A DNA stretch of 58,303 nucleotides from the IMG/VR virus record IMGVR_UViG_3300003324_000049, positions 1-58,303 of that record; one strand, 5' to 3'. The notes beneath the pieces were generated by a model that saw nothing but the letters and a program-made list of their open reading frames with translations, was not told the origin of the DNA and searched no databases. Made by a program: the position numbers and the translations under genes. Shown one piece after another: positions 1 through 58,303 of the stretch (within the stretch, counting starts at the first letter, position 1; every line of letters begins with the position of its first letter). Source of the DNA: a virus. Taxonomy: Duplodnaviria > Caudoviricetes.

Positions 1-25
1 GGCTTCGATGAAGTTGAAGAACACA
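1..25. repeat. Terminal overlap (copy 1), circular assembly signature
   Basis: GGCTTCGATGAAGTTGAAGAACACA at 1-25 is identical to 58279-58303, and the reading frame runs across the join. Confidence 0.95.
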
Positions 26-1077
26 TCAGTCTGAAGCATCATCTCAATCGGCTTGTAGCCTGAGTAGTAATCCCGTCCCATACTCCGGTAGACCTCAAGA
101 CAGTGATGCGCAATCGCACCAAGCTCGAAATCAATCTGCGAGACTAGCGCCTGGTACCTACGAGGCGAGAGTCGTGCACCGGAAGGATGGACGTCGATCA
201 TTCGTCGAATAAGACCCGACTTAGCATCCGTGATTTTGACAGGCTTGTTAGTCGCCATAATCAGGAACGATCGAATCCGCATAGTGTGTTGCGGCTTATA
301 CTTCTCATTAATCGTCATAGCATCATGACCGACTACGGCGTTCAACTTAGTGTTGTCTTCCAGTCGTGACATGTCGCCATCGGGATCGATTGCTACAAGC
401 GGGTTTGATCGAAATGCTTCAGTGGCGAAGGCGCTATTCCCAGTCAACGCTTTAGCATCGAATGTAGAGTAGTAACCTTCAAAGAGCTTCATGATGATTT
501 CGAGAATCGTACCCTTACCAGCGCCGGGAGCTCCATAGAAGACCAAGAACTTCTGAATCTTCTTGGAGTCTCCCGACACAATGGCACCGATAGCCCAAAG
601 AATCTTTGCGGCTTCATCAGGTTCGTAAAGGGTGTGGATGATCTCATCAAAAGCGCTGTGATCTCCGGGAGCCAAAGGATATGGTAGACGACGGCTTACG
701 TAGTCGCCTTTCTTTACCTCTGTGTTGCTAAAGGTCAGGTTCTCGTCAAGTTCCTTTGCCGAATCAGACAAGTGTCCAATGTAGTTACGAAACTTCAGCC
801 AGCTACTGCTACTAAAGTCATTCATGTACTTAACAGATATGACTCCGTTATGACGCTTCCTGACTTCATCCCGCCGCTTCTCGAGCATAGCGTCCACAAG
901 ACGTGGAACGTCGTACTCGTCTGTCGACCACATTTCTGCTTCGTGATCGTACACAGCATAGAAGCTTTTGCCTCGAACCATAAGGTCCTTCGACCGCATG
1001 ACTTTAAAGTCCGGCCTAATCTCAATCTTGTCATCTTTGCCCGGGGCTTCAATGACGCGACAGAAATCCAAATCCAT
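1..1077 (-). CDS. N-terminal part (SF3/D5-like helicase) of the helicase-primase-DNA polymerase fusion; continues at 58278
   Basis: Manual translation from ATG 1077 (MDLDFCRVIE...) is open to base 1. It contains Walker A FYGAPGAGKGT and motif C-like IMATNK, is preceded by RBS GGAGGG, and ends ...DVFFNFIEA, matching the start of ORF 55531..58302. Confidence 0.9.
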   Translation of the reverse strand, partial: MDLDFCRVIEAPGKDDKIEIRPDFKVMRSKDLMVRGKSFYAVYDHEAEMWSTDEYDVPRLVDAMLEKRRDEVRKRHNGVISVKYMNDFSSSSWLKFRNYIGHLSDSAKELDENLTFSNTEVKKGDYVSRRLPYPLAPGDHSAFDEIIHTLYEPDEAAKILWAIGAIVSGDSKKIQKFLVFYGAPGAGKGTILEIIMKLFEGYYSTFDAKALTGNSAFATEAFRSNPLVAIDPDGDMSRLEDNTKLNAVVGHDAMTINEKYKPQHTMRIRSFLIMATNKPVKITDAKSGLIRRMIDVHPSGARLSPRRYQALVSQIDFELGAIAHHCLEVYRSMGRDYYSGYKPIEMMLQTDVFFNFIEA

Positions 1078-1101
1078 ATTTCCCTCCTCTCCCGGAGCTA
1101 G

Positions 1102-1662
1102 TTATGAGACATCCGAGAGATCAGTACTCTCGAGCAAATATGCCTGCAGTTGATACCAAAGATTGACTTGCGTCTGATCATGTCTTGCATGTTTTAGAGG
1201 GAATATCCCCCCAACTCCATTCTTGTCATATTCTCGGTCGAGCCACCTTCTAACAACAGCATCGACCTCCTCCTTGACAATTTGGGAGTAGACACTGTCG
1301 CTATAGCTCTGAAGTCCTAGGTTGCGAATGAACTTCCAGAACCAATTGCCGGGCTCTTCATCAACTTCAAAAGCAGCCCGGCAGGCAAGACCGATCATTA
1401 CCTCGAGTACTGAAGCCTCACGCCACTGCCAACTTATCTCCACGTCTTCAATATCGCATTCATCGAAGAACTGATCTTGAAGACTTTTACCATCCTCAGC
1501 ACGATTCTTGTCATCGCGCATAGGATATGTAAAGGGCATTGTGTATAGCTGTTTTGCGAGTTCCCAGTATGTGGTTCTTGGGTTCTTGTTAGATACAGAT
1601 CCTATGAACCTTTTGTAAAGCCACTCGAGATATAGGTCGTCTAACGTCCCTTCGTTATTCAC
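1102..1662 (-). CDS. Phage hypothetical protein (186 aa)
   Basis: Long ORF tightly packed between neighbours, RBS GAGGTGA. Confidence 0.8.
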   Translation of the reverse strand: MNNEGTLDDLYLEWLYKRFIGSVSNKNPRTTYWELAKQLYTMPFTYPMRDDKNRAEDGKSLQDQFFDECDIEDVEISWQWREASVLEVMIGLACRAAFEVDEEPGNWFWKFIRNLGLQSYSDSVYSQIVKEEVDAVVRRWLDREYDKNGVGGIFPLKHARHDQTQVNLWYQLQAYLLESTDLSDVS

Positions 1663-1668
1663 TCACCT

Positions 1669-2490
1669 CTACCTCATTTTCCTGAGTTTGTTCTTGGGAA
1701 GGTTGTTCATGTCCTCTTCTTCCGGGTCGAAACCGAGGACATTCTTCGAATATGATCCGAGATCGAGAGTTACCTCGAAGTCCGCCATAACACGTTCATT
1801 ACGAACGTGAAGAACTCGAGGGTCACCTGATGCCAAACCAAAGAACCGGAGGTTGTCTTCCCCAACGGTCCCTTCGAGATCGGGAATGTACTGTCGTCCT
1901 TCATCAGCAAGAGTGTTGTCTTGCTTGTAGTAGGTGATCGACAGCTTTTCAAAAGTGGGCTCGTCAATCCGGAACTCTTCTTCCGTAATGACATATGGGA
2001 AATCAGGATCGCGGTCCCATGTCGTTACATCGTTCGGATCATTACGATCGGGATTGACAACTCGGATATTGTGCACGTACTCGACGTCCTCTCTAAGGTC
2101 GTCCTCCACCTCATTAGGTGTTGGGAATGGTTCGTCCCCCGCTGACGTGTAAACTGGTGGTACATAATTCGGATCTCGTTTGAGTACTACGTCTTCCGCG
2201 TTGACGTAGCCGAGAGTTACTGCCTTTTCTGCAACGCTTTCCGGAGTAACCCCGTCGTGATCGTCTGCCTCAGGCTCTTTTTCAATGTCTTCCTCGGTGT
2301 CAGGATTCCAATCAGCCCTGGCTTGCGCGGCATCTTCGTCCCTAAGACGGCGGAACATAGTCTTGACACCTTCGATTTCGGCTTCCGTCTCACGCCGAAC
2401 TTTTCTTTCAGCAATGAAGTAGCCAACTCCTCCACCAATACAGAGCCCAGCTGCCAGAGCAATTCCGATTTTGACATTTTCATTTGCCAT
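1669..2490 (-). CDS. Membrane-anchored acidic hypothetical protein (273 aa)
   Basis: N-terminal hydrophobic helix IGIALAAGLCIGGGVGYFIA; RBS GAAAGG. Confidence 0.8.
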   Translation of the reverse strand: MANENVKIGIALAAGLCIGGGVGYFIAERKVRRETEAEIEGVKTMFRRLRDEDAAQARADWNPDTEEDIEKEPEADDHDGVTPESVAEKAVTLGYVNAEDVVLKRDPNYVPPVYTSAGDEPFPTPNEVEDDLREDVEYVHNIRVVNPDRNDPNDVTTWDRDPDFPYVITEEEFRIDEPTFEKLSITYYKQDNTLADEGRQYIPDLEGTVGEDNLRFFGLASGDPRVLHVRNERVMADFEVTLDLGSYSKNVLGFDPEEEDMNNLPKNKLRKMR

Positions 2491-2501
2491 ACCTTTCTCG
2501 C

Positions 2502-2642
2502 CTACTTGTTCTTACGGGGAGCGCGCTTGCTGTTCAGCTCTTTCTGCAGAGCGCGCAGACCTTCATGCTCACGGAACGCAGGGTTACGAACCGGGGCAGA
2601 CGGCTTCTTCTTTGCAACGGTAACTTCAGACGGCTTCGTCAT
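2502..2642 (-). CDS. Small basic protein (46 aa, MTKPSEV...RKNK)
   Basis: Manual translation; host-like codon use; fills the gap between genes. Confidence 0.55.
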   Translation of the reverse strand: MTKPSEVTVAKKKPSAPVRNPAFREHEGLRALQKELNSKRAPRKNK

Positions 2643-2739
2643 TTTTCTGAGACTCTTTCTTTACATCAAAATAAGGGGCGAATAAAACAACGAGTGGTGT
2701 GCCACACATATTTGCAGCACACCACTCGGAAATTGCAAG

Positions 2740-3714
2740 TTACAGTTTGTCGTGAATGACGCCGTCGACGTTGAAGTCGATCCAGCAAGAACGCTCGAAG
2801 CCGTTCACGAAGTCACGAACACCGGCCTTCTCGATCTCGTCAAGACCGAGATCAATGCAACCATCCTTGGAATCCTCATGATCGCGACGAAGCCAGCCGA
2901 CAATCTGACCTTCCGTTGTTGCCGGGAAACCAAGAGATTCGTAGACATCATTCAGGAACAGGTATCCCCGAGCATTGAGTCGATCATTCAACCAGTTCTG
3001 CTGGTGTGCAAGAGTCAGCTGGTTTTGACCCGGAACCTTTGACCAAAGGTCGTTGTGCTCATCGAAGACACGAGCGTACGGAGAACGACCGTTTTTCCAG
3101 TCGATGTCCAGAACCTTCTTGGTCCCAACCTGGTTCCCTTCTTCATCGAAGTCGGGAATCTCCTTCTCGACGATGCCGAAGCGGATCTGCTTTTCCTTCT
3201 CCTCACCGAACTCATCCGAAACTGCCCGACGGTAGTTCTCGAATGCCGTTTCAGTTGCCTTGAGGGCAGCTGCAATTGCAACCTGACGCTGGCTCATGAT
3301 GCCGTGGGCGCCGAGGAGTGCGCCGATTGAGAGAACACCCACAGACAGAGCCGGAGTGTAGAGCTTCAAGATATCGACGCCACGCTTGACATAGGCCTTC
3401 GTGAGAGCCTTGTTGAACTCGGTCTCTGAGTCGAACTCGTTCACGGAACGACGATCCTTGACATCAGCGATGTCCTGTTCGGCCTTCTCGACAACTGTCT
3501 CGAGCTTCAGAGTTGCCTTGCAGGCGAGGACTCCAGCGGTTACCACACCGGCTACACCGGCCACCATGAGGATCTCAGGGCTGAAACGCTTGACCTTGCC
3601 AACACCCTTGAAGAACAGGGAAGTTGCCGTGGTTGCGATCTTCTGCGCAGGCTCTGCTGCTGCGGCGACGGTTTCCGCTACGTCGTGTACCGTGTTTGCC
3701 ACTTCGTTACTCAT
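2740..3714 (-). CDS. DUF6353-like membrane-associated phage protein
   Basis: SPEILMVAGVAGVVTAGVLACKAT N-terminus and LND.Y..LG...GW...IDFNVDG C-terminus; paralog of 7361..8122. Confidence 0.7.
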   Translation of the reverse strand: MSNEVANTVHDVAETVAAAAEPAQKIATTATSLFFKGVGKVKRFSPEILMVAGVAGVVTAGVLACKATLKLETVVEKAEQDIADVKDRRSVNEFDSETEFNKALTKAYVKRGVDILKLYTPALSVGVLSIGALLGAHGIMSQRQVAIAAALKATETAFENYRRAVSDEFGEEKEKQIRFGIVEKEIPDFDEEGNQVGTKKVLDIDWKNGRSPYARVFDEHNDLWSKVPGQNQLTLAHQQNWLNDRLNARGYLFLNDVYESLGFPATTEGQIVGWLRRDHEDSKDGCIDLGLDEIEKAGVRDFVNGFERSCWIDFNVDGVIHDKL

Positions 3715-3732
3715 TTTCTGTTTTCTCCTGAA

Positions 3733-4023
3733 TTATTCTTTGACCATGCGGTCAAGAGCTCGTGCAAGTACGGGCATGTTCTTGCGTACTTCTTCTTGCA
3801 TTTTCTTGTGGTAACGAGGAAAATCACCAGGCTCCGACCATGCCATCAGGACAGCTGCCCCTGATGGAATATCGTCGTACTGGGTCAAATCCACATTTGC
3901 CTCAATAGTGGAATCGAGCTCCTTCTTCGTCCTACGTCGAAGGAGCACCTCCCCGAGTGCATAGAGAATCGCAATCAGAGCTACGATTCCCGCTAGCACT
4001 ACAAATTTGTCATCGATGATCAT
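3733..4023 (-). CDS. Small membrane protein
   Basis: N-terminal TM segment, RBS GGGAG. Confidence 0.7.
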   Translation of the reverse strand: MIIDDKFVVLAGIVALIAILYALGEVLLRRRTKKELDSTIEANVDLTQYDDIPSGAAVLMAWSEPGDFPRYHKKMQEEVRKNMPVLARALDRMVKE

Positions 4024-4137
4024 CGTATTTCTCCCCTGTTCAGCAATCGCATGTAGACTACATGGATCTGAGCATCCGACATTTTTGCGATTTTAAGCGA
4101 GCCAGGATATCGCTCCAATACCTTGGCTCGCTTCTGT

Positions 4138-4347
4138 TCAGGCGACACGACGCCAGTAGACGATTACGCCTCCTGCAGTTTGGTCATAGACCGTCCCAAA
4201 TTCAAACTCAGGATGATCCATGCACGCTTTGGAGAAAGCGTCTGATGCTGCTTGAAGTACGTCTGTATGCATCATCACAAGCACAGACTCTGGAATAAAC
4301 TTCTTTCCAGAGTCCTGCTTGAGATCTTCTTGTGAGACCAGTTCCAT
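4138..4347 (-). CDS. Hypothetical protein
   Basis: Start abuts the upstream stop codon. Confidence 0.6.
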   Translation of the reverse strand: MELVSQEDLKQDSGKKFIPESVLVMMHTDVLQAASDAFSKACMDHPEFEFGTVYDQTAGGVIVYWRRVA

Positions 4348-5046
4348 TTACTGCATCTCGATCGGAGCGGGGAGAAGCAGAATGAATCCTTCTCGAACCT
4401 TCTGAACACGAGCGCCGTTGAGCGATGCTGCATCCCAACCGAACTTCTGATCGGTGAAGCCGGTTCCAGTGATCTCGAGAGCATCGTAAAGATCTGCTAC
4501 AGGAACGACGCCGAAGTCCTCGACTGCACTCTTGAGTGTTTCCAGAACCTCTTCAGCACGATCTCGATCTTGGAATACAACATTGGAGAAGTCAAACTGC
4601 TGACGTTCACGATCGCTCAGAGTTGGACCAGGACCGCCAACAATCCGAGTCTGTGTGCTGACGCTGTTGTAGTTCGTCCCACGAATTCGAGTAGCACCAC
4701 CACTCACGATCGTCTGCGCAAGCGAAGAGGTCGAGGAGCGACGACGTCCACTTTCACCGTAGATCGAGCGCTGAGCACCTTCGTTGACGATATCGAAGAG
4801 GAGGTCTTTTGCATTTGGGACAATTACTTCAAGCAGGACTGCCGTTGCGACCATCTTGAAGTTTTGTCCGCCAAAGCTCTTACGAATCCTCGAACCGAGA
4901 GTCGGCTTTGTCGAGACGAGATTTACGCCCTCAAATTTCTTCAGACGAGGTCCTGCTTTGACAGCCGCTTCTTCAGCAGCGATTTGCTTGTCGAGCTTGC
5001 TGTTGCCCTGATAATTAATCTTGGGCCCGGGTACTGCAGATGACAT
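4348..5046 (-). CDS. Phage hypothetical protein (232 aa)
   Basis: Long ORF, RBS AAGGA. Confidence 0.8.
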   Translation of the reverse strand: MSSAVPGPKINYQGNSKLDKQIAAEEAAVKAGPRLKKFEGVNLVSTKPTLGSRIRKSFGGQNFKMVATAVLLEVIVPNAKDLLFDIVNEGAQRSIYGESGRRRSSTSSLAQTIVSGGATRIRGTNYNSVSTQTRIVGGPGPTLSDRERQQFDFSNVVFQDRDRAEEVLETLKSAVEDFGVVPVADLYDALEITGTGFTDQKFGWDAASLNGARVQKVREGFILLLPAPIEMQ

Positions 5047-5091
5047 TTGTAATCCTTAAATTAGGGGCGTACGTCGAGGCAACTCGATATA

Positions 5092-5430
5092 CTACTTGGA
5101 GTCTTTGTCGTTCTTCTTGGACTTGTCGACGAGCTCATTGAGCCACACATTCATTTTCTCGACATCGTCGAAGGTCTGGTCGATCTTCTTGTCAGCATAT
5201 TTGACAGCCTGTTCGGATGCCATGCCAGCGAGAGCAGCCGCGCCTGCCGGAATTGCGTACTTCTGAAATGTCTTCCAAACAGTGACTGCCGCCGGAATAT
5301 GGCGAATGGTGAAAGGAGCGACCTTGGGGACACTTGATTTTGCAGCATAACCGACGATTGTGCTAACACCGGAAGATACGAGCATGGTGCTAACCATTTT
5401 GGTTGTACTTACAAGCACGGGACTGATCAT
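5092..5430 (-). CDS. Hypothetical protein
   Basis: RBS AAAGGAG, 112 aa. Confidence 0.7.
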   Translation of the reverse strand: MISPVLVSTTKMVSTMLVSSGVSTIVGYAAKSSVPKVAPFTIRHIPAAVTVWKTFQKYAIPAGAAALAGMASEQAVKYADKKIDQTFDDVEKMNVWLNELVDKSKKNDKDSK

Positions 5431-5521
5431 CTTATTTCTCCTTTAAGAAGCGGGGCACAATCTTCTGTCATTTAAAATCGACCCAATGGGCATTCGGGTG
5501 ATCCCCCTGTATATTTTGGTG

Positions 5522-6145
5522 TTACTTCTGAGAAAGAGCTGCCATGAGCTCTTCACGAGTCATCGAGCCGTAGTCCGGCTTTGCGACTTCAGTTGTAGCT
5601 TCCTGTCCCGTAGGACCGGACTCAAGAACTGCGGGGGCAGCCTCGAGTACTACAGGCTGTTCTGCCGGAAGATCGGGCACCTTCTCGACAGTGGTCTTCG
5701 GCTTTTCCTGCTTCTGACGGAAGCCCTGCATCTGCTCCATCGACCGAATGCGAGGATCGTTCTGCTTCTTCGCTTCCTCAGCGAGTTCTGCCGGAACGAT
5801 GGCGTTGACGAATTCGGCTGCCTTACCTGCGTCAGTCACGAGTTCCACGTACAGAACGTCGTATGCCGCAGTGTGAGAGAAGTCTTCAGCAAGCTTCTCG
5901 GACTTGACGAAGCGCTTGCCGTCTTCCGACTTTTCACCGTAGGCCTTGAAGATGATGGACTTGAAGGTGTCCATGATCAGCTTGCCATTCTGCGAATCGA
6001 CTACCTTCTCGAGGTAGGAGACGAAGCTGTTTCCTTCGGCGGTCAGCTCGAGCTCGATGATCTCTGCCTTCGTGAGGTTAAAGTAGAAGTCCTCGGTGTG
6101 CTCGACATCATTGAAGTCGGTGTAGGTGATTGCTTTCTTCAGCAT
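5522..6145 (-). CDS. Phage hypothetical protein (207 aa), possibly chaperone-like
   Basis: Strong GC3 codon bias; MLKKAITYTDF...FYFNLTKAE type N-terminus. Confidence 0.75.
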   Translation of the reverse strand: MLKKAITYTDFNDVEHTEDFYFNLTKAEIIELELTAEGNSFVSYLEKVVDSQNGKLIMDTFKSIIFKAYGEKSEDGKRFVKSEKLAEDFSHTAAYDVLYVELVTDAGKAAEFVNAIVPAELAEEAKKQNDPRIRSMEQMQGFRQKQEKPKTTVEKVPDLPAEQPVVLEAAPAVLESGPTGQEATTEVAKPDYGSMTREELMAALSQK

Positions 6146-6257
6146 TTAGTTGTTTTCTTCCGTTTCGAAAATGGCTTGGATTTTGGTACCGCATTCGACA
6201 AAGTCGTCGGTTTCGGGATCGAGGGCTACACCAATGCAGATATTGGTCTTGCCGTTC

Positions 6258-6581
6258 TTACACTCGGGGCAGAGAGGCATTGTACGCCAGCAGCCCTTCA
6301 TAAGAGGAGTCGGAGAATCCTCGGTTGACATCCTTGATGTACTGGTCGACGTACGTCTCCTGCTTAACGCCGTTGTACGTCACCTCCCAGTAAAAACCAT
6401 TGACGATGTCTGTACTAACCATTGCCTTCCAATTACCGAGAACCTTGACGAACCAGACGATATAGAAGTCTTCCGGAATGGTCTGCATATCCGAAGTTTC
6501 AAACCTCTGGTTAAAGGTTTCGGCTACAAGGGCCTTAGCCTTCTTGATGTACTGGTCGTGATCTACTGCTTCTTCAGGCAT
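6258..6581 (-). CDS. DUF6275-like phage protein
   Basis: YIVWFVKVLGNWKAMVST...YWEVTYNG.K.ETYVD motif. Confidence 0.65.
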   Translation of the reverse strand: MPEEAVDHDQYIKKAKALVAETFNQRFETSDMQTIPEDFYIVWFVKVLGNWKAMVSTDIVNGFYWEVTYNGVKQETYVDQYIKDVNRGFSDSSYEGLLAYNASLPRV

Positions 6582-6601
6582 TTTTTCCTCTCAAAAAAAG
6601 A

Positions 6602-6639
6602 CTAGGAGTGTATGTAAATTTCTCTACATACACTCCTAG
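6602..6639 (-). terminator. Intrinsic terminator with a 15-bp perfect stem
   Basis: CTAGGAGTGTATGTA / TACATACACTCCTAG, followed on the minus strand by a T-tract. Confidence 0.85.
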
Positions 6640-6645
6640 GGGACA

Positions 6646-6837
6646 TCAGTCGGTTTCGGGATTGGTTTCGGTGATCGAGCCGTTTTCCTCGACGACTTCG
6701 CCAACGACGATCTCTTCTTCAGGCTTCACGAGGAGGGCGCCAGCGACAAGGCCGAGGGCGATTCCTCCCACGAGCAGAGCCTTCCGAGCAATGATCTGCT
6801 TGTTGGTCGATACGAGGGTGGTGATCTTCTTGATCAT
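6646..6837 (-). CDS. Small membrane protein in an isolated promoter-terminator cassette
   Basis: One TM helix; upstream motif TCGCAAATTTAACGTGTCCTATAATG at 6869-6894. Confidence 0.75.
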   Translation of the reverse strand: MIKKITTLVSTNKQIIARKALLVGGIALGLVAGALLVKPEEEIVVGEVVEENGSITETNPETD

Positions 6838-6895
6838 GATTTTATCCTTTCAAGATAGACAGGGTGTCCATTATAGGACACGTTAAATTTGCGAC

Positions 6896-7354
6896 TTAGT
6901 CACGAAGGTGTTCGTAACCGTTCGGGACATGCGAGTGGATATTTGCCGCAATGGATGCTGTAGTGGGCGGGGCAGTCAACCTCTCTCGAATTTCAGCAAG
7001 TTGAGGATCTTCAGAACCTTCCGACTGATCACACTTGTCGAAGAGTTCCCGACCCTCCTCCTCAACAATTGCACGAAGAAGTAGAAGGTAGTTGATGTGA
7101 TCCGTGATCTTCTCATTCCAAGTATCAAACGAGGCAAGATTTTCCGCATCACACAGGTCATATACCGATACTGTGTGCTTGAGCATCATTCCTGAAAGAG
7201 CCTGACGAGGAGTCTGACCACGAAGCCCGGCAGCTTTCTTGAAGCTTTCGAGCTTATCGCCTTCCGGATTGTAGTGCTCATTCTTGTCACGAAGCATGTC
7301 GAGCGAACGCTGAACCTGCTCCGTAACTACTGAGGTGAACTGCTTTGAATCCAT
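6896..7354 (-). CDS. DUF1599-like (nucleotide-modification-associated) protein
   Basis: KN.HY...F......M.KH...W.EKITDHINYLLLL pattern. Confidence 0.6.
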   Translation of the reverse strand: MDSKQFTSVVTEQVQRSLDMLRDKNEHYNPEGDKLESFKKAAGLRGQTPRQALSGMMLKHTVSVYDLCDAENLASFDTWNEKITDHINYLLLLRAIVEEEGRELFDKCDQSEGSEDPQLAEIRERLTAPPTTASIAANIHSHVPNGYEHLRD

Positions 7355-7360
7355 ATTTCC

Positions 7361-8122
7361 TTATCCGAATCGGTTGTAATCGCGAATTGGGTTCTTCCAG
7401 TAGTCGATAACGACACAAGGTCGTCCATCTGCTGTGAGGACTGCTGAGTACCGAACTTCCAACTTGTTGTCGTGAGTCCATCCAACTTCATCCCCAACAA
7501 CACTCCCAGGAACAGACAAACGATTAAAGAAATCGTTAAGAGAAGCGTAGTCTTGTCCATAAATCTGTTCGTTGATGTCGTTGACTGCACTTCGGACCGA
7601 TTCATAATCGGACTCAAAGTAAGTCTTGGTGTAGTTGTCGAGAAAGAGCGAGCGGCCACCACCAGTCACAATGACTGAACTTTCGGATACCGGGTTCCTA
7701 CGCACGACATCCTGCATGACTTCGTCGTGGATCTTCGTCTCTTTCTTTTCGCCAAGTTGCTCAACAACCTTTTCACGATATTCCTTGAAGGCATATTCGC
7801 TGAGGCCTACGGCACTGGCAAGTGCAGCACTACGCTTAGTGCTCACAGTGTTCGCTCCAATAATGCAAGCGATGGTGGAGGCTCCAGTAACAGCCGCCGG
7901 GATATAGTGCTTGTATGTGAGCCGAACCTTTTCGACGAGAGTTATTTCGTCAGTCTGTTCGGACTGCGCATGGAGGATATCTTGGTGTGCCTTAGGCGCA
8001 GCCTTTCCTACGAGCACCGCAGTCGTGACTACACCAACAACAGCCACAGCCGTGAGGATAGCCGGAGAGTTGTCAGAGACAAGTTTCCGTGCCACCCCAG
8101 CATAGCGAGTGAGTCGTATCAT
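7361..8122 (-). CDS. DUF6353-like membrane-associated phage protein
   Basis: NSPAILTAVAVVGVVTTAVL; ASLNDF...VGW; paralog of 2740..3714. Confidence 0.7.
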   Translation of the reverse strand: MIRLTRYAGVARKLVSDNSPAILTAVAVVGVVTTAVLVGKAAPKAHQDILHAQSEQTDEITLVEKVRLTYKHYIPAAVTGASTIACIIGANTVSTKRSAALASAVGLSEYAFKEYREKVVEQLGEKKETKIHDEVMQDVVRRNPVSESSVIVTGGGRSLFLDNYTKTYFESDYESVRSAVNDINEQIYGQDYASLNDFFNRLSVPGSVVGDEVGWTHDNKLEVRYSAVLTADGRPCVVIDYWKNPIRDYNRFG

Positions 8123-8149
8123 CAGTTTGGTTTAACCTTTCAAGAGTCA

Positions 8150-8233
8150 AAAAAATAATGAGAAGATGTAGTCTCTCTCTACTCGGACCCAGAACATTCC
8201 CTAGTAGCGGGCGATGATGGGGGTCTTCTTCTC
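8150..8233 (-). ncRNA. Putative small structured RNA cassette 1
   Basis: Promoter motif at 8234-8258, no ORF; GAGAAGA/TCTTCTC closing stem, internal GACCC/GGGTC and GTAG/CTAC stems, T-tract. Confidence 0.6.
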
Positions 8234-8267
8234 ATTATAATCTTTGTTATTTTTGCGATAGGCAAAA

Positions 8268-8331
8268 CAAAAAATGAGAGTGATTGTATTGCTACAATCT
8301 CTTCGATACTATTGCTAGTATGTACTCTCTC
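8268..8331 (-). ncRNA. Putative small structured RNA cassette 2 (two GCAA tetraloops)
   Basis: Promoter motif at 8332-8356; GAGAGT/ACTCTC closing stem; TACTA-GCAA-TAGTA and GATTGTA-GCAA-TACAATC hairpins; T-tract. Confidence 0.7.
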
Positions 8332-8380
8332 ATTATAAGCCATGTTATTTCTGCGATTGGCCAGAAAAGTGGGCAGATGC

Positions 8381-8579
8381 AAAAAATATAAGGCTTGCAT
8401 CTCAAAGTGCTTGTCCCATAATTGGTTACGCAGAATGCAATGAATCACTTTTGCTATCGGTGATACCTTAAATAGAGAAGAGCCGTGACGCGAATGTCAC
8501 TCTAACTAGGTGGACCTGACAGGGAGCTGAAATCACGTCAACGGGGACGTCGGAGATCAGACCGTCAGGGGTTCTTCTC
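8381..8579 (-). ncRNA. Putative structured RNA cassette 3 (two domains)
   Basis: Promoter motif at 8580-8604, no RBS; domain 1 has GAGAAGAACC/GGCTCTTCTC, CCTGAC/GTCAGG, ACGTC/GACGT and GTGAC/GTCAC stems; domain 2 has AAGG/CCTT, ATCAC/GTGAT and TTGCAT/ATGCAA; T-tract. Confidence 0.6.
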
Positions 8580-8650
8580 ATTATAAGCTATGTTGTTTTT
8601 GCGACAGGCAAAAAATAAGAGACCGTGTTAGGGTCTCCTATTTTGAGGAT

Positions 8651-8872
8651 TTAGTTCTTTACGAGTTTGTTACGGATCAAGCTAAAGATGGTCTGCGGTT
8701 CATCGAATTCTTCAATGAGCGACGGGTACTTCTCGATCAAGCGTTCCATCCACTTCTCACCATTCAGCGCGAGTACGGCTGAGAGCGAGAGGGACAGAAC
8801 AGCTCCAATCAGGAAGGAGTTCGCTTCAATGAACTGGCCGATGATGGACAGAACAGCAAAGATGGTTTCCAT
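8651..8872 (-). CDS. Cassette small membrane protein
   Basis: RBS GAAAGGA, hydrophobic N-terminal half. Confidence 0.75.
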   Translation of the reverse strand: METIFAVLSIIGQFIEANSFLIGAVLSLSLSAVLALNGEKWMERLIEKYPSLIEEFDEPQTIFSLIRNKLVKN

Positions 8873-8967
8873 AATAGGTTCCTTTCAGAGGGGGTTCATT
8901 CTCATAATAACCTATGTAGAACCTGCGAACAAAAAATGAGAAGCCGTGTTAGGGCTTCCCATTTGGG

Positions 8968-9204
8968 TTAGTCTTCCAGTTCTTTCTTGGAGCGGTTTTC
9001 AATTCCAGTCATAGCGGCGAACTTCGCTGTGTCGAGAGCGGCGGAGGCGGCGAGGACGGTGAGGGCTCCAACGGCAACGTACTTGACGACAGTCTTCGAG
9101 ATTTCGAGGATGTCTTCTTTGGTTATCGAGGGAGTCACATCGACCATGCCGTCTTCCGTGCGGTCCTTCTTCAGGCGGATTTCGAGCTTGTGGTTCTTGA
9201 ACAT
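8968..9204 (-). CDS. Cassette small membrane protein (MFKNHKL...)
   Basis: Start reassigned to the ATG after GAAAGGA; one TM segment. Confidence 0.75.
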   Translation of the reverse strand: MFKNHKLEIRLKKDRTEDGMVDVTPSITKEDILEISKTVVKYVAVGALTVLAASAALDTAKFAAMTGIENRSKKELED

Positions 9205-9294
9205 GATGTTCCTTTCATAGTGGGTTAACTTCTCATTAAAGGCCATGTAGAACCTGCGAAAAATGAAAGGCCGTGTTAGGGCCTCCCATTTTGA

Positions 9295-9576
9295 TTATTC
9301 CTTCTTGAGCATATCTATGGCGGTTTGCATCGCGTCATTCATCTCTGCCGAATATTCGGTGAGTGACGTAACGGTAACCTTCATCTCAACAAGAGTCTTG
9401 AGGGTCAGCTCTGTCAACTCAATAGTGGCTTCCCTATTCGGTAGTTCGAATTCTTCGGGAAGAGCTTTGAGTGTGGCAAGAGCTTCAACATAAGTCTTGA
9501 TGAGAAGGTCTGCGTTTGACGTCATCTCATGTACTTTCGACATGAAGATGAGTTCGGGCGATTCAACGTTATCCAT
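9295..9576 (-). CDS. Cassette helical/coiled-coil protein
   Basis: RBS GAAAGGA. Confidence 0.75.
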   Translation of the reverse strand: MDNVESPELIFMSKVHEMTSNADLLIKTYVEALATLKALPEEFELPNREATIELTELTLKTLVEMKVTVTSLTEYSAEMNDAMQTAIDMLKKE

Positions 9577-9668
9577 TGTATTTCCTTTCGTAGGGGGTTC
9601 TCATTATAAGGCGTGTAAATCCTACGAAAAAATGAGAAGCCGTGTTAGGGCTTCCCATTTTGAAGTGG

Positions 9669-9872
9669 TTAGTATCGTGCGCGCTGTTTCTGTTCGCGAC
9701 GCTGGACTTCCTTCCTCCAGGTCTTCGCATTGCGTGCTTCGGTAGTGCTCGATATGATCTTGGCAACTGCAAGTGCAGCGGCTGAGAGCACACCGATCGT
9801 TTCCAAAGGACGTTCTTCGAAGGCCTGCAAGAGGCGAGCCTTAGCGTTCTCGTACGTCTTCTTGGCGTTCAT
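9669..9872 (-). CDS. Cassette small membrane protein (MNAKK...)
   Basis: Start after RBS; one hydrophobic segment and a basic tail. Confidence 0.75.
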   Translation of the reverse strand: MNAKKTYENAKARLLQAFEERPLETIGVLSAAALAVAKIISSTTEARNAKTWRKEVQRREQKQRARY

Positions 9873-9960
9873 GATATTCCTTTCATAGGGGGTCTTCATT
9901 ATAAGGAGTGTAGAACTTGCGAAAAATTAGAAGGCCGTGTTAGGGCCTCCTAATTAGGAG

Positions 9961-10209
9961 TTAGTCCTTTTCAGGATCGGGGACAACTTTGAGGTTCTTC
10001 TTGTTCTTGCGAGCTTTCGTGTACTCAAAGACAGCCGTTCCAACCAAATCGCCCAATTTGGCAGTTCCGAGGATGACGCCAACGCAGATAAGTCCGACGG
10101 TGGCACCAACCGCGTAAGAGACAAATTGTTCTTTGGGGGTGTACTTGGGCTGAATGTAGTTCACGACGATTTTGTCGCTGTTTTCAATCAGTTCTTCGAT
10201 GCAATCCAT
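9961..10209 (-). CDS. Cassette small membrane protein (MDCIEE...)
   Basis: Start after RBS; TM segment. Confidence 0.75.
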   Translation of the reverse strand: MDCIEELIENSDKIVVNYIQPKYTPKEQFVSYAVGATVGLICVGVILGTAKLGDLVGTAVFEYTKARKNKKNLKVVPDPEKD

Positions 10210-10303
10210 GATATTTCCTTTCATAGGGGGTTACTTCTTCATTATAAGACATGTAATTTTTGCGAAAAACTAGAAAACCTTGTAGGGTCTTCTAGTCTGA
10301 GAT

Positions 10304-10609
10304 TTAATCAGTTTCTGATGCTAGTTTACGCAAATCTTCAACGTATTGATTCCAGGCTTCCGGCTGCAGCTCCTGCCACGCCATGTATCGCGCATATAGC
10401 ATTCGGCGGAGCGGGTCGATTTCGGGATGTATTATAGCAAGGTATTTCCGAGCTTTTCTAGTTTCATCTCTCAATTTTCGATCTGCACGAAGGGCTTCTA
10501 ACGGATTTGTGATAAGCGGGGTGTAGCTGAGTATGGCTTTGTCTAGGGGACCAATCTCATTCTTGAGGAATTTAAATGCGTTAACAAAAGTTTTAACAGT
10601 TTTAAACAT
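10304..10609 (-). CDS. Cassette hypothetical protein
   Basis: RBS GAAAGGA. Confidence 0.75.
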   Translation of the reverse strand: MFKTVKTFVNAFKFLKNEIGPLDKAILSYTPLITNPLEALRADRKLRDETRKARKYLAIIHPEIDPLRRMLYARYMAWQELQPEAWNQYVEDLRKLASETD

Positions 10610-10688
10610 GATTTCCTTTCATAGGGGTTCTCACTATAAGGGATGTAAATCTGGCGAAAAAAAAGAAGGGCTTGTTAGGCCCTCCTCT

Positions 10689-10844
10689 TTAGTACCGGTT
10701 ATCGTACCGGCGGTCGTAGCGAGGGTGTTCGCAACGATTGTTTCGACGCATTTCGCGAATGAAAATCCAGATGAGCCAGATTCCACCCGTCAGACCTACA
10801 AGGATGAGGTCGAGGATGAAATTCCAGAATCCATATTTCTTCAT
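10689..10844 (-). CDS. Cassette small membrane protein (MKKYGFWNF...)
   Basis: TM hairpin ILDLILVGLTGGIWLIWIF. Confidence 0.75.
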   Translation of the reverse strand: MKKYGFWNFILDLILVGLTGGIWLIWIFIREMRRNNRCEHPRYDRRYDNRY

Positions 10845-10942
10845 GATATGTGTGTTCCTTTCGTTTTGGGGGGTTCTCATTATAGGACGTGTAATTCTTG
10901 CGAAAACAAAAAATAAGAGGCCGTGTAGGCCCCTTATTATGA

Positions 10943-11203
10943 TTACTTTTTCAGGTCTTTAATGAGCATTTCGAACTTGTAGTCTTCATGGGCATCTTCG
11001 TTGACGTGACGCTGTTCTTCTCGTGTCAGATGCGACAGGGCGTGATCGTAGGCACGGTTGAGCACTCGATTCTTCCGTCGGCAGTTAGCCAACTTGAATT
11101 CGAGATCTCTACGTTCCTGATCGATCTTTCCGATCGCGTACAGAGCACTAAAGATTGCGAATACGGCACCAAGAGTCTTGAGGACGATCTTAAAGCTGTT
11201 CAT
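10943..11203 (-). CDS. Cassette membrane-anchored protein (MNSFK...)
   Basis: Start after RBS; N-terminal TM segment. Confidence 0.75.
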   Translation of the reverse strand: MNSFKIVLKTLGAVFAIFSALYAIGKIDQERRDLEFKLANCRRKNRVLNRAYDHALSHLTREEQRHVNEDAHEDYKFEMLIKDLKK

Positions 11204-11293
11204 TGTAGTTCCTTTCATAGTGGGTTCTCACTATAAGGGATGTAAAACTAGCGAAAAAATGAGAAGCCGTGTTCGGGCTTCCCATTCGAGGTA

Positions 11294-11488
11294 CTATTCA
11301 GTCAATTCAGGTGTCTTCTTCTTACCTTCGATTGCTGTGATGATGAAGTCGGATGCGAAGTGTGCAATTACGCTGGCAACTACACCAATAACAATCTTAT
11401 TGGTCATGAAGCGGGCGAGCTTGCGACTTGCACCAACGATTTCGTCGTCAGTAGCGTTTTCGAGTTCGGTAATGAGGGTAGTGGGCAT
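11294..11488 (-). CDS. Cassette small membrane protein (MPTTL...)
   Basis: Start after RBS; one hydrophobic segment. Confidence 0.75.
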   Translation of the reverse strand: MPTTLITELENATDDEIVGASRKLARFMTNKIVIGVVASVIAHFASDFIITAIEGKKKTPELTE

Positions 11489-11574
11489 GATGTTTCCTTT
11501 CATAGTGGGTTCTCATTATAAGACAAGTAATTTTCGCGAAAAATAAGAGACCGTGTTAGGGTCTCCTATTTTGA

Positions 11575-11829
11575 TTACTTCTTCCAGAATTGGAGGCGTT
11601 CCAACAATGGTTTCTTTTCCAGCTGCTTGAGTTCGGTCTCAATTATGGGTAGGTAGATATTACAGTGACGAATCAGATCGTCGAGCTGCCATTCAGCTTG
11701 AGTGTGGATGAATTCACCAATGGTGTTTGTAACATCCGCATCAAGATATTCTTTGAGGCGCTCGTTCTGAGTTTTACGTGTGTATCCAACATGCCATTTG
11801 AGGTCGCGGAGGGCGGCTTTGGGGTCCAT
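11575..11829 (-). CDS. Cassette hypothetical protein (MDPKA...)
   Basis: Start after RBS GAAAGGA. Confidence 0.75.
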   Translation of the reverse strand: MDPKAALRDLKWHVGYTRKTQNERLKEYLDADVTNTIGEFIHTQAEWQLDDLIRHCNIYLPIIETELKQLEKKPLLERLQFWKK

Positions 11830-11926
11830 TTTTAGGGTCCTTTCATAGGGGTTAGTTCTCACTATAGGACGTGTAATCCCCGCGAAAAAAAAAAGGAGGG
11901 CTTGTTAGGCTCTCCTCTTTTGGGTC

Positions 11927-12040
11927 TTACTGTGTAGCCATATGGGCAAATATCGCTAGGACTGTGACGACTAGGAGGTACATCTTTATTGTAAAGAGTT
12001 CTTCTCTATGATCGTGACAGAACATTTTGACTTTGTTCAT
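11927..12040 (-). CDS. Cassette micro-protein, 37 aa, one TM (MNKVKMFCHDH...)
   Basis: Manual translation; RBS GAAAGGA; lies between a promoter and a terminator. Confidence 0.7.
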   Translation of the reverse strand: MNKVKMFCHDHREELFTIKMYLLVVTVLAIFAHMATQ

Positions 12041-12119
12041 GGTTTCCTTTCGTAGGGTTCTCACTATAAGACGTGTAATCCCCGCGAAAAAAAGAAGAAG
12101 GGCTTGTTAGGCCCTCCTC

Positions 12120-12254
12120 TTAGTATACGAACCGATAACCATTCTCAGGTTGAATGTGATGACAGAGGGGTACACCAAAGACAATTGGCGCTGTGCAAGG
12201 TTTGATCTCATCAAGTTGCTTGTAGCACCAATCATCGATGTATTCGTGTTTCAT
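12120..12254 (-). CDS. Cassette micro-protein, 44 aa, Cys/His-containing (MKHEYIDDWC...)
   Basis: Manual translation; RBS GAAAGGA; lies between a promoter and a terminator. Confidence 0.7.
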   Translation of the reverse strand: MKHEYIDDWCYKQLDEIKPCTAPIVFGVPLCHHIQPENGYRFVY

Positions 12255-12343
12255 TTTGTTCCTTTCATAGTTGGTTCATTATAACCAACGTTATTCCTAC
12301 GAAAAAAAATGAGAATCCTTGTTAGGGATTCCCATTTGGGTTG

Positions 12344-12526
12344 TTACTCCTTTTCGGAGGGGACGGCATTCGCCAGCATTTCACGCTGGTTCATTTCATC
12401 TTTCACATCTTCCTTGAATTCCCGGATGGATTCGATTGCGGCTCCGGGGAGGGAGGCAATGACCTTGGGGACAAAGAGGACGGAAGCGATGGCACGAACG
12501 GGCTTGGAGTGCTTGGTGAGTGACAT
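12344..12526 (-). CDS. Cassette small protein (MSLTKHS...)
   Basis: Start after RBS. Confidence 0.72.
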   Translation of the reverse strand: MSLTKHSKPVRAIASVLFVPKVIASLPGAAIESIREFKEDVKDEMNQREMLANAVPSEKE

Positions 12527-12551
12527 TTTGATTCCTTTCATAGGGGTTAAC

Positions 12552-12581
12552 TTCTCATTATAATACGTGTAATTTTTGCGA
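12552..12581 (-). promoter_or_regulatory. Representative cassette promoter TCGCAAAAATTACACGTATTATAATGAGAA
   Basis: More than 20 near-copies, e.g. near 6880, 8245, 8345, 8592, 8915, 9245, 9615, 9910, 10250, 10642, 10890, 11240, 11525, 11870, 12072, 12290, 12900, 13100, 13420, 13890, 44195 and 49095. Confidence 0.85.
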
Positions 12582-12619
12582 AAAAAAAGGAGGGCTTGTT
12601 AGGCTCTCCTCTTTTGGAA

Positions 12620-12859
12620 TTACTTCTTAAAAATCCATTTCCAAAGCGGCTTCTTCACAGGTTCTTCCTCTGCTCGGCTCCAGACTCGGAAGATCATCGC
12701 ACGATTCGCAGCAGCTTTCTTATGCAGCTTTCCGAGCTCCTTCAAGTCATCCATAGTGATGTGCTTGGGGGAGGCCATGAGCAGCTGTTCGAGCTGATCG
12801 ATTTCGTCGAGGGCTTCAGAGTACAGAGTGGCAGCGGTTTCGCGAGTTACTGTAGTCAT
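12620..12859 (-). CDS. Cassette helical protein (MTTVTRE...)
   Basis: Start after RBS. Confidence 0.72.
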   Translation of the reverse strand: MTTVTRETAATLYSEALDEIDQLEQLLMASPKHITMDDLKELGKLHKKAAANRAMIFRVWSRAEEEPVKKPLWKWIFKK

Positions 12860-12952
12860 TTTAGTGTTCCTTTCTAGAGGGTTAATTCTCACTATAAGAC
12901 AGGTAATTTTCGCGAAAAAAAAGAGAATCCATGTTGGATTCTCCCTTGAGGG

Positions 12953-13060
12953 TTATTTCTTGAGGTTCGGGGTGTTCAGTTCTGCACATACGAGGATTGC
13001 TGCGAATTTGGTTTCCCATTCGAGCAGCAGTCGCTGGTTATCGCGCTGGTACTGAGTCAT
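12953..13060 (-). CDS. Cassette micro-protein, 35 aa (MTQYQRD...)
   Basis: Start after RBS GAAAGGA. Confidence 0.65.
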   Translation of the reverse strand: MTQYQRDNQRLLLEWETKFAAILVCAELNTPNLKK

Positions 13061-13152
13061 TTTAGTTCCTTTCAGAGGGGTTTCTTTCTCATTAAAAGGC
13101 ATGTAAAATGTGCGATGCAAAAATGAGAATCCATGTAGGATTCTCATCTTAG

Positions 13153-13377
13153 CTACTTGTTGTAGCTGATGTCGATGATGACGTAATCGTTGGCAAACAT
13201 GTGATGTTCCTTATTAACGTCCAACATGGCCTTCAGCGGCTGGGTTACGTTGCTAGCCGGTGTCCTCTCGAGAATCTCTACATGGCCGCCTTTGACGACG
13301 AACAGAGTTCCGAGAAGCACCAGTGCAACAGCAATGCTGATGAGCAGGGCGTTAAAAAAGTTTTCAACAATCTTCAT
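13153..13377 (-). CDS. Cassette membrane-anchored protein
   Basis: N-terminal TM segment; RBS AAGGA. Confidence 0.72.
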   Translation of the reverse strand: MKIVENFFNALLISIAVALVLLGTLFVVKGGHVEILERTPASNVTQPLKAMLDVNKEHHMFANDYVIIDISYNK

Positions 13378-13571
13378 GATTATTCCTTAATTTGATAGGG
13401 TCTTCTTCTCATAAAAACCCATGTAAATCATGCGATTGTTTTCCCAGAAATTCCCCCCGCGCTTTTTTTCAGAATCGAAAAAATTAAAAGCCATGTAAAA
13501 ATAGAAGCCCTGTGTAAGAGGTTTTAAGTCTTACACAGGACTCCTATTTTGATTACTTGTGGTGGTTCATG

Positions 13572-13856
13572 TTATGGTTTGAACTTTCCAACAAATGCCA
13601 CGGCTTTCGACGAGATGACGTGCAACCGTTCATGCTGAAGGATAGCCACGATACCGACGAGGTTACCACCGACCGCGATCAAAGCGTTCTTGCTCACAGG
13701 TTCGCTCTTCCGTGTGGAGGCGATCTTGTTGAGGCGATCTAGCTGATCGAGGATCTTGTTGTATTCGTCAGTACCGGGAGTTGCTTCATGCAGTGCTTCG
13801 GTTACAAGGCCAATCACCGTTTCGAGTCCGGCAATGTTTTTATCTTTTTTAAACAT
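13572..13856 (-). CDS. Cassette membrane protein (MFKKDK...)
   Basis: RBS GAAAGGAG; C-terminal GNLVGIVAIL..ER.HVISSKA segment; own promoter 13879-13903 and terminator 13498-13550. Confidence 0.75.
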   Translation of the reverse strand: MFKKDKNIAGLETVIGLVTEALHEATPGTDEYNKILDQLDRLNKIASTRKSEPVSKNALIAVGGNLVGIVAILQHERLHVISSKAVAFVGKFKP

Positions 13857-13913
13857 GAGGTCTCCTTTCAAGAGTCTTCATTATAATGCGTGTTTTATCC
13901 GCGAATCCGCTCA

Positions 13914-14300
13914 TCAGGCGGACGGATCGTATCCCTTAATTACCAGCTGGGACTTGTTGAGGAGATCAGAAGCAGAAGTCTCGTTCAGCTGAACTCGAAC
14001 AATCGGTTCGCCAGCTTCATTAATTCCGTCAACAACTGCACCATCAAACCCACCGGGAGGTGTCTCGGTAGACGGTGTGTAACCCCTACGAGCAAGGCTC
14101 AGAACTACACCAAGAAATACCGCAGCACCAGCAAGCGAGCCGGTCACCTCTACGACATTATTCCAATGAAAATAGCCGCCAAGCAGTGCGTAAAACACAC
14201 CAGCCGCAGGGAAGACTTTTTCCAGGATAGCCCGAAAGAAGTCATACTGCGCATCAGACAACTGGACAAATCCAGAATTTGTTGCAGAATGATCTGCCAT
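13914..14300 (-). CDS. Holin (Dp-1-like)
   Basis: LSD..YD...V.PA...FY..L...W two-TM pattern, at the end of the tail module. Confidence 0.7.
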   Translation of the reverse strand: MADHSATNSGFVQLSDAQYDFFRAILEKVFPAAGVFYALLGGYFHWNNVVEVTGSLAGAAVFLGVVLSLARRGYTPSTETPPGGFDGAVVDGINEAGEPIVRVQLNETSASDLLNKSQLVIKGYDPSA

Positions 14301-14305
14301 TTTGA

Positions 14306-14650
14306 TTACTCCTCTTTACGTTCTATACCGTGTTTGACGGGTTCGATACCGGCGAGTATTAGCTGCCTTTGAAGTTTTGCGACGTGCTCTTCAGCTTGAC
14401 GACGTAGTTTATCTGCAGCGTCTCGCTCCGCTTCGGCCTTATCAACCTTTTCATCGCGATCCGCAACCGCATCATTACGTTCTTTAATAGCTGTAGCACG
14501 CTGTTCTGCAAGGGTGGTATTTCTGATTCGCTCACGACCAGCTGCTCCTGAAAGCCACTTGATCAGACCGTTAATCAGAGCCAACAGCGCCGCCCCGCCA
14601 CTCCCCGCACCGAGTGCAGTAATGAGTAGTTTCGCTGTTTCACCATCCAT
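14306..14650 (-). CDS. Membrane-anchored coiled-coil protein (lysis accessory)
   Basis: N-terminal TM plus coiled coil, next to the holin. Confidence 0.65.
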   Translation of the reverse strand: MDGETAKLLITALGAGSGGAALLALINGLIKWLSGAAGRERIRNTTLAEQRATAIKERNDAVADRDEKVDKAEAERDAADKLRRQAEEHVAKLQRQLILAGIEPVKHGIERKEE

Positions 14651-14652
14651 TT

Positions 14653-15105
14653 TTACTCCTCTCGAGGTGCTAACAGGAATTCTCTAATATCCAGCCAGCG
14701 AAGAGCAAAGACAAGAATGAAAATTGTGGGTAGAACAGTAACAAGAATTGATGCGCCAAGAAATACAAGCATTCCCGCGTACATTGCAACACCACCGGCC
14801 ATAGCATATAGACCTGAGCGTTCCAACCACCAAATTCCTGGAAGAACTGCTATGGTGCTCAAGATGGTTCCGCCTACGATAAGTCCCCCAAAGACGTATA
14901 CGAGGAAGAGTCCGAATTCACCTTCGATAGCCCTAGGAGGCCTAAAGAATACAGACGAGCCAAGAATGCCCAATCCGACATAGATTCCAAAATACATGAG
15001 TCGTCGAACTCGTGGTTCGGCAATCTTCATGAAAAGGTATACGAAAGGTATATGAAGACCGGTCTTTTTTAGCGCTTGTTTCATGTTTAGTTTGCTTTCT
15101 TCCAT
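14653..15105 (-). CDS. Four-TM membrane protein (lysis cassette)
   Basis: Four hydrophobic segments. Confidence 0.7.
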   Translation of the reverse strand: MEESKLNMKQALKKTGLHIPFVYLFMKIAEPRVRRLMYFGIYVGLGILGSSVFFRPPRAIEGEFGLFLVYVFGGLIVGGTILSTIAVLPGIWWLERSGLYAMAGGVAMYAGMLVFLGASILVTVLPTIFILVFALRWLDIREFLLAPREE

Positions 15106-15497
15106 TTGCCACCAGACTTGACCCAGGCTTCAGCAACGACCCATTTACCTTTGTATTTAACCATTGGTACAGCTTCTTTCCAGACAGTACCAAGCTTTAC
15201 ACGAGCTCCAGCATCGGTCCTTCGATATATTCGACCGGACCAAGGACCCCATCCTTTAGCATTTCGTCCTCGTACCCAGAAGTAATACACTGTGGCTGGC
15301 TTAAGCCCTCCAACAGAGGTATGACCTCCTGAACGAATATACTTCTGTGGGGTATTGGGATGTGTTCCATACCCAATCTGCCATTCCAGGACTTTTGAGC
15401 CGCCGTCACCGTTACTTTTAAACTTGTAAACAAGTGATGTTGGTGTCGTATCTGTAAAGCCGAGAGGTTCTGGTGCTGGAGGCGTAGTGATTGCCAT
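15087..15497 (-). CDS. Fibronectin type III domain minor tail protein
   Basis: GLKPATVYYFWVRGRNAKGWGPWS FN3 signature. Confidence 0.8.
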   Translation of the reverse strand: MAITTPPAPEPLGFTDTTPTSLVYKFKSNGDGGSKVLEWQIGYGTHPNTPQKYIRSGGHTSVGGLKPATVYYFWVRGRNAKGWGPWSGRIYRRTDAGARVKLGTVWKEAVPMVKYKGKWVVAEAWVKSGGKWKKAN

Positions 15498-15499
15498 AG

Positions 15500-15736
15500 T
15501 TAGATAATCTTGAAGTAGATATCTCCGTCAGAACCACCTGAAGGATTGGCTGTACCCGAAGTGATGCCTGCCCAAACACGTCGAGCAGGTCGGTTCGTGG
15601 GGATAAGTGCTTTAACCAGAGCGATATAGTCTCGAGTTCGGTTAATTTCTCGAGCGCCCCATTTGACTTTACCTTCTTCGCCCGTATCAGGGACGATAGA
15701 ATAGCCAGCTTTCTTAGCGTCAGCTCCGATAGCCAT
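15500..15736 (-). CDS. Small tail protein
   Basis: C-terminal SGTANPSGGSDGDIYFK tail motif. Confidence 0.7.
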   Translation of the reverse strand: MAIGADAKKAGYSIVPDTGEEGKVKWGAREINRTRDYIALVKALIPTNRPARRVWAGITSGTANPSGGSDGDIYFKII

Positions 15737-15760
15737 AGTCGGACTCCCTTCTTAAATATG

Positions 15761-16927
15761 TTACGCAGTCGCCCATGTGTCGGTCCTCTCGGCCCAAGTA
15801 TCGACGTCCACGTTTGTTGCAGCTGCCCACGATCCAACGGTGGCAGTGTTATCGACGACTAGTGTCGGATATGACTTATCGCCTTCTTGATCTGAGCTAA
15901 ATATCTGCTCAGTAACTCGCATTTGACTAGACACACCGTCGGAATTGCGAAGCTCTACGAGATCGCCGAGGAAGTAGTCTCGAGCATATTTATAGGAGCC
16001 TCGTTGAGGGATCTCACCATCAAAAGCAACGACTTTTCTAGCTTTAGCGAGTTCTTCATAAGCCAGCTGTCGTGCGATATCGGTAAGTGCTGTTCCAGTC
16101 TCGTCGCCATCATATTTAACCATCATGACACGACGTTCGAAACCAGATACAGAAGGATCTACACCGGGAGCATAATATACCAGAACACCTGTCTTTGTGA
16201 TGACATAACAGGTGTTCTTATACGTAGCTTCAGAAGAGAGCTCGGAGATATTCTCCAAGTTATTCATCTCGTGGCTAAATATAACCGGTTTGAAGTTAGT
16301 TTGGTAAAGCGTCCGATCATCACCGGTGTAGACGCTAAACCGCAATAGACCTGTGTCACCGATTCTTGTCAAGGAGTAGCCAAAGTCATATGCTTCAGCA
16401 ATTTCCTTGATAGCGGTATAAACAGATTTTGGTTCGATAGTTACGGTGACGACATCGGATGGTTCGGGCCTCGTGTAGGGAGGATTAGGAATGATCGCTT
16501 CCAAGTTGGGAATACGTTCAGTGCTTGAAGGATATCCTGTCCTACAAATCGTGTTGAATATCGTTCTCACGATGTTCATTGGTTTATCAGCTATTGCCCA
16601 GTTAGGGTGCGCTGTGGTACCGACAATTGAGTTGTTGGCAATACGATCGTCGAGAATAGACTCGAGTGATTTACCGGACAAAGTGAGCATATGCTTACCT
16701 TCAGCATCCAGTTTATTTTCGATTGTATCGATCTGCATCACACGAGTCGACTCGTTTAGTGCAAGTCTCGATCCCATGGGAAAGAGTGCGCGATTGGCAG
16801 ACGTTGAGTGAGTCACCAACTCAAAGTCGCCATAAGCTGTATACCTTTCGGTCCAAATAAGTGACTCAAACCTATCGACAACTTCTGATCTTCTCAGAGA
16901 ATCGTCAAGAATATACACCTCCATCAC
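15761..16927 (-). CDS. Minor tail / tail-tip protein (ReqiPepy6 gp37-like)
   Basis: FESLIWTERY..GDFEL and Y.RDYFLGDLV motifs; position after Dit. Confidence 0.8.
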   Translation of the reverse strand: MMEVYILDDSLRRSEVVDRFESLIWTERYTAYGDFELVTHSTSANRALFPMGSRLALNESTRVMQIDTIENKLDAEGKHMLTLSGKSLESILDDRIANNSIVGTTAHPNWAIADKPMNIVRTIFNTICRTGYPSSTERIPNLEAIIPNPPYTRPEPSDVVTVTIEPKSVYTAIKEIAEAYDFGYSLTRIGDTGLLRFSVYTGDDRTLYQTNFKPVIFSHEMNNLENISELSSEATYKNTCYVITKTGVLVYYAPGVDPSVSGFERRVMMVKYDGDETGTALTDIARQLAYEELAKARKVVAFDGEIPQRGSYKYARDYFLGDLVELRNSDGVSSQMRVTEQIFSSDQEGDKSYPTLVVDNTATVGSWAAATNVDVDTWAERTDTWATA

Positions 16928-17760
16928 AAACCTCCGTACTTCGTGGTGTATTCGATCGTATATGGAATTGGAGCCCCAAGGTCGTCAATGAAGACGCGAA
17001 TATAATTCCTACCCGGGAACAGCTGTATCCAATTGGACGTAGGATTCATTCCATAGAGGATTGATTTACTACCATCAACGTCATTGGTTAGGGTCAGGCT
17101 CTTAGCGCCAGAAACAGTACTGATATCCAGTGTGTCTCCAGCACTAAGAGCCTGTTCGAACTCAAGCGCAGAAAGCGTATTGTTCGCAGAGCGGTGGTAG
17201 ATCATGAATTCCGGAACTGCTCGATCCATCGTGATGTTGAACAGAATTCCGGTTTCCACTGTACCGCTGTAGTCGATGACTGTCTCGATAACGTCGTTGG
17301 TTGTGAAACCTTCAACAACTCTCGAGTCAATCTCGTAGAAATCCGAAAGAAGGCAGCGGATACCAATCGTTGCTTCAATTTCTGGAACGTACAGGGGGCA
17401 ATCGAAAGACTCGACTACCCCCTGAATGTCCACGAATTCCACATCCATCTCATCGTCATAGAAACGAAGTGTTACAGTCATTTCAGGCATGAGATATTTG
17501 TAGAGATTGTTTCGAAGCTGGCGTCCCGTTCCGTTATTCCCGCCGGGCTCGAGAACCAGTTTAAAGATAAGGTCTCGAGCCTCTCGACGAGTGGAATGGA
17601 ACTGCTCACCATCAACATTAGCGAAACTCGATGAAACAATTACGGCTTTAACCGGGTCAGTCCCATCGATATCCCTGACTGTATATCCCTCGGAATCATC
17701 ATCCAGGGGAAGCTCCAACACATCACCCTGAGCGGTGATAACGTCAACTTTGTTTAACAT
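16924..17760 (-). CDS. Distal tail (Dit-like) protein
   Basis: Immediately after the tape measure gene; WIQLFPGRN motif. Confidence 0.8.
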   Translation of the reverse strand: MLNKVDVITAQGDVLELPLDDDSEGYTVRDIDGTDPVKAVIVSSSFANVDGEQFHSTRREARDLIFKLVLEPGGNNGTGRQLRNNLYKYLMPEMTVTLRFYDDEMDVEFVDIQGVVESFDCPLYVPEIEATIGIRCLLSDFYEIDSRVVEGFTTNDVIETVIDYSGTVETGILFNITMDRAVPEFMIYHRSANNTLSALEFEQALSAGDTLDISTVSGAKSLTLTNDVDGSKSILYGMNPTSNWIQLFPGRNYIRVFIDDLGAPIPYTIEYTTKYGGL

Positions 17761-20700
17761 TATTTCTTTGTCAGAGCTCCCTTCGCTACTGATATTTGGT
17801 TGTTAGTCTGTCGATAGATCTCAGACCTCGACAGGGCCTTAGGCGAGTTGTTGACCTGTGTGAAGTTCAACGTGGTACCCTCGGATGGTGTTGCACCAGA
17901 CTTACTAGCGACAACTTCCTGGTTTGCGAGTGTGGCGTTGGACAGAACCGTAGCCTTCGCATAGGTGCCAGCAACAGCAAGTGAAGGAGTAGTCGAAACC
18001 ATTCCGCCAATAAGACGTGAATCCTTCTTTACTGCAGACAGGTCGAGTACCGGACGTATTGTCGGACTTAGGTTGATGTTATCCATAGCAGCTGCTGTAG
18101 CGATGCCGGATATAGACTTCTGAAGAGTTGTGAGAGCTGTAGACCCCATATCTTCAGCAGCCGTTGCAACGACCCCAGACATACTGTTAAGACCGATAGC
18201 CATGCCTTCTGCTGACCAAGCACCAACCTTCTTGAATTCACGAGAAGGTGATTTAATCCCAAGGATATTTTTAGCCGCATCCAAAGCACTTCGACCAAGG
18301 TTGACCGCTCCATCGATAACGGACTGAATACCCGCACCAATACCGTTGACCATACCCTCGATAATTGCGCTGGCCAAGTTTCGACCAGCATCATCGAGTC
18401 GGCTACTGTTATTACGAATAGTGTCGGCAAGACCATTGATGAAATCAAGGATCAAGTCGGCACCAGCCTGCAGAAGCCTTGGTATTGCTCTACGAATACC
18501 GCCGATAAACTCGACAAGGATATTTACACCAGCGTCGACAATTCGACCGATACGACTGGCAATACCATTCAGGAAGTTGACGATGATATCGCCTGCAGCC
18601 TGAACAATCTTACCGATATTGTTCGCGATACCCCTAAGGATTCCGAGAACAATCTTCATACCCGAATCGACCATCAAAGGAATGGCTTTGACAAGCAGCT
18701 GAAGCAGCATCACGATCAGTTTCCACAGTGTGTCAATGATCTTTGGTGCTACCTGATCAATTGCCTTGAGGATGGTCATGATAAGTACCACAGCCGCATT
18801 CAAGAATGTTGGAGCAGCATTACCGATCACCCCTGCGAAGGCCACAATACCCTTTGCCAGTTCAGTCATCGCAAATGGAATCAGCTGTAGAATACCCATA
18901 AGCAATGCGACAAGCGCTGGAAGTGCGGCAACGCTAACTGCAGCCAGAAGTGCAAGTCCTGTGGCAAACGCCAAAGTACCCGCACCAACTGCAAGCAGTC
19001 CAAGACCCATCATGGCGATAGCTGTACCAAATGCCAAAATGACCGGTGTCAAAGGAGCAAGAATGAGACCCGACAATCCAAGCAGAACAAATATGCCTGC
19101 AAGTGCTGCAAGTCCATGGAGAATCTGATCCCATGACATATCACCAAGAGTCTTCAAAGCAGGCGCCAAGATAGTCATAGCTGCTGCAACTACAAATATA
19201 GCTGCGGCACCGGCAAGAGCCCCCGACATAGCATTTGTTGCTACGGCCATCAGAAGAAGTGAAGCAGCAAGAACTGTAAGGCCCTTACCAATCTCTTCCC
19301 AAGACATCCCACCCATGTCCTTGATTGCTGAAGCCATAATCTTCATAGCAGCGGCGATTGCCAGAATCCCAATTGCGTTAGCAAGGATATTCTTAGGCAT
19401 AGCCTGTACTGCTACAGTGATTGCCTTGAGAGCTACCGCCATGCCGAGAAGACCTGTGACCAAAGTCCCGAGGGGAATTGTGCCAAAGTCATTCACAGCA
19501 CTGGCAAATACCTTCATGGCGAGGCCGAGAACAACCATAGCTGCTGCCATTTTGAAGATTCCCGTTGGGTCTTTAATGGCATTGGTAAACTTCGACATGG
19601 TGTTCATGACGATGATCAGAGTTGCGAGACCCTGAACCAAATTACCAATACTCAGAGCAGCAAAGTCGGAAACTGCGCTAGCCATGAGCTTCAAAGCAAC
19701 ACCCAGAAGGATCATTCCGGCACCTGTAGCCAAAGCACCCTTATCGACCTTAGCTGTATTGGTAAAGATTGAAAGAGCTCTAAGGAGAATACCGACAGCA
19801 ACAAGACCCTTGATCATGTCGCCCCAGCTAATCGAGGAGAAGTCCTTTACAGCACTCGCCAGGATCTTAATAGCTATTGCAATCGCGATCATGCCGATAC
19901 CTGTAGCGATCAGGTTAGCCGCATTCTTCGACATCAGACTAGCGGCACGAGCAACTGCCTGAAGAAGAACTACAACACCAACGAGACCCTTGGTAAGCTC
20001 ACCCCAACTCAGTTTCGACAGCTTCTCGACTGCACTAGACAGAATGAGAAGTGCGATAGAGAGGAGGATAAGACCTGCTGCGAGGAAGGGCATCTTCATG
20101 ACTGCCGGTCCGGAAGACACCTTCTCAAATACTGCCAGCGCACCTGCAAGCAGAGTAAACATCACAGAGATTGCAATCAGAGCCTTTGTAAGGGCCGCCG
20201 AATCAATCAATGAGAGTACGACAATAGATGCCGTAAGGATACCGATAGCAATAGCAATCTTCATCAGGGTATCTGCCTGAAGATTCTTCTGCATAGCTTC
20301 AAGAGTTCCTGTTAGTCCCTCAAGTGCGCCGGTCACACCCTCAAACATCTTGTCGACGTTGCCGAGAATGCCATCCTTTAGTTCACCACCAAGACCGAGT
20401 CCACCCTTCACAAACTTCTTGAAGAGAAGAACGATACCGCCAAGAAGACCGGTGTTGATCATATCCAAGGTATCGTCGTAGTTGACGTCCTTGAATACGT
20501 TCGCCAGTTCCTTACCCATATCCTGGAACATCTTAACTACTGCTGTGCGGATTGGTTCGAGAGCGGTCCAAACCCTCTTACCAAGATCAACGATTCGATT
20601 AACGAAACGTTCAATCGACTGGATGCGTTCCCGAACTCGAGTGGTAATAAGTTCCCAAGTATCTACAACACCTGCGGCAAACTCACCAAGAGCTTGCTGA

Positions 20701-22823
20701 GTACCCTTACCAAGAGCTTTGAAAGACTGCTTGGTAATGAAGCTGAGTTCTTTAAGACCATCTTGGAATACCTTGACGCCCTTTTCCCAACCTCCATTTA
20801 CGAACGCATCGACAGTATCTCGAATAAGATCGCTGAACTGACGAATCGAACGTAGGGATGTCTCAATGGCACCCTTTACTGCATAGAATACAGGAATGAG
20901 TTTGGTGTGAAGACCGATGGCAGCAATCTCGATATTCTTGCGGAATACGTAGAACGACGCATCTGCCTTGATGAAGAAGATCGACATGATAACCCCGAGG
21001 TTCGAGAACACATGTCCGATAGTCCCGAAGACATTGCCGAGCATAGCACCAAGGTTCTTAGCGCCATCTTGCATCATTTTGAAGAATGCGTTTATGAATG
21101 AGAAGTTCTTAAGAGCCTTATTCAGGTTCTCGAAGAACTTACCAATCTGTTCGCCGGTTTTGTTGACTTCTTCCCCGCCACTGAAGAGTGCCCCAAAGAA
21201 AGCCCCAAAGATCTTGAGTACACCACCGATAATTGTGGTGCCAAGCTTAATGATGCTGAACAGGAATTTAGCTACTTGGAATAGCGCGTTTGTTGCGTCC
21301 TTACCGAGAATCAGACCTCGTGTGAAGTTCCTGATTAGGACAGTAAGGTCATACAACTGTTTACCCGTAGTTGGCGGGAAGACTTGCTGAAAGGCACGTC
21401 GAATCGGATTCAAGATACCCATAAGAGCCTTGAAGGCGTTCGACACAGCCTCAATCATGACTGTTCGACCACCGAGTTTATTCCAGTCGCCGAGCATCTT
21501 GTTTCGGGCGTCCGCAGAGGCCTGAACAATTCCACCAAGAACTTTGTAGACGTTGGTCCACATAGCCTTAGCCTGCTCGAAGTCGCCGAGAATAAGTCGC
21601 CAAGTCAAAGCCCAGCCGGAACCCGTGATTTCGCTAAGGGTTCCTGTCAGCTGAGAGAATGTCTTGATCTTGGTTGCAGCATCCTGAGCAGTCTTGGCCA
21701 TTTTCTGGATTCCAATGATCTGTTCGTCATTGTATCCCATAGCCTTAAGCTGCTTATCAGTCAAGTCACCAGTCATCTTAGCCAAGGTTTCATTCATGAC
21801 CTGAGTGGTAACCCAGCCTTCTTGCAGAGACTGTCGGAAGCTACCATTCTTCTGAATAAGGTAGTCGACGTTCTTTCCCTGGTTTCGAGCAGTCTCGATA
21901 AGCGCATCCTGGAAGACTTTACCACCCATACCAGCATTGACTACTGAGTTCCAGTCCTCAAGTCCAACCTTACCGGCGGACATTGCCTGAGAAAGCTGGT
22001 ACATAGCAGTAGATGCCTGCTGAGAGTTTGAGCCTGAGAGAGCAGCAAGGTTGGCGATACCCTTAATAGCTGCAGTTGAGTCATCCAGACTAACGCCGGC
22101 AGCCGTAAAGGTACCGATGTTGTTAGCCATTTCGGAGAAGTTGTAGATGGTCTTATCCGAATATGTGTTCAGCTCATCGAGAGCCCGGTTAACATCCTTT
22201 AGGTTCTTGCCCTCATGCTGCGTATTTGCAAGAATAGTCTGAATAGAACCGATGTTGGTTTCATATTCTTCCAGACCAGACTTTGCAGGATCGATAACAA
22301 AGTTTGCTGCCATTTGAGCACCAACCACGGCTGCCTTGGCACCCAATGCGGCAAGTGCGGCTATGCCTACGACAGACATGGCTGAGAACTTGTTAGAGAC
22401 CTTATCAATGCTGTTGACTACGGAGTTAAGATCGACCTTCTTCGCAGCCATATCCAAATCACCAAGGCGAGTGATAGCAGTGTTTACGCCATTCATCATG
22501 ACCTGCATACCACGCTGGAAACCTGTAGCATTTGGATTAATTGTTACATTCTTGCCAGCTTTATCGAGGTCGGCGAGTTTCTTCATCGTGTTATCGGCAG
22601 TACCGGAAACAGACTTCGCACTTGCGTCGAACTCTTTATTGCTAAGTTTTAGGATGAGACCTTTACCCTTTTGGGCAAGATCGTCAAGGCTTTTCTTTGC
22701 AGAATCGAGGTTCAAACTCTTCTTGAGCCCATCCAATGAAGTCTGGGTAGACCTAATCCCAGCTTCGAATTGTTTACCATCAAACTTCATAGAGACGATG
22801 TGTTCGTCAATAGTAGTGCTCAT
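17760..22823 (-). CDS. Tape measure protein (1687 aa)
   Basis: Tape-measure domain (LNTYSDKTIYNFSEM...), Ala/Gly/Leu-rich periodic helices. Confidence 0.95.
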   Translation of the reverse strand: MSTTIDEHIVSMKFDGKQFEAGIRSTQTSLDGLKKSLNLDSAKKSLDDLAQKGKGLILKLSNKEFDASAKSVSGTADNTMKKLADLDKAGKNVTINPNATGFQRGMQVMMNGVNTAITRLGDLDMAAKKVDLNSVVNSIDKVSNKFSAMSVVGIAALAALGAKAAVVGAQMAANFVIDPAKSGLEEYETNIGSIQTILANTQHEGKNLKDVNRALDELNTYSDKTIYNFSEMANNIGTFTAAGVSLDDSTAAIKGIANLAALSGSNSQQASTAMYQLSQAMSAGKVGLEDWNSVVNAGMGGKVFQDALIETARNQGKNVDYLIQKNGSFRQSLQEGWVTTQVMNETLAKMTGDLTDKQLKAMGYNDEQIIGIQKMAKTAQDAATKIKTFSQLTGTLSEITGSGWALTWRLILGDFEQAKAMWTNVYKVLGGIVQASADARNKMLGDWNKLGGRTVMIEAVSNAFKALMGILNPIRRAFQQVFPPTTGKQLYDLTVLIRNFTRGLILGKDATNALFQVAKFLFSIIKLGTTIIGGVLKIFGAFFGALFSGGEEVNKTGEQIGKFFENLNKALKNFSFINAFFKMMQDGAKNLGAMLGNVFGTIGHVFSNLGVIMSIFFIKADASFYVFRKNIEIAAIGLHTKLIPVFYAVKGAIETSLRSIRQFSDLIRDTVDAFVNGGWEKGVKVFQDGLKELSFITKQSFKALGKGTQQALGEFAAGVVDTWELITTRVRERIQSIERFVNRIVDLGKRVWTALEPIRTAVVKMFQDMGKELANVFKDVNYDDTLDMINTGLLGGIVLLFKKFVKGGLGLGGELKDGILGNVDKMFEGVTGALEGLTGTLEAMQKNLQADTLMKIAIAIGILTASIVVLSLIDSAALTKALIAISVMFTLLAGALAVFEKVSSGPAVMKMPFLAAGLILLSIALLILSSAVEKLSKLSWGELTKGLVGVVVLLQAVARAASLMSKNAANLIATGIGMIAIAIAIKILASAVKDFSSISWGDMIKGLVAVGILLRALSIFTNTAKVDKGALATGAGMILLGVALKLMASAVSDFAALSIGNLVQGLATLIIVMNTMSKFTNAIKDPTGIFKMAAAMVVLGLAMKVFASAVNDFGTIPLGTLVTGLLGMAVALKAITVAVQAMPKNILANAIGILAIAAAMKIMASAIKDMGGMSWEEIGKGLTVLAASLLLMAVATNAMSGALAGAAAIFVVAAAMTILAPALKTLGDMSWDQILHGLAALAGIFVLLGLSGLILAPLTPVILAFGTAIAMMGLGLLAVGAGTLAFATGLALLAAVSVAALPALVALLMGILQLIPFAMTELAKGIVAFAGVIGNAAPTFLNAAVVLIMTILKAIDQVAPKIIDTLWKLIVMLLQLLVKAIPLMVDSGMKIVLGILRGIANNIGKIVQAAGDIIVNFLNGIASRIGRIVDAGVNILVEFIGGIRRAIPRLLQAGADLILDFINGLADTIRNNSSRLDDAGRNLASAIIEGMVNGIGAGIQSVIDGAVNLGRSALDAAKNILGIKSPSREFKKVGAWSAEGMAIGLNSMSGVVATAAEDMGSTALTTLQKSISGIATAAAMDNINLSPTIRPVLDLSAVKKDSRLIGGMVSTTPSLAVAGTYAKATVLSNATLANQEVVASKSGATPSEGTTLNFTQVNNSPKALSRSEIYRQTNNQISVAKGALTKK

Positions 22824-23206
22824 ACAGATTTCACCTCTTTTCTAACGCTTTCTGCAATGTGATCAAAGACGGGTTTCATGGCAGGATTGATGAAGTCCCG
22901 TCCTTTTACATACCCACCGGTTCCTGTAGCGTGTCCGTATTGCAGAAGAATTGCAACAGGCTCTCCATCTACAGTCATGTGAGAGTTGGTCCAAAGAATA
23001 GACACCGACCCCCTGGAGCGTTTGATCTTAAAACCCCAGGAGGTCGATGTCTCGGCAGAGTCAACAGGCGTTGCTTTGGAGAGAGCCGCGACGCCCTCCT
23101 TAGCATACTTCTCCAAATTGTTCAGAAAATCCCCCTTGGACAATTTGCGAAGGTAGCGATCAGTATTTTTAAAGAGACCGCTCGAAGAGCTAACTGAAAC
23201 GCCCAT
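22820..23206 (-). CDS. HK97 gp10-like tail completion protein
   Basis: TPVDS...SW and LQYGH.T..G..V.G..FINPA motifs. Confidence 0.75.
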   Translation of the reverse strand: MGVSVSSSSGLFKNTDRYLRKLSKGDFLNNLEKYAKEGVAALSKATPVDSAETSTSWGFKIKRSRGSVSILWTNSHMTVDGEPVAILLQYGHATGTGGYVKGRDFINPAMKPVFDHIAESVRKEVKSV

Positions 23207-23227
23207 TGACTACTCCTATTTTGATTG

Positions 23228-24805
23228 TTATACAGGGAAGTTATCGATCGGCATGTTGAAGCCGGTTGCAATTTCCAAGAACACGCCCGCAGGAATGTTC
23301 ACAGAAGTACCACTCTGCTGTCGCATCATGATTTCACCGGAATAGAAGTTAATAAACACCTGAACCGGCAGGTTGAAACCCGCTCCAGCAAGCCATCCCT
23401 GTAGATACTTCGATGTCAAAGCGCTGTTTAGAATCGCTCGAATGTTGGTTGGAATAACTAGACCGCATGAGACAAAGGTGTTTGCCATCGCTAAGTTTGG
23501 AGCCCCAGCAGATCGTTCCAAATGAATGTCGATTTCAAACTGCTTGTAGCTACCAATGTCTTTGACTACGAAGCTACCCCTGTTTGTCCAGTTGGTTGGT
23601 GACAGAGGTGTATAGGCATCTGTCCCATCTGGTGTTGTATATGGTGTTCCACCTGCACGAAGGAAGGATCGATACAGGTTCCATACAGGACCAGCATCTG
23701 TCCACCCTGTGTAGAAGAGACGGAATCCATGAACACCATTCTCAACAGCCGGAACCATTGTTGACCGGTAGAGCTGATCATGCTCACCCGCTTGATACAT
23801 GGGTACAATAGTCTTTGCTGATGACTCAAAGGTGTATCCGTCATACGATTGCATGAAGTGGAGTTCGCCGTTAGCGCCGTTCTGATCCAGATCACAGGTA
23901 TTCAGAAGACCAAAGTATTTACCCCCATGTTTCATCATAAAGATGTGCCATGGTTCCTTACCCGCCGGAAGAGCATTGTGTGTTGGGTAGTCGATAGCGC
24001 CCCACTCAGCCATGGATGCCGGAACATTTGAGTTTGCACTCTTCCTTCGAATAACCCTATTTGGCGATGACGTGATGTCAACACCCCACATAGTCCATTT
24101 ACCATCTTCAAATATGAGAGATGGCGACATGATTCGTAGCACATCCTGATCGAGGATGTGGAATGTTGTAGGTCCTACCCAGTTAACGCCATCTTTTGTC
24201 TTAAAATAACGGAACTGCTCTTCAGTACCACCATTGTCGACAGAAGCTGCCCAACGATAGAACAGATACATAGTGTCATCTGGTCCCATTTTGAGGTCTA
24301 CGTCTGAGTGATACTCAGGCTGACCCGTCGCATCGGCTAGAGGGTTGGTTACCCCAGCAGGAACCTGCCATGAAATTCCGTTATTGGAAACGACGATGTT
24401 TGGATCTTCATGATCGTCGTTTCCACCGGGATATGGAGTATGGGCAAGCCAATACTTCCATTTAGCGGGAGACCCCCACCCCTCTGGAAAGAATAGCGCA
24501 GAAGGGTGGGTAGTCTGACCCGGGTTTGAGATGTGTGTAGGAATGTTCATTCGAGTTCCGACAGGCGCCGAAATCTTATCAACATTGAAGTTCATCTCAA
24601 TGGGCACATCATCTTTTACGTTACCCATATCGAATGGACGACCTGTGTAATAACCCAGATCCTTCCAAACTTTTGTACCATCTCCGAACTTAAGGAGACC
24701 TGTATCGGTCTCCAAACCAACTTCACCGGAATTGAGCACCGGGTTGGTTGAAGCCCATGAAGCGGCAGTTCCTCTCCGAGGCTGAATTACAGTTTGTGCT
24801 GGCAT
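23228..24805 (-). CDS. Tail fibre/receptor-binding protein with Mtd_N-like anchor and beta-propeller glycoside hydrolase-like domain
   Basis: IQPRRGTAA.W...NPVL..GEVG.ETDT anchor; HPS, TPYP, EDP, SNNG.SW, SPS and PWH repeats. Confidence 0.75.
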   Translation of the reverse strand: MPAQTVIQPRRGTAASWASTNPVLNSGEVGLETDTGLLKFGDGTKVWKDLGYYTGRPFDMGNVKDDVPIEMNFNVDKISAPVGTRMNIPTHISNPGQTTHPSALFFPEGWGSPAKWKYWLAHTPYPGGNDDHEDPNIVVSNNGISWQVPAGVTNPLADATGQPEYHSDVDLKMGPDDTMYLFYRWAASVDNGGTEEQFRYFKTKDGVNWVGPTTFHILDQDVLRIMSPSLIFEDGKWTMWGVDITSSPNRVIRRKSANSNVPASMAEWGAIDYPTHNALPAGKEPWHIFMMKHGGKYFGLLNTCDLDQNGANGELHFMQSYDGYTFESSAKTIVPMYQAGEHDQLYRSTMVPAVENGVHGFRLFYTGWTDAGPVWNLYRSFLRAGGTPYTTPDGTDAYTPLSPTNWTNRGSFVVKDIGSYKQFEIDIHLERSAGAPNLAMANTFVSCGLVIPTNIRAILNSALTSKYLQGWLAGAGFNLPVQVFINFYSGEIMMRQQSGTSVNIPAGVFLEIATGFNMPIDNFPV

Positions 24806-24808
24806 AAG

Positions 24809-25885
24809 TTAAGGTGTTCCTCCATCGATCGACAGAATATCTGCCGAGGTGTGCGTGTGAGAAAGTGCAGCTTTACCAGCAAGAGCTGTAGAAGTTGCAC
24901 TAGAGATCGGCTTGTTTGCATCCGAGGTGTTGTCGACGTTGCCAAGACCAACATGCGACTTGGTAAGACCGGTAACACCAGTAACACCCGAGAAGCTGGG
25001 GGTACCTGTGAATGCGGGAGATGCAAGGTTTGCTTTGAGGTCGAGTGCAGCCTGCTGAGCGGTAGAAACCGGCTTTGCCGAGTCAGCAGTGTTGTTGACA
25101 GAACCCAGACCAACTGCGGCAGAGTTCAGAGTCTGCCAAGTCTTATCGCCACGGTAGTACTGTGCAGTAGTACCCGCGGCAATTGTGCCTTCCTTTGCAT
25201 TCAGAGCAGTCTGAGTTGCAGAAGAAATCGGCTTGCTTGCATCCGAAGTGTTGTCGACGTTTGCAAGACCAACATCCGACTTGGTCAGAACAACTGCGCC
25301 AGTGCGACCAGCAACAGAGGAAACCGCACCCGTGGTGACAACTTCCAACCAGTCGGCGAGGGTGCCCGGGCTGTCGGTGGAAAGAATAAAGGTCTTTCCG
25401 ATATCCGAACGAATAGCAACGTCACCACGTTCTGCCGTCAGCGCAAGCATTGCTGCCTGAGAGGCTACAGGATAGGTGTTGCTGATTGCGATCGGAGGCA
25501 ACTGAGCCGTCGAAATGGTTCCGGTGATTTCCGAGAAGGCGAAGGTCTTGTTACCCGCCATTGCCGTGGTACCCGTGGTACCAATGACAAGATTCGAGGT
25601 TCCCGCACCAATCGTCGCACGAACCGAGGCCGCGTCCGGATCCTGAAGGATATCCTTACCGATAGTCGAAGCATCTGAAAGCTGCGAAACCGTGTGAGTG
25701 TGTACGAGGTTGGCTTTGTCGGCACCGTTATAAGCGAGTGAATTCCATGCCGTAGCACCATCACCGAGCTTGAATTTATAGGTGTCGGTTTCGAAGCCGA
25801 CTTCACCGGCTGCAAGAACCGGGTTTGCAGTAGTCCACGCAGCGGCAGTACCCCTACGCGGCTGAATTACAGTTTGTGCTGGCAT
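24809..25885 (-). CDS. Tail fibre protein with Mtd_N-like anchor and internal repeats
   Basis: Same N-terminus as 23228..24805; three VGL.NV.NT.D..KP.S.A..AL repeats; HTH fibre motifs. Confidence 0.85.
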   Translation of the reverse strand: MPAQTVIQPRRGTAAAWTTANPVLAAGEVGFETDTYKFKLGDGATAWNSLAYNGADKANLVHTHTVSQLSDASTIGKDILQDPDAASVRATIGAGTSNLVIGTTGTTAMAGNKTFAFSEITGTISTAQLPPIAISNTYPVASQAAMLALTAERGDVAIRSDIGKTFILSTDSPGTLADWLEVVTTGAVSSVAGRTGAVVLTKSDVGLANVDNTSDASKPISSATQTALNAKEGTIAAGTTAQYYRGDKTWQTLNSAAVGLGSVNNTADSAKPVSTAQQAALDLKANLASPAFTGTPSFSGVTGVTGLTKSHVGLGNVDNTSDANKPISSATSTALAGKAALSHTHTSADILSIDGGTP

Positions 25886-25910
25886 GTGTCCCCCTTGTTA
25901 AGAACGTGAA

Positions 25911-26351
25911 TTACGGACTTCCGCCGTCTACTTTTTTTACGTTCCAGTTGCCTGGATTGTATACATCATCAGAAGTGAAAGCAGCTTTTGCTGTCACCAC
26001 ATCACCGTCAGGATTTACTACCGCAGCATTAATTGGGTAGAAAGTCCTCGGTTTAAATTTTGTTACAACACTAGCCCTAAGGGAGTCTTCGGAAAGTCGA
26101 TCGGGCATATTTGCCTCAAGCAACTTTGCGTTTGCATCGAGAGCCGCCAAACCTAAAGCGATGCCTTTTTCCGAAATATTCAGCTTAGAAGCTAGCAATG
26201 CAATGGCTGATGCCGATGCCATATATTCGGTCGAGCCTGTGGCAGGAGCAAAAACCGCATGTAGTTCCGGAGAATCAGCAATAGCTTGACGAATCTCAGG
26301 AGCGAAGACGTTGTCGCCATCCACTCCTGGAAACACAATATAATCGGTCAT
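25911..26351 (-). CDS. Minor tail protein
   Basis: G.A.LD..K motif; C-terminal VDGGSP like the neighbouring fibre. Confidence 0.65.
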   Translation of the reverse strand: MTDYIVFPGVDGDNVFAPEIRQAIADSPELHAVFAPATGSTEYMASASAIALLASKLNISEKGIALGLAALDANAKLLEANMPDRLSEDSLRASVVTKFKPRTFYPINAAVVNPDGDVVTAKAAFTSDDVYNPGNWNVKKVDGGSP

Positions 26352-26364
26352 GGCATTTCCTTAT

Positions 26365-26661
26365 TTAAGTTGGAAGGCCAACGATCCTACGAGCAGCTAC
26401 CTCAGAGATTCCGGCATCGATAAGTTCCTGCGCAGCTTCTTGCTTTGCAGCTACGTCGTCGGCTGATTCGACAGGGGCGGGTGTTGTGGCTTGCTGAGGA
26501 GCACTCCAGTTGTCACCGTCCTTTGTCCAACCAATTGAGACTTCATTGGGTGCTGCGAGTAGCAGATGACCACTCGGCGGGGTGTAATGATCGGAAATAT
26601 CCAGAAGGATAACGTTGACTACTTTAGTTCCATCAACAATTGCATATTTTTGTGCGCCCAT
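26365..26661 (-). CDS. Tail fibre assembly-like small protein
   Basis: YAIV....VVNVI...IGW..DG..W pattern following the glycine-rich fibre. Confidence 0.65.
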   Translation of the reverse strand: MGAQKYAIVDGTKVVNVILLDISDHYTPPSGHLLLAAPNEVSIGWTKDGDNWSAPQQATTPAPVESADDVAAKQEAAQELIDAGISEVAARRIVGLPT

Positions 26662-27590
26662 TAGAAGAATACCTCCACGATAACGAGACCTGCTGCACCG
26701 GCACCACCAGAAGCCGAAGCCCCATTTTGGTTTACGGCAGCGCCACCACCGCCTCCGCCATACAAAGTTCCAGGAGCACCTGCTAGAGAGCTTCCGGTAG
26801 CACCATTGTAGGTACCGAAACCACCGGCTCCGAAGAGCGAGGACCCACCGACTCCGCCATGGGCAAGAGAAGCATTTCCACTACCAAAGTTTCCAGGGGA
26901 ACCTTTAATGAGAATAGTTCCAGCAGTCGGAGTTCCACCTGCCCCACCAATAGCGCCAATCATCAAAGCAGTGTCAGCAAACGATGCTCCACCATTGCCG
27001 CCATTAGCAGCAGCATGTGTTCCAAATGACGTTGCGCCACCTGTACCGCCCGCGCCACCAGCGCCACCACCGCCACCTGCACCGATCGTGATGGTTTCAG
27101 AAGCGGCAAGTTGGTCTGCGAGAATAAATTTCTCAGCATATCCACCACTACCTCCACCTGCACCGGATGAGTGGTTTCCAGAACTAGCCGCAGCAGCGCC
27201 ACCACCACCGCCACCTCCACCTACGGCACGAACTCGAATTGCTCGAAGACCGGGGTAGTTGGTCTTAACGAAAGTGCCACTAGATGTGTAGAAAATGGGA
27301 GAGCCCATAGGGCGATAGCCCGAACGTGTAGCAAGAACGTTGGCGAGAGTGAATGGCGTGATAGCTCGTGTGGTATCAGTTCCCGCGATAGCCTCTGTGG
27401 CGTCGGCAATTTCGATACCGCCAGGAGCTTCTTCAGTAGCCAAATATGTTGTAATAGGACCAGCATCAACAGTTGCGCCGCCCCTATTAACGAGAATAAG
27501 GTGGCCCACTTCATCAATGTAGCCATTTACAATTGAGGCATTCTCAATCTCGAGCATTCGACCAGCGGTAAGACCTGTTACTGTAGCCAT
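26661..27590 (-). CDS. Glycine-rich minor tail protein
   Basis: Poly-Gly C-terminal domain (VGGGGGGGG...GAAGLVIVE). Confidence 0.85.
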   Translation of the reverse strand: MATVTGLTAGRMLEIENASIVNGYIDEVGHLILVNRGGATVDAGPITTYLATEEAPGGIEIADATEAIAGTDTTRAITPFTLANVLATRSGYRPMGSPIFYTSSGTFVKTNYPGLRAIRVRAVGGGGGGGGAAAASSGNHSSGAGGGSGGYAEKFILADQLAASETITIGAGGGGGAGGAGGTGGATSFGTHAAANGGNGGASFADTALMIGAIGGAGGTPTAGTILIKGSPGNFGSGNASLAHGGVGGSSLFGAGGFGTYNGATGSSLAGAPGTLYGGGGGGAAVNQNGASASGGAGAAGLVIVEVFF

Positions 27591-27605
27591 AAGGTTTCTC
27601 CTTTC

Positions 27606-28406
27606 TTATAGAGAACTGATAGTGTACGAAGTTTCATCAATCATCAGAGCCGATGGCCAAGATATCTGGAATTCCGTATCATTGAGCATTGTAATGACGT
27701 CGTCGGGACCTTCAGCAGTCCATGTTCCATCGCCATTATCGGTAATCTTGAGGAGAGCGTTGTCTACGAATAGAGCAATTAGTTCCTCAGGTGTCGGCAG
27801 GGTTGGTGGCGTATCGACAGTTCCATAAAGGAGTTCTTCGACAGCTTTTACAACCCATGGCCATGTTGTACGAGTATCCATAACAATATGAGCACTACGT
27901 GAAGCACCAGAAACTGGAATTGGCTTAGTTGTAATGTCCCAACTAAACTTAGAGACTTCCTGCTCTTCGGTAAGGCTCATATTTTCCCGTGAAGAAGGAC
28001 GAGCCAAAGCGTTATAGACTATATGGATCTTGTATCCGAAGTCCAAAGCCTTTTCATCATTACCGATTAGAGTTCGATATGAGAAACCGAAAGGTTTTCT
28101 CTTCTGCTGGGTAGCAAAGAGACCTTTGGACTCATTATCGATTGCAGTAATCCCTTCACATTCAAGGAATTCATCGGGATAGGTAAAGGCCTCTATTGTA
28201 GCCTCATACTCTTCCCTTGTCGATTGATTGATGTACTTAACACCATCAACATAGATGGGTTGGGCATCTCCACCAGAAGGAGACTCGTTGACCGCGATCA
28301 ACCCATCCCAGGCAACGCCGTCCAATCCGGGAATATACAGGACTCCACGATCCACGCCAGCTTCAAAGTAGCGTTTGCCGTAATCTCCCCAAATGAGTTC
28401 AGTCAT
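27606..28406 (-). CDS. Second major-tail-like protein
   Basis: Paralog of 29012..29884 (E.GV..GVLY, AW.GL..V.ESPSG, EAFTYP.EF, GYKIH.VY). Confidence 0.85.
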   Translation of the reverse strand: MTELIWGDYGKRYFEAGVDRGVLYIPGLDGVAWDGLIAVNESPSGGDAQPIYVDGVKYINQSTREEYEATIEAFTYPDEFLECEGITAIDNESKGLFATQQKRKPFGFSYRTLIGNDEKALDFGYKIHIVYNALARPSSRENMSLTEEQEVSKFSWDITTKPIPVSGASRSAHIVMDTRTTWPWVVKAVEELLYGTVDTPPTLPTPEELIALFVDNALLKITDNGDGTWTAEGPDDVITMLNDTEFQISWPSALMIDETSYTISSL

Positions 28407-28425
28407 TATCGCCTCCTTTCAATGG

Positions 28426-28986
28426 TTAGCCTCTTGTATTGTGTTGAGCTTTACGCTGTTCATTAAGTTTGCGACGTTCGGCCATCATCTCAGCCTTACT
28501 ACGAGGCTTCTTATTACCGCCAGCCTCATTCTTAGCGCTATGCACTTTGATAAGGGTGAAGAGACGATTCAAATGCCAGGTTTCGCAATCTTTCCAAATC
28601 TTGTAGATCCCCATCCAGTAGTAAATCAACTCGGAGGTGATTGTCTCACGGCTTCGACGAGGCTGACCGGGCTGGGGCTTCTCATTAAACCAAGTGGCAG
28701 ACATCTTGGCATCGATGTAGTTATTAATCTTGGTAATGAGGTCGTTAGATAGTCTATTGACAATGTCCTCAGGAATATCCGGAGTAAGAATCATACAATA
28801 GATGTAGCTGAGAGTTTCTTCAATAGTTTTTTCATCGTTTCCGATGAAAGGTTTCTCCCAAATAGACTCCCATTTTGAAAGAGAGAGCAGAGAATGCTCG
28901 AGTTCCAAAGTGATCGGATCAGAGTAAACGAACTGATCGGTCCGTTCGTCGAACGATTCAGATCCTGGAATTGTAATCTTGAGCAT
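28426..28986 (-). CDS. Tail assembly chaperone-like protein
   Basis: Follows the major tail gene; start MLKITIPG after RBS GAAAGGAG. Confidence 0.7.
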   Translation of the reverse strand: MLKITIPGSESFDERTDQFVYSDPITLELEHSLLSLSKWESIWEKPFIGNDEKTIEETLSYIYCMILTPDIPEDIVNRLSNDLITKINNYIDAKMSATWFNEKPQPGQPRRSRETITSELIYYWMGIYKIWKDCETWHLNRLFTLIKVHSAKNEAGGNKKPRSKAEMMAERRKLNEQRKAQHNTRG

Positions 28987-29011
28987 TCCCTGCTCTCCTT
29001 TCTGGTATGGC

Positions 29012-29884
29012 TTAGACGAAGTCGAAGAACCAGTCGTTGTCGGTGACAGCCGGGAACCGGTAGCCCTCGGAAGGTTCTGCCGTAACAACGGTGTCGTCGG
29101 AGATCGTGACGGTACCCGTCTTCTTTACGCCGTCGATGTAGTAGTCGACGCCGGTGACAGCCGGAATGGTGATGACGTGAGTCGTCGGGTTGTAAGTCGG
29201 AGCCACCGGAGCAACCTCGATAGCCGTACCCTCAAGAAGAGCGATAACAGCTGCCGGGGAAGGCAGGGAAGCGCTTCCGCCACCGACCGTGCCGTAGAGG
29301 AGTTCCTCAAGAGCAGCCAGCTTGTCAGCCGGAACCTTGGTGGAATCCACAGTGATGGTGGAGGTCGGCTTGAGGCCGTTACCCACCTCAACCGGCGTGG
29401 TGCTCAGTTCCCAGCTGAAGGTAGCGGCTTCCGGCGAGTCATTGACCGTCGTGTAAGCCTTCTCCGTGGGAGCAGCAGTTGCGCCGTAGACGAGGTGGAT
29501 CTTGTAGCCGTAGTCCGTACCGTCGACATCATTACCGATGAGCGTCTGGTAGGAAAGACCAAAGGCCTTCCGACGCTGCTGACCGACGTACACGCCAGCC
29601 ACAGGGACAGCGGAGCCGTCGCACTCGGCGAACTCTTCGGGGTAGGTAAAGGCTTCAAGCGTTGCACCGAACTCTTCAGCAGAGATCAGGTTGACGTACA
29701 CCTTGTTGTTGGCGTACTGCTTGTTTGCCTCAGCGCCCGAGGGGCTTTCCGAAACGGAGACGAGGCCGTTCCATGCAAAGCCCTGGTCATAAGCACCGAC
29801 GTTGTTGGGGAGGTAGAGGACACCCTTATTGACACCCGTTTCAAAGGTGCGCTCGGTGACCTTATCCCACTGAAGAACAGTCAT
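29012..29884 (-). CDS. Major tail protein
   Basis: phi13-like tail tube motifs, C-terminal Ig-like extension, strong GC3 bias. Confidence 0.9.
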   Translation of the reverse strand: MTVLQWDKVTERTFETGVNKGVLYLPNNVGAYDQGFAWNGLVSVSESPSGAEANKQYANNKVYVNLISAEEFGATLEAFTYPEEFAECDGSAVPVAGVYVGQQRRKAFGLSYQTLIGNDVDGTDYGYKIHLVYGATAAPTEKAYTTVNDSPEAATFSWELSTTPVEVGNGLKPTSTITVDSTKVPADKLAALEELLYGTVGGGSASLPSPAAVIALLEGTAIEVAPVAPTYNPTTHVITIPAVTGVDYYIDGVKKTGTVTISDDTVVTAEPSEGYRFPAVTDNDWFFDFV

Positions 29885-29896
29885 GTTTTATTCCTC

Positions 29897-30211
29897 TCAG
29901 AAATAAAGGGAGTAGACTTGATGGTTAAGGTTACTTGCCTTGAAAGCTCGTGAAAAAGTACACGTCGGTAAGGCTGCGACTATATCGGGAATCACGGAAT
30001 CGGGATCGCCATCGATAACAGTCACTTGGTATTTCTTGATGCTTCGGTATGGAAGATTGTTTGCAAACGAAGTATCGACGTCATCCAACGAATAGATGAT
30101 GCATGGATACTCCATCATGTTTGCAGGCGGTTCCTGGAAGTAAGCTTTCTTAACTCCGGGAATTGCACTAAGCAGTGCCTGAAGCTCCAGCCTTTGGCCC
30201 ATTGTAAACAC
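29897..30211 (-). CDS. Tail terminator protein
   Basis: YFQEP....YPCIIY motif; lies before the major tail gene. Confidence 0.75.
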   Translation of the reverse strand: MFTMGQRLELQALLSAIPGVKKAYFQEPPANMMEYPCIIYSLDDVDTSFANNLPYRSIKKYQVTVIDGDPDSVIPDIVAALPTCTFSRAFKASNLNHQVYSLYF

Positions 30212-30509
30212 CTCCGAGACTCAAGATAAGGCGAGGTCGTTGGATCTCGACAGTGTCGACATTCCAATATTCGCCTTCGAACTTGACATACTTGATTTCC
30301 TTTATATGCTCGAAAGCATAGCGGTTACCAACTAAACTAAGAGTCGTGTTTACATCGACATCGTCATTGACTTTGTCAGAAGATTTGGACTGATAGATGT
30401 TGCGGGGGACGCTACCATAAAGTTTCTTCTCTATGATAGCGTCCTCCCACACTCCAGGTACCGTTTCTACAGTGTCTCCGAAACCGATTTCACCGTAGAA
30501 CCGTGCCAT
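30168..30509 (-). CDS. Head-tail adaptor/stopper
   Basis: Follows the capsid gene; W.V..VE...PRL.L.LGGVYNG. Confidence 0.7.
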   Translation of the reverse strand: MARFYGEIGFGDTVETVPGVWEDAIIEKKLYGSVPRNIYQSKSSDKVNDDVDVNTTLSLVGNRYAFEHIKEIKYVKFEGEYWNVDTVEIQRPRLILSLGGVYNGPKAGASGTA

Positions 30510-30522
30510 TTTGAAGCTTCAG

Positions 30523-32718
30523 CTACGCGGTGTAGGTGAAGGTCCAGTTACGAGTGGACAGCGGAGCCAGGTAGTAACCCGTGGTCGGCTCAGCCGATAC
30601 ATCCGTGGTCTCGGTGATCACGCGGTCACCTGCCGGTACAACAGCACCGTCGATCAGGTACTCAACACCGGTCTGAGACGGGATCGTCAGAGTGTTGGTT
30701 GCAGAGTCGAAGGACGGAGCCGTAGCGGTCACTTCGGTACCCTGATCGCGACGGATAACCAGAGCCGACTTGGGCTTGGTCAGAGCACCCGACATGCGGG
30801 TTTCCATCAGGTACTTGTACTGGTTGAAGTCGATGTCGAAGTCATCGAATGAGGTGATCTCGCCACCCTTGTTGGTACCGACCGTGTAGTCGATCAGGTT
30901 GACGATGATGCCGAGGAGCGTAGCGTCCTCACCCATCGGTTCGACGGGAACGATCTCCTTGACGCGGATCGCGGCGGCCAGAGCAGCCTCGGTCTCGTAC
31001 AGGCGGCGGCCCATCTTGTCCTTCAGCAGGAGCAGTTCGGTCAGAACTGCATCCGTGGTGTAGAAGGTCGGGGAGCCGGAGCCACGGTAGTTGGTACGAG
31101 CGCGGGTGATCTCGTCGATCATCACGTCCGGAGCAACGTTGGCTGCCAGCTGAACACGGTGAGCGTAGAGCTCGTGGTCGTTTGCGATGGAGCGGATACC
31201 GATACCATCGGTCTGGCCCTGCGGGTCCTTGATCTTGTCAGCGTGACCCACTGCACGACCGTCGCCGATAAGGATTGCGCGAGCGATTTCCTCGTTCAGC
31301 ATGAAGCGGATTTCCCACTTCAGCCAGGTGATGATGTCGATGTCGGTGATGTCGATGACGTCATCCCGGTCCAACTTCTGCTTCTTGTAGACAGTTGCCG
31401 GGGAGGTGGAGCGCTGCAGGAGGACGACAACTTCGTCCTTCTTCAGGGTGCCCTTGGTGTAACCCTTGGCACGAGCTTCCTCGGCGGTCAGGTCGGCGAG
31501 GATAGTCTTGACGCGAGCGAAGGGGGAGTGCTTCGTGGCGCCCAGAACCTTCTGAACCCATTCGGTCTGACGAGAGATGAGCTCCGGGGTCTGCGAGGAG
31601 ACACGAGCATCCGGGAAGAGGATGTCGATGTTCTCGATGCCGTAGTCAGCGTGCGCGAGCTGGAACTTGGCGAACGCCTTCTTGAAGGAGCCAGTGGACT
31701 GAGCGAGCTCGTTCAGTTCGATGACGTCGGAGTGGGAGAGCGTGTAACGGTCCTTGGTGGCGGTGCCGCCAGTAGCGCCGTTTTCAAATGCGTTGTAGGT
31801 CATGTCGGCAGAGCCTTCCTGATTGTGCTGGAGATTTTCAGAACCGTCGCCAGAATCGGCGTCGGAGTGTTCGGCTGAATCGTCTGAGTTATCATTCGAT
31901 TCGTTGGAGGTGTCGCTCGAGTCCTCACCATCATTTTCGACACCCTCTTTATCGAGGGCTTCGCCGATCAGTGTGTGGAATACGTCGAGCTGGGTAGGTG
32001 TCAGAGAATCGATAACCTCATCCACATCAATCTCTTCGTCCGTCTCTTCGGCATGAAGCACGACATCGCCGTCCTCTTCGTCAGAGTCGTCGCTGTGCTT
32101 CACAGAGCCAGAGGCAGCCTGAGAGACCAGTGCGTAGAGAACCGTCTTCTGCTTGGGTGACATACCGGCGAGGATTTCCGCAACGGTTTCACCTTCTTCG
32201 GAGTCGTCCTTCGTCTCAGAAGTTTCAGCATGGGAGAGAGTGAATTCTTCACCAGAGTAGATGATCGCTTCACCAATCATGGTGTCGGTACCATCTGCTG
32301 CGTGACGAAGATTGATGTCTTCAATTACAGCTCCCGAATTAGCACCCTTGTATACGAGGCTAACTTCACAGATATTGCCGTGAACAACATCGGCACCCAT
32401 CTGCTTGAGACGATTTGCAAAGATGGAGAGCATCTTTACATCGCCGTGACGGACAAGTTCCTTAGCATCCTTAGCAGCCTGGGTTTCATTGAAGAAAGCT
32501 TCAGTGTAAACTCCGTCTGCACGGTGGTAAAGAACCGCGTGACCCAAGACGTTGCTTGGTGTGTCGTGCTGATGCTGCCATACGAGGGGTACAACTGCCT
32601 GGTCCTGATGAACGAATGCGCCATGCTTGATCGTACGACCATCGGAGCACTCGATGTCGAACCGTGTAGCATAACCCGTAAAGTCAGGCCGTGTACTGGT
32701 TTCCGTGACTACTGTCAT
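30523..32718 (-). CDS. Prohead protease-scaffold-major capsid fusion (731 aa)
   Basis: HK97 protease motifs (FTGYA, PLVWQH.H, LSI, EVSLV..GAN), acidic linker, HK97-fold capsid region, C-terminal Ig-like domain. Confidence 0.9.
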   Translation of the reverse strand: MTVVTETSTRPDFTGYATRFDIECSDGRTIKHGAFVHQDQAVVPLVWQHQHDTPSNVLGHAVLYHRADGVYTEAFFNETQAAKDAKELVRHGDVKMLSIFANRLKQMGADVVHGNICEVSLVYKGANSGAVIEDINLRHAADGTDTMIGEAIIYSGEEFTLSHAETSETKDDSEEGETVAEILAGMSPKQKTVLYALVSQAASGSVKHSDDSDEEDGDVVLHAEETDEEIDVDEVIDSLTPTQLDVFHTLIGEALDKEGVENDGEDSSDTSNESNDNSDDSAEHSDADSGDGSENLQHNQEGSADMTYNAFENGATGGTATKDRYTLSHSDVIELNELAQSTGSFKKAFAKFQLAHADYGIENIDILFPDARVSSQTPELISRQTEWVQKVLGATKHSPFARVKTILADLTAEEARAKGYTKGTLKKDEVVVLLQRSTSPATVYKKQKLDRDDVIDITDIDIITWLKWEIRFMLNEEIARAILIGDGRAVGHADKIKDPQGQTDGIGIRSIANDHELYAHRVQLAANVAPDVMIDEITRARTNYRGSGSPTFYTTDAVLTELLLLKDKMGRRLYETEAALAAAIRVKEIVPVEPMGEDATLLGIIVNLIDYTVGTNKGGEITSFDDFDIDFNQYKYLMETRMSGALTKPKSALVIRRDQGTEVTATAPSFDSATNTLTIPSQTGVEYLIDGAVVPAGDRVITETTDVSAEPTTGYYLAPLSTRNWTFTYTA

Positions 32719-33988
32719 TTTGAAGGTTCTCCTTCCTTTCTTGAGTTGTTTCCGATGGTGGCGAAGAGCCTTTTACCTTGCCGACATTATCCTCGTTCGG
32801 CATGTTCGAGTTCTGCAGCTTGTCGGCTTTCGCTTCTGTAGATGGCTTGAACCCGATAGCGGCACGAATTTCATTACTGGTAACAATCTCATTACGAGAA
32901 AGTTTATCGGCAATATCGGCAATGTCGATAAGACTGGCATTCTTAAATGGGTCCCGATAGAACCGAATTGCCTGTCCTTGTGCACGAGCAGTCTTAGATA
33001 GGAACTTTCGCTCCATACCTTCAGAAATAGCTGTGAGAATTGGCTCAACTGTACGGTTGTTGTAGTTGATCAACATCTTTTCATCAGCAGTACCTTCGAA
33101 GACATCCTTCGTGATACCCAGCTGTGAGTACAACTGCTTGGTTAGGAATTCGACCTGTGCCAGCATGTTGTTCTCAGCAGGACGGTTTAGCTGTGTAATC
33201 TTCTCGGTGGCATCTGCATAAGCAACACCATACTTCGAGTTATACAACTGCTCTTCCATGTCCTGTCGACGAGCAGCGGCCTGCTGCTTACGAGATTCAG
33301 ACTTAACTACATAAGGAAGCTGGATAATGATGTCCAGTTTTCCAGAACCAGCCTGTTCATCGATCGCATCGAGGAGGCTGAGCTTACGGGTCAAACGCTT
33401 CAGTGTCGAGTTATCGTCGTTCATCACGGCATAGAGAGGATTCTCAATGATCGCTACTTGACGCTTTGGAAGCGTGAGTTCTTCCCTGTTACCCGTCTTC
33501 TGGTTATAAACCAAAACACGAACATGATCGGGAAACCATGCCACAACTTCACCAACACGCAGTGTTTGGATTTCGTAAGCCATTGATACAGCGGGATCAT
33601 CGGTAGCTTCCATGATGCATACAGCAGCAACACCCTTATCAAAGAGTGTCATTGCGATATTTTGTCGGAATGCACGAGCTCCTTGGTCGAGGTTAGCTTC
33701 AAAAGTAAGACAGTCGTTAAGACCACCTTTCATTTTTTCTTTGAAGCGACCCTCGTCATCCAATCGAACATGTTGAATTGGAATTGCTGCAACGTCAATG
33801 GCAATCTGATTGTAGATAGACGTGATAACCGTCTTATCCCCTGAGAATCCAAATCTTCCAACACTTGGATTACGACCAAAGTTTGCACTAGTTCCCCAAG
33901 ATTGATATCGAGTTGTTTCCTCTTTATCAAATGGACTATAGCTTGCTGCGTGAGCGATGAAATCTTTAACCTGTTGCATAAACCCCAT
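32684..33988 (-). CDS. Portal protein
   Basis: IAIDVA.IPI and T.NE.R..G motifs; lies between terminase and capsid. Confidence 0.9.
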   Translation of the reverse strand: MGFMQQVKDFIAHAASYSPFDKEETTRYQSWGTSANFGRNPSVGRFGFSGDKTVITSIYNQIAIDVAAIPIQHVRLDDEGRFKEKMKGGLNDCLTFEANLDQGARAFRQNIAMTLFDKGVAAVCIMEATDDPAVSMAYEIQTLRVGEVVAWFPDHVRVLVYNQKTGNREELTLPKRQVAIIENPLYAVMNDDNSTLKRLTRKLSLLDAIDEQAGSGKLDIIIQLPYVVKSESRKQQAAARRQDMEEQLYNSKYGVAYADATEKITQLNRPAENNMLAQVEFLTKQLYSQLGITKDVFEGTADEKMLINYNNRTVEPILTAISEGMERKFLSKTARAQGQAIRFYRDPFKNASLIDIADIADKLSRNEIVTSNEIRAAIGFKPSTEAKADKLQNSNMPNEDNVGKVKGSSPPSETTQERKENLQNDSSHGNQYTA

Positions 33989-34023
33989 AAGTTTTCACCC
34001 CCTCTCATTTTTATAGTGTAGAC

Positions 34024-34446
34024 TCATTTTTTACCCATAGTGTCCGTAACTGCGAATTTGTCACCACGAAGAAGATGCAGATATTGTTTACCTGCGTCTT
34101 TATGCTTCGGGCTGAGATCGCTTACCTTAACACCCTGAAAGTGCTGAGCCATTTTCAGCTCCCACTTACGAGCCTTCTCATTGTATTTTGTGCTCTTGTA
34201 GGAGAGTCGCATACCCTTTCGGATCTTACGGAAATTTCCCCACTTCGAGCCCTTGTACTGAAGCTTGGCACCGCGTTTAGCAAGCTTACTGGCTTTCTTA
34301 TCCAGACGGATTGCTTTTTTAGAAGCACGAGCAAATGTCCGAGAGGCATTACCCCTTCGAACACCCCACTTCATTCCCTTAACGCCAATATGGGCAAGGA
34401 ACTCATCGACTTTATCAGGTTCGTCGACGTTTAAATCGTCGCTCAT
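34024..34446 (-). CDS. Basic protein with LAHxGVKGMKWG motif
   Basis: EFLAHIGVKGMKWGVRR; Lys/Arg-rich. Confidence 0.8.
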   Translation of the reverse strand: MSDDLNVDEPDKVDEFLAHIGVKGMKWGVRRGNASRTFARASKKAIRLDKKASKLAKRGAKLQYKGSKWGNFRKIRKGMRLSYKSTKYNEKARKWELKMAQHFQGVKVSDLSPKHKDAGKQYLHLLRGDKFAVTDTMGKK

Positions 34447-36212
34447 TCAAATGCCTCCTTATTGGCTTTGTATGCTATGTAGGCATCCATCATGGCGGCC
34501 ACATTGTCAATCTTCTGATCTTGACGTTTCTTCAAAAGTTTACGGTTACCATTGGTGTCTTCCATCGTAATGGCGTTACCCATAGCAAACTGCATAAGAA
34601 GTTGATCGAAGATGAGCATACGTTGCTCACTCAGCTGCTTCAGTTCACCAAGAGGAACAGATTCAGTTCGAGCACCCTGAGGAACTTTCTCAATTCCAAA
34701 AGGTCCATTGTCTTGCTCCCACCTACTTACAAATTCTTTAGCATTGTAAGGGTCGAAACCGAAAGCTCGAACATCGAAGCCATTCTTCTCAATGAAAGCA
34801 TCGAGGTCATCGTAGACAGCCATCATGTCGAGGACTGTGCCCTCAAGAACGTGAAGGCTACCCTCTTGAATAAACTCTTCATACTTTGCTCGAGCAGCTG
34901 CCGGAAGCTTCATATGAGTGTTTTGGGAGATGTAACTTCGGGTTATGATTCCGAATGTTCCATTAGGGCGAGGAAACATGAAAGTGAAGGCACAGAAGTC
35001 ATCACCCTGTGAAAGGTCGGCTCCCAAAGCACAAGGTAGTTGCCAGAAACGTGGTACACGCTTATGAGGCTCAGTCTCTTCGTAAGTGAAGAAGTACGTA
35101 TAGCCTTCCATGGGAATTCCGAAACGCTTAGCCAGGATATCGTTCCGTGATGAAGGTGAAGCTTCAATTCGTTCGACATCTCGCTGGTAAGTTTCATAGG
35201 TGACGGTCTGTCCGATGTTGGGTTGGGCCTTGGGCCACATCGCAGGTTCAGTGACTTCCTCCAATTCATCAAGCCGGTAGTGCCAGATTGAAATGTGAGG
35301 CATATCGAATTCGCCCTTGAGAATGCCAGCTAGTTCCATTTTGATAGTGTCACCACTACCGTTACGAACGGTACCCTCAGAGCTGATCGCCACAATCAGG
35401 TAGTCGTCCAATTTGGACGCACCCTGTTCAATAGCACCTACTACGTCTTCACGAACGTCCCCAGACAGCCATTCGTCAACTGTAGAGATCTTCGGACGAA
35501 GACCCTGCAGCTTGTCCACCTTCATTGGGCGAACCTCGAGTAGAGAACCCGTTAGGAAGTTCTCGATACCCTTCTTGGTCGAAGCGAGTTTGACTCGATT
35601 CATCTTGTTTCCCGTGGTGTTCTGAAGAGACCCCTCAGTGAGGAACTTGAACAATGGACCACGAGCGCGAGTAATCGCGGTTCTAAATGGAGACATCACT
35701 TCATCAGCCTGCTTCATGGTTGGAGCAGTTGTGATTTGGTGAGATGTAGAGGTGTCCACATTCAGAAAGTAGCTTTGGATGCACTCAGCATACATGGACT
35801 TGGCAGCACCACGAGCTACGATCAGATACTGCTTGACAGTAAGCCGCTTCTTAATAGTTTTCTGGACATAACGACCACCGTAGTTGTCAGGGGAGGGTTC
35901 GTAAACACTCCGCTCTACAAAGTAGTACCAACCGAAGATCTGTTCAGCCCAAAGTTTGAAGCTATCCAGAAGGTGGAGGTCTGTCCCGTCCGTTAGAGTG
36001 AGCTCATTCTCGCAATACTTGATGAAGCCGTTGATAGCCAAATCATCATAGTAGAAACGAGGGTCGGCGATGAGTGCGTCAATCCGATTCATCTCGGCAC
36101 TGATCTCTTTACATACGGGGATTTCTCCGTTGAGAACTCTCTCACGGAATCTCCCATAATAAATTGGTGTTGCAGTGTTAGACAGAGCCAAAGCCGACCC
36201 TCCTTTCATCAC
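34443..36212 (-). CDS. terL: Terminase large subunit
   Basis: Walker A VARGAAKS, Walker B STVDE, nuclease GADLS, FDPY and KIDNVAAMMDA. Confidence 0.93.
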   Translation of the reverse strand: MMKGGSALALSNTATPIYYGRFRERVLNGEIPVCKEISAEMNRIDALIADPRFYYDDLAINGFIKYCENELTLTDGTDLHLLDSFKLWAEQIFGWYYFVERSVYEPSPDNYGGRYVQKTIKKRLTVKQYLIVARGAAKSMYAECIQSYFLNVDTSTSHQITTAPTMKQADEVMSPFRTAITRARGPLFKFLTEGSLQNTTGNKMNRVKLASTKKGIENFLTGSLLEVRPMKVDKLQGLRPKISTVDEWLSGDVREDVVGAIEQGASKLDDYLIVAISSEGTVRNGSGDTIKMELAGILKGEFDMPHISIWHYRLDELEEVTEPAMWPKAQPNIGQTVTYETYQRDVERIEASPSSRNDILAKRFGIPMEGYTYFFTYEETEPHKRVPRFWQLPCALGADLSQGDDFCAFTFMFPRPNGTFGIITRSYISQNTHMKLPAAARAKYEEFIQEGSLHVLEGTVLDMMAVYDDLDAFIEKNGFDVRAFGFDPYNAKEFVSRWEQDNGPFGIEKVPQGARTESVPLGELKQLSEQRMLIFDQLLMQFAMGNAITMEDTNGNRKLLKKRQDQKIDNVAAMMDAYIAYKANKEAFE

Positions 36213-36730
36213 TAGAGTTTTACTGTAGTTTGTGCACGAGGCGTGAACTTTACAGTTGGTCGAGCAGACCCGCCAGATGCCTTAGAGATAGCTGCTTCGA
36301 TGGCCATTTGCGCACCAACTTTAGCAGCTTCTTTACCGGCGGTCTTAGCAGCGTCTTTCAGACCTTCTTTAAGGGCGTTCTCAATCTTCTGATTGAGATA
36401 CGTCTTTGCTTGCTTCCGACTGACGTCGCCAACATCTTTGAGTAGAGCTGTAACGATCTTTTTACCGTTACTAATCTCAGGCTCAGTAAGTTTGAGGTAT
36501 TCCTTCTCAAGCTTAAGTCGATTGATTGCAGACTTCAGCTCATCGTCAGTCATCTTCTTGACATCTGGCTTCGCCGGTTTAGAGGTAGAGCCATCAGAAC
36601 CTTCAGAGTCTGATGAGGTTTGCTTTTTACGCTTACCCCACCGCATTCCTTTTACTCCAAAGTGAGCAAGCTCGTCCTCGTCCAGAATTACTCCGTGGTC
36701 ACCGAGGATGTCGCTAGCGCTTCTGCCCAT
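36212..36730 (-). CDS. Protein with LAHxGVKGMRWG motif
   Basis: DELAHFGVKGMRWGKRK; MTDDEL...INRL.LE helical repeat. Confidence 0.8.
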   Translation of the reverse strand: MGRSASDILGDHGVILDEDELAHFGVKGMRWGKRKKQTSSDSEGSDGSTSKPAKPDVKKMTDDELKSAINRLKLEKEYLKLTEPEISNGKKIVTALLKDVGDVSRKQAKTYLNQKIENALKEGLKDAAKTAGKEAAKVGAQMAIEAAISKASGGSARPTVKFTPRAQTTVKL

Positions 36731-37068
36731 TTCACCCCTTCCATATGAACATTAAGACGCCATTCCATCTGACCTGCCTGTCGCTCCATGGCTTCAGCCA
36801 AAGGACCAGTTTGTGGCGGGTCAAATATGAGTCGCACCTTCAAACCCATGTAGGTTTTGACGGCAGCGAGATATTGATCTCCAATAAACTCACTCCACTT
36901 GTTCTCACGACCAGTAATCTGATAGCCGATTTCAGGACCGACGCCCAATTGCTGGAGAACAAAGAAGGTTGAGTTAATATGAAGGATTAGTTCCTCGTCA
37001 GCATCAGTATCTTCAGGATCTAGAAAGACCTGTCGCTTTACTGTGTCGAGAATGCTGTCGTTATCCAT
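36688..37068 (-). CDS. Head-tail connector-like protein
   Basis: SIL.TVK...D.EL..HINS.F..L.QLGVGP...LIFDPP...EWRL pattern. Confidence 0.65.
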   Translation of the reverse strand: MDNDSILDTVKRQVFLDPEDTDADEELILHINSTFFVLQQLGVGPEIGYQITGRENKWSEFIGDQYLAAVKTYMGLKVRLIFDPPQTGPLAEAMERQAGQMEWRLNVHMEGVKWAEALATSSVTTE

Positions 37069-37225
37069 ACCCTACTCCAAAAAGTCTGAGGATCGGATCA
37101 GCTAGACGATGGATCGCGAGAATGAACATAGCTACCCAGATACCAAAAATACCAAGAATGGCACTGATGATACCTAGGAGCAGAACACCTCCCAGGAAAT
37201 GATCCTGGATGAAGCGTGTAACCAT
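37061..37225 (-). CDS. Small membrane protein (54 aa) directly after the endolysin
   Basis: Manual translation MVTRFIQDHFLGGVLLLGIISAILGIFGIWVAMFILAI... Confidence 0.6.
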   Translation of the reverse strand: MVTRFIQDHFLGGVLLLGIISAILGIFGIWVAMFILAIHRLADPILRLFGVGYG

Positions 37226-37229
37226 CTAG

Positions 37230-37967
37230 TTAGCCAGCGGACGGAGGAATCGGCTTGTCGTTGACGGTGATGTCAACATCGACGACAGCCTCTTCCATAC
37301 CCTTGCGGACTGCAGCGGCAATCTGGTCAGCGTCGAGGTTCGGGTTCTTTGCAAGCTGCGCAACGAGACCAGAAAGTGCAATGACCTGCTTACGGATAAG
37401 AACGACCTCGGTCTTGAAGGAATGCGAACCGCCGTGAACGACAGTCTGCTCCATGACCTTGTTGGGTACAGCAGAAACAGGCGCATCGAGATAGCGTTCA
37501 ATGCGATCGAGAGCCTGTGAAGCGGTGAGTGCCATAAGGAAATCATCTGCTTTCGTGGTAGTGGTGGATTCGACGTTGATTGTTGAGTTTCCGACTACGG
37601 CATATGAGGCGACGTCTTCCGTCCATCCTCGATACCGAAGGGTCATTCCGTAATATGCGTAGAAAGACTCAAGAGCTTCCAAGCTATCGTGAATAACCGG
37701 CCATCCCGAGTAATCCGAAGTGGAATATACCTTGCCCTCGGGAGAACGCAGCACGACATGACCAAGAGGTTCCTGATCGATGCCATACCAGACGGGAAGC
37801 CATAGACCTGGAGGGAAGTTTCGATCCCGATGCTGGGACTTCGACATATTCCAAGCTTCAGTGGCACTTCCATACTTGATGGGGAGGCGAAATGCTTCTC
37901 GAACATACTGCAAGCACCATCCACCAACACATGGAATCATGGGAACAGGGTTAACAAGCTGTTTCAT
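37230..37967 (-). CDS. Endolysin (CHAP/NlpC-like cysteine peptidase N-domain)
   Basis: GWCLQYVREAF...SATEAW...GHVV catalytic Cys/His pattern. Confidence 0.75.
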   Translation of the reverse strand: MKQLVNPVPMIPCVGGWCLQYVREAFRLPIKYGSATEAWNMSKSQHRDRNFPPGLWLPVWYGIDQEPLGHVVLRSPEGKVYSTSDYSGWPVIHDSLEALESFYAYYGMTLRYRGWTEDVASYAVVGNSTINVESTTTTKADDFLMALTASQALDRIERYLDAPVSAVPNKVMEQTVVHGGSHSFKTEVVLIRKQVIALSGLVAQLAKNPNLDADQIAAAVRKGMEEAVVDVDITVNDKPIPPSAG

Positions 37968-37977
37968 GAAGACCTTT

Positions 37978-38448
37978 CTAACTAGCGAGTTTTAGTAGTG
38001 GTTTACTCCACAGTCGCGTGTCTCCAGGTCGACGTTCCGGAAGGGGAAGCGCTAACAGACTTTTATCACCGTAGTGAATTGCGTTGTGGGTTCGGTGTGT
38101 GACGGTTATGAGATACTCCGGGTTAAGAATATCCACGTTGCCGCGAATCAGATCCTTAGGAGCCATGGGATTCATATGATGAATGATGGGGCGTTGAAAT
38201 ATGTCGTAACCGTCGACACCCATATCGCAACTCAGATCTCGAGTTAGGACTTCATCTCGGATAAGACGCCATTCTCTTGAAGTATAGAACTTCTGATTGA
38301 GATGGCGTTCGAAACCGAAGGTGGATTCGCCGACTACACCTTTAATGCTTAGATAGTTGAATCGTTCTTCAAAAGATTCAAGCTTAGCTAGCTCAGTATA
38401 CGTTCGGATCACCATCAGTCTCCGTCTCTTGATGTCCTCCATAGCCAC
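37978..38448 (-). CDS. HNH endonuclease (packaging-associated)
   Basis: FY.S.EW...R..V..RD, IHHMNP, L......HNAIH. Confidence 0.85.
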   Translation of the reverse strand: MAMEDIKRRRLMVIRTYTELAKLESFEERFNYLSIKGVVGESTFGFERHLNQKFYTSREWRLIRDEVLTRDLSCDMGVDGYDIFQRPIIHHMNPMAPKDLIRGNVDILNPEYLITVTHRTHNAIHYGDKSLLALPLPERRPGDTRLWSKPLLKLAS

Positions 38449-38803
38449 GCATAGCAGCCATTGCTTCTATGTAAAGACTCTTCATCTCTTCGACGTTAGC
38501 AAGGTCCTTAACCTTTGCCTCGACAAGGAGAGTTTCCTGCTTCTGCTTCTGAAGCTCCACCTTTTCACGAGTAGAGCCTACTTTAAGGAAGTGGACGATT
38601 ACCTGTGACGAGGCAGTACCTTCACGAAACTGTCTTTCAGCCAAGTCGTAAGCCATAGCTGCCAACTGAGCTTCCCGTGCCTCGGGACTTCTTGCTCGCG
38701 GGAGTCGTTTAAGAGGTTTCTCTTCTTCAACGATCTCGGAGTCATAGACTTTGCGAGCTCTTTCAAGTGGGGGAGGCTCGATACGTTTGCGTGGGCCTGT
38801 CAA
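38393..38803 (-). CDS. Conserved helical protein, possible terminase small subunit
   Basis: Size, helical content and position upstream of the HNH and terL genes. Confidence 0.5.
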   Translation of the reverse strand: MTGPRKRIEPPPLERARKVYDSEIVEEEKPLKRLPRARSPEAREAQLAAMAYDLAERQFREGTASSQVIVHFLKVGSTREKVELQKQKQETLLVEAKVKDLANVEEMKSLYIEAMAAMRGYGGHQETETDGDPNVY

Positions 38804-38839
38804 AGGTAATCACCTCCTTAAATATCTAGTAGTAGAGTT

Positions 38840-39079
38840 TTAGACGTACACTCGAGTGTTCATTCGAACGTAACCCTCGTAACATCCGAGTGCTACCCTC
38901 TCGAAATAAGTGCAGCCGTAGCGGTAGCAGTAGTAGCCGCCATTCATTGCCCAGTAACAGCTCGTGTATGAGGCTGCTTCGGCTTTCTGAACAACGGGTG
39001 CTACCGGAGTTCCCGATACAGCCGTTGCCCCGAAGGCAAGCAATGCAGACGAACCAAGAATTGCCAGAAGTTTCTTCAT
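38840..39079 (-). CDS. Secreted small Cys/Tyr-rich protein
   Basis: Signal peptide MKKLLAIL...AEA; four Cys in the mature part. Confidence 0.7.
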   Translation of the reverse strand: MKKLLAILGSSALLAFGATAVSGTPVAPVVQKAEAASYTSCYWAMNGGYYCYRYGCTYFERVALGCYEGYVRMNTRVYV

Positions 39080-39091
39080 ACTTCCCCTATG

Positions 39092-39271
39092 TTATAGACC
39101 GTTGATTTGTGGAATTGTCTCCACGTATCCAGGACAGTCGAAATGTGGTTCATGACCGATAGTCAAACCACAAAACGGATCTTCCTGAACAGGTTCTGGG
39201 GTTTCTTGACTTGCTTCTTCGGCCGCGGCTGCTTTTTCAGCAATCATTGCGTGTGTTTCAAGCGTGCACAC
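39092..39271 (-). CDS. Small protein, 59 aa, with CG-x4-H-x2-H...CPGY motif
   Basis: Manual translation from GTG after GGGGG RBS. Confidence 0.55.
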   Translation of the reverse strand: MCTLETHAMIAEKAAAAEEASQETPEPVQEDPFCGLTIGHEPHFDCPGYVETIPQINGL

Positions 39272-39305
39272 AGTGTTACCCCCGATAGTAATGATGTTTA
39301 TGATG

Positions 39306-39911
39306 ACAAAGTTGCTAAAACAGACAAAAGTAAAGAATACATGTTCGCAACTTTGTAGAATTCGGCAAAAGTAAAGAATCTATGTAGGAACTCTATGATA
39401 GAACGTTAGATCTCGAACGTTTACAACCGCACGAAGTCACAAACGCCTCTTGAAAGGAGTGTAGGGTAGATGAAGTCCTACTTTTATTGTGAGATCTAAC
39501 GCTCTATCACAGAGTCCCTACATAGTATGAGGGAACTTTGGACCTAGTATGGTGACTGTATACTCATACTTCTTACCCTCAGAAGGAATGCCAGATTTGC
39601 GCGTCGGCAGGGAACGATCATGTCGTAGAAAACCATTAAGTCCGGTGAGACCTGGAATTCCATCTAAAGGTAAGGGGTTTACATGTATAGCTTGAAGAGG
39701 GCTTAGGTTCTCTGACGTTGCCCAACGTACTGACTAGGCGGAGAGTCGTCCCGGAATCGACACCTAGGAGATCAACTAAACCCTCATCAAGTCATACATG
39801 TATAGTGTTGTGGGCGTCGATTCGTCCGGATTTCTCAGCTCTCATGGGGGAAGAGCACGGCCCCAGCCACAGACATTTAAGCTACCTCGGCAGATAGCCC
39901 CACAACTACTA
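39306..39911 (-). ncRNA. Tract of six near-abutting long stem-loops; putative structured RNA or precursor
   Basis: Inverted repeats 39306-39315/39347-39356, 39380-39414/39491-39525, 39524-39531/39563-39570, 39572-39594/39652-39674, 39680-39706/39776-39802 and ~39803-39815/39897-39911; many mismatches become G-U pairs on the minus strand. Confidence 0.7.
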
Positions 39912-39912
39912 A

Positions 39913-40089
39913 CTACTTATTGTCGTTCTTCTCAGAAGCACGCGAACGAGAGCGCGAAGGCTTCTCAGCTTCCTTGAGAGTTTCGATTCGAGCATCGACA
40001 ACACGCTCGATGAGGTCCTGGTTGGGAACGAGCCAATCAACCTTGGGGGTTGTGGGAACGGCTTCTTCGTTTTCGGGAGTTTCTGCCAT
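39913..40089 (-). CDS. Small hypothetical protein (MAETPEN...)
   Basis: RBS GAAAGG before the ATG; first ORF of the late block. Confidence 0.6.
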   Translation of the reverse strand: MAETPENEEAVPTTPKVDWLVPNQDLIERVVDARIETLKEAEKPSRSRSRASEKNDNK

Positions 40090-40243
40090 GATAGAGACCT
40101 TTCGCAGATTGATGAGGGTCAAATTGTTCCCGGAAAAGTTCCCCCGGGGCATTTTTTAGAAGGGCCGCGATGCAGGGAGGGGGGCCTGTTTGCGAGACCC
40201 CTCCCCCCATACCGCTTATTGAATTGTATATTCAGTTATTTAT

Positions 40244-40495
40244 TCAGTTAGAGCTAGGATTTTCAACTCTGATGTAATTTCCAGTGATATTGAGCTCAAG
40301 TATCTCATCGATAGCATGATCGATAGCTTGTATCTGATCAAGTTCACTCAATTCATCACTGAATACACAGATCCTAGCTTGGTAGGCCAGCGTATGGTAG
40401 CCTGACTGCTGGTCCCAGTTGTTCCACTGATCGAACTCAGTGAAAGGATTGTATGGATTGTCAGCTGTCGATAGCATTGTTTCTTTAGCCAACAT
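40244..40495 (-). CDS. Small conserved-type protein downstream of the RNAP-like gene
   Basis: RBS GAAAGGA; MLST.DNPY.PF..F..W...D...GY motif. Confidence 0.75.
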   Translation of the reverse strand: MLAKETMLSTADNPYNPFTEFDQWNNWDQQSGYHTLAYQARICVFSDELSELDQIQAIDHAIDEILELNITGNYIRVENPSSN

Positions 40496-40507
40496 CTTTC
40501 CTTTCTC

Positions 40508-43255
40508 TTAGTCTTCAGTTGGTTTGGGATTGATAGCACGATCCAATGTTGATGTAGATACACCAAGGATAGTAGCCACATCAGCCTGTGTCTTACCACT
40601 AGCCAGCAAGGACTGAGCTCTAGCAAGAGTACTACCTGCCATTACCTCTGTCTTCCTGGGTGTAGCCAGTTCCTTGACGTTGTCTATGTCAGCATTGTCA
40701 AGGATCTTCTCCAGCATGTTGGTACTGATAGCACCAGCCTGGATAGCATCCCATTCTTTAGGGGTGATCTTAATGGTCTGCTTGGTAGCACCGGTTCTAG
40801 CACGGCCTTCTTGTTGTGCAAGACTCTTGATCTTCTTGAGTTCAGCTGCATCCATCTCTGGATTAGCATCTCTCTTAGCCTTAACAATAGTACCGGCTAT
40901 CAGCTGGGCATGGCGTTCAAGGGGTTTATTCTTGAGGGCCTCGTTGAGTTTGCCACGGAGGGCGTCTACTTCGACGGCGTATACCTTCTTAGCAGAGGCG
41001 CTTTGTGGAGTGGGGGTAACATTAACCGCTACCTTCCTTGACTCATTGGCCAGAGCCTTCAGCTTATTGGCATGGTCTGCATAGACATGTTCTATAACAG
41101 TGCCGCCATTAGAAGACACCAGGTCATAAGCATCATCTACTAGATCAAGCTTCTTAACCTTAGTAGTCTTGAGGATACCGGTATCCTCATACTTACCAGT
41201 AGCTGGGTTCAGAGCCTTCCGAGTCTCACCAGTCTCTACCCATACCCTCTTACCAGTAGCCTTATCAATAGGTCCACCATCCTTAGCCATACGAGGTTTC
41301 CTATCAGGAACCCTGGCTTCAGACTTAGCCCTAGAGATAATGGTCGATGCACCACCAGCTTTGCCGTTAGGCTTCATCTGGTATTCCCTCTTAAGAGCAG
41401 CAATGCCATTGTCTTTAGCAGACTGCTTATAATCGAGGTGGTGTTTCTCAGCATCGATAACTACCATTGAGTGCTTGACTGCACGAGCAATCTCATTGAA
41501 TGGTGCACCCTTGATGGTCATGTCTGTAATCAGATTAGAGACATCGCCCATCTGTTGGCCTTTGGCTTTGGCCGACATCTTAGGTGCATCATCGGGAAGC
41601 TTATACAGCTTCTTAGGATCGAAGTCCTTCAGTTCCTTTAGGGGCTGAGATGACTTGATCTTACCTTCAGGATTGGGAATGACAAGGACAGTATCGCCAT
41701 CAAAGTCTGCACCAGACAGTCGTTCTGCTACCTTCGAGTTGATACCAATAGCATCCCTAGCCTGCTTGATTACAGCATTGGCTTCACGGTTCTTGTTGTT
41801 GACAACGAGTTCCGGGATTTCAAAAGTACCACCATGAGGGTGTCGAATCAGAACAACCTTTTCTCCATCCTTGTAATTAGGAGCATAAACTTCATAGTCC
41901 TTCAAACTGTTGAATGGGAGAATGACATGGTTGGCAGTTCGAGGAAGACCCGCTGCTTTCAGATGAACGGCAGAAGAATCGGCTCCATCAGCGAACTTCT
42001 CCATCAACTTCCGTTTTACAACAGGGTTGGTGAGAGAATTGATTTCGTCGAATTCGGCTTTCTTCTGATCATACCGTTTTCCAAGCTGTTCCTTAGCAAG
42101 GCTCGGACTTTGCTTAGAGAGCATCTGTGAGGAAAGCTTATTGGACCATGCAGTCCAGTCACCTTCTTCATTCACAATGTTGAGCGCAGAAGTAACCGTT
42201 TCAGTTCCATCTTTGTTCTTTTTCGTGATTTGACGAACAGCAGACCCAAACGGGTTTTCTTCGTCTTTTTGAGGCTTCATAGCATCGAGCTTGTTGCCGG
42301 TGTCACTCTTATTGGTGTTAAAGATCATATCCACACCATTTGGGAGGTTGTCATTATACATGACCATTCCCTTAAGGTAGTGAGTGCCGTTTACACCAAT
42401 TCGAACCTGGGCATATCGAGAATTCCCCATATCAAGGTCTTTTACGCCTCGACGGATCTCAATAACGCCGTCTTTGTCAGCACCGCCTTCTTCGGCATAC
42501 CGAACGCCTACCCGCTTAAGGTCTACGTTGAGCGGGGGCAACATTCCGAAGTTGGTAAAGGATTTACCGCCATCATCAGAATCTCCAAGCAAGGGTTTGA
42601 TCTTGTCCTTGTTTTTGAGAACGTCAGAATAGGTTTTATCAGGACCAGTCAAAACTTTGATATTGGTAAAGTTACCAGTACCCATCTGTTCCTGTTTAAT
42701 GTAGTGGACCTTATAACCTTCTTCTTTAAGAGCGGCAATAGCCGTTCCGAGGCGAGTACTACTTACGCCAAGATGATTTTCGGTTCCAGCACCGAAGTCG
42801 ACATACTCATTCTTCGAAATTTGGTCTTTGATGAGTTTCGCAGTACCAAGAATCGCATTTTGGTCTTCTTTTTGTGCATCGGCAAGAAGAGCACGAACAG
42901 AAGACTCGTTTTTACCACCCATGAGCTCACCAATCTTTACATTGGTATAACCCTTTTCTTTTAGCTTTACAGCCTGGGCAATATCAGCTCGTTTAATCTG
43001 ATCATTAGCGATAGACGTCAAAGCACGAAGCTGAGTCGTCGTCATTTTGTATTCTTTGCCATCCGCATCGACACCGCTGTAGTATTTAGCGATTTCGGTG
43101 GGAGTCAAACCCTGTTTCTGCAGAGCTTCGATGTGACCTTTAAACGAACGAGACCGTTGTTCAGGATTTTCACCGCTACCCCAAGGATAGCGGCCAGACT
43201 TTCGCAGGATGCCTTCATGTCTTAGAAAGCTTGCGTCTGTAGTTTCTTTTCCCAT
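40508..43255 (-). CDS. Single-chain two-barrel (DPBB) RNA polymerase-like protein with HTH domains (915 aa)
   Basis: YAQVRIG...YLKGM (barrel 1); RHPH...LSGADFDGD (catalytic motif, 41693-41713); N- and C-terminal HTH-like segments. Confidence 0.8.
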   Translation of the reverse strand: MGKETTDASFLRHEGILRKSGRYPWGSGENPEQRSRSFKGHIEALQKQGLTPTEIAKYYSGVDADGKEYKMTTTQLRALTSIANDQIKRADIAQAVKLKEKGYTNVKIGELMGGKNESSVRALLADAQKEDQNAILGTAKLIKDQISKNEYVDFGAGTENHLGVSSTRLGTAIAALKEEGYKVHYIKQEQMGTGNFTNIKVLTGPDKTYSDVLKNKDKIKPLLGDSDDGGKSFTNFGMLPPLNVDLKRVGVRYAEEGGADKDGVIEIRRGVKDLDMGNSRYAQVRIGVNGTHYLKGMVMYNDNLPNGVDMIFNTNKSDTGNKLDAMKPQKDEENPFGSAVRQITKKNKDGTETVTSALNIVNEEGDWTAWSNKLSSQMLSKQSPSLAKEQLGKRYDQKKAEFDEINSLTNPVVKRKLMEKFADGADSSAVHLKAAGLPRTANHVILPFNSLKDYEVYAPNYKDGEKVVLIRHPHGGTFEIPELVVNNKNREANAVIKQARDAIGINSKVAERLSGADFDGDTVLVIPNPEGKIKSSQPLKELKDFDPKKLYKLPDDAPKMSAKAKGQQMGDVSNLITDMTIKGAPFNEIARAVKHSMVVIDAEKHHLDYKQSAKDNGIAALKREYQMKPNGKAGGASTIISRAKSEARVPDRKPRMAKDGGPIDKATGKRVWVETGETRKALNPATGKYEDTGILKTTKVKKLDLVDDAYDLVSSNGGTVIEHVYADHANKLKALANESRKVAVNVTPTPQSASAKKVYAVEVDALRGKLNEALKNKPLERHAQLIAGTIVKAKRDANPEMDAAELKKIKSLAQQEGRARTGATKQTIKITPKEWDAIQAGAISTNMLEKILDNADIDNVKELATPRKTEVMAGSTLARAQSLLASGKTQADVATILGVSTSTLDRAINPKPTED

Positions 43256-43267
43256 TCAGGACACCCC

Positions 43268-43846
43268 CTAACTTGCGGCGAGTTCGAGCATTTCATTCAT
43301 AAGACGGTCCGCAGTCTTAATACGGTCCATGATGTAAGCAATGTCATCATTCGGAGGAATAAAAGCAACCACATCGTCGTTCTGATAAATGCGGAGCTCA
43401 ATGAGATCAATCTCGAAAGGTTTCAACTCGTATTCCAAACAGAAGAGGGCAACATAAATCATAAGCTGCCGCATATCTGCTTTGAGGATGCCAGTCTTCA
43501 AGTCATGGATTCGAAGTACGGTACCGAGGTTTGGTTCTTCACGGTAACTGATTGCATCAGCCGTTCCGAAACAATTGTATGAATAGAACAGAATCTGTTC
43601 AGGAGTCATACGAAAGCCGATTGCGTCATTGACGTACCGGCTCAAAGTTTTGTTATTACGAGGGAGTTTGACCCCGAGAAGAATCAGATTCTTAGCGAGA
43701 TCATGAAGTCGACTACCCTCGAGAGCTGCCATCTGGGATTTAACCCATTTAAGCAGCCGGTCGTTGTCGTAGTTGATCCAGTGGTACTTGCTTGCGCTGA
43801 ACTGCGCGTGCTTTCCTTCTAGATGAGAATGCTTGTTGAAGAGCAT
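43268..43846 (-). CDS. Cas4-like/PD-(D/E)XK exonuclease (DUF2800-like)
   Basis: G..LH, FGTADAI, IHDLKTG and QL.IY motifs; start reassigned to MLFNKH. Confidence 0.8.
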   Translation of the reverse strand: MLFNKHSHLEGKHAQFSASKYHWINYDNDRLLKWVKSQMAALEGSRLHDLAKNLILLGVKLPRNNKTLSRYVNDAIGFRMTPEQILFYSYNCFGTADAISYREEPNLGTVLRIHDLKTGILKADMRQLMIYVALFCLEYELKPFEIDLIELRIYQNDDVVAFIPPNDDIAYIMDRIKTADRLMNEMLELAAS

Positions 43847-44126
43847 TGAGTACAACCTCTTTGTTTTCCGGGTATATGACTGACGAGAATGACATTCGAT
43901 CAAACTGTTCGATGTACCATTCTTGGTTGGGGCGGAAGGGCGCTTGGGCATCACGCTTGGCTTCCAGTATTGCCCAACGGTCATTGAACAAAATTAGAAG
44001 GTCTGGAATCCCTTGTTGCTCATTAGCGTCTAGCTTGATAATGAAGCAGCCAGGAAACAACCTTCGTAACTCTTTCTTGAGACCAGCTTGAAAGTCGGAC
44101 TCGAGCTTAGACTTAGCTTTTGCCAT
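43749..44126 (-). CDS. VRR-NUC domain nuclease (Holliday junction resolvase-like)
   Basis: E..FQ, GIPDL, LEAK and PNQ motifs. Confidence 0.85.
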   Translation of the reverse strand: MAKAKSKLESDFQAGLKKELRRLFPGCFIIKLDANEQQGIPDLLILFNDRWAILEAKRDAQAPFRPNQEWYIEQFDRMSFSSVIYPENKEVVLNALQQAFSSRRKARAVQRKQVPLDQLRQRPAA

Positions 44127-44204
44127 AGACTCTCCTGTTACGAAAAATGAAAGGCGCTGTATAGTACAGACATCTTACTCCTTCTATTATAATCCATGTA
44201 TTCC

Positions 44205-44592
44205 TTACGTGGGCAATGGCGGAAAACCCAGACTTGTGGCCACTTGGCCAGAAAACCCACTTAAAACCCAAAACTCTTTATATATACCCTTTTTTACTTC
44301 GATTAAAAGTTTTAAGAAAAAAGTGGGCAAAGTGGCCAACTATGGACGTTTCGTCCAAGTGTGTGGGCACTTTTACGCTAAAAGCGAACAAAACAAGCAA
44401 ATTCAAGCCAAAAACGGCTCAATTTTTTCCGCCATTGCCCACGCAAGCACTAAAAATCAATTTTTCGTCTGGCCACTTATTTTGGCCAAAGTGGGCAGAT
44501 TGGCCACTTTTCTGGCCAGAAATTCAAAACTTGGGTGGAAAGTGCCCACAAAATTTTTCAATAAGTGGGCAGCTGGCCAATTACTGGCCACT
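44205..44592. repeat. AT-rich non-coding region with iterated GTGGGCA/TGGCCA motifs; candidate replication origin
   Basis: More than 12 copies in both orientations among A/T tracts; no credible ORF. Confidence 0.6.
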
Positions 44593-44929
44593 AGATTTTG
44601 TCTAGTTCCACCTTGAAGTGCATACTACTAGGTCCGTAAGAGATAAGTTTGCCCTGTCGCTCGAGCTTCCGAAGTTTAGCCAATAGCAGTTTTTCTGGAA
44701 TAGGTTCAAGTACTTCCGCAATCTCATAGAAGTTCGCGAGCTTCTTCTTGCGATAGTGTAGTGACTTTGCGGGCATCGCTTCATCAGCAAGACTAAAGAT
44801 TGTATGTCTGCCAATCCCAGAAGCTCCAGGCCAGACTGTCCACAGGTTCTGAAGAAAGAAAACTGTCTCGAGTACAACAATGTCCGGGATGTGCTTTAGC
44901 TGTAGTTTAGTCGGTGAACTCTTACCCAT
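44591..44929 (-). CDS. Hypothetical protein
   Basis: PEKLLLAKLRKLE..G winged-helix-like motif; abuts the upstream gene. Confidence 0.65.
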   Translation of the reverse strand: MGKSSPTKLQLKHIPDIVVLETVFFLQNLWTVWPGASGIGRHTIFSLADEAMPAKSLHYRKKKLANFYEIAEVLEPIPEKLLLAKLRKLERQGKLISYGPSSMHFKVELDKI

Positions 44930-45166
44930 CTACAATCCTACTTTCTTCGTTAAAAGCATAATCTCCCAGGTTAGCTTTTTATCCACCATACCTGAGTAGT
45001 CCGGGAAAAACTTTTTCATTGTCCGGTGGCTAACTCCGAACGTCTTCGCAATTTGGGCAAGCGGCCATTCGTCTTCCATGCAGGCCCGAAGCCGCTCAGT
45101 CAATTCCTCACTGAGCGGCCCCCGATCTGCGACAGTCCTACGTTCGATCATTGGGTTCGTCGACAC
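44930..45166 (-). CDS. HTH DNA-binding protein
   Basis: WPLAQIAKTFGVSHRTMKKFFP. Confidence 0.75.
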   Translation of the reverse strand: MSTNPMIERRTVADRGPLSEELTERLRACMEDEWPLAQIAKTFGVSHRTMKKFFPDYSGMVDKKLTWEIMLLTKKVGL

Positions 45167-45404
45167 GACTCAATATCCAGAGGACAGTGTATTTACGGAC
45201 GTTATACCAAAGTTCGTAGAATGGCCACACCATTACTAGAAGCCAAGAGACCCAACCTGCAGTCTTATAAGAGTCTTCCTTGTTATAGCTGTAAGGAAAG
45301 TCTTTCTTTATCCATGCATCGATTCGCTTGAAGTAGACGGGCAATCTACTTATACCCACGATCCAGTATCCGATGAAGATAAGCCATCCTGCTAGTTCAC
45401 CCAT
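45138..45404 (-). CDS. Two-TM membrane protein
   Basis: Two hydrophobic Trp-rich segments. Confidence 0.65.
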   Translation of the reverse strand: MGELAGWLIFIGYWIVGISRLPVYFKRIDAWIKKDFPYSYNKEDSYKTAGWVSWLLVMVWPFYELWYNVRKYTVLWILSRVDEPNDRT

Positions 45405-45721
45405 TATGCCACCTTCTTAACGTACACTGCATCCCGCTTCTCCGGAAAGGCACTCAAGTATTGTTCGTGAACAAACACTTCGGTGTTCCATCCATTCCGA
45501 TGAATCAAAACTTTGTTCCCCTCGATAGTGTGGCGTTGCGGAATGATACGCTTCGTCGATATATACCGCACTAACAGAGTGGCCGAGACCTCGTAGCCTG
45601 GGAACTTCGGGATTGGGCGCCACTCTAAATTGTTGCTCACTTGCTGCTTCCCCCACGTTAAGTAGTAGATCAAGTCGTTCAGGAGACCAAGCCTCAACGA
45701 TGTAGTTTTTGTGTGATTCAT
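45404..45721 (-). CDS. NUMOD4-like protein (true start probably downstream)
   Basis: EWRPIPKFPGYEVS. Confidence 0.6.
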   Translation of the reverse strand: MNHTKTTSLRLGLLNDLIYYLTWGKQQVSNNLEWRPIPKFPGYEVSATLLVRYISTKRIIPQRHTIEGNKVLIHRNGWNTEVFVHEQYLSAFPEKRDAVYVKKVA

Positions 45722-45787
45722 AAGTATCGGGCAGATGTACTTTCATCCACTCGACTTGGTTTTTTGTTAGGACTAGAGGGATAGGCT

Positions 45788-46051
45788 TCACAGCGCCATC
45801 TCTTCCTCGATGACGATGCCCCGACCCTGCTTAATTTTCTTAAGCGTATCCTCGGCTTCTCGGACCCTCTTCTCACAGTTGAAGGTTGTAGGCTTCCAGA
45901 CATGTTCCGGCAGTCTGATAGCCGTTACAGCGCCGCTCACACCCTTTAGAGAATCGACCCGTGTTGCGATCCGAATCGCCTTTGGGTCCAGGTTCTTCCG
46001 GAGTGCGTAGATCGATGCGTGCCGCTGGTTTCCAAACATCAGGTAGATCAT
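45788..46051 (-). CDS. Hypothetical protein (MIYLMFG...)
   Basis: RBS GAGGAG before the internal ATG; coupled to the upstream stop. Confidence 0.6.
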   Translation of the reverse strand: MIYLMFGNQRHASIYALRKNLDPKAIRIATRVDSLKGVSGAVTAIRLPEHVWKPTTFNCEKRVREAEDTLKKIKQGRGIVIEEEMAL

Positions 46052-46284
46052 CAAGCTCTCCTCATCAAGTGCATGTGAAGGTTCTCTTCTTTGATTGTGT
46101 GATACAAAGTTTCTGTAGTCCACACTTGGTTTCGTCCAGCGAGAACCCACTGATCTGTATCATTCTGCAAAGCTATCTGAATGGTAGGAAACTTATCCTC
46201 CCAGTCATGGATAGCAATCACATCACCCAGGACAAGAGATTTGAGGTCTTCCAAACTCTCAATCACTCCACGACGGATGGTCAC
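46051..46284 (-). CDS. Hypothetical protein
   Basis: Overlapping start/stop coupling. Confidence 0.6.
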   Translation of the reverse strand: MTIRRGVIESLEDLKSLVLGDVIAIHDWEDKFPTIQIALQNDTDQWVLAGRNQVWTTETLYHTIKEENLHMHLMRRA

Positions 46285-46505
46285 TTCTTGTTCTCCTTAT
46301 GAGCCTTCATGGCGTAGTAGATGAACTGGACGATGAGCCCGACCAGAAACATGTTTGGGAAGAATGGACTGAGTCCAAAGAACAGCAGTACCGATGTCAC
46401 CACTAGTCCCAGGAGTAACATAAGGGTTAGGAACCCCATAAGGGCGGACTTCTTCTCGGCCTCAGTCATCGGCTCATGTTTCTTACAACTGCACTGATCG
46501 GTCAC
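46281..46505 (-). CDS. Two-TM membrane protein
   Basis: Hydrophobic hairpin; GTGA coupling. Confidence 0.65.
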   Translation of the reverse strand: MTDQCSCKKHEPMTEAEKKSALMGFLTLMLLLGLVVTSVLLFFGLSPFFPNMFLVGLIVQFIYYAMKAHKENKK

Positions 46506-47200
46506 GCTGCGTCTGCTTTCGGGAATGTCGAATTGATTAGGAATTTGCGTTGGACTGCTACCACCTGCTTGCCCTTGCGGAGATGGTAGTAACGTCCTCT
46601 GTTATTACGGGAAATAGTTAGGAGCCGCCCAGTATTGATCTCCCGGACGGCTCCCTTCTTGTTTACTTCATAGAGAGGGAAGTTGTGGGCAACCCTCCAG
46701 ACCTTGTGACCGACCGTACTGCCGTCATCAGCCACTGCAGCTTCTTTTCGACGCTCTCTGGCCCTCTGGTTATGGCACTTACGACAATTCCGATACCCAC
46801 GCTTATCGATTAGCGTATTCTCTTCATTGTACTCATGGCCGCGCCTACAGTGAGATTTCTCCTCACGACCCTTAGGAGCTTCCACCACTTTGGGAGTGGG
46901 CTTCAGTTCCGGGAAGGCCAACCATACCAGTTTCTGCCAGGATCGGTTAGTCTGCCTACCGTCTGGTCGAACCAACTTGAAGTACCAAAGATCCGTACCC
47001 GGTCTCTGCGTTTCAAGCAGCAGGTAGCCGGATCGAAGGCTTCGAAGGTCGCCATCCTTAGTGATCTCGTAGTCGGGGAATTCCGGGATTCTCCGAAACT
47101 CTTCTTTACTGAGATCCCTACCGTCAGCAGTCTCTGTCTCTTTCCAGACAGTCCTCTTAACCTCTGTTGGCTGTGATGAAATTCTCACTTCTTGCTCCAC
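46502..47200 (-). CDS. Protein with two NUMOD4-like repeats and a Zn-finger (HC.RGH...R.CR.C)
   Basis: FRRIPEFPDYEIT..G, WRVAHNFPLYEVN..G and SHCRRGHEY...RNCRKC. Confidence 0.75.
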   Translation of the reverse strand: MEQEVRISSQPTEVKRTVWKETETADGRDLSKEEFRRIPEFPDYEITKDGDLRSLRSGYLLLETQRPGTDLWYFKLVRPDGRQTNRSWQKLVWLAFPELKPTPKVVEAPKGREEKSHCRRGHEYNEENTLIDKRGYRNCRKCHNQRARERRKEAAVADDGSTVGHKVWRVAHNFPLYEVNKKGAVREINTGRLLTISRNNRGRYYHLRKGKQVVAVQRKFLINSTFPKADAA

Positions 47201-47700
47201 ATCTGATCGGCAAGCTTCGGACCATCGATGTAGTAGTCCATGCCGTTGATTTTGATCTTGACATTGAACTTCAGCTGATCAATATCCCACCAGTTAGGTT
47301 CAAGGACTTTCTCTTTCCCCTTGATTCGAATAACACCTGTTTGGCTGATTTCGAATGCTCTGGTCGGACCAATTTCAAGATCTCGCCATTCAATCTCGAC
47401 GTTGTCTGTAGGTTCGAGTCCTACCTCTTCGTCTACAGACTCTTCGGTAACCCCGAGCAGTTCCTTCTCCCACTCGGCAAGAGGTTCCTGAATAGGGTCA
47501 TGTCGAAATACTTCCCTACTAATCACCCTAGCCATGTTTGACTTCAAAGCTGGATTGGATGGAAGAAAGAAATTGAGATCCACCTCCAGCGTCTCTCCAG
47601 TCATGAATCCGCTCTGGTCATAAATCGGCAAACGTACGTGCTTCAAATCAGTTCCCCAGCTCTTTCTGTTTCTGTTCAATTGCATCGCGGACTGCATCAT
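47185..47700 (-). CDS. Hypothetical protein with degenerate NUMOD4-like motif (start uncertain)
   Basis: IEWRDL...FEISQTGVIR. Confidence 0.55.
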   Translation of the reverse strand: MMQSAMQLNRNRKSWGTDLKHVRLPIYDQSGFMTGETLEVDLNFFLPSNPALKSNMARVISREVFRHDPIQEPLAEWEKELLGVTEESVDEEVGLEPTDNVEIEWRDLEIGPTRAFEISQTGVIRIKGKEKVLEPNWWDIDQLKFNVKIKINGMDYYIDGPKLADQMWSKK

Positions 47701-47730
47701 CGATTGATACCGCGGGTGTTTCGAAGTAGG

Positions 47731-47952
47731 TCAGATCACTTCCACTAACAGTTTGTAAATCTGTCCGCCGTACGGGTCTTGCATGATCGGGTCGACCACC
47801 CACGTCACTCCCGTTACCAGCCATGTCTTTCCGTCCTTCAGGTCGATGTTGTCGTTGATCCTCGGTGCAAAGGGCATCGGAAACTCGGCAAGCATACTTC
47901 CATCAACCGCATGGATCTCAACACGAATCATTTCTTGACCTTCGCATCCCAA
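47731..47952 (-). CDS. Hypothetical protein
   Basis: PR..D.I....W.V..V.W small beta-domain motif. Confidence 0.6.
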   Translation of the reverse strand: MGCEGQEMIRVEIHAVDGSMLAEFPMPFAPRINDNIDLKDGKTWLVTGVTWVVDPIMQDPYGGQIYKLLVEVI

Positions 47953-48073
47953 ATAATTTCGAAGTTGTCAGTTATCCATTCCTCACTCAGATGGCATTCA
48001 TCCCGAAGTTTCTCGAAAGCAGTCTGATTGATCTGCGCTACGAATGGACTTATCTCAACCAATTGTGATGGAA

Positions 48074-48310
48074 TCATCGCGTCGGGGTGTAGCGCATCGA
48101 GATGTCCGGGAAGGCAAGGTGGATTGCCATCTGAATAGTTATGTACGATCCATCATGCCTACGTATCTCATTTACATTGCAGTAGTCTTTACCGTCGATC
48201 TGTACGTCACCGTCACGACTTACTTTGAGACTGTCGGCGACTCCGGGAACTGATCGAAACTCGTAGTTACGTTCTTTAGTCATCTGAATTCTCCTTGGGC
48301 CATGCAGCAC
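48074..48310 (-). CDS. Hypothetical protein with degenerate NUMOD4-like motif
   Basis: EFRSVPG...VSRDG.V...IHLAFP. Confidence 0.55.
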   Translation of the reverse strand: MLHGPRRIQMTKERNYEFRSVPGVADSLKVSRDGDVQIDGKDYCNVNEIRRHDGSYITIQMAIHLAFPDISMRYTPTR

Positions 48311-48686
48311 TCATGATGCTGTCTAGTGAGATTGTGTGTTTCTGTCCGCTGATCCAGAAGTCAACGAACTCGCCCTCATTGGGCCGGAGCATGTACTTGT
48401 AGGGCTGTGAGGGAGCTTTGGTAGTGGTTCGACGTACCTGCCGGTTAGCGTTTACCTCGTACTCAGGAAACCCCGGGACAGGCCTCCAGTCGAGCTCCCG
48501 CTGTTCATTGCGTTCGATATCAGCCAACCGACCATAACCTTTCGCTCGAGCCATAATGGATGGTTTAGGTGTCATTACGTCCCCATCGAATCGCATCGCT
48601 CTGATCTTCAAGAGCTCGTTGAGCCTTCTCAATTTGAAATTGTTCCCACTCCTCTTGCTGAATTTCAACAGTCTCATCCATAGCAT
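48276..48686 (-). CDS. NUMOD4-like protein (start probably MTPKPS)
   Basis: DWRPVPGFPEYEVN. Confidence 0.65.
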   Translation of the reverse strand: MLWMRLLKFSKRSGNNFKLRRLNELLKIRAMRFDGDVMTPKPSIMARAKGYGRLADIERNEQRELDWRPVPGFPEYEVNANRQVRRTTTKAPSQPYKYMLRPNEGEFVDFWISGQKHTISLDSIMSAAWPKENSDD

Positions 48687-49023
48687 CTTTGATTAGACCT
48701 TCGATTGTTATCGGTCCAACCGGCTCCCACTCCTTCTTATCCTCATTCCAAGTAAGATCAGAGGTTGACCCGTACTCGTCCAGGAGATTGAGAGCCAGCT
48801 CCCATGCAACTTGCCAAGGAACGCAAGAGATCGTGAAGTTTTTGAAGAACTCATCGGCCTTGTCATTCTCAACAGCGTAGTCATCTGCACAATCACTGCA
48901 GTGAACGGCCAGTGTTGACCAAAAGGCATTACCCGCATTGTCGAGTTCTTTGGTGTAGTGACCCTCGGTCTCATCGATAATCGTGGTACCTACGGGAAGT
49001 TCGGAAGGCTTGAAGATAGTCAT
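48565..49023 (-). CDS. Acidic hypothetical protein (MTIFKP...)
   Basis: RBS GAAAGGAG before ATG 49023. Confidence 0.7.
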   Translation of the reverse strand: MTIFKPSELPVGTTIIDETEGHYTKELDNAGNAFWSTLAVHCSDCADDYAVENDKADEFFKNFTISCVPWQVAWELALNLLDEYGSTSDLTWNEDKKEWEPVGPITIEGLIKDAMDETVEIQQEEWEQFQIEKAQRALEDQSDAIRWGRNDT

Positions 49024-49049
49024 CTGTTTACTCCTTTCAAGAGTGAAAA

Positions 49050-49108
49050 AGATAAGAGACCTTGTTACGGGTCTCTTATCTCTCATTATAAACTGTGTAG
49101 ATCTTGCG
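49050..49108 (-). promoter_or_regulatory. Cassette-type promoter followed immediately by a terminator hairpin
   Basis: CGCAAGATCTACACAGTTTATAATGAGA, then AGATAAGAGACC-CGTAACAA-GGTCTCTTATCT and TTTT. Confidence 0.75.
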
Positions 49109-49324
49109 TTAGAACGAGAATTCGGGGATAGTAGAGAGCAGATCATTAGGACTCTTAATCCAAACAAGACTGTCCTTACGCAATGGATACCACTGCTTCC
49201 CGAACTGCTCTCTACGTATTAGCCGAGTCTTAGTATCGGCATGACGCACATCCCCATACTGATTGATCTCGTACAAAGGAAAGTCGGGGAGAACCTTCCA
49301 CTTCTGCCTGGGTTTCTTAGGCAT
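49109..49324 (-). CDS. NUMOD4-like protein
   Basis: KWKVLPDFPLYEINQYGDVR. Confidence 0.7.
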   Translation of the reverse strand: MPKKPRQKWKVLPDFPLYEINQYGDVRHADTKTRLIRREQFGKQWYPLRKDSLVWIKSPNDLLSTIPEFSF

Positions 49325-49574
49325 GGCTGAAGAGAGGACTGGTCGGAATGCCTTCCTTCGGCATCAGTTCGATCCAGTCATTTGCCAGCTTCTTGCCCGT
49401 TCGGAAGTACTTGTCCGAAAGAGCTGCAGGCTTCAACACGCCCTCATACTGGGAGTTCCCATCACCTGCCACGAGATACATTCCGGAGGAGAGCTCAAGC
49501 TCGCCCTGATCCATGTGGAACTGAGCTTCCAGCTTCGCCTTGTTATCCTTGGTGATTCGGATTGCTTTCATCAT
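49317..49574 (-). CDS. Hypothetical protein
   Basis: Coupled ORF with RBS. Confidence 0.6.
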   Translation of the reverse strand: MMKAIRITKDNKAKLEAQFHMDQGELELSSGMYLVAGDGNSQYEGVLKPAALSDKYFRTGKKLANDWIELMPKEGIPTSPLFSHA

Positions 49575-49789
49575 TACTGGTAATTCCTTTTCAATAGATG
49601 ACGGTTCTTTGCGGTGTAGCTGATGGCCTGAGCTACGAGAACCATGTCGACTGGACGGTTGATGTGGAAACTGTGCTCCAAAGCCAAAGCGAAGATACGC
49701 CTTCCTACGGCCATAGGCAGTTCTACTCGCCTACACATCAGCGTAATCATAGTCTGGTTACCGTACTTTGGCTGTGGATTCTCACTCAC
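49574..49789 (-). CDS. Hypothetical protein
   Basis: GTGA coupling to the helicase stop. Confidence 0.55.
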   Translation of the reverse strand: MSENPQPKYGNQTMITLMCRRVELPMAVGRRIFALALEHSFHINRPVDMVLVAQAISYTAKNRHLLKRNYQ

Positions 49790-51015
49790 AGTGCTTTCAC
49801 CAAATCCTTTTCATTGAAGTTCTTCTTCTCCATGATTGAGCGCATGATCGCTTTATCAATCAGACTGTTTGACCTCAGGATGTAGTAGTACAAATCCTTG
49901 TACGGCGTATTCAATCGATCGATACGTCCCTTCGACTGATGGTTTATCTTGTAGCTGTAGTTTAGAGAGAAGAATGCCATTGCATCCGTGGTAATACAGT
50001 TCCAACCTTCAGCTCCTGCCGTGTACTGGACGAGATAGACCCACTTCTTTGACTTAGGGACTTCCTCATGTTTATGCCCATTCCACTCGGCGGACTTTAT
50101 ACCATGAAGTTTAGCCAGGGTCCTAAGATCGTCGAGTTCGTAGTTGAAATTGTAGAAGACGATGAGTCGGTTGTGCTGATCAAGAAGCTCGGAGATGGCT
50201 TTAAGACGGGAGGTGTGGGAGTTAACCAGTTTCCTCGCCACAATGAAGAGTTCGCCAACGTCTCTGAGGGGTCGATCCTCATAGATATGCCAGCGGTCTT
50301 GCCATACCCTCTTGAATAGCGTCTCATCGTGTCGTACCGGAACGTACTTAATGTGGCGGGTGGTATGGCGGGGGTACGGCATATAGACAGTAATCTGTCT
50401 CTTATACCGCATAAGAATTCCCGTATCAACGAAGCGTTCAATCTTAGGAAATTTAGAAAAGCGCTTGTAAACAGCGTGTTGATTGGTGAACTCGGTTTTG
50501 TTCTTGTAGAAACCATTAGCCACGAACACTGGACAGTAGTCCATCCATGTGTCTCCTGGAGTGGCCGAAAGTAAGATCCACTCATTATGCTTTGCAATCT
50601 TGAGAAACGCCTTGACCCAACTGCCCGATCCCACAAGTCTCTGCTCGTCAAAGATGAAGAATGCATTCTCTACATCCTGATACTTTGCGATGTTATTCCA
50701 CGAGTCCACGAAGACCTGTGTCCCCGAGTGTCCCAACTCGAATTTAGTCGAGAGACCGAAGGGAGCACACTCTTCTTCCCACTCCAGCTTGTCACGTTTC
50801 TTCGCTGTGGTGATGATATATAGGTCTCGAGGGCGTTGCATAGCTTCGAAATCGCCGAAACCATTGACTCGTACATTTCCCTTACATACTTTAAGCAAGT
50901 AGTAAGCGACTGCTGTACGCGACTTACCTGTTCCAACGTCTCCGTTGAGAATACAACCATTCTTCATCTCCTCGATTGCTTTAAGCTGATGTTTTGCTAG
51001 TTCTACCGCAGGCAT
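49786..51015 (-). CDS. SF2 (SNF2-like) DNA helicase
   Basis: GDVGTGKS, FIFDEQ, LLSATP, GAEGWN and Q.KGRIDR. Confidence 0.9.
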   Translation of the reverse strand: MPAVELAKHQLKAIEEMKNGCILNGDVGTGKSRTAVAYYLLKVCKGNVRVNGFGDFEAMQRPRDLYIITTAKKRDKLEWEEECAPFGLSTKFELGHSGTQVFVDSWNNIAKYQDVENAFFIFDEQRLVGSGSWVKAFLKIAKHNEWILLSATPGDTWMDYCPVFVANGFYKNKTEFTNQHAVYKRFSKFPKIERFVDTGILMRYKRQITVYMPYPRHTTRHIKYVPVRHDETLFKRVWQDRWHIYEDRPLRDVGELFIVARKLVNSHTSRLKAISELLDQHNRLIVFYNFNYELDDLRTLAKLHGIKSAEWNGHKHEEVPKSKKWVYLVQYTAGAEGWNCITTDAMAFFSLNYSYKINHQSKGRIDRLNTPYKDLYYYILRSNSLIDKAIMRSIMEKKNFNEKDLVKAL

Positions 51016-51302
51016 TACCCACCATGCTCAGACCAGTATCGAGCTTCTTCCAGTTGTGTGTCATAGCCCGGACAGTTAAAACTATCCTGGCTCAATTGAA
51101 CAACATGGTGTGCATGATGATCGATCTTCCATCCACAGGATTTGGTTTTTAGTTCAGGCATTCCATTCCTTAACTTCTTGAAAAGCATTCTCATATGTCC
51201 ATCCTGGACACTGATAGGTAGTACTCCCAGCATAAATACCAGGATCGCGATAGAACATATGACCGTAGTGGGGTGTTTGAATTCCACAAAATCGGTGAAC
51301 AT
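51015..51302 (-). CDS. Small protein with CG-x4-H-x2-H...CPGY motif (start uncertain)
   Basis: SCGWKIDHHAH...NCPGY. Confidence 0.5.
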   Translation of the reverse strand: MFTDFVEFKHPTTVICSIAILVFMLGVLPISVQDGHMRMLFKKLRNGMPELKTKSCGWKIDHHAHHVVQLSQDSFNCPGYDTQLEEARYWSEHGG

Positions 51303-51419
51303 GCAACAACATTAGATCTGAGAAGAGACGACGTGCACCCAACCCATAGGGGTGTCTTCCTTGCATCCCGTGCAATTGGTGTTGGTGCAATCACAAATAA
51401 TAATCACAGCTTGTCCTTA

Positions 51420-51953
51420 TTAATCGTAGTAATCAAAGGTATAACCCATATGAGAACGACGGTCCCCCCGAAGGCACGCGTAAACACTCCCATAATCTCC
51501 ATCGATAAAATTTGCACAATCACGAGCAGTCCGAAAGACCTGTCCGGTCTCCTTGATCAATACTCGACGTCCGCCCCGAGGTCGAATGATCCTAGGTGAT
51601 TCGTAACGAACTTGCTTTCGAAGGCAAAGATTATCGACGGCATTATTCAATTTGTTTTTGTCATAGTGTGTGACTTGTTCCCTCGGGTTGTACTCAGGAA
51701 AGAACGCCGAGGCAACTAGGCGGTGTACGTAGAAATCTCGTACACGACCTTCGAATGAGAGAGAAACTCGTAGAAGCCCATCTTCATTCGGGCGCAACTG
51801 CAGTAGTCTGTCGCGCTGTAAATTTGCTACGCGGCCAAGGTTGCTGACTGCGTAGTTTGGGTAGCCCTCAATCTCTACCCATTCTTCTTGCATTAAGACT
51901 GAGACCCTTTCAAAATCCGCGATAAAAGCAGGGGTGAGATGCTTAGATCCCAC
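51420..51953 (-). CDS. NUMOD4-HNH homing endonuclease-like protein
   Basis: EEWVEIEGYPNYAVSNLGRV, VHRLVA.AF and H.D.NK.NN.V.NL; C-terminal NUMOD1-like HTH. Confidence 0.85.
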   Translation of the reverse strand: MGSKHLTPAFIADFERVSVLMQEEWVEIEGYPNYAVSNLGRVANLQRDRLLQLRPNEDGLLRVSLSFEGRVRDFYVHRLVASAFFPEYNPREQVTHYDKNKLNNAVDNLCLRKQVRYESPRIIRPRGGRRVLIKETGQVFRTARDCANFIDGDYGSVYACLRGDRRSHMGYTFDYYD

Positions 51954-51982
51954 CCCTGCTCTCTATTTAATTGTCTATTTAG

Positions 51983-52207
51983 TTAGGCTACCCTGCGTGG
52001 TTTTCGTATGTTTCGCTTGAAGCGAGGACGTGAGACCCTTGCTTTGTTAAGTGAGACTACTTCCGCAATGTGCCCAGTAGCCAGATGATCCCGGCTCTCC
52101 TGAGTGAGAACCCACTTATCCGGATGCATTTCCGGATCTCTAAAGTGGTAGCGCAATTCGAAATTGCACTTCGGACATGCTGGCTTGAATACTGGTTTAA
52201 GACTCAC
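51983..52207 (-). CDS. Small Zn-binding basic protein
   Basis: CPKC...H motif. Confidence 0.55.
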   Translation of the reverse strand: MSLKPVFKPACPKCNFELRYHFRDPEMHPDKWVLTQESRDHLATGHIAEVVSLNKARVSRPRFKRNIRKPRRVA

Positions 52208-52237
52208 CTTTGAACTGCCCCCTGTATTACTTTCTAC

Positions 52238-52513
52238 TTAGACCTGGTTGTACTCTGCATCTAGTTCTTGCTGACGGACTACCGCGAAGCTGCCGTCTTG
52301 TTTGTGCATAATCCAGTCCCCTACGTATGCGTATTGGAACTTGTAAAGCTGATCACTATCGATCTTGATATGTTCAGCAAAGCGTCCGTTTTGAGGTCTC
52401 CAACTCGAACGCCCTTCATGGGATTGAATCCAGAATGTTAGATCAGTTCCATTTTGTATCCCACCAGTAAACTGACGGGCATCGACTGTTTCAATTTTTT
52501 GGAACGTAGGCAT
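52238..52513 (-). CDS. Phage hypothetical protein (A.QF.G / GDWI family)
   Basis: DARQFTG...VGDWI. Confidence 0.7.
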   Translation of the reverse strand: MPTFQKIETVDARQFTGGIQNGTDLTFWIQSHEGRSSWRPQNGRFAEHIKIDSDQLYKFQYAYVGDWIMHKQDGSFAVVRQQELDAEYNQV

Positions 52514-53112
52514 TATACGTTCGCAAAGGAGAAGTGGATTGGCCTCTTACCATCCTCATCCAGCGGATCATCATTCATAGTGAACGTCTTTCCTCCATCA
52601 GCTGAGAAGCAACGACCATCCCTCTTGTTTTGCCAGATACCTCCTGGAGCTCCCCAAATCTCAGGACCATGATAGAACCACTCATTTGGGTCATCCGTAA
52701 TTGGCGATAGAGGCATGTAGTTCAAGAGACGGGTCAACGATGGCATAACAGCCATGTGGGAACCACCCGAATGACCGAAGGATGAATATTCTTTGATCAC
52801 TCGTACATACCAGTCAATGACATTTTTCTCTTCACCGATGAGTTCGAGTTCGTGACGGGCATGGGCTATGAGATTATTCTCGCCCTTATATCGCTCTCGA
52901 ATCCATTTCCATGAGTTCCACCCAAAGACTGCTGAGTAGAACATGGCGGTCACGAAGAATGCCGGTTGATGCGAGAGTATCGCATAGGCGATCCAGAGAA
53001 CCTGGCAGCCGAGGTTTACAAGCCAAGCCCACCAGACCTTGTTGCCTGCGAGGATGAACCCGGTGATTCCTACAGCACCGAGTACCCAGGTTAGAATTTG
53101 TATGTTGTCCAT
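52513..53112 (-). CDS. PnuC-like three-TM domain fused to a HSGGS/PLSP.TD domain
   Basis: N-terminal W-rich TMs; AR.EL...F.HSG.S...PLSPITD.P.EW. Confidence 0.65.
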   Translation of the reverse strand: MDNIQILTWVLGAVGITGFILAGNKVWWAWLVNLGCQVLWIAYAILSHQPAFFVTAMFYSAVFGWNSWKWIRERYKGENNLIAHARHELELIGEEKNVIDWYVRVIKEYSSFGHSGGSHMAVMPSLTRLLNYMPLSPITDDPNEWFYHGPEIWGAPGGIWQNKRDGRCFSADGGKTFTMNDDPLDEDGKRPIHFSFANV

Positions 53113-53435
53113 TAACTTTTTACCTCTTCGTATTCGTTGTTTTTCGCATGGTCTGGAAGACGATTGAACTGGTGGTTGAAGGTGTCGAGATATACCCATT
53201 CTCCGGGATAGACCTGAATAGAACGCCCATCTCTCGAATTGACTTGGATGAAGCCTTCTCGGGTATCCTCAGCCCAAGGGGTTAGAATTAGTCCTGCAGA
53301 TCCCCCATTGATGAGAACCCACTGAACAATTCGTTCAACGGCCTCGGGGCCATTGTAGTGCATTGCTGGATGTATCGGCGCAACACGCTTAATGTGTTTG
53401 ATATGTTCGCTAAGGTCACCGATATTGAAAGTCAT
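53112..53435 (-). CDS. Phage hypothetical protein (A.QF.G family)
   Basis: PAMHYNG...PGEWV. Confidence 0.65.
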   Translation of the reverse strand: MTFNIGDLSEHIKHIKRVAPIHPAMHYNGPEAVERIVQWVLINGGSAGLILTPWAEDTREGFIQVNSRDGRSIQVYPGEWVYLDTFNHQFNRLPDHAKNNEYEEVKS

Positions 53436-53794
53436 ATCTTCACCTCTTCATAGATCGCTTCGAAAATGTCCTTGTTTGTGATGTAGTAGTCTCCATCACG
53501 TTCGACCACATAGTCGCCGAGATAGCATTGGTCAACACCGAGCTCGACTCTCTCGCCAGTCTCCTCATTGAGTCCGAACTCTCGGACAAGCTTGAGATGT
53601 TCGGGGATGATGATCTCTTCAGCCTCACCATCTTCGTTCTCGAACCACTGATCAGTCTTCTCCTGATCAACCCAGTAAGTGTAGATATCCTTACCGGTAA
53701 GGAAGCCAATGATCCAGATGGTGTTCTCGTCACCTTTGCCATTAAACTGGATGGCCTGGCATCGAGTTCCATCGGCGCGCTTATAGTACTTCAT
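53432..53794 (-). CDS. Phage hypothetical protein (A.QF.G family)
   Basis: QAIQFNG...LGDYVV....Y...KDIFEAIYE. Confidence 0.7.
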   Translation of the reverse strand: MKYYKRADGTRCQAIQFNGKGDENTIWIIGFLTGKDIYTYWVDQEKTDQWFENEDGEAEEIIIPEHLKLVREFGLNEETGERVELGVDQCYLGDYVVERDGDYYITNKDIFEAIYEEVKI

Positions 53795-53806
53795 CTAATT
53801 TCTCCT

Positions 53807-54139
53807 TTAGTCGCGGGGAGGACAACCACATGTCGGGCAAGTAATACCTTTAACCGTTCGATTAGGTCCGGCGCAGGTGGGGCAAAGCAGAGCTTGATCG
53901 TACTCGTTGATGAGAAGACCGAAGGCATTTGGTTTTTCCATGAGAATGGAGTAGATCGCCATTGACGATAAAACTCCTCCACGGAACCATTCCCACTGCT
54001 CTTGGGTGATTCTGGGATCGTCTTGGAGTTTCTGTGTAAGCTCGACGGATCGTCTGAGAATTCCATACAACTCCTTAGCAATCGGATCGTTCTCGAGTTG
54101 TGGATTACCCGAGACTTGTTTCTTTTTCTTCTGAGCCAT
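53807..54139 (-). CDS. Protein with C-terminal Zn-ribbon
   Basis: CPTC...CPTC. Confidence 0.65.
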   Translation of the reverse strand: MAQKKKKQVSGNPQLENDPIAKELYGILRRSVELTQKLQDDPRITQEQWEWFRGGVLSSMAIYSILMEKPNAFGLLINEYDQALLCPTCAGPNRTVKGITCPTCGCPPRD

Positions 54140-54200
54140 CTGTCTCTTTCAAGAGTTATAAGGGGCGGCAGGACTATCCCACCGCCCCTCAAGGTATTAC

Positions 54201-54785
54201 TTAGAAGCCGCGCTCGAGTTCGAGAGGAGCCTCTTCGAGGATGTCGTCTCCTCCGGGAGTCCCCCACGGATCATTTGCTGCACCCGATTCGAGAGCGAGC
54301 ACGTTGCCCTTCATGTCTGCCTCAGGGATCTCGGCATACTTGCGCTCCAACTCATCCTCACGGATGGTGACGTAGAGAGCATTCAGGTAGTTGGTGACTC
54401 CCTGTTTTCCATTCCAGTCATACTGGTTTGCCCGAACGATAGCATCGACCTTCTCGATGTTTGCGTAGTCGAGAGCAAACAGAGAATCCTCATCGAGGGT
54501 TACCTGCTTGGTTCCCTGCTGAATCAACATCTTGATACGAGGCTTGGACCGCTCAGTGTATTTGATCTTTACTGGAAGAACAGCTCGTGCCGGGTATTCC
54601 TCGGTTGCCTCACTGATTTTAACCTTGTATCCCATATCGGCCAAGGCTGATGCTTGATCCAAATCGAGAATGATTGCAAAGTTACGATCCCCAGCATTGT
54701 TGTACATGCGCTGCTCACCCGAGAAGTTCTTCCAGGTAATCTGGGCGTTCTCGATGGTGACGTTCTCAATGTAGCGCTTAGTCAT
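54201..54785 (-). CDS. ssb: Single-stranded DNA-binding protein
   Basis: IENA.I.W.NFSG...N..G.RNF, D.I....Y.....G...YL..LYVTI; acidic C-terminus. Confidence 0.75.
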   Translation of the reverse strand: MTKRYIENVTIENAQITWKNFSGEQRMYNNAGDRNFAIILDLDQASALADMGYKVKISEATEEYPARAVLPVKIKYTERSKPRIKMLIQQGTKQVTLDEDSLFALDYANIEKVDAIVRANQYDWNGKQGVTNYLNALYVTIREDELERKYAEIPEADMKGNVLALESGAANDPWGTPGGDDILEEAPLELERGF

Positions 54786-54926
54786 GATTTTTAGTTCTCC
54801 TAGAACTGATATTTGATTTAGAGTGAGTGTTGCGGTGACCCGAGTCAGGTAGGACCAGATGTGCCCAACACGGCCAGCACTCTAACCCAGGTTCTTATCT
54901 GCCGTTTCAGACCGCTAAGATTTGGG

Positions 54927-55169
54927 TTAGAACTTGTTGATCGTGGGAGTCACGAATGCTTCGGGTTCTTTATACTTCGTCATGATCGAAAGGTTCTCGG
55001 TGACACCTTCCGTAAACTTCTTTGCCAAGACCGGGGAAGTGATGGATGCTACCAGCATTCCCGTGTGATCGATCTGAGCATTTCCCACCTTCTCCCCATC
55101 AACCATGACAGGGACGGACTGCTTGCACCAGCAAGGTCCATTAACGGTGTGGGGTTGTGCACTATTCAA
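54927..55169 (-). CDS. Hypothetical protein
   Basis: H....CWC motif; RBS GGAG. Confidence 0.5.
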   Translation of the reverse strand: MNSAQPHTVNGPCWCKQSVPVMVDGEKVGNAQIDHTGMLVASITSPVLAKKFTEGVTENLSIMTKYKEPEAFVTPTINKF

Positions 55170-55265
55170 TTTTTGCTTTCTCCGTAATAATGGGGACGGT
55201 TTTGGTGTCTACTGTAACCACCTCTCCGTCAACGATTTTTTCGATTGGGATTTCAATGCTTTCGG

Positions 55266-55481
55266 TCACTTCTTTGCTCTCCTCAAAAGTGCCTTCCGCA
55301 TGACCTCAACACACTTGGTGCAGAGATCAAGATCGAACAGGCGAGTGTGGTTTGTGTTTCCTACGATATGAGCCCAGTCTTCGGGCAACGTGTTTCGTCG
55401 AGGATGCCCAGCCACATCTTCTTCGGGCGAAGTTTCATGACAGTTGTCGCATTCAAAATGCACTACTTCTTTTTTCATCAT
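55266..55481 (-). CDS. Small Zn-finger protein
   Basis: CDNC...DLCTKC; RBS GAAGGAG. Confidence 0.7.
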   Translation of the reverse strand: MMKKEVVHFECDNCHETSPEEDVAGHPRRNTLPEDWAHIVGNTNHTRLFDLDLCTKCVEVMRKALLRRAKK

Positions 55482-55530
55482 CTACTCCTTCAAGAATGAG
55501 TGGGGCCTGTACTAGCACCCCACTCTTATT

Positions 55531-58302
55531 TCATACTACTGCTACGAGATTTCCGTCATCGACAAGAGCCTCAAAATCTCCGAACTCGGAGATGGTCTCT
55601 ACAGCTGCATCGACAAGATTCTTGAAGTACGATTCATCAATATCGTTCTCCTTACCAAGCGTCTTCACATAGTCAGCTTCCAGCCAGTGATAACCCTTGC
55701 TTCCCGTTGCGGCATCGTACTTACCGTCCTTCTCACGAAGGAGCAGAGCACCGCCATGACCATCTTTGATCGGGCAGAACAATCCGCCCTTACCGATGAA
55801 CTTCAAGTTACGTTCACCAGTATCATTGACCATCATTTCGCTGTCGCTAGAGAAGTCCAAGTACAGAGCCGTCTTAACATGCTTCTCTTCACACTTGTCC
55901 CTGAACTCAATCGGCTCTTTGCTGAAGAGAGTCTTGTAGACGTAAGGATGTTGGAATTGAGTACCAACGGCATCCCACTTTCCAATATCCTTTTCCTTAG
56001 CCGCCCAACCGATCTTGCCGATATATACAGCCTTGTTTACCAGAGCAAACTTGCTGAAGGTTTTCTCGTGCTCGAAGTTGTAGCCATACTTCTTACCAAA
56101 CTCCATAACCTTCTGAATAACCTCTGGAGTAGCTCCAGGGATTTTGATCGAGTCGGTCTTGATGTGGACCACATCATACCCTAGAGAGTTGACGTACTCC
56201 TTCAGGTCGATCATAAACAGAGCGCCACGCTTTGCCACGATATTATCGACGTTACGAGGGTCCTTGAATGGGTTCTGGAACTTCGCCGAAGTCATACCGT
56301 AAACGATGTTGACTGTAATCTTCAGAGCGTTGGAAAGAGCTTCTGCATCGTCCTTGTTCTTCAGATACGGAACCAGTTTTCCATCCAGCATCTTAGAAGC
56401 CGCTTCATAGTCCTTATTCTTGATTGCCACACGAGCATCCAACAGAGCCTTAAACTTCGGCGTGTATGGACCAAAGTGGTTCATGTTGATCAGACTGTTC
56501 GGATGCATTGAGGTTACGTCAAGAAGTACGACATCTTCGTAGATACCAGGATCGGCATCGACAAAACCTCCTTCGCCAACTTCAACACCTTTATAGGTAC
56601 TCTTCCCGAAGCTGTATTTATACCCAGGGAACATTTCCGAGAGATTTACGTATTCGAACTTCTCCCAAGGACGACGATCATCACCGAAGATGATTCGTGC
56701 AGTATGACGCTGAGTGGTGTCGTTAACTGACAACCCACTCAGATCCGATAGAATCTGACGAGCCATAAAGTCCTGAATACGTGATTCGAAGACCTGTTCG
56801 GTGGTGATAACGTCATTGACGCAGTATTCTTCAACCTGATCCCAAAGCTCTTCCGGAACTGGCTGATCCCAAGGGAGGCCAAGCTCCTTATGAACCAAAC
56901 CAAGTTCGATCTGGAACTTCTTCAGGCTCTGCTTCTTGGTCGAGAAGTCAAGGATATCCGCATAGGAGATGTTGTATGCCTCGCCGAAATATGCATTCGG
57001 ATCACCACTAACGAGACGCTTACTGACTTGGTAGATCTCTGGAAGCTTGAATCCCATGTAGGCAGCCCAGAGAATATGATTGTCGTACTTCCGGTTATAG
57101 AACCCAACAAGCTTAAGCTTTAGCAGCTGCGCTACCTGCATGGGCGTTGGGTTGATCATCCGAATCACAATGTCACTGCCACGTTTCTTGTAGCAGATCA
57201 TGAAGAGATTCGGGAAGACTTCCACGTCATAGAAGTAGATCTCGTCGTCAGCCGGAGCCTCATGCTCGATGAGTGCCGAAGGAGTCACTTCAACATCATT
57301 CTCCGGACGATCTGCCGATTTGAACTTCATCTCCTTGACAAGCTTGATGCAGACGAGAGGCTGATTGGTACTTCTTGCCGCAAACTGCAGAACTACCTGC
57401 TTCAGATCACTCACGTCATATGAGAGACCTGATGCATAGGATTCGTCAAGGATTTTCTTGATGAAATCGATACTGGGTTTGGTCCCAGTATGAATCTGCT
57501 TACGAAGATTCCGATCAATCAAGTTGCGAATTGTTCGTTCGCTCTTGACTACTTCGGTGTTGATCACTTTCTTCTCCTTCAGGGGAAGACCAGATGAGAT
57601 GACCGCAACTGGGATGTTGTTACATTTGAGTAAACGCCTTCGTAGGGAACTATCCCCCGTGAAGACCTTAACCTCGATCCCATCATCATAAACGCGACTG
57701 AGCTCGGAAACATCCCCATCGTAGATATAATGGAGATGCACTCCAGCCCCACTCTTGCTGTACTCAGCGTAAGTACTGGGCCATGAGCTAGCAGCTTCGA
57801 GATTTCGCTCTGCTGACTTTGCGCCATTCGCATCCTTCAGATCGAAGTCGATCACAATGTGGTTGGCCGGAGGCTTCACATAGTGCAACTTAGTTGTGTC
57901 AATCTCATCCAATTTTGTTGTTACATCCGACCATTTCTTGAGGGGCGTCTCATTGACAGTCGTGTATTGGGCAGGTTGTTCTGAGTACAGATCATCAAGA
58001 ATCGATTCTGTCTCATCCATGACGAGTGAGAACGTCTTCTCATCCTTCTTGGTTGGTGCTTTATATTTCTCGGCGGTGAAGCCCGAGTACCATGAACGGA
58101 CTCGGACATCATTCACCATTGCACGTTCTTCGAAGTTCTTGAAGTAGTTGCTCAATTCTTCTCGAAGCTTCATCCGGTTCATTGCGTAGTCGAAGCCAGA
58201 TTCAGCGGTCCATGTCTTATACATATCGTAAGCCTGCTGGAGGGTCACTCCATCCTGCTCTTTGAAAATGTCGTAATGGGCTTCGATGAAGTTGAAGAAC
58301 AC
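55531..58302 (-). CDS. C-terminal part (AEP-like primase, 3'-5' exonuclease, family B-like DNA polymerase) of the ~1274-aa replication fusion
   Basis: Primase-like DFD and SKSGAGVHLHY; exonuclease YDVEVF, YNRKYD and YCVND; PolB-like DVTSMHPN, KITVNIVYG and HIKTDS. Confidence 0.88.
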   Translation of the reverse strand: MFFNFIEAHYDIFKEQDGVTLQQAYDMYKTWTAESGFDYAMNRMKLREELSNYFKNFEERAMVNDVRVRSWYSGFTAEKYKAPTKKDEKTFSLVMDETESILDDLYSEQPAQYTTVNETPLKKWSDVTTKLDEIDTTKLHYVKPPANHIVIDFDLKDANGAKSAERNLEAASSWPSTYAEYSKSGAGVHLHYIYDGDVSELSRVYDDGIEVKVFTGDSSLRRRLLKCNNIPVAVISSGLPLKEKKVINTEVVKSERTIRNLIDRNLRKQIHTGTKPSIDFIKKILDESYASGLSYDVSDLKQVVLQFAARSTNQPLVCIKLVKEMKFKSADRPENDVEVTPSALIEHEAPADDEIYFYDVEVFPNLFMICYKKRGSDIVIRMINPTPMQVAQLLKLKLVGFYNRKYDNHILWAAYMGFKLPEIYQVSKRLVSGDPNAYFGEAYNISYADILDFSTKKQSLKKFQIELGLVHKELGLPWDQPVPEELWDQVEEYCVNDVITTEQVFESRIQDFMARQILSDLSGLSVNDTTQRHTARIIFGDDRRPWEKFEYVNLSEMFPGYKYSFGKSTYKGVEVGEGGFVDADPGIYEDVVLLDVTSMHPNSLINMNHFGPYTPKFKALLDARVAIKNKDYEAASKMLDGKLVPYLKNKDDAEALSNALKITVNIVYGMTSAKFQNPFKDPRNVDNIVAKRGALFMIDLKEYVNSLGYDVVHIKTDSIKIPGATPEVIQKVMEFGKKYGYNFEHEKTFSKFALVNKAVYIGKIGWAAKEKDIGKWDAVGTQFQHPYVYKTLFSKEPIEFRDKCEEKHVKTALYLDFSSDSEMMVNDTGERNLKFIGKGGLFCPIKDGHGGALLLREKDGKYDAATGSKGYHWLEADYVKTLGKENDIDESYFKNLVDAAVETISEFGDFEALVDDGNLVAVV

Positions 58303-58303
58303 A
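58279..58303. repeat. Terminal overlap (copy 2)
   Basis: Identical to positions 1-25. Confidence 0.95.

Follow-up and report, generated by a model that had tools for sequence, protein, structure and literature searches.

A 30-base repeated signal before small phage genes is predicted to be a true promoter other than the standard host type

Conserved promoter motifs before short early units have been described in several phage systems. For Thermus phage P23-45, each of the two-barrel RNA polymerases is described with a conserved promoter motif of its own, and a conserved terminator motif is reported for the virion enzyme as well; among relatives the presence of a motif tracks the presence of the polymerase (10.1101/2022.12.01.518664). 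Announcements of the Gordonia phages Vardy and Conley (cluster DJ) report an intergenic repeat with TATAAT, of 50 bp and 43 bp and with 5 copies each in the central small-gene region, and read it as a sigma-70 -10 promoter (PMC9671010, PMC10868162). The motif considered here is already known from these announcements, as a sigma-70 -10 signal. The window that contains it, the whole stretch of 58,303 nt analysed, represents the genome of a soil phage; this genome is complete and circularly permuted and has every gene on the minus strand. From its sequence, the 30-base signal appears to be a true promoter that departs from the standard host type.

Copies of the motif and their positions

The architecture in the window copies is TCGC-N7-ACA-N5-TATAAT-GAGA. 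The exact pattern TCGCR-N10-16-TATAATGAGA matches at 6 places, each of them on the minus strand, whereas 100 shuffles gave no match; TATAATGAGA with at most one mismatch occurs 21 times against 3.47 expected (largest 10). With a threshold of 8 bits, a matrix built on 16 window copies yields 22 sites, every one of them on the minus strand, and confirms the conserved internal ACA and downstream GAGA(A) that an earlier note on this DNA had pointed out. The spacing that it described, TCGCAA followed by 13 nt and TATAAT, also holds. An independent matrix was made from 59 sites in nine relatives, with the window excluded from building. Above 10 bits it detects 24 minus-strand sites in the window and none on the plus strand, while first-order Markov simulation gives 0.02 sites for each strand and no score beyond 12.2. 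With scores of 14.7 to 48.2 bits, 22 copies are therefore robust, in agreement with the earlier claim of more than 20, and all are on the coding strand; two marginal copies at 11.7 bits are inside the chance range of this relatives-only matrix. Scanning ten genomes gave 111 coding-strand matches and none on the opposite strand, using a matrix made from these same ten genomes.

The copies stand before genes: for 19 of the 22, a ribosome site with an ORF follows at a distance of 22-61 nt. One long motif, on the coding strand only and in front of genes, is the pattern of promoters specific to phage polymerases, of the kind known from T7, N4 and P23-45. In line with what had been noticed earlier, the relatives-only matrix finds no robust copy within the structural genes (14,100 to 39,000). 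The features are as follows.

8130..13545, minus strand: cassette array of terminator-promoter-leader-small-ORF units, with the lysis genes on one side and the replication arm on the other
13876..13904, minus strand: motif copy TCGC..ACA..TATAAT GAAGA, before 94-aa ORF 13856-13572; 28.8 bits (relatives-only matrix)
13407..13435, minus strand: motif copy, hexamer TTTTAT, without A at position 2; before 74-aa ORF
13087..13115, minus strand: motif copy, hexamer TTTAAT; adjoins terminator hairpin, before 35-aa ORF
12887..12915, minus strand: motif copy, TATAGT; terminator-fused, 79-aa ORF
12553..12581, minus strand: motif copy, the example of the earlier note; terminator-fused, 60-aa ORF
12274..12302, minus strand: weaker copy TCGT..ACG..TATAAT GAACC; terminator-fused, 44-aa ORF; 14.7 bits
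12059..12087, minus strand: motif copy, TATAGT; terminator-fused, 37-aa ORF
11857..11885, minus strand: motif copy, TATAGT; terminator-fused, 84-aa ORF
11511..11539, minus strand: motif copy; terminator-fused, 64-aa ORF
11226..11254, minus strand: motif copy, TATAGT; terminator-fused, 86-aa ORF
10875..10903, minus strand: motif copy, top score of 48.2 bits; terminator-fused, 51-aa ORF
10629..10657, minus strand: motif copy, TATAGT; terminator-fused, 101-aa ORF
10237..10265, minus strand: motif copy; terminator-fused, 82-aa ORF
9894..9922, minus strand: motif copy; terminator-fused, 67-aa ORF
9599..9627, minus strand: motif copy, TCGT; terminator-fused, 93-aa ORF
9231..9259, minus strand: motif copy, hexamer TTTAAT; terminator-fused, 78-aa ORF
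8900..8928, minus strand: motif copy, hexamer TATTAT; terminator-fused, 73-aa ORF
8576..8604, minus strand: motif copy, then about 220 nt without ribosome site or ORF (structured transcript)
8328..8356, minus strand: motif copy with a GCCCACTT/TGGCCA element immediately 5' of it, then a structured RNA of about 60 nt ending in a U-run
8230..8258, minus strand: motif copy, then closed structure and U-run, ribosome site and start of right-arm gene 8122-7361
6866..6894, minus strand: copy TCGC..ACG..TATAAT GGACA within the right arm; 63-aa membrane-type ORF 6837-6646
49081..49109, minus strand: copy ACGC..ACA..TATAAT GAGAG, then 15-bp hairpin and U-run, ribosome site, 152-aa ORF
44182..44210, minus strand: degenerate copy ACGT..ACA..TATAAT AGAA upstream of the endonuclease-exonuclease-polymerase operon; 11.7-12.1 bits against a largest simulated score of 12.2
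40508..43255, minus strand: candidate 915-aa single-chain two-barrel RNA polymerase; GADFDGD at 515-521, C-terminal HTH at 877-909, weak N-terminal HTH

Three copies outside the array had been placed at 6869, about 49085 and about 44185. The first two are real, at 6894 (hexamer 6875-6870) and 49109 (hexamer 49090-49085). The third (44210-44182) did not hold up: it has ACGT for TCGC and AGAA for GAGA, and its score is in the chance range.

Fit to host promoters and occurrence in other phages

The main alternative, to which we give distinctly less credence than even chances, is that the copies are early promoters for host sigma-A, having a -10 box without a -35, and that the CGC and ACA boxes are sites of a phage regulator that activates host transcription or later shuts it off. 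The polymerase-like protein might itself supply this regulator, in its HTH modules, and a mixed form, with sites readable by both enzymes, is possible. In ten actinophage genomes, 49 of 78 hexamers are TATAAT, the sigma-70 -10 consensus, and 12 of 78 are TATAGT, followed by G; within the window, the hexamer is of TAnnnT type, having A as its second and T as its sixth base, in 19 of the 22 copies (TATAAT, TATAGT, TATTAT) and not in the other three. Actinobacterial sigma-A is said often to act from a -10 box alone, so that host polymerase could fire the motif sites. The logic is like that of T4 middle promoters, in which a -30 box takes the place of the -35, and the upstream box 13 nt from the hexamer resembles a MotA box. 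Furthermore, 16 of 23 copies adjoin a hairpin (-9.7 to -18.5 kcal/mol) and a T-run; the cassettes close with ordinary hairpin and U-run terminators, a signal of bacterial polymerase that counts against reading by a phage enzyme. The published reading of the cluster DJ motif points the same way (PMC9671010, PMC10868162).

Against a sigma-A promoter of standard form, none of the motif copies was among the sites listed by a two-hexamer scan for TTGACA/16-18/TATAAT. The position 16-18 nt upstream of the hexamer is occupied by the terminator T-run (TTTTCG, 3 of 6), which confirms the earlier observation that a TTGACA-like -35 is missing at the usual spacing. A TG extension at -15/-14 is absent from the 16-copy window matrix, with C at -14 in 12 of the 16 copies. 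The copies are thus not standard sigma-A promoters with either upstream element. In addition, the critical A at position 2 of the hexamer is lacking in three of the 22 window copies (TTTAAT twice, TTTTAT once) and in 8 of the 78 actinophage copies. A search of 77 ORFs against PHROGs and 72 ORFs against Pfam found no MotA, AsiA or sigma homologue.

Phages of five host genera from two bacterial phyla (Arthrobacter, Gordonia, Streptomyces, Lactococcus and Faecalibacterium) show this architecture with no change in spacing, and all of these phages encode a homologue of the 915-residue DFDGD protein. For example, at more than 15 bits the window-derived matrix finds 5 sites in Arthrobacter phage Circum, 9 in Gordonia phage Kenosha and 11 in Streptomyces phage Rima, none of them off the coding strand. 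Lactococcus phage 1706 has 10 copies against 0.12 expected. All 10 use TATAGT despite a genome of 33% G+C, and in three of them the sole ribosome site is at most 10 nt past the hexamer, where a start 7 nt downstream would cut it; both features sit poorly with sigma-A. Faecalibacterium phage FP_oengus has 12 copies against 0.28 expected, and two more. Its hexamers are CTTTAT (11), CCTTAT (1), TTCTAT (1) and TTTTAT (1), with A at position 2 in none of the 14 copies and T or C in all 14. A CTTTAT hexamer cannot be a sigma-70 -10 box.

The polymerase gene is present in 26 of 27 motif-bearing viral contigs, including all 17 of those that are at least 90% complete. The earlier note had held that finding the motif in phages lacking the gene would speak against its proposal, and the near-complete contigs offer no such case. 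Motif and polymerase gene thus go together from host to host, a pattern confounded by common descent: all motif-bearing contigs belong to one lineage, and their sharing of the gene cannot be counted as independent evidence.

In those 16 of 23 copies the terminator is fused with the promoter into a single unit, and small ORFs are flanked by such units, as in promoter-early stem-loop (PeSL) cassettes, which shuffle small genes in T4-type phages. The loops are stereotyped: AACA stands in the loop of 14 of the 25 terminator-like hairpins on the coding strand and of 0 of the 31 on the opposite one. The array region is described as the variable middle of these phage genomes (10.1101/842583; PMC5513430). 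That the repeat is mainly a PeSL-like cassette boundary kept uniform by recombination, conserved through gene conversion rather than polymerase recognition, is nevertheless very improbable, since gene conversion within a genome cannot explain the same boxes and spacing in relatives whose polymerases are 42-56% identical and whose hosts span two phyla, and since isolated copies without a hairpin (6894, 13904, 49109) retain the boxes; being compatible with promoter function, it is an addition more than a true rival.

The candidate polymerase and a proposed mechanism

The predicted fold of the 915-aa protein is that of a two-barrel RNA polymerase carrying HTH modules. All 44 aligned homologues have GADFDGD without variation, and the structure model (mean pLDDT 76, pTM 0.54) has Foldseek matches to QDE-1 (E 2e-8) and to the P23-45-group phage polymerases P74 gp62 and gp64 (E 1e-6 to 2e-6), followed by P23-45 gp96, a crAss-like virion polymerase and cellular beta-prime subunits, at low TM-scores of 0.26-0.38. 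The modelled protein thus combines the DxDGD metal loop with a double-psi beta-barrel as in QDE-1 and beta-prime. A profile search by sequence against solved structures returned nothing relevant. Among 72 non-structural ORFs scanned with Pfam, it is the sole one with HTH-family matches. The C-terminal HTH_23 match scores 27.7 bits against a cut-off of 24.6, and homologues have precomputed Sigma70_r4 and r4_2 matches; the HTH matches are generic and mostly under curated cut-offs. In the literature, no transcript start, RNA data or biochemistry was found for any member of this polymerase family.

On balance, we lean towards reading the motif as a phage-specific promoter recognised by the phage's own single-chain two-barrel RNA polymerase. 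The core of the earlier proposal, that recognition is by the phage polymerase or a phage factor and not by host sigma-A alone, is supported by the comparative evidence, because the copies lack a -35 and a TG extension and three of the 22 lack the critical A, and because identical spacing recurs in two phyla sharing the polymerase gene, with CTTTAT in FP_oengus. The accompanying suggestion of positive feedback through the 44185 copy is weak: this is the most degenerate copy, with a chance-range score, and a motif site lies upstream of the polymerase operon in 3 of 10 genomes.

Under the favoured reading, the polymerase (43255-40508) would recognise its promoter as double-stranded DNA, through a pair of upstream boxes that are separated by one turn of the helix. 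With the hexamer numbered as the -10 box, these are CGC at about -30 and (T)ACA at about -20; the contacts would probably be made by the fused HTH modules. The enzyme would melt the A+T-rich hexamer and start at or just past the invariant purine that follows (GAGA...). The promoter may drive about 17 self-contained cassettes, each consisting of a terminator hairpin, the promoter, a short leader with a GAAAGGA ribosome site and an ORF of 35-101 aa, often for a membrane protein. It would also drive three short non-coding transcripts and let transcription enter the replication arm at two or three points.

The polymerase gene, far away at the end of the genome, is preceded by a degenerate motif copy at best. 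A polymerase synthesised only after infection could not switch on its own gene. This start-up problem is avoided if the polymerase is injected or if the host also reads some sites, as it would be were the sites readable by both enzymes. A speculative and rather doubtful extension is that the polymerase is packed in the head via its invariant N-terminal leader, injected with the DNA, and runs a host-independent early programme of array promoters, its own stereotyped terminators (loops CCUAACAMGG) and entry to the replication arm via promoter-proximal hairpin/U-run gates at 8258 and 49109. If so, one self-sufficient transcription system would be common to siphoviruses of Actinobacteria and Firmicutes, and this polymerase family would thereby have its first promoter and terminator code.

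Comparison with described systems

Like T7-type late promoters, the element is one long motif on the coding strand only, with an A+T-rich stretch before a purine-rich start. The Rima core, CTATAG-GAGACC, resembles the T7 class III core, probably by chance. The polymerase here is two-barrel and not T7-like, and no T7-type polymerase was found among 77 ORFs scanned against PHROGs. T4 middle promoters have a good -10-like hexamer and a different box about 13 nt upstream that replaces the -35, as in the motif. They differ in that a second box stands at -20 here and that the Faecalibacterium relative has a hexamer unlike that of sigma promoters; the activators of a T4-type middle promoter, the MotA/AsiA families, are absent from the same 77 and 72 ORFs. 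PeSL cassettes of T4-type phages share the small early ORFs, the fused stem-loop and promoter and the hypervariable region (PMC4122927), whereas their promoters are host sigma-70 early promoters.

The cluster DJ motif of Vardy and Conley is the same element in related Gordonia phages, and Kenosha, also of cluster DJ, has 9-10 copies by matrix. The announcements present a sigma-70 -10 signal that may regulate expression, and the portions consulted leave the upstream boxes, the cross-phylum conservation and the polymerase link undiscussed. Phage P23-45 (gp96 virion, gp64 non-virion) differs in that here there is one candidate polymerase gene with fused HTH modules, and the motif sequences are without demonstrated resemblance. 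The likeness, as far as the published account describes it, is a single-chain two-barrel polymerase together with a conserved motif before many short early units, and polymerases of the P23-45 group are among the best fold matches of the 915-aa model.

A three-part promoter-like motif in the window

A promoter-like motif with the consensus TTTTCGCaagaaTTACAtgtcTTATAATGAGAAc recurs along the window, as the earlier note had observed. The exact pattern has six matches compared with none in shuffled sequences, and TATAATGAGA, with one mismatch allowed, has 21 compared with 3.5 expected. A matrix derived from 16 copies picks out 22 sites, every one on the minus strand. In that matrix, little or no variation is seen at TCGC, AC(A), T.TA..T and GA, which bears out the conservation proposed for the internal ACA and the downstream GAGAA, and CGC, ACA and the hexamer keep constant distances (7 nt, then 5 nt). 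To avoid circularity, an independent matrix was built from 59 sites in nine relatives only. On the coding strand it scores 24 sites above 10 bits, and the opposite strand has none; simulations give 0.02 such sites and a top score of 12.2. The earlier count of more than 20 copies stands, with 22 copies at 14.7-48.2 bits on the coding strand only, and the structural genes contain no robust copy, also as proposed. Two copies score 11.7 bits and are indistinguishable from chance: one is within the holin gene, and the other (44210-44182, with ACGT for TCGC and AGAA for GAGA) is the site previously reported at 44185, which is lost from the set.

The window is a complete virus record with direct terminal repeats, and is circularly permuted, since the primase-polymerase gene is split across its ends (1-1077 and 55531-58302). 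The minus strand carries every gene. The features are, in phage order:

about 40240-39100, non-coding left end, first in phage order
38448-13914, minus strand, HNH endonuclease, large terminase, portal, protease-capsid fusion, tail genes and holin
13545-8130, minus strand, small-gene array
8122-1 then 58302-43268, minus strand, replication arm
43255-40508, minus strand, 915-residue protein, followed by one last small gene

The nearest named relatives are Arthrobacter cluster AM phages (56% identity in the 915-residue protein), followed by Streptomyces, Gordonia, Curtobacterium and Rhodococcus phages, with Faecalibacterium phage FP_oengus and Lactococcus phage 1706 more distant. The supercluster has been described, and the 915-residue protein predicted in silico to be a polymerase, in a preprint (10.1101/842583). 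ARAGORN found no tRNA genes in the window. By eye, the left end (39100-39900, minus strand) has a long inverted repeat at about 39520-39380 and two copies each of CTATACATGTA and ATTCTTTACTTTTG, which are candidates for packaging or late-promoter signals. A 228-aa protein (52513-53199, minus strand) has a Tad3 domain, a type I Thoeris inhibitor (Pfam E 4.6e-31), making this a likely anti-defence gene. The replication arm includes two DUF6353 paralogues (2740-3714 and 7361-8122, minus strand), the second being the first gene past the array.

Cassettes and predicted leader structures

A hairpin and T-run adjoin 16 of 23 copies, the hairpins being strong (-9.7 to -18.5 kcal/mol). In these copies the T-run ends at the T of TCGC, so that terminator and promoter form a single unit. 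A ribosome site and ORF follow 19 of 22 copies, and 17 of these 19 ORFs encode 35-101 aa and start 22-34 nt past the hexamer. By a crude test, 11/19 contain a hydrophobic segment, and in this the array resembles the arrays of ‘small membrane proteins’ reported in clusters AM and AU (PMC5513430, PMC5679793). The ATG of CTATGAAAGG, 11 nt past the hexamer, was considered as a leaderless start and rejected by eye, as it is in frame with the real start in some cassettes only.

Three consecutive copies (starting at 8604, 8356 and 8258; 8604-8130, minus strand) precede stretches that lack a ribosome site, and have no ORF within 140 nt. Their predicted transcripts fold closed, the 5' GAGA... pairing with the 3' end, with a U-run directly after the closed fold for 8356 and 8258 (z-scores -1.7 to -2.9). 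Rfam at its gathering threshold matched no family in the window, placing the three ORF-less transcripts outside all curated families. The first replication-arm gene lies downstream of the 8258 copy; downstream of the 49109 copy there is a perfect 15-bp hairpin (z -5.0), a U-run and then a ribosome site. The order at both loci (49087-49030 and 8236-8130, minus strand) is promoter, terminator-like hairpin with U-run, ribosome site, and these hairpins look like gates, with the downstream genes reached by read-through.

The terminator hairpins of the array (13160-8610, minus strand) have stereotyped loops, CCUAACACGG or CCUAACAAGC. AACA is in the loop of 14/25 terminator-like hairpins on the coding strand compared with 0/31 on the other strand. 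These same loops also occur in the Arthrobacter phage Circum (5/12) and in two further relatives (G006, 5/23; G013, 3/24), and FP_oengus has one of its own, GAGAAAUC, in eight copies. In ordinary intrinsic termination, the loop sequence should be irrelevant. Separately, 9 of the 17 TGGCCA sites in the window lie at 44237-44590, within the 460-bp gap upstream of the endonuclease-exonuclease-polymerase operon, together with 3 of the 6 sites for GCCCACTT. A GCCCACTT...TGGCCA pair (8358-8374) directly adjoins the 8356 promoter, and Circum has TGGCCA at the corresponding place. This cluster could be a replication origin or the sites of a regulator.

Conservation across hosts and the reader of the motif

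On balance, the motif appears to be read by the phage polymerase itself. The earlier note had proposed a phage polymerase or activator, rather than host sigma-A alone, and this is supported in part, by conservation across hosts; its suggestion of positive feedback fares less well. Judged from sequence, this conservation is the strongest evidence against a standard host promoter. IMG/VR contigs contain the exact pattern in at least 162 stretches, of which about 7 would be estimated by chance. The window matrix finds copies above 15 bits on the coding strand only in Circum (5), the Gordonia cluster DJ phage Kenosha (9) and the Streptomyces phage Rima (11). In phage 1706, CMCA-NN-TTTTACA-N5-TATAGT occurs 10 times compared with 0.12 expected, and in FP_oengus, CGCG-N7-CA-N5-YTTTATG occurs 12 times in 8.4 kb compared with 0.28 expected, with two further exact matches elsewhere. 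Block lengths are identical in all of these phages and the window phage. The FP_oengus hexamer is CTTTAT in 11 copies and never has A at position 2 (0/14); in a Firmicute, such a hexamer cannot function as a -10 box for sigma-70. In phage 1706, with a genome of 33% G + C, the G of TATAGT is kept in 10/10 copies, and in three the sole ribosome site lies at most 10 nt past the hexamer, which fits a start at the hexamer edge better than one 7 nt later. An architecture that is kept while its ‘-10’ drifts off the sigma consensus is more simply explained by a reader common to the phages.

Less probable, though possible, is a reading in which host sigma-A uses the hexamer and a phage factor occupies the boxes, perhaps alongside the phage enzyme. 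In actinobacteria, sigma-A is said to function in the absence of a -35 element, most actinophage hexamers match the sigma-A -10 perfectly and precede a G, and the terminators resemble ordinary intrinsic ones. In announcements for the cluster DJ Gordonia phages Vardy and Conley, the motif is published as a sigma-70 -10 signal (PMC9671010, PMC10868162). Against this, no copy passes a TTGACA/16-18/TATAAT scan, in agreement with the earlier claim that a -35 is lacking at the usual spacing, and the scan overall is not above shuffles (11 compared with 9.6, 12 compared with 19.2). There is also no TG extension in the 16-copy matrix, and three window copies have T in place of the key A of sigma-70 (TTTAAT twice, TTTTAT once). 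A hexamer-blind tally across ten actinophage genomes gave 85 matches, of which 7 were set aside as chance (their hexamers are non-A+T, and several are on the wrong strand). The remaining 78 comprise TATAAT 49, TATAGT 12, TTTAAT 4, TATTAT 4, TTTTAT 2, TATAAC 2 and five singles, with no A at position 2 in 8. A phage sigma factor was rejected as the reader, as no sigma family was found among the ORFs of the window, and neither were homologues of MotA or AsiA. It seems most improbable that the motif is conserved chiefly because of cassette recombination.

The phage polymerase, our preferred reader, is the 915-residue protein, a candidate single-chain two-barrel RNA polymerase. To our knowledge, members of this large family have never been tested biochemically and none has a known promoter. 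At least 8000 database proteins match it at E 1e-10 or better. The earlier note held that finding the motif in phages without the polymerase gene would count against the link; a homologue is present in 26/27 motif-bearing contigs of at least 40 kb, and in 17/17 of those at least 90% complete, the sole miss being a 69%-complete fragment. These co-occurrences are not independent because all of the contigs belong to one lineage. GADFDGD is invariant in 44/44 homologues. The C-terminal HTH matches HTH_23 (27.7 bits, above cut-off), the N-terminal HTH is weak, and homologues have precomputed matches to sigma-70 region 4; among 72 non-structural ORFs, only the polymerase has HTH matches. The protein would offer two HTH modules for two boxes that lie a helical turn from each other, a suggestive correspondence. 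The structural model (mean pLDDT 76, pTM 0.54) retrieved two-barrel polymerases in a fold search, the best being QDE-1 (E 2e-8), followed by enzymes of the P23-45 group (E 1e-6 to 2e-6), with plant RDR2, P23-45 gp96, a crAss-like virion enzyme and cellular beta-prime subunits as further matches. TM-scores of the matches are 0.26-0.38; such low values are expected when the model has several domains. Only the fold search succeeded: searches of solved structures with the sequence and a 44-sequence profile gave nothing relevant.

A polymerase made only after infection could not start its own expression, a point against the polymerase reading. The positive feedback once proposed, from a copy upstream of the polymerase operon, looks weak, as only 3/10 genomes have a site there (12-25 bits). 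This start-up problem has two possible solutions: some sites may be read by host polymerase as well, or the phage enzyme may be injected. Three leads speak for injection. The polymerase homologue of phage 1706, orf75, is labelled ‘structural protein’ in its GenBank record; this label reportedly derives from virion mass spectrometry. Polymerase residues 7-50 match small ORFs close to the left end in four relatives (E 2e-7 to 7e-5). In the polymerase leader, H13, G15 and S20-G28 are invariant. The large terminase lies between two small proteins (36212-36730 and 34024-34446, minus strand) that match each other at BLASTP E 6e-6 and both begin with a LAHxGVKGMxWG leader, classed by Pfam as DUF7211; the polymerase leader LxHxG...GRYPWGSG resembles this leader by eye only. 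Pfam found no DUF7211 match in polymerase residues 1-50, and BLASTP of residues 1-60 against the window DUF7211 protein gave E 10.

Significance and comparison with known systems

The window and its relatives supply a precise candidate promoter, about 30 bases long, whose natural variants span two phyla; a single purified protein and a handful of templates would suffice to test the question. Confirmation would show how low-G + C phages express their genes in high-G + C actinobacteria, and would account for the compact and portable cassette of terminator, promoter and leader, a possible orthogonal expression tool. For cluster DJ phages, the element has been published as a possible sigma-70 signal, and the polymerase prediction has appeared in a preprint. 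Among the papers found in our literature search, none maps transcripts of this supercluster or defines a promoter for it, and none reports the motif-polymerase link, the upstream boxes or the cross-phylum dialects.

The core CTATAGTGAGACC of the Rima and Kenosha copies is one base off the T7 class III promoter in its start region. With no T7-type polymerase encoded, the likeness is probably chance. For YonO, the best-studied single-chain relative, the start site is mapped and the promoter undefined (PMC5467207). The closest precedent is the Thermus phage P23-45, in which each of two two-barrel polymerases has a promoter motif of its own, much as proposed for the window motif and polymerase. 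Transcripts of its virion enzyme stop at a conserved 26-nt motif, and relatives that lack this enzyme also lack its motif (10.1101/2022.12.01.518664).

Follow-up and report, generated by a model that had tools for sequence, protein, structure and literature searches.

The segment from position 8604 to 8149 on the minus strand is probably made up of three self-contained transcription units that produce structured non-coding RNA, with four domains in all, from a promoter that a phage polymerase may use. The window is the whole of IMG/VR record IMGVR_UViG_3300003324_000049 (58,303 nt, Caudoviricetes), and all genes in this region are on the minus strand. The segment contains three promoter copies, each followed by non-coding sequence and a T-run, and no Shine-Dalgarno sequence with a start codon is present inside any of the units. 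This layout agrees with the sequence-only reading, which had described three promoter-headed, T-run-ended, non-coding units in which a GAGAAG or GAGAG leader is clamped to a CTTCTC or CTCTC trailer around two hairpins; the folds reported below reproduce the clamp. That reading had also assigned the units to the same cassette system as neighbouring small genes, as the common promoter confirms, but had missed the probable involvement of a phage-encoded polymerase. The features are:

8580-8604, minus strand: promoter of cassette 1 (TCGCAAAAACAACATAGCTTATAAT), PWM score 26.7.
8475-8579, minus strand: domain A, a GAGAAGA/TCTTCTC clamp around one long and one short hairpin.
8381-8470, minus strand: domain X, a second clamped domain with closing stem TAAGG/CCTTA, ending in TA and T6 (8386-8381).
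8357-8376, minus strand: direct repeat CTGCCCA-N6-CTGGCCA, immediately preceding the B promoter.
8332-8356, minus strand: promoter of cassette 2, PWM score 28.0, in the 47-nt direct-repeat family D1.
8269-8331, minus strand: unit B, with clamp GAGAGT/ACTCTC, two GCAA-tetraloop hairpins, junction TCGAAGA, then A and T6.
8234-8258, minus strand: promoter of cassette 3, PWM score 25.0, in repeat family D1.
8149-8233, minus strand: unit C, with clamp GAGAAGA/TCTTCTC, a long variable hairpin, a short GTAG..CTAC hairpin, then ATTA and T7.
8386-8381, 8274-8269 and 8155-8149, minus strand: T-runs, one per cassette.
8120-8141, minus strand: ribosome site GAAAGG (8141-8136) and ATG (8122), directly 3' of the C T-run.
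7361-8122, minus strand: 253-aa DUF6353 gene (Pfam PF19880, E 3e-76).
49040-49108, minus strand: extra promoter copy (PWM score 22.7) with a plain hairpin, T5, ribosome site and ORF.

The promoter core is TCGCA-N5-AACA-N5-TTATAAT followed by GAGA, and the three copies match the consensus of the 16 small-gene (ORF) cassettes that the same promoter heads upstream (13879-8903). The cassette 1 promoter is among the 20 best PWM sites of the window, all 20 of which are on the minus strand, and the word TTATAATGAGA occurs 42 times with up to two mismatches, against 16.3 +/- 4.0 in shuffled sequence (42 was reached by 0 of 100 shuffles). The copy at 49040-49108 is the simplest form of the promoter, terminator and gene arrangement. 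The CTGCCCA-N6-CTGGCCA repeat is a possible protein-binding site, and a CTGNCCA pair, read by eye, is at the equivalent place before the B promoter in four relatives (L004, L009, L024 and L030).

Cassette 1 carries two domains. Domain A has a minimum free energy of -36.9 kcal/mol (z -3.05; 2 of 200 shuffles as good), and its interior is unique to the window, only the clamp ends being common to A and L030. We took an intrinsic terminator to be a stable stem ending 0-4 nt before at least five U. A is followed only by TATTT and falls outside this definition, so transcription probably continues into X, after which is the only good T-run of the cassette. The sequence-only reading had overlooked the second domain. 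Without its T-run end X spans 8470-8389, and besides the closing stem it has two hairpins, TCAC/GTGA with a loop of 11 nt and a long one with bulges. Thermodynamically it is unremarkable (z -0.32; 64 of 200 shuffles as good), and the evidence for it is comparative. No DNA is better conserved between the window and Arthrobacter phage Uzumaki than X (92.4% identity over 92 nt), whereas the adjacent DUF6353 protein is just 46% identical, and it is also found in L004 (78% identical), though the window is overall closer to L004 than to Uzumaki; it is absent from L009, L021 and L024. The high identity with Uzumaki may reflect recent cassette exchange instead of constraint. A pattern scan for X in viral contigs returned two stretches, the L004 contig, which is real, and a chance match within a coding region (L007). 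Across the three lineages, 97.5% of the cells in 27 pairs are paired and eight pairs are changed on both sides, which 0 of 500 shuffles match, although the structure comes from these three sequences themselves and the counts favour it accordingly; when the alignment is slid as a control, 22-44% of cells are paired. The unpaired loops of X are conserved in sequence as well.

X also includes a 5-codon frame, ATG GGA CAA GCA CTT TGA, that is open in all three lineages, and the units could be supposed to encode micro-peptides, either from this frame or from frames that begin within TATAATG. We find this hardly credible. The X frame has no Shine-Dalgarno sequence, whereas GAAAGG is present 5-9 nt upstream of every real cassette gene, and both codons that vary alter the amino acid, each with a compensatory base in the RNA helix; the X micro-ORF was rejected as the better explanation. 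The frame from the ATG of TATAATG varies in length among homologues, with 13 codons in the window and five in L009.

Unit B folds into the hairpins TACTA-GCAA-TAGTA and GATTGTA-GCAA-TACAATC, the two perfect GCAA hairpins that had been read in the second unit from the letters alone, and its fold (8331-8275) has a z of -4.74, with 0 of 200 shuffles as good. Homologues were retrieved with an exact 16-mer covering GAGAGAGTACA, and the GAGAGAGTACA bases are therefore invariant among them by construction. The scan gave 31 stretches, six of them on five related phage contigs (L004 and L006 are one contig) and 25 of them chance matches on unrelated contigs; a second anchor added no new member, its five stretches being four known ones and a chance match in GC-rich coding DNA (L044). 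The six homologues are in uncultured relatives, differ in length, and give seven distinct sequences when the window is included. Covariance model R1 scores the B homologues at 78-90 bits, and it has no match in the whole records of Uzumaki, Zeina, Pherobrine, ReqiPepy6 and the L005 contig (0 of 5), an empty result that carries little weight. Over the seven sequences 97.5% of the cells in 17 pairs are paired, matched by 0 of 500 shuffles; these counts rest on a model-fitted alignment, a choice that favours the structure, and sliding the alignment by 1-3 columns leaves 26-55% paired. Both sides are changed in five of the 17 pairs (12 cells), and the changes are compensatory in both hairpins.

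Unit C, which contains a 12-nt perfect inverted repeat (I5), has a fold (8233-8159) that is weak when taken alone (z -1.82; 12 of 200 shuffles as good). The homologues were folded one by one, and the arrangement of clamp, long hairpin and short hairpin is present in all seven (z -1.8 to -6.7), with the base of the helix changing from GACCC/GGGTC to GACTAT/ATAGTC and to CCCTGTT/AATAGGG while the fold is retained. MAFFT with RNAalifold recovered the clamp alone, because the interior of C cannot be aligned by sequence. That related phages keep these folds through matching base changes suggests that the units are probably real phage RNAs, and compensatory change in relatives was the test that the sequence-only reading had itself named; B and X pass it, and the architecture of C is kept in 7/7.

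There is no promoter between unit C and the downstream ribosome site, and in 7/7 relatives a ribosome site and a DUF6353 gene without a promoter of its own come after C. As C is always directly ahead of this promoterless gene it is a leader and not solely a free RNA, a role that had been missed when C was correctly described as a non-coding clamped unit and classed as RNA-only. From this organization the DUF6353 gene is predicted to be expressed only from the unit C promoter, past the C T-run. X, B and C have closing stems of 5-7 bp that end 1-4 nt before T6 or T7, and all three are intrinsic terminators by the definition above. Downstream of B there is a fresh promoter in 5/7 relatives and a ribosome site and ORF in 2/7, and the promoterless genes behind C (7/7) and B (2/7) indicate that the U-runs are no tight stops and that any termination is incomplete. 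In two metatranscriptome runs, contigs of a relative that is about 90% identical include 8105-8376, which takes in B, C and both their promoters, as well as several ORF cassettes; they span promoters and T-runs, give no starts, ends or strand, and are compatible both with read-through and with DNA carry-over.

These observations also fit an alternative in which the segment is a cis-acting control region that shields the DUF6353 operon from heavy transcription of the upstream small-gene array and sets its level, or forms a checkpoint that needs antitermination; the promoter-proximal two-hairpin RNAs would act on the polymerase as it transcribes. We regard this as doubtful, though as an alternative to be taken seriously. 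HK022 put and lambda nut boxB are cis-acting antitermination RNAs adjoining phage promoters, and the likeness, which is one of described layout, extends to two stem-loops right after the promoter, GNRA-type loops near it, and genes that depend on terminator passage (unit C, and B in 2/7). C leads the DUF6353 gene in 7/7 and B an inserted ORF in 2/7, D-type and other units are leaders elsewhere, the promoter-hairpin-T5-ribosome site arrangement is present at 49084 and repeatedly in Lactococcus phage P092, and the RNA-library contigs of the relative pass through promoters and T-runs. However, a clamp surrounds the hairpins here, most units have a new promoter behind them, and the polymerase that reads them is probably other than the host enzyme. 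A fresh promoter follows A+X and B in most relatives, of which a leader has no need, and a single fold dominates in both B and C (MFE frequency 0.46-0.47), neither of which offers a competing antiterminator pairing. The conserved unpaired loops of X also stand against cis control, and the equivalent slot in ReqiPepy6 is occupied by a tRNA-Ala (Rfam 42.1 bits), which argues for product RNAs.

The interpretation of the segment as RNA-producing units is extended by the relatives, where the order of the units varies and ORFs lie between them. Phages of Gordonia, Rhodococcus and Lactococcus show the same combination of promoter and clamp, in some cases with a tRNA or tRNA-like RNA inside; besides ReqiPepy6, the slots of Gordonia phage Pherobrine and of P092 hold unannotated tRNA-like RNAs. 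With such occupants in sister phages 'RNA cargo' is a fair term, and the earlier proposal that the RNAs are carried as cargo in a cassette system is upheld. The RNA families recur in a mosaic pattern, the A-family at five loci, D at two, and E in L021 and ReqiPepy6. The patchy distribution of the cargo, with X in Uzumaki and L004 but not in L009, L021 or L024 and a tRNA or tRNA-like RNA in the slot elsewhere, points to a shuffling of RNA genes of the kind seen for accessory protein genes. In cultured relatives the corresponding stretches carry no annotation, for instance the gaps 34/35 and 37/38 in the gene map of Uzumaki, a phage of A. globiformis B-2979 that has X and also a clamped unit ahead of gene 38, and the gap 40/41 in that of Pherobrine.

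A different account would be that the units are decayed or empty cassettes, in which the ORF was lost by recombination between promoter AATGAGAAG and a similar terminator 5' arm, and in which the fold persists since inserts must stay compact for termination, the RNAs being functionless. Terminator 5' arms (AAAATGGGAAG) are indeed similar to the promoter end (ATAATGAGAAG), mini-hairpin versions exist in Uzumaki (GAGAGG..CCTCTC) and at window position 49084, and close relatives differ strongly in the interiors of A and C. In cluster AU Arthrobacter phages, which are related and carry the same polymerase homologue, 32-bp intergenic repeats flank each gene of a small cassette region in mid-genome, are linked to gene shuffling and have been proposed as recombination boundaries, according to the accessible part of bioRxiv 10.1101/2020.01.10.891226; that part of the report reads them as recombination sites and mentions no promoters, terminators or RNA-only units. 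From its setting, the AU repeat may be the promoter found here. Decay nevertheless seems improbable to us: the B junction TCGAAG and the top of the GTAGCAATAC hairpin are kept in 6/7 homologues while the stems change in a compensatory manner, the unpaired stretches of X are 78-92% identical across lineages with 46-71% identical proteins, and it is distinct RNA families that recur mosaically.

We also considered that the segment could be a replication origin or priming region, with short transcripts from tandem phage promoters priming DNA synthesis, as happens at phage origins of the transcription-primed type. It is about 450 bp of non-coding DNA in mid-genome with three tandem promoters and T-rich runs, and the sign of the GC skew at 8-14 kb differs from the flanks. 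The skew change, however, tracks the whole cassette array instead of this segment, covariation indicates selection on RNA folds, no iterons or tandem repeats were found in the segment, and units in relatives are shuffled among ORFs, and we judge this explanation very unlikely.

The RNAs do not correspond to a class that could be recognised. At gathering threshold Rfam 15 has no match anywhere in the window, a permissive search of 8000-8750 gave at best a chance-level snoRNA match (E 0.3), and across nine related loci the ReqiPepy6 tRNA was the sole match. ARAGORN found 0 genes in the window, where Rfam has no tRNA match either, and 0 genes in Pherobrine, Zeina and P092, though visual inspection and MFE folding both show tRNA-like folds in two of these three. 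Hammerhead and other small ribozymes were rejected, no Rfam ribozyme model matching at E up to 10; for a hammerhead in B, moreover, there are no unpaired bases between the second hairpin and the clamp, where a conserved strand is needed. Tandem repeats, as expected of a ToxI-type RNA or a repeat-mimic anti-CRISPR, were not found (Tandem Repeats Finder, minimum score 30, 0 rows), and the only direct repeats in the segment are the three promoters. The decoy, antitoxin-mimic and anti-CRISPR roles put forward in the sequence-only reading gain no support from the Rfam and tandem-repeat searches, and the abundance that it gave the RNAs is conjectural. Exact complementary 10-, 11- and 12-mers to the phage sense strand are in no excess over shuffled queries (A 7/2/0 against shuffled means of 5.4/1.4/0.35, X 5/1/0 against 4.1/1.1/0.30, B 1/0/0 against 2.3/0.7/0.14, C 1/0/0 against 3.4/0.9/0.30). 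The compensatory changes expected of a structured RNA under selection are present in B, in X and in the helix swaps of C. A full-text literature search returned no published description of these RNA families.

A candidate for the polymerase is encoded elsewhere in the window:

40508-43255, minus strand: 915-aa putative homologue of the YonO-like two-barrel RNA polymerase, with a C-terminal helix-turn-helix.

The protein has a weak match to Pfam RdRP at residues 507-559 (E 0.0031, 16.7 bits, cut-off 23.8), a match to HTH_23, and DFDGD at residue 517, DxDGD being the expected catalytic loop. A tblastn search with it found 250 phage records, in some of which the annotation reads RNA-dependent RNA polymerase, and a PDB sequence search returned nothing meaningful. 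HHpred support is reported for its relatives in the available text of bioRxiv 10.1101/842583, and YonO itself is a proven phage RNA polymerase for which the accessible portion of the report defines no promoter (PMC5467207). The cassette promoter co-occurs with the homologue: a core of TTACA-N5-TATAAT-GAGA is common to phages of Actinobacteria and Lactococcus, and all those that share it carry the protein, which we infer to be the candidate enzyme for this promoter. A host sigma-A enzyme using TATAAT as its -10 would start about 7 nt downstream, and the 5' clamp arm would be missing from such transcripts.

A plausible scheme for the three RNA-producing units is that a promoter of about 30 bp, common with the small-gene cassettes, would be read by a YonO-like polymerase with +1 at the G that adjoins TATAAT on its 3' side. 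The conserved start of the transcript, GAGAAG or GAGAG, would form the 5' strand of a closing helix whose complement comes 0-4 nt before the U-run, and with its arms at these two places one helix could do three jobs: closing the cargo, providing a terminator-like end, and burying both RNA ends. Of 36 non-coding units close to a promoter, taken from 12 phage loci, 35 have an MFE fold that joins nucleotide 1-3 after TATAAT to an arm further downstream. The cargo would be a compactly folded RNA maintained by selection, in most cases a three-way junction bearing two hairpins, and the predicted products are about 199 nt (A+X), 63 nt (B) and 85 nt (C). Since A+X and B are each followed by another promoter they would be free-standing small RNAs, whereas C would be an obligatory 5' leader of the DUF6353 gene whose U-run must be passed, leakily or under control. 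Termination efficiency, RNA stability and every trans function of the units are predicted properties. Our best guess for B and X is that they may bind protein, because of their paired GNRA loops and conserved unpaired stretches.

A broader reading, which we put forward tentatively and think rather unlikely, is that across a supergroup of phages with Actinobacteria and Firmicutes hosts one polymerase-specific promoter/terminator cassette mass-produces end-clamped RNAs and small proteins, the RNAs acting as trans decoys or sponges that are swapped like genes. The RNAs included in it would be new families, namely the double-GNRA three-way junction B, X, C and others, and tRNA-like molecules with defective anticodon arms; the decoy targets would be host RNA-binding or RNA-cutting defence proteins.

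In their design the units resemble intrinsic terminators and phage RNA polymerase cassettes, with a stem directly before the U-run and a conserved promoter that extends into the first transcribed bases. Here, however, the stem is a long-range helix between the first and last bases that closes a 45-90-nt multi-hairpin insert, and the candidate polymerase is a two-barrel YonO-like enzyme. T4 provides an example of small stable RNAs encoded beside phage tRNAs; these are likewise small, structured and ORF-less, and sister phages place a tRNA or tRNA-like RNA in the identical cassette, but the four domains in the window are not tRNA-like and are separate promoter-to-terminator units in place of a processed cluster. 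Highly expressed non-coding RNAs are also known from RNA-seq of mycobacteriophages, and these too are actinobacteriophage transcripts of unknown function. They were found through expression and ours through structure, and no common sequence, fold or clamp was found.

If transcribed as predicted, the units would represent several new structured RNA families, none of which is in Rfam 15. The design is simple and reusable, one helix giving cargo closure, terminator and end protection, and the pattern of cargo shuffling is typical of host-interaction functions. The units also supply a candidate promoter and a candidate +1 for a widespread, uncharacterised YonO-like phage polymerase, which makes the specificity of the enzyme directly testable in vitro.

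The window, a complete virus record of 58,303 bp, is bounded by direct terminal repeats; all of its long ORFs are on the minus strand, and its DNA is only distantly related to that of Uzumaki and other cultured Arthrobacter phages. Sixteen small-gene cassettes of a single design extend from 13879 to 8903 (-), each composed of a terminator hairpin whose loop is conserved, together with its T-run, then a ~30-bp promoter (consensus TTTTTCGCa-N4-tTACA-N5-TTATAaT, then GAGAA), a short leader with GAAAGG at its end, and an ORF. The sequence TTATAATGAGA, with up to two mismatches, occurs 42 times compared with 16.3 +/- 4.0 expected, a number reached in none of 100 shuffles. The terminator stems vary (8934-8964, 9250-9285, 8619-8645 and others; -) while the loop is kept as CTAACAC or CTAACAA, a constancy not normally seen in plain intrinsic terminators. 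Promoter, terminator and gene are combined most simply at 49084, where a promoter is followed by a plain hairpin with T5 and a ribosome site. In a variant promoter at 6838-6895 (-), ahead of a 63-aa ORF (6837-6646), TATAAT lies within the perfect palindrome GTGTCC-TATAAT-GGACAC, a possible operator covering the -10 box.

Three further promoter copies, beyond those of the 16 cassettes, head non-coding units closed by a clamp, a helix in which the first bases after TATAAT pair with a trailer arm.

Features of the non-coding block (z, folding z-score; shuffles as good out of 200)
8604-8580 (-), promoter copy
8579-8475 (-), unit A, 105 nt; 7-bp clamp GAGAAGA/TCTTCTC with two hairpins inside; z -3.05, 2/200
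8470-8389 (-), domain X, second clamped domain of cassette 1
8386-8381 (-), T-run after X
8356-8332 (-), promoter copy
8331-8275 (-), unit B, 57 nt; clamp GAGAGU/ACUCUC and two GCAA-tetraloop hairpins; z -4.74, 0/200
8274-8269 (-), T-run after B
8258-8234 (-), promoter copy
8233-8159 (-), unit C, 75 nt; clamp and two hairpins; z -1.82, 12/200
8155-8149 (-), T-run after C

The sequence-only reading described three tandem RNA-only cassettes, each running from promoter to T-tract and folding as a three-way junction closed by 5' leader and 3' trailer. Folds of the exact units reproduce these junctions in A, B and C, and the two tetraloop hairpins of B form as written. All three promoters are present and T-runs follow X, B and C, but A lacks a proper T-run and runs into X, which had been overlooked, making cassette 1 a two-domain RNA of ~199 nt. 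A ribosome site with a start codon is indeed missing within all three units, although the T-run of C directly precedes GAAAGG and, at 8122, the ATG of a DUF6353 gene (253 aa; Pfam E 3e-76) which itself lacks a promoter. The interior of A has no homologue, and only the clamp ends are common to A and one related contig (L030).

Loci for comparison came from the DUF6353 protein (L004, L005, and L009, which is identical to L010), from a 16-mer of B (L021, L024, L030 and L038; its 31 matching stretches include six on five related phage contigs and 25 that match by chance), and from the annotated phages Uzumaki, Zeina, ReqiPepy6, Pherobrine and P092. There are seven distinct homologues of B, including the window, all of which score 78-90 bits against a covariance model derived from the set, with no further match at E < 0.5 in the 305 kb of compared sequence; a second anchor search added no new member. 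Once aligned by fitting to the model, 97.5% of cells are paired (17 pairs), and two-sided changes are seen in five of the 17 pairs (12 cells), with the observed covariation reached in 0 of 500 shuffles; with the partners shifted by 1-3 columns, pairing is 26-55%. The compensatory changes among relatives proposed earlier as a check are present in both B and X. The first 11 nt of B are constant by construction because of the search word. The junction TCGAAG does not vary, the hairpin top GTAGCAATAC is found in six of seven homologues, and the loops are mostly GCAA, with GAGA in one and a non-GNRA loop in L004. A direct repeat, CTGNCCA-N5-6-CTGNCCA, adjoins the B promoter upstream (8357-8376, -) and is similarly placed in L004, L009, L024 and L030; its restriction to the B promoter suggests that B has its own regulator.

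Domain X is present in the window, L004 and Uzumaki, and BLAST finds near-identical matches in GantcherGoblin and Argan. Its consensus fold consists of a closing stem and two hairpins, one of 4 bp with a conserved loop of 11 nt, the other long and bulged; 97.5% of cells are paired across 27 pairs, and eight pairs have two-sided changes, five of them internal; X alone is thermodynamically ordinary (z -0.32). Of the 4.5 kb compared between the window and Uzumaki, X is the most conserved stretch (92.4% over 92 nt), whereas the adjacent DUF6353 proteins share 46% identity. L004 is closer overall to the window than is Uzumaki, yet its X is only 78% identical, and the Uzumaki identity may therefore partly reflect recent cassette exchange. 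Coding was rejected: X offers a five-codon frame lacking a ribosome site, and the variable codons of this frame shift in step with RNA pairs.

The interior of C is too variable to align, but when folded singly all seven homologues form a clamp, a long hairpin and a short hairpin (z -1.8 to -6.7), with compensatory changes at the base of the long hairpin and GTA..TAC kept at the base of the short one. The window has two DUF6353 paralogues (2740-3714 and 7361-8122, -), of which only the second lies behind C. The DUF6353 ribosome site follows C in all seven relatives. A new promoter follows B in five of seven; in the other two (L004 and L038) the T-run of B leads to an inserted, unrelated ORF that has a good ribosome site; promoters follow A-type, X and E-type units. 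These differing sequels indicate that some units are free-standing and others are leaders, and that the T-runs cannot be tight stops. C is a leader; the most likely reading of B and A+X is as free small RNAs.

The clamp is a general design that surrounds cargo of very different kinds. Among 36 promoter-proximal non-coding units at 12 loci, picked by regular-expression scan and inspection, nucleotide 1-3 after TATAAT is paired with a downstream arm in 35 of the minimum free energy folds, and in single-domain units this arm ends 0-4 nt ahead of the T-run. Recurrent clamped families include the A-family (five loci), the D-family (L004 and L038) and the E-family, whose core GAC-CGAATGCGT-GGTG-AAAC is common to a soil phage contig (L021, 4680-4803, -) and Rhodococcus phage ReqiPepy6 (1547-1672). 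The clamped cargo is tRNA-Ala in ReqiPepy6, and has tRNA-like folds in Gordonia phage Pherobrine and twice in Lactococcus phage P092, folds for which ARAGORN makes no call. In Pherobrine an unannotated promoter-to-T-run cassette (3680-3890, between genes 40 and 41) encodes a cloverleaf-like RNA whose 'anticodon' loop has 4 nt. In P092 (3580-3708, 3968-4125 and 7831-7944) the actinophage promoter core, clamp, RNA and T-run are followed directly by a ribosome site and ORF; the RNA either has a tRNA-like fold, with D and T arms and a poor anticodon arm, or is a hairpin RNA of another type, and the annotation has no RNA feature at these units. L005, the most distant relative, has three copies of a ~27-nt unit (GTGCAAAAATCGTCTTTGATGGTACAC-like) between two RNA units (1960-2100).

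A candidate enzyme for these promoters is encoded at 40508-43255 (-), a 915-aa protein that weakly matches Pfam RdRP, has a C-terminal helix-turn-helix and carries DFDGD at residue 517, and a putative homologue of YonO-like two-barrel RNA polymerases. Homologues occur in 250 phage records (hosts Arthrobacter, Gordonia, Streptomyces, Rhodococcus, Lactococcus and others), mostly annotated in cultured relatives as a helix-turn-helix DNA-binding protein and nothing more. The family has been reported as a putative YonO- or crAss-like polymerase (preprint 10.1101/842583); YonO itself is a proven phage RNA polymerase, whose promoter had yet to be defined in the paper on it (PMC5467207). Phages of Arthrobacter, Gordonia, Rhodococcus and Lactococcus have the cassette promoter core in common; the TTACA box is just 5 nt from TATAAT, which is not -35 spacing, and conservation extends through GAGAA. 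From these features and the motifs and spread of the homologues, we infer that the phage enzyme would read the cassette promoter and start at the G after TATAAT, and this would account for the clamp starting there every time.

Known RNA families, tRNAs, tandem-repeat RNAs and antisense pairing with the phage's own transcripts were excluded for the window's units. Contigs of a ~90% identical relative in two rhizosphere metatranscriptome runs cover B, C and their promoters and several ORF cassettes; they span promoters and cannot reveal transcript ends. The literature searched yielded no account of RNA-only cassettes from these phages. The nearest is a 32-bp intergenic repeat of cluster AU phages, read as a recombination boundary (preprint 10.1101/2020.01.10.891226), and a term search of the main text of an Arthrobacter phage survey (PMC5513430) shows terminator, transcription, RNA polymerase and intergenic to be absent. 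The decoy role proposed in the sequence-only reading gained neither support nor counter-evidence from the analysis. The original observation is real, and is strengthened by comparison with relatives: the block encodes structured RNAs under selection, as part of a modular cassette system that in sister phages carries tRNA-like RNAs too.

Follow-up and report, generated by a model that had tools for sequence, protein, structure and literature searches.

Organisation of the array

The window, i.e. the whole stretch of 58,303 nt that was analysed, is the complete 58.3-kb genome of a soil phage, and it carries 20 small units arranged head-to-tail. We estimate at roughly 75% the probability that this array is made of insulated expression units exchanged by recombination at their junctions, a mechanism of the PeSL (promoter-early stem-loop) type in an unrelated lineage. 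The phage is kin to a single group, made up of Arthrobacter AM/AU, Gordonia DJ, Streptomyces BI and Lactococcus 1706 phages. The array occupies 13907-8123 on the minus strand, between the tail/lysis block on one side and replication genes on the other; all genes are on the minus strand, so the units run from 13907 downward to 8123. It is the hyperplastic region, presumably expressed early, of a lytic siphovirus-type phage. Two genes, both collinear in relatives, border it:

13914..14300, minus: upstream flank, holin-like gene (Pfam Phage_holin_Dp1), last of the structural/lysis block
7361..8122, minus: downstream flank, DUF6353 protein

A repeat-family search of the window yielded a 31-nt element in 19 copies, on which a weight matrix was trained (these copies therefore match by construction). 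Above 12 bits, the 58,303-nt window as a whole contains 22 sites, every one of them on the minus strand and 20 inside 8227-13907, while the best score in one shuffled genome was -2.2. Lowering the threshold to 5 bits gave 23 sites on the minus strand and 0 on the plus strand. The sites independent of training are 8897-8931 and the two that lie outside the array:

6863..6897, minus: motif copy, 21.2 bits, preceding a 63-aa ORF at 6837-6646
49078..49112, minus: motif copy, 26.7 bits, in the replication region

Every one of the 20 units carries this motif as a 35-nt predicted promoter. The initial annotation had described about 20 promoter-microgene-terminator units here, and the observation is confirmed: 17 of the 20 combine the motif, a GAAAGGA-type RBS, a single ORF (35-101 aa) and a hairpin with its T-tract, and the other 3 (promoters at 8607, 8359 and 8261) are devoid of an ORF.

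13439..13907, minus: cassette 1 (anchor); promoter 13907-13873; ORF 13856-13572, 94 aa, phrog_5818; long hairpin at 13550-13498, followed by a GC-rich element, also conserved, at 13469-13441; homologues stand first in the array of 29 IMG/VR loci
13119..13438, minus: cassette 2; promoter 13438-13404; ORF 13377-13153, 74 aa, hydrophobic; hairpin about 13150-13117
12919..13118, minus: cassette 3; promoter 13118-13084; ORF 13060-12953, 35 aa; hairpin 12952-12915; homologues in relatives L008 and L043
12585..12918, minus: cassette 4; promoter 12918-12884; ORF 12859-12620, 79 aa; hairpin 12618-12581; homologue in relative L043
12306..12584, minus: cassette 5; promoter 12584-12550; ORF 12526-12344, 60 aa; hairpin 12340-12302
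12091..12305, minus: cassette 6; promoter 12305-12271; ORF 12254-12120, 44 aa; hairpin 12124-12087
11889..12090, minus: cassette 7; promoter 12090-12056; ORF 12040-11927, 37 aa, hydrophobic; hairpin 11922-11885
11543..11888, minus: cassette 8; promoter 11888-11854; ORF 11829-11575, 84 aa; hairpin 11576-11539
11258..11542, minus: cassette 9; promoter 11542-11508; ORF 11488-11294, 64 aa, phrog_13694; hairpin 11292-11254
10907..11257, minus: cassette 10; promoter 11257-11223; ORF 11203-10943, 86 aa; hairpin 10942-10903; weak homologue in relative L004, at a different position
10661..10906, minus: cassette 11; promoter 10906-10872; ORF 10844-10689, 51-aa membrane peptide; hairpin 10694-10657; homologues in Gordonia DJ phages, within the replication region
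10269..10660, minus: cassette 12; promoter 10660-10626; ORF 10609-10304, 101 aa, no match in the phage collection searched; hairpin 10302-10265
9926..10268, minus: cassette 13; promoter 10268-10234; ORF 10209-9961, 82 aa, hydrophobic; hairpin 9960-9922
9631..9925, minus: cassette 14; promoter 9925-9891; ORF 9872-9669, 67 aa, phrog_13500; hairpin 9665-9627
9263..9630, minus: cassette 15; promoter 9630-9596; ORF 9576-9295, 93 aa, single homologue in Arthrobacter phage Lewando; hairpin 9297-9259
8932..9262, minus: cassette 16; promoter 9262-9228; ORF 9204-8968, 78 aa, phrog_6618; hairpin 8968-8928
8608..8931, minus: cassette 17; promoter 8931-8897; ORF 8872-8651, 73 aa, hydrophobic; hairpin 8643-8604
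8360..8607, minus: unit 18, no ORF; promoter 8607-8573; predicted branched RNA of ~105 nt, closed by its first bases pairing with bases before a short T-run; 3′ of it, a 100-nt stretch conserved in relative L004
8262..8359, minus: unit 19, no ORF; promoter 8359-8325; predicted RNA of ~57 nt, T-tract
8123..8261, minus: unit 20, no ORF; promoter 8261-8227; predicted 75-nt RNA with a 7-bp terminal stem, T-tract, then the RBS of the DUF6353 gene (8122-7361)

The cargo genes had been called unrelated, and indeed no pair of proteins among the 17 ORFs compared fell below E = 0.03. The host-takeover or anti-defence roles suggested for them would be conjectural: four belong to PHROG families, all four of unknown function, and no such family was found for the other 13. 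By a crude measure, a 19-aa hydropathy peak of at least 1.6, 11 of the 17 are hydrophobic at some point.

Hairpins at the cassette ends

Each of units 2-17 is closed by a hairpin (-12.7 to -23.0 kcal/mol), and the T-run behind it directly adjoins the promoter of the following unit. A simple terminator scan gave 18 sites, compared to 7.3 ± 2.5 in shuffles. When the 16 hairpins were aligned on a 13-bp helix, 82.6% of the cells were paired (73.1 ± 1.6 in shuffles), with 24 double-sided changes against 9.7 ± 2.5, a value reached by 0 of 500 shuffles; sliding the partner columns brought pairing down to 41-68%. This means that the structure is under selection, and is not merely a consequence of sequence identity. 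From these sequence features we infer promoter activity for the motif and terminator activity for the hairpins.

The array had been labelled integron-like, in which case the hairpins would be attC-like sites used by a site-specific recombinase of the phage or its host. At the end of each cassette there is indeed an imperfect inverted repeat, and its loop is conserved. However, the T-run after each hairpin is that of intrinsic terminators, and the crossovers described below fall in the T-tract or the promoter, not in the hairpin. An integron moreover has a single common promoter, whereas here every cassette has its own, hence no common Pc. Finally, no tyrosine or serine recombinase family matched the complete genome, in searches that found these families in 14/14 and 12/14 control genomes, so that the reported lack of an integrase holds. 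An integron-like system is thereby contradicted and we regard it as extremely improbable; with no sign of site-specific recombination, the label was dropped.

Repeats at the junctions

The two near-identical junction pairs singled out initially correspond to exact repeats of 34 nt (8931/9627) and 36 nt (8611/11539). More generally, the window has 16 exact direct repeats of at least 18 nt, 14 of them in the array, and repeated 18-mers were absent from 20 shuffled genomes. Among the ~20 junction copies there are exact matches of 18-37 nt, and over about 65-100 nt the copies are 60-95% identical; this makes them substrates for homologous recombination as well. Terminator T7 equals T4 (37 nt exact), yet promoter P8 equals P7 (24 nt exact); such different nearest partners are expected if past exchanges fell between terminator and promoter. 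There was no sign of strong concerted evolution, mean promoter similarity being 0.68 both within the window and between the window and L008.

Such repeats could have misled the assembly, making the array or its order an artefact. Short-read contigs of runs X1 and X4 do break at the junction repeats, and one X4 contig closes on itself across the 34-nt repeat; the cassette order in the record thus rests on reads spanning repeats of at most 37 nt. Nevertheless, the longest exact repeat in the window (37 nt) is shorter than a read, and the same architecture is present in the finished isolate genomes Circum, Kenosha, Scap1 and 1706, as well as in independent metagenome contigs. We therefore give an artefact hardly any credit.

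Whole-unit differences between relatives

Relatives differ by whole units, with the crossover inside the terminator/promoter junction. As had been anticipated, cargo order and content vary, with breakpoints at junctions; the relatives do not display a gene set that is fixed, collinear and free of such breakpoints. Both flanks are collinear. In window cassette numbers, L043 reads 1, 17′, 3, 4, 5, 7, 8, 9, with the cassette 17 family at position 2. Cassette 6 is missing, the crossover lying within the T-tract plus the upstream promoter half, and the single junction in its place combines the hairpin of junction 5/6 with the promoter of junction 6/7. In runs X5 and X6, cassette 2 is absent from a relative: contigs join 13116 to about 13437, the breakpoints being the CGC boxes of promoters 2 and 3. 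The shorter side of the join-spanning contigs measures 79 letters in X5 and 29 in X6, and depth over 13122-13422 is 0 and 0.36, respectively. With L043 at 70-77% DNA identity and X5/X6 known from contig tables only, these crossovers are placed within tens of bases. L008 shares 9-10 of the 17 cargo families with the window, interleaved with 10 others, and has cassette 16 before 14, the reverse of the window. L007 is without one L008 cassette, and at the junction the two blocks of the alignment have 55 nt in common.

Cluster AM isolates contain 0-4 extra units at one hot spot. Kardesai, for instance, has 1,294 nt (4 units) more than Mudcat, the switch being inside the promoter. In pairwise comparisons of 8 isolates, 20 of 51 pure indels had all four ends in junction zones, although these zones make up only 6-10% of the sequence; these 20 indels share the one hot spot and are not independent events. 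At unit indels, 40-61 nt align to both sides, and the single junction is a clean chimaera of the two that flank the unit, the mark of homology-guided exchange.

These observations speak against a purely regulatory role of the repeats, in which illegitimate recombination followed by selection for intact genes would shape the array, and junction homology would not be causal. Phage mosaicism at gene borders is widespread, and the remaining 31 of the 51 pure indels, together with 68 of 72 replacements, do not have all their ends in junction zones, which indicates that junction recombination is one route among several. On balance we consider a regulatory-only role unlikely, and the comparisons support the units as evolutionary modules. 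A point against this is that selection alone could enrich surviving breakpoints at gene borders.

A possible mechanism of exchange

Each unit would be a self-sufficient module, insulated from its neighbours. A promoter that is both strong and conserved would be followed by a short leader, equipped with a strong RBS, and by a small gene or structured RNA; a terminator of hairpin and U-tract would close the unit, with its T-run continuing into the next promoter. Transcription would be the primary job of this composite junction. Unequal or intermolecular crossovers, on replicating concatemers or between co-infecting relatives, could then delete, duplicate, insert or move whole units and leave the neighbours undisturbed. 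The exchange may be performed by the phage's own proteins, the candidates being:

54201..54785, minus: single-strand annealing protein (phrog_4787), candidate recombinase for the junction repeats
43268..43984, minus: exonuclease (phrog_3953), candidate partner of the annealing protein

The closest known system is the PeSL of T4-type phages, to which the lineage of the window phage is unrelated; there too, relatives are set apart by whole units, and the repeated regulatory sequences have been proposed as sites of homologous recombination (PMC2839356). The initial interpretation is thus partly supported. Crossovers do lie at the junctions, but recombination as their purpose was not supported: conservation of the motif in phages of two phyla argues for transcription as the primary role and recombination as a by-product.

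Which polymerase reads the motif

What is new here concerns the promoter itself, as the same three-box motif occurs in related phages of two bacterial phyla. It consists of a CGC box, a TACA box and a hexamer, the first two ending 15 and 5 nt upstream of the hexamer, which is TATAAT or TATAGT in most lineages. Of 29 related IMG/VR loci (G+C 34-60%), the matrix matched 28, with every site on the strand of the genes and none on the opposite one. Isolated phages matched as well: Arthrobacter phage Circum, Gordonia phage Kenosha with 9 sites above 20 bits, Streptomyces phage Scap1 with 6 and Lactococcus phage 1706 with 7. In Faecalibacterium phage FP_oengus a diverged form occurs in 11 copies adjoining hairpins, with CTTTAT at the hexamer position, i.e. 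without the key second-position A.

The early genes of most phages are read by the host enzyme, and actinobacterial promoters often have no -35 element. The sigma-A (sigma-70 type) holoenzyme of the host could accordingly transcribe the array from a '-10 only' early promoter, the upstream boxes being conserved for another reason, e.g. as a regulator site. The hexamer of most lineages fits, and so does the only paper found on the motif: the genome announcement of Gordonia phage Vardy describes a 50-bp intergenic motif in 5 copies, with a TATAAT '-10 sigma-70' box (PMC9671010). Against it, 0 of the 20 copies passed a two-hexamer sigma-70 scan, the boxes end 15 and 5 nt from the hexamer where a -35 needs 16-18 nt, and phages of both Actinobacteria and Firmicutes retain the three-box layout, FP_oengus having CTTTAT in place of the usual hexamer. 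The ORF-less units bear on the start site. In 15 of 31, the 3′ end preceding the T-tract pairs with the bases 0-3 nt past the hexamer, compared to 6.2 ± 1.9 with permuted 3′ ends (0 of 500 permutations reached 15) and to 2 of 31 when the 5′ window was shifted by 7 nt. This places the start nearer the hexamer than a sigma-70 promoter allows, and host sigma-A is for us a tentative reading, with odds somewhat below even.

Given this spacing and this start site, the motif may instead be read by a phage polymerase, to which we give an even chance. The candidate is:

40508..43255, minus: 915-aa RNA polymerase of the two-barrel (YonO/RdRP-like) type; DFDGD at residues 517-521; HTH at the C-terminus

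Organization of the genome and its relatives

The two ends of the record repeat the same 25 nt (1-25 = 58279-58303), and we therefore take the window to be a circularly closed assembly. Nearly all its long ORFs lie on the minus strand, where PHROG and Pfam searches gave the following order: a split primase-polymerase gene, a strand-annealing protein, a helicase, HNH endonucleases and an exonuclease, then a 915-aa polymerase, terminase and portal, a fused protease-capsid gene, a 1,687-aa ORF of tape-measure size, minor tail proteins, a holin-like gene, the array, and finally two DUF6353 proteins along with further conserved genes of unknown function. The split in the primase-polymerase gene (1-1077 and 55531-58302) comes from the ends of the record, which are not physical ends of the genome.

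When the array was run against 50,697 phage records with megablast, nothing matched, and relatives could be reached through proteins only. Identity of the polymerase to its counterparts is 42-56% in Arthrobacter (clusters AM and AU), Streptomyces (BI), Gordonia (DJ), Rhodococcus, Curtobacterium and Microbacterium phages, and 37-43% in Lactococcus 1706-group and Faecalibacterium phages. These relatives are siphoviruses of the Mudcatvirus/DJ/BI/1706 group, a supercluster described in the available text of Koert et al. (bioRxiv 10.1101/842583), and the window has both the fused capsid-protease and the tape-measure genes. A scan of metagenomes for close relatives yielded one locus, L043, whose contig stops 1.9 kb into the array. 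An initial scan based on DUF6353 had given 2 loci only, and 29 IMG/VR loci were gathered through the protein of cassette 1.

Layout of the repeated units

A repeat search of the window yielded 19 copies of a 31-nt element, from which a weight matrix was built. Every one of the 22 sites that the matrix found in the genome is on the minus strand, and 20 of them lie within 5.7 kb; on one shuffled genome the score did not exceed -2.2 bits. The consensus is TTTTCGCAAGAATTACATGTCTTATAATGAGAACC, with the highest information at TCGC, AC, the hexamer and TGA. The sites and the elements around them are:

13914, minus strand: end of the holin-like gene
13907-8123, minus strand: array of 20 head-to-tail units (cassettes 1-17 with an ORF, units 18-20 without), holding 20 motif sites
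8931-8897, minus strand: the one extra site among those 20
6897-6863, minus strand: motif site outside the array
49112-49078, minus strand: motif site outside the array
13550-13498, minus strand: longer hairpin in which unit 1 terminates

After the motif, 17 units continue with ...CCCCTATGAAAGGA..., which is followed after 6-8 nt by an ATG and a single ORF of 35-101 aa, while 3 units are ORF-less. The hairpins that close units 2-17 have -12.7 to -23.0 kcal/mol, and the T-run behind each continues into the TCGC of the next promoter. Alignment of 16 hairpins gave a common 13-bp helix in which 82.6% of cells are paired, with 24 double-sided changes against 9.7 +/- 2.5 in shuffles (none of 500 reached 24). 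The stems covary around a nearly invariant loop, CUAACA(C/A) (e.g. the loops at 8625-8631, 9641-9647 and 11553-11559). Because this conservation goes beyond the needs of a generic intrinsic terminator, the loop may be a recognition site. The same loop (CUAACAC or CUAACAA) was also seen in Arthrobacter phage Circum and Streptomyces phage Scap1. Among the exact repeats of at least 18 nt in the window, 14 of 16 lie in the array, the longest being 37, 36 and 34 nt. The initial annotation had described a single layout of promoter, RBS, one small ORF or RNA, hairpin and T-tract, and had quoted two pairs of near-identical junctions. The 20 units, 22 motif sites and covarying hairpins confirm this layout, and both junction pairs are among the longest (34-37 nt) exact repeats.

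Two further details are worth recording. The conserved leader, CTATGAAAGGA (e.g. 10224-10209, 11218-11203 and 12541-12526), has an ATG that in several units is in frame with the true start, so that mechanical ORF lists give N-terminal extensions (MKGNIM...); in these units it is the downstream ATG that is properly spaced from the RBS. In addition, a GC-rich element with a flanking A-run (13441-13469, minus strand AAAAAAAGCGCGGGGGGAATTTCTGGGAAA) separates the terminator of cassette 1 from promoter 2. Its position is retained in distant relatives, namely the metagenome loci L004 (∼3550-3583), L043 (∼10380-10410) and L005 (∼5448-5477), and Scap1 (∼23740-23765).

No relatedness was found among the cargo proteins in an all-versus-all comparison. 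A strongly hydrophobic stretch is present in 11 of the 17. Four have a PHROG family, in each case of 'unknown function', and 13 have none; Pfam matched none of the 10 tested, and tblastn of cassette 12 against the phage collection gave no match. Members of the cassette 11 family occur in 55 Gordonia and 4 Rhodococcus phage records, where they lie in the replication region, so one small gene can occupy different contexts. The array marks ∼17 small ORFan proteins, most of them membrane-directed, together with 3 small structured RNAs, as the genes of these phages that face the host and turn over fast.

Exchange of units at the junctions

The flanks of the array are collinear in ∼20 loci, and differences between relatives were analysed unit by unit. 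In L043, which is 70-77% identical to the window at the DNA level, the order is 1, 17', 3, 4, 5, 7, 8, 9, up to the end of the contig. Cassette 6 is missing, and the junction between 5 and 7 combines the hairpin that the window has at 5/6 with the promoter that it has at 6/7. Position 2 is occupied by a homologue of cassette 17, the last protein cassette of the window (41% identity, E = 5e-15).

A second case came from sequencing runs X5 and X6, in which contigs of a relative join window position 13116 to ∼13437, with 79 (X5) and 29 (X6) letters on the shorter side; the 26 letters between the joined parts are those of window 13437-13462. By this join, the relative lacks precisely the stretch from the ...GCGAT of promoter 3 to that of promoter 2, and with it cassette 2. 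Depth over the missing cassette was 0 in X5 and 0.36 in X6, with the neighbouring bins covered; uncovered bins of these runs were left out, except one that is bridged by a contig.

The third case is a pair of metagenome loci, L007 and L008, which are 89% identical and collinear but for one cassette. At the junction, 55 nt belong to both alignment blocks, and the L007 junction is a chimaera of the two L008 junctions that flank the cassette. L008 is also the closest complete relative of the window: 9 cargo families are clearly common to both and 1 weakly so, with 10 others interleaved. The order differs as well, family 16 preceding 10' and 14 in L008, whereas 14 precedes 16 in the window and in AM phages.

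Cluster AM was compared over 8 isolates (28 pairs, 123 gaps of at least 100 nt), the pairwise counts being non-independent events. All four ends fell in junction zones, which make up 6-10% of the sequence, for 20 of the 51 pure indels and 4 of the 72 replacements. These 20 indels correspond to one hot spot, with 0 to 4 extra units per genome, and in the Mudcat/Kardesai alignment the switch takes place within the common promoter. The other 31 indels and most replacements end outside junction zones, and junction exchange is therefore one route among several.

Four crossovers were examined, and all lie in the T-tract or the promoter, downstream of the hairpin. Inside the window, the closest matches among terminators differ from those among promoters (T7 with T4, P8 with P7, T16 with T14 and T17 with T8), which fits past exchanges between T-run and promoter. 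We conclude that the proposal made at the outset, i.e. that the repeated junctions act as joints for modular exchange, is supported by the relatives: by cassette 6 in L043, cassette 2 in X5/X6, the L007/L008 pair and the AM hot spot.

How such exchanges might come about can be outlined as follows. Each unit would be an insulated transcription unit, with its terminator and the next promoter forming a composite junction, so that units could be removed, added or moved without polar effects. Copies of the junction offer 18-37 nt of exact homology, plus longer imperfect homology, and the strand-annealing protein and exonuclease of the phage are encoded candidates for the recombination functions. 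Unequal exchange on concatemers, or between co-infecting relatives, would give chimaeric junctions exactly as observed. In this scheme we infer promoter and terminator activity, early timing and the recombinase role.

Several candidates were set aside. A contig of run X4 goes from 9626 back to 8931 (a step back of 696) over a 34-nt exact repeat; with a flank depth of ∼2-4 it can be a low-depth graph cycle, the assembly word being presumably ∼31 letters, barely shorter than the repeat, and it is not counted here as evidence for a mini-circle. Other joints, such as 9632->11492, 10937->12044, 11888->12916 and 12096->9594, have 22-39 letters on their shorter side and were not used either; probably a relative's junction repeats match several window junctions there. 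Finally, an argument from concerted evolution was dropped: over 8 genomes, the mean pairwise similarity of promoters, terminators and leaders was in most genomes slightly higher within the genome than between genomes, and for the window against L008 it was equal.

ORF-less units

The last three or four units of the array have no ORF, in the window (8123-8607, minus strand) as in L004 (9173-9990) and L005 (8242-9200), and in these two loci the set keeps its position directly ahead of the DUF6353 gene. The RNAs of these units are 55-110 nt long, and their first bases pair with those directly before the T-tract, which makes the terminator stem the closing stem of the RNA itself. In 31 such units from 22 loci, a set that includes some mis-called ones, the bases 0-3 nt past the hexamer pair over at least 6 bp with the bases before the T-tract in 15. 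With permuted 3′ ends, 6.2 +/- 1.9 units pair (none of 500 permutations reached 15), and with the 5′ window moved 7 nt downstream pairing was found in only 2 of the 31. The terminal stem closes several of these RNAs in RNAfold (e.g. L004:9884-9975, z = -6.8). For this stem to form in the RNA, the start of transcription would have to lie next to the hexamer.

An Rfam scan of 7900-14100 with E up to 1 gave only a chance-level snoRNA match (29.9 bits, for a gathering score of 60), and ARAGORN called no tRNA in the window, in 8 related loci or in the locus of phage 1706. A tRNA-like T-arm (GTTCGAT/A...) follows one motif copy in Gordonia phage Kenosha (∼15324-15432) and in phage 1706 (19074-19217), and tRNA-like stretches were seen by eye in L005; a tRNA-like nature of the ORF-less units is unsupported. 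The best-conserved non-coding stretch between the window and L004, 8382-8480 (78% over 101 nt), comes after the first ORF-less RNA and before promoter 19.

Spread of the motif and the polymerase that reads it

The window matrix matched 28 of the 29 IMG/VR loci, on the gene strand only and over a G+C range of 34-60%. There are 25 motif copies in L008 (same contig as L004) and 13 in L005, a relative found separately. Among isolates, AM phages have 6-8 copies, Kenosha (DJ) 9 sites above 20 bits, Scap1 6 sites and Lactococcus phage 1706 7 near-identical copies, and the motif is also present in Circum. Hairpins with the conserved loop accompany it in Circum, Kenosha, Scap1 and 1706. Faecalibacterium phage FP_oengus carries 11 diverged copies in the same register (CGCG, 6 nt, TACA, 5 nt, CTTTATGGA), which adjoin hairpin/T-run elements. 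The head of the array, cassette 1 (phrog_5818 family), is conserved in every case.

The 915-aa YonO/RdRP-like polymerase belongs to phrog_4291 (E = 0 over residues 5-909). It has DFDGD, the DxDGD loop of two-barrel enzymes, at residues 517-521, and a C-terminal HTH. Judging from sequence, we put at roughly 0.5 the probability that this phage two-barrel RNA polymerase reads the motif. All the motif-bearing phages compared encode such an HTH-bearing enzyme. They span 5 host genera and 2 phyla, but all are mutual relatives, so that the co-occurrence of motif and enzyme is confounded by descent.

The resemblance of the motif hexamer to a -10 box suggests instead that a sigma-70-type enzyme of the host reads it, a possibility to be taken seriously even if we would give it less than even odds. 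Yet none of the 20 copies passes a two-hexamer sigma-70 scan, and the hexamer lies 15 nt from the end of the conserved CGC box and 5 nt from that of the TACA box. Phages of two phyla keep the three-box layout with the GAGA behind it, and in FP_oengus the hexamer position has no A in second place. The stems of the ORF-less units would also put the start beside the hexamer, which argues against a host promoter, as does the presence of the two-barrel enzyme in each motif-bearing phage compared. The last dozen positions of the motif resemble what we take to be the initiation region of T7-group promoters; no T7-type polymerase was seen among the ORFs of the window.

If the phage polymerase does read the motif, the promoter would consist of a CGC box, a TACA box and TATA(A/G)T, with GAGA from about +1. 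The hairpin with the conserved CUAACA(C/A) loop would be a dedicated terminator, and the enzyme would enter with the virion; its orthologue in phage 1706 is labelled 'structural protein' (in that GenBank record only). Taken together, and more tentatively, the junction could be a complete, host-independent signal for the phage polymerase, with its own promoter, a dedicated terminator and a virion-borne enzyme. This would explain one architecture and motif in phages of Actinobacteria and Firmicutes with a G+C of 33-61%, as well as the free shuffling of the modules. Cassettes would then be portable plug-and-play modules, working in any host entered.

Comparison with known systems

The initial annotation likened the array to an integron, and the two do share a row of small cassettes that are unrelated, can be exchanged individually and have imperfect inverted repeats at their borders. 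The analogy fails on three points, however. Neither a tyrosine (PF00589) nor a serine recombinase (PF00239) was matched in the complete genome, while these were found in 14 and 12 of 14 control genomes respectively; there is no integrase and no attI/attC site-specific exchange. There is no common promoter (Pc), each of the 20 units having its own motif copy. Lastly, the crossovers lie outside the hairpin.

The closer parallel is with the PeSLs (promoter-early stem-loops) of T4-type phages (Arbiol et al. 2010, PMC2839356; Comeau et al. 2014, PMC4122927). In the available text of PMC2839356, PeSLs are repeated intergenic composites of a promoter and a stem-loop terminator, located in a hyperplastic region and adjoining small ORFans; insertions, deletions and replacements between relatives end in the repeats, and recombination between repeats is the proposed mechanism. 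Mini-circles and promoter and terminator activity were demonstrated for PeSLs (same source), whereas the activities of the array are putative. The array phage differs in being long-tailed, of 58 kb, with its genes on one strand, and a member of the actinophage/1706 supercluster rather than a T4-type myovirus. Its array is far more regular: nearly every gene is a unit, and the terminator is always upstream of the promoter. PeSL promoters, as far as they are described there, fit the sigma-70 consensus including the -35 (∼17 nt from the -10), whereas the array motif does not. The array is PeSL-like, real and striking, and its promoter is of a nature that adds a twist, one that can be tested and may be important.

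Parts of the pattern have been noticed before. The announcement of Gordonia phage Vardy (DJ), in the text available, reports 5 copies of a 50-bp intergenic motif, read as a sigma-70 -10 promoter (PMC9671010), and arrays of small membrane-protein genes after the tail genes are reported, likewise, for Arthrobacter clusters AM and AU (Klyczek et al. 2017, PMC5513430). Both belong to the same supercluster, occupy the same genome position as the array and evidently have the same motif. The available parts of these two articles describe no terminator-promoter junction, unit-wise recombination, cross-phylum conservation or link to a phage polymerase, and the words promoter and terminator do not occur in PMC5513430. 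In a literature search that stopped short of the ReqiPepy6/Poco6 and 1706 papers and of supplements, we found no account of junction-mediated shuffling, cross-phylum conservation or the polymerase link. Junction shuffling may already have been published for this supercluster, and Summer et al. 2011 (ReqiPepy6/Poco6) or Garneau et al. 2008 (1706) may cover the array or the location of the polymerase in the virion.

For the polymerase, one precedent is Thermus phage P23-45. According to the accessible portion of the preprint (bioRxiv 10.1101/2022.12.01.518664), its virion and non-virion two-barrel enzymes have conserved promoter motifs of their own, and a group of their termination sites carries a conserved 26-nt motif, which relatives without the enzyme lack. 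Similarly, promoter and terminator loop are both conserved in the array, and a single-chain DxDGD polymerase is encoded. The differences are that the enzyme here bears HTH domains (Koert et al., bioRxiv 10.1101/842583, in the text available), and that the P23-45 enzymes have been tied to their motifs, while here the link is drawn from sequence. The virion enzyme of crAss-like phi14:2 is another phage two-barrel polymerase (bioRxiv 10.1101/2020.03.07.982082, as far as available), and for YonO of SPbeta the promoter sequence was, by the available text of PMC5467207, still unknown in 2017. Should the motif be the promoter of a two-barrel polymerase, it would provide the first promoter and terminator consensus for that enzyme family, and a natural set of variants for studying how a single-chain enzyme, related to cellular polymerases but without sigma, locates its start sites. 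It may then also give a compact orthogonal expression system for Gram-positive bacteria.

The array is a very clean natural case of insulated modules, each expressing a single gene, whose evolution proceeds by the exchange of whole units. With it, the PeSL idea reaches beyond T4-type myoviruses to siphoviruses of a large and unrelated supercluster, whose many cultivable members (SEA-PHAGES isolates) make the idea testable at the bench.

Other repeats in the window

Two further repetitions were noted. The DUF6353/phrog_2152 protein occurs in two diverged copies downstream of the array (7361-8122 and 2740-3714), ∼4 kb apart. A 26-nt exact direct repeat (24780-24805 and 25860-25885) lies at the starts of two adjacent tail-fibre-like genes, and is the sole long exact repeat apart from those of the array and the record ends.

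Follow-up and report, generated by a model that had tools for sequence, protein, structure and literature searches.

Prohead proteases and packaged proteins in described phages

Phage T4 encodes the prohead protease gp21 and carries capsid-targeting leaders on its internal proteins IPI-III and Alt. The HK97 protease gp4 cuts after Lys; we know of no cargo tag in this phage. In the giant phages phiKZ and SPN3US the cleavage motif ends in Glu (A-x-E). According to the available text of PMC10052503, head proteins and the portal of these two phages lose N-terminal propeptides of 20-254 residues, the prohead protease (gp175/gp245) makes multiple cuts inside the propeptides, most of the giant-phage head proteins (42) are uncleaved, and the head-internal ejection proteins of SPN3US include a virion RNA polymerase for early transcription.

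For the phage group studied here, a capsid-protease fusion, an RdRP/YonO-like protein with a DxDGD loop and an array of small membrane-protein genes have been described (bioRxiv 10.1101/842583; Klyczek 2017, PMC5513430); in the portions of these two papers that were available, a His motif, DUF7211, cleavage specificity and polymerase packaging are not mentioned. The Podgorski capsid paper treats a different capsid family (PMC11965321). A literature search found no publication on a hydrophobic-x-His motif or on DUF7211. Searches on the capsid-protease fusion returned genome notes with nothing on cleavage, those on prohead protease motifs and capsid targeting returned T4 and the giant phages alone, and those on a YonO/QDE-1 virion polymerase in actinobacteriophages or phage 1706 returned the known preprint alone.

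Genome and gene organization

The window (the whole stretch of DNA analysed, 58,303 nucleotides) comprises the entire genome of a siphovirus from the group that contains Arthrobacter AM/AU, Gordonia DJ, Streptomyces BI and Lactococcus 1706. The capsid fusion matches 251 phage records and the polymerase 250. By host genus, the two proteins have identical counts in the three largest, Arthrobacter (95), Gordonia (55) and Streptomyces (54), as well as in Lactococcus, Curtobacterium, Microbacterium and Rhodococcus. All of the genes under study are on the minus strand (translated ORFs):

30523-32718, minus strand: whole fusion protein P0001 (protease-scaffold-capsid; ORF)
32302..32718, minus strand: prohead serine protease domain, P0001 residues 1-139 (Pfam Peptidase_S78)
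31651..32301, minus strand: acidic scaffold/spacer, P0001 residues 140-356 (charge, His sites, AF2 model)
30523..31650, minus strand: HK97-fold major capsid domain, P0001 residues 357-731 and stop (Pfam Phage_capsid, Foldseek)
32684..33988, minus strand: portal protein (Pfam Phage_portal, 71.7 bits)
33950-33988, minus strand: FIAH13-A site of the portal (codons near the N-terminus)
34024..34446, minus strand: small, very basic tagged protein P0003 (Pfam DUF7211)
34348-34419, minus strand: DUF7211 tag of P0003
34443..36212, minus strand: large terminase subunit (Pfam TerL_nuclease, 118.7 bits; phrog_9)
36212..36730, minus strand: tagged protein P0005 (Pfam DUF7211; phrog_7021)
36620-36679, minus strand: DUF7211 tag of P0005
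40508..43255, minus strand: two-barrel (QDE-1/YonO-type) RNA-polymerase-like protein P0006 (phrog_4291, Foldseek)
43172-43255, minus strand: variant tag FLRH13-EGILRKSGRYPWGSG, N-terminus of P0006

The protease-scaffold-capsid fusion protein

The N-terminal part of P0001 has the conserved domain PF04586 (Peptidase_S78; 33.5 bits, cut-off 21, residues 12-133), and the AF2 model has a pLDDT of ~90 across residues 9-137. H49 and S98, which we take by analogy to be the catalytic residues, are invariant in 39 homologues, and H113 is nearly so. The protease domain ends at the first conserved site of the spacer, NLRH139-A. The C-terminal part has the conserved domain PF05065 (Phage_capsid; 29.9 bits, cut-off 24.2) and is matched by Foldseek to GTA, HK97 and actinophage capsids (E ~1e-8; TM 0.53-0.62, depending on the target). 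A preliminary description of this DNA had placed its last hydrophobic-x-His site at the probable capsid start, and this placement agrees with the AF2 model and Foldseek, in which the final spacer site coincides with the onset of the HK97 fold. The residues around this point are strongly conserved among homologues (H356 in 120/120, A357 in 115/120 and Y359 in 116/120), and A357 (A-D-Y-G-I) is proposed from the sequence as the mature capsid N-terminus.

Nine of the 21 His residues of P0001 lie in the spacer (residues 134-357):

H139, NLRH-A
H163, TLSH-A
H208, SVKH-S
H222, VVLH-A
H248, DVFH-T
H284, SAEH-S
H298, NLQH-N
H329, TLSH-S
H356, QLAH-A

With the exception of H248, these sites had all been listed beforehand, and every listed motif string is present in the translated ORFs (capsid fusion, portal, P0003, P0005 and P0006). 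The spacer is acidic (residues 140-356; pI 4.1, with 54 D+E versus 10 K+R). The motif [LIVMF]-x-H-[ASGN] occurs seven times in its 227 residues; the background, made up of the remaining 14,292 residues of the 61 minus-strand ORFs within the window, has 24 occurrences (Fisher p = 4e-7). Counted per His, the motif is present at 7/9 positions in the spacer versus 24/248 elsewhere (p = 6e-6). The recurrence noticed at first is real, and a chance origin is excluded.

The listed sites are not equivalent. H139, H163, H298, H329 and H356 are conserved in 119, 116, 119, 118 and 120 of 120 homologues, respectively (here as elsewhere the homologue sets are kin sequences, and the counts are not of independent events), with L or I at P3 throughout. 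The spacer around these five residues is otherwise variable and acidic. H208, H222 and H284 fall within indel regions, H284 being unconserved, and H248 is also unconserved (Y50/H18/N14). Among 962 spacer His residues, P3 is L/V/I/F/M in 831 (86%, versus 21% expected by composition), P1' is A/S/G/N in 732 and P2' is D/E in 517. In the AF2 model the spacer forms three helices (179-203, 232-258 and 329-356); the site-bearing stretches between them have pLDDT <50, or the sites are located at helix ends, and the sole spacer His in the middle of a helix is the unconserved H248. The hydrophobic-x-His sites thus stand out by their conservation from a spacer that is variable, acidic and predicted to be disordered, and in this they look like protease sites. 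A complex prediction of the protease domain (residues 1-134) with the tag described below is uninformative either way (score 0.02, mark 0.32).

The portal protein, which was also thought to begin with such a site, has the N-terminus MGFMQQVKDFIAH-AASY. Of the 52 unique homologue N-termini, 40 have a hydrophobic-x-H-[ASG] sequence and the other 12 lack the His.

DUF7211-tagged proteins

The genes encoding P0003 and P0005 border the terminase gene on either side. P0003 has an acidic leader of 19 residues ending in FLAH and followed by IGVKGMKWG (DUF7211, 48.2 bits, cut-off 27), and the part after His has a pI of 11.1. The leader of P0005 ends in ELAH23 and is followed by FGVKGMRWG (DUF7211, 43.4 bits against the same cut-off), with a post-His pI of 9.9. 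A six-frame DUF7211 search of the whole genome finds these two proteins alone. Together with P0006, discussed below, they have leaders of 13-23 residues ending in Leu-x-His and post-His pI values of 9.3-11.1. P0005 might, from its gene position, be the small terminase; no DNA-binding fold or family match was found for it in the Pfam, PHROG and ESM Atlas searches, the last of which gave other DUF7211 clusters alone and no informative fold.

The tag is very common, its profile matching 46,018 protein cluster representatives (E <= 0.001). The 71 related loci have 124 tag ORFs, of which 122 flank the terminase gene within the head module, either directly upstream of TerL or between the TerL and portal genes. 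The tag His is retained in 138 of the 139 unique tags of these loci, the lone exception being Gln, and all 92 single-tag small proteins have a post-His pI above 9. The best 150 tag proteins are polyproteins with 2-5 tags each (median spacing 206 residues), and the enzymes adjoining tags include a GNAT acetyltransferase, a glutamine deamidase and a 2H phosphoesterase. A second hydrophobic-x-His or -Gln site is located 9-14 residues upstream of 246 of 385 internal tags, compared to 11% of background windows. A logo of 138 unique DUF7211 tags and 106 unique polymerase N-termini has the pattern acidic-acidic-aromatic-Leu-x-His-Tyr-Gly-Ile/Val in common. Because they share this extended site, the tagged proteins are read as putative substrates inside the prohead.

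As to whether the tag is itself cut, its most conserved part sits after His, its P1' residue is aromatic where that of the spacer sites is small, and the Pfam DUF7211 model fails to recognise the polymerase. All three observations would suit an arrangement in which only the spacer sites are cut and DUF7211 serves basic proteins of the head module as a functional motif at their N-terminus (binding, for example, DNA, the portal, the terminase or the scaffold), with a structural His and a convergent likeness to Leu-x-His. This arrangement is nevertheless considered unlikely: the segment before His resembles a propeptide in being acidic and in its variable length of 5-23 residues, and the polyprotein tags with their second His/Gln site suggest processing into modules. 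In addition, a 13-column half-profile built from the DUF7211 leaders connects the tags with the spacer, its top matches in capsid fusions being spacer sites of the E-S-F-L-x-H-A-G type. Cleavage of both the spacer and the tags is the preferred reading.

The RNA-polymerase-like protein

P0006 is matched over its full length by phrog_4291 and has helix-turn-helix regions as well as a DFDGD metal-binding loop (D517-F-D-G-D521) that is invariant in 36 homologues. Its AF2 model (pLDDT 76.4; <50 for residues 1-28) is matched by Foldseek to QDE-1 (E-value: 1e-8, probability 1.00), to RDR2, to Thermus phage polymerases (E-value: 1e-5) and to the virion polymerase of the crAss-like phage phi14:2 (6vr4_A; E-value: 1.6e-2). 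The TM scores are ~0.3, low as expected for a multi-domain model. PF05183 (RdRP) scores 16.7 bits, which is under the cut-off of 23.8, and a PDB sequence-profile search with the 36 homologues did not find a polymerase, the best match being a helix-turn-helix repeat. By its predicted fold, P0006 is a two-barrel RNA-polymerase-like protein.

The N-terminus of P0006 is MGKETTDASFLRH-EGILRKSGRYPWG. The preliminary description had this protein sharing the tag of P0003 and P0005, and the two do appear to be related: a similar leader with an invariant His opens 119 of 120 polymerase family members (His 119/119 where the motif is present), and in 78 of 79 matched polymerase homologues the top match of the DUF7211 half-profile falls on this leader. 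These family matches have a median of 7.9 bits and none reaches an i-E of 0.01 or better; P0006 itself is detected neither by Pfam DUF7211 (six-frame search included) nor by the half-profile. The conserved stretch after His also differs, being S-G-R-Y-P-W-G-S-G in the polymerase and G-V-K-G-M-K-W-G-V-R-K in DUF7211. Because the profile tests miss P0006 or remain below threshold, membership of the polymerase in DUF7211 was dropped, and on sequence grounds its N-terminus is best classed as a related variant of DUF7211, outside the family as modelled.

Further annotation comes from the labels in the sequence record of Lactococcus phage 1706. The 1706 fusion protein and portal bear equivalent His sites. 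Both orf7, which has two tags, and orf75, the polymerase orthologue (BLASTP 1e-167), are annotated as "structural protein". This agrees with the initial proposal that the tag marks internal head proteins; however, orf62 and orf71 have the "structural" label and no tag, so the label is no proof of tag-dependent packaging.

The leader could have another purpose, for example as a late switch by which the prohead protease would activate, inactivate or relocalise a polymerase that is never packaged. To travel down the tail of a siphovirus, a 100-kDa protein would need to unfold, which speaks for such a role. The structural label of the 1706 orthologue speaks against it, as do the packaged polymerases known from other phages (phi14:2, by the Foldseek match, and SPN3US, in the available part of PMC10052503), and an unpackaged polymerase is judged improbable. 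The polymerase had been suggested to transcribe the cassette array of this genome upon injection. A strongly conserved 30-nt element that resembles a promoter and belongs to the array itself occurs 20 times, versus 0.6 expected, and a sigma-70 scan of the array gave no excess of canonical promoters (11 versus 9.7 expected).

Proposed model

From the sequences, we infer a cut that falls after His, loading that depends on the tag, and ejection, and the proposed model is as follows. The capsid protein is synthesised as a single chain in which an S78 serine protease comes first, the acidic scaffold spacer second and the HK97-fold capsid domain last. Once the prohead has assembled, the protease enclosed in it would act at sites that read [L/I/V]-x-His and then [Ala/Ser]-[Asp/Glu], cutting directly behind the His. 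The protease would thereby be released and the spacer cut into pieces of ~14-62 residues that exit the shell, leaving a mature capsid protein that begins with A357. The start of DUF7211 would be a longer version of this site (acidic, Phe/Tyr-Leu-x-His, Tyr/His/Phe-Gly-Val/Ile ... Trp-Gly), which opens the two very basic terminase-flanking proteins and, as a variant, the two-barrel RNA polymerase. The tagged proteins would co-assemble with the acidic scaffold, lose their short acidic leader and remain beside the DNA within the head; they would probably then be ejected into the host. The two basic proteins and the RNA polymerase are probably loaded into the head and trimmed there. Taken as a whole, His-specific cutting in the prohead combined with tagged head cargo is the explanation towards which we lean, by a modest degree.

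It is very improbable that the hydrophobic-x-His repeats stay uncut and serve in scaffold contact, pH sensing or metal binding, or that a host protease acts on them, since, although His can sense pH or bind metals and a host protease processes the capsid proteins of Staphylococcus phage 80alpha, a phage protease is here fused to the site-bearing chain itself, each His stands alone in a predicted-disordered acidic segment with no pattern of partner ligands, the interchange of His and Gln at the upstream sites fits a specificity pocket, and a hydrophobic P3 with a defined P1 agrees with the T4 and herpesvirus assemblin proteases, which have a like fold and this type of specificity.

If the model of His-specific cutting and head loading is correct, His at P1 would be a new specificity among HK97-type head proteases, and one that can be read from sequence, making mature capsid termini predictable in hundreds of genomes from actinophages and phages of Firmicutes. 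DUF7211, a very common domain of unknown function, would become a marker of proteins inside the phage head; it could also serve as a tool to load foreign proteins into phage heads. A packaged polymerase would explain how transcription and enzyme delivery could start at the moment of infection in phages of this group. To our knowledge, early transcription by a packaged polymerase is documented for podoviruses and giant myoviruses and not for ordinary siphoviruses.

More tentatively, a His-specific protease code may operate across a very large phage lineage, with [acidic]-Phe/Tyr-Leu-x-His as a portable signal for capsid loading and processing. The cargo, made from single genes or polyproteins, could then comprise the phage's own two-barrel polymerase, basic DNA-associated proteins, 2H phosphoesterases, GNAT acetyltransferases and glutamine deamidase, all of them injected along with the DNA so as to initiate transcription and weaken the defences of the host. 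The tag, with its 46,018 matched cluster representatives, would in that case be among the commonest protein-delivery tags in phages of Gram-positive bacteria. This extension is possible, but we hold it with some doubt.

Comparison with known systems

HK97 gp4/gp5 is similar to the system proposed here in its S78 protease family, its capsid fold and its capsid-fused scaffold (delta domain), which is removed by the protease. The HK97 protease differs in being encoded by a separate gene and in its preference for Lys. The polymerases of phi14:2 (gp66) and N4 (vRNAP) have a QDE-1-related two-barrel fold like that predicted for P0006 and are delivered with the DNA. Unlike the phage described here, phi14:2 and N4 are podoviruses with very large polymerases, and packaging of the present polymerase is suggested by the database label of a relative; we know of no His-site leader on phi14:2 gp66 or N4 vRNAP. 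phiKZ and SPN3US resemble the proposed system in the removal of N-terminal propeptides from head proteins and the portal, in repeated cutting and in a polymerase carried by the head; they differ in their Glu-ending motif and in having a polymerase of several subunits.

The T4 system is alike in more respects. A single head protease acts at a short motif in which P3 is hydrophobic and P1 is fixed, many cuts are made in the scaffold, the capsid N-terminus is cut, and short leaders are removed from basic internal proteins and an injected enzyme. A short N-terminal leader ending in a candidate protease motif, as expected of a T4-type scheme, is likewise found on the basic proteins of this genome. 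T4 cuts after Glu, whereas P1 would here be His and occasionally Gln. Unlike in T4, the protease is of the S78 family and forms one chain with the scaffold and the capsid protein, the phage is a siphovirus, and the system is one proposed from sequence. The T4 targeting leader is removed; here the residues of the tag that are strongly conserved come after His and so would remain on the cargo. By analogy, the system can be regarded as a variant of the T4-type scheme of prohead protease and targeting leader.

Genome and relatives

The window, 58,303 bases long, is an entire virus record; it has terminal repeats and a completeness rating of 100%, and its minus strand carries nearly all of the genes. 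The terminase, portal, capsid fusion and polymerase-like protein show 36-56% protein identity to relatives from phages of Arthrobacter, Gordonia, Streptomyces, Curtobacterium, Rhodococcus and Bifidobacterium and from Lactococcus 1706-like phages. Judging from the available text, this group is the "supercluster" of bioRxiv 10.1101/842583, in which a capsid-protease fusion, an RdRP/YonO-like protein with a DxDGD loop and a run of small membrane-protein genes were already known (bioRxiv 10.1101/842583; Klyczek 2017, PMC5513430). The available portions of these two papers contain no mention of the His motif, DUF7211 or polymerase packaging, and a full-text literature search returned nothing on the His motif or the DUF7211 family.

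Genes of the window considered here
30523-32718, minus strand: P0001, S78 protease (residues 12-133) and HK97-family capsid (423-654)
32684-33988, minus strand: P0002, portal
34024-34446, minus strand: P0003, Pfam DUF7211 match above cut-off
34443-36212, minus strand: P0004, large terminase
36212-36730, minus strand: P0005, Pfam DUF7211 match above cut-off
40508-43255, minus strand: P0006, polymerase-like protein, phrog_4291 over its full length

The stretch 36688-40495 falls within the coordinates of the preliminary description and encodes a connector protein (PF24829) and further, unassigned genes, none belonging to the finding. Elsewhere, two adjacent tail-region genes (23228-25885 and 26661-27590) are paralogues, as they have an identical start of about 15 residues and common DNA blocks that are 72-85% identical; the gene after the pair has Gly-rich 9-nt periodic repeats (27032-27230).

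His sites in the capsid fusion and portal

The preliminary description proposed a His-specific prohead protease from hydrophobic-x-His strings. All of these (eight in the P0001 spacer, and those of the portal, both small proteins and the polymerase) are present in the sequence, as is a ninth spacer His, DVFH248-T, absent from its list. The pattern [LIVMF]-x-H-[ASGN] is found seven times in the 227-residue spacer versus 24 occurrences across the remaining 14,292 residues from 61 minus-strand ORFs of the window (p = 4e-7), or at 7/9 His versus 24/248 (p = 6e-6). When P0001 is aligned with its 119 best database homologues (n = 120), His is kept at H139 (119/120), H163 (116/120), H298 (119/120), H329 (118/120) and H356 (120/120), each with Leu or Ile two residues ahead and surrounded by spacer rich in indels. 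Neither H284 nor H248 is conserved (at H248, Tyr in 50 proteins and His in 18), and H208 and H222 are positioned in indel blocks. The sites within these blocks, which vary freely, likewise fit the motif.

Pooling the 962 spacer His with full context from these 120 proteins (related sequences, such that the counts are not independent) gives a P3 residue, two before the His at P1, of L (525), V (144), I (125), F (22) or M (15) in 86% of cases, versus the 21% that the composition of the spacer predicts. Common P1' residues are A (325), S (266), G (85) and N (56), and common P2' residues are D (386) and E (131). The broader motif [LIVMFA]-x-H-[ASGNT] fits 744/968 spacer His versus 421/1,256 His in the folded domains. 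The geometry with a hydrophobic P3 is the one known for T4 gp21 and for the assemblin of herpesviruses.

The AF2 model of the fusion (pLDDT 70.4) has a confident protease domain (residues 9-137), in which H49 and S98 are invariant among homologues and H113 nearly so. It is followed by helices 179-203, 232-258 and 329-356, separated by segments with pLDDT <50 (138-176, 204-218 and 257-325). The disordered segments hold H139, H163, H208, H284 and H298; H329 and H356 are at helix ends, and the non-conserved H248 is mid-helix. The HK97 fold begins after H356 and matches HK97, GTA and actinophage capsids. The spacer pattern is that which would be expected from the fused protease cutting after His, the cut itself being one that we infer from sequence and model. 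Cuts at eight sites of the acidic spacer (pI 4.1) would yield pieces of 14-62 residues.

The proposed portal trimming is the weakest element of this pattern. The window portal site F-I-A-H/A (slash, proposed cut) is real and corresponds to the common motif L-K-H/A-W-N-A-F, but in 12 of 52 unique N-termini of portals the His is replaced by Lys, Asn, Ser or Gly, or the P1' residue is not small.

The DUF7211 tag

P0003 and P0005 begin with the tag. Across 80 related terminase loci, 133 tag ORFs (126 unique) carry 147 tag instances (138 unique). The logo reads acidic, acidic, Phe/hydrophobic, Leu, x, His, Tyr/His/Phe, Gly, Val/Ile, followed by Lys, Gly, Met, Lys/Arg/His, Trp, Gly, Val, Arg, Lys/Arg. 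The His is present in 138/139 unique tags of the loci, the single exception being Gln (locus L002). At least one tag ORF is found in 68/71 loci with an intact terminase ORF, and 122/124 tag ORFs sit either immediately upstream of the terminase gene or in the interval from it to the portal gene. In single-tag small proteins, the ten residues preceding the tag His have a median net charge of -2 and the part after it is basic (pI >9 in 92/92, median 10.5). The tag would load cargo, as opposed to basic charge merely meeting the acidic scaffold, and the cargo would presumably be ejected. A Tyr-Gly-aliphatic triplet is common to the tag and the last capsid site with a two-residue offset: the tag His is followed by Tyr-Gly-Val/Ile, and the capsid site reads His-Ala-Asp/Glu-Tyr-Gly-Ile (Tyr in 116/120; region 31651-31662 of the window).

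At an E threshold of 0.001, a 109-tag profile matches 46,018 cluster representatives, of which 2,457 pass a threshold of 1e-10. The best 150 matches (P0250-P0399) are 276-1,569 residues long and have 2-5 tags, with a median spacing of 206 residues and the tag His kept in 463/463. Scanning 6-22 residues upstream of their 385 internal tags identified a hydrophobic-x-His-small site in 146, a hydrophobic-x-Gln-small site in 100 and neither in 139, versus 289/5,217 (His-type) and 280/5,217 (Gln-type) background windows of the same polyproteins. The His sites are most frequent 9-14 residues upstream of the tag; in the Gln-type sites, Gln is followed by Ser/Thr. The layout of module, site, acidic spacer of about ten residues, tag and module looks like that of a polyprotein meant for cutting, and the His/Gln interchange fits a single specificity pocket. 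On this reading, the tag His itself, and not the upstream site alone, would be cut.

Most modules of the tag proteins have no Pfam family. A 2H phosphoesterase (LigT / 2'-5' RNA ligase superfamily) precedes the tag in 8/126 locus proteins (directly upstream at L020, L022, L026, L028, L038, L041, L050 and L077), in 8/62 top polyproteins and in two polymerase homologues, upstream of their own tag (P0174 and P0213); speculatively, it could be a packaged enzyme for nucleotide signals or RNA ends. After the tag come a GNAT acetyltransferase (2/126 locus proteins, 4/62 top polyproteins) or a papain-fold glutamine deamidase of the 'toxin 1' family (1/126 and 1/62), with such cargo at L022:5855-6643, L026:6332-7507 and L011:2144-2980. 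DUF6321 is found in 2/126 locus proteins. An 'acetyltransferase' annotation underlies the tag match in Gordonia phage Secretariat, Arthrobacter phages Makai and Truckee and Streptomyces phage Bilo.

The polymerase-like protein

The "RNAP-like" label given earlier to P0006 is justified by its fold and its DFDGD loop, which is invariant in 36 homologues. Fold matches of its AF2 model (pLDDT 76.4; residues 1-28 disordered) include QDE-1 (E 1e-8), plant RDR2 and polymerases of Thermus phages (1e-5); a weaker match is the polymerase that crAss-like phage phi14:2 packages in its virion. Against the Pfam RdRP model P0006 scores under the cut-off, and a PDB sequence-profile search with its homologues found no polymerase.

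A leader resembling the tag is found across the family of this protein. Of P0006 and 119 homologues, 119/120 contain S-G-R-Y-P-W-G, preceded at a distance of seven residues by an invariant His; the remaining one is truncated. The His is 5-23 residues from the protein start in 117; in two it is at position 168, after an N-terminal 2H-phosphoesterase domain. The family logo (acidic, acidic, Tyr/Phe, Leu, x, His, Tyr/Glu, Gly, Ile/Val, Leu) is that of DUF7211 over positions -6 to +4 relative to the His. In P0006 itself the leader (F-L-R-H-E-G-I-L) has diverged: P0006 is missed by Pfam DUF7211, and a 13-column profile of 107 DUF7211 leaders identified only P0005 and P0003 in the window. This profile matches 79/120 polymerase-like proteins, with the best match on the leader in 78/79, at a median of 7.9 bits and none at i-E 0.01 or better. 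The link is thus a short-motif resemblance, convincing by position and family-wide consistency and not by single-sequence statistics. In capsid fusions the profile matches best at spacer sites of the E-S-F-L-x-H-A-G type, which ties the tag leader to capsid maturation sites.

Deposited records bear on the proposal that the polymerase is packaged and injected. In Lactococcus phage 1706, orf7 (463 residues, two DUF7211 tags) and orf75 (1,029 residues; BLASTP 1e-167 and 36% identity to P0006) are each labelled "structural protein", as are orf62 and orf71, which have no tag. These labels reportedly derive from mass spectrometry of virions; in the ReqiPepy6 record, the polymerase gene bears the label used for 1706. 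The orf75 leader ends S-L-Q-H, followed by Y-G-T-K-R-H-S-G-R-Y-P-W-G. The 1706 fusion has the sites I-T-H/A, L-K-H/N, I-T-H/A, L-K-H/A and L-K-H/A-I-T-N-I-D-V-L-F-P, and its portal starts L-L-H/S-W-N-A-F.

Between a small post-polymerase gene and the head module, 1.1 kb of the window (39080-40243) is without a convincing ORF. The ReqiPepy6 record has a cos end at the equivalent place, just downstream of the polymerase gene, which would put that gene at the right end of the genome as packaged.

The array that the polymerase was proposed to transcribe comprises about 20 cassettes of small genes, most of which encode membrane proteins (6860-14100 and 49081-49120). Ahead of each, on the minus (coding) strand, is a conserved element consisting of a terminator hairpin, a box of about 30 nt with TATAAT and a Shine-Dalgarno site. 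There are 19 copies in the array and one at 49081 (core pattern 20 versus 0.6 expected), all in one orientation. By scan, the element is not a canonical sigma-70 -35/-10 pair; host and phage polymerases are both candidates for reading it.

Comparison with known systems

One of the closest systems is T4 gp21 with its targeting leaders. Another is that of the giant-phage proteases, which, in the available text of PMC10052503, trim head proteins alongside a virion polymerase. The system proposed for the window differs in its P1 residue, in its protease family and the fusion of the protease to the capsid protein, in the location of the conserved part of the tag after the proposed cut, in the polyprotein arrangement and in the type of virus.
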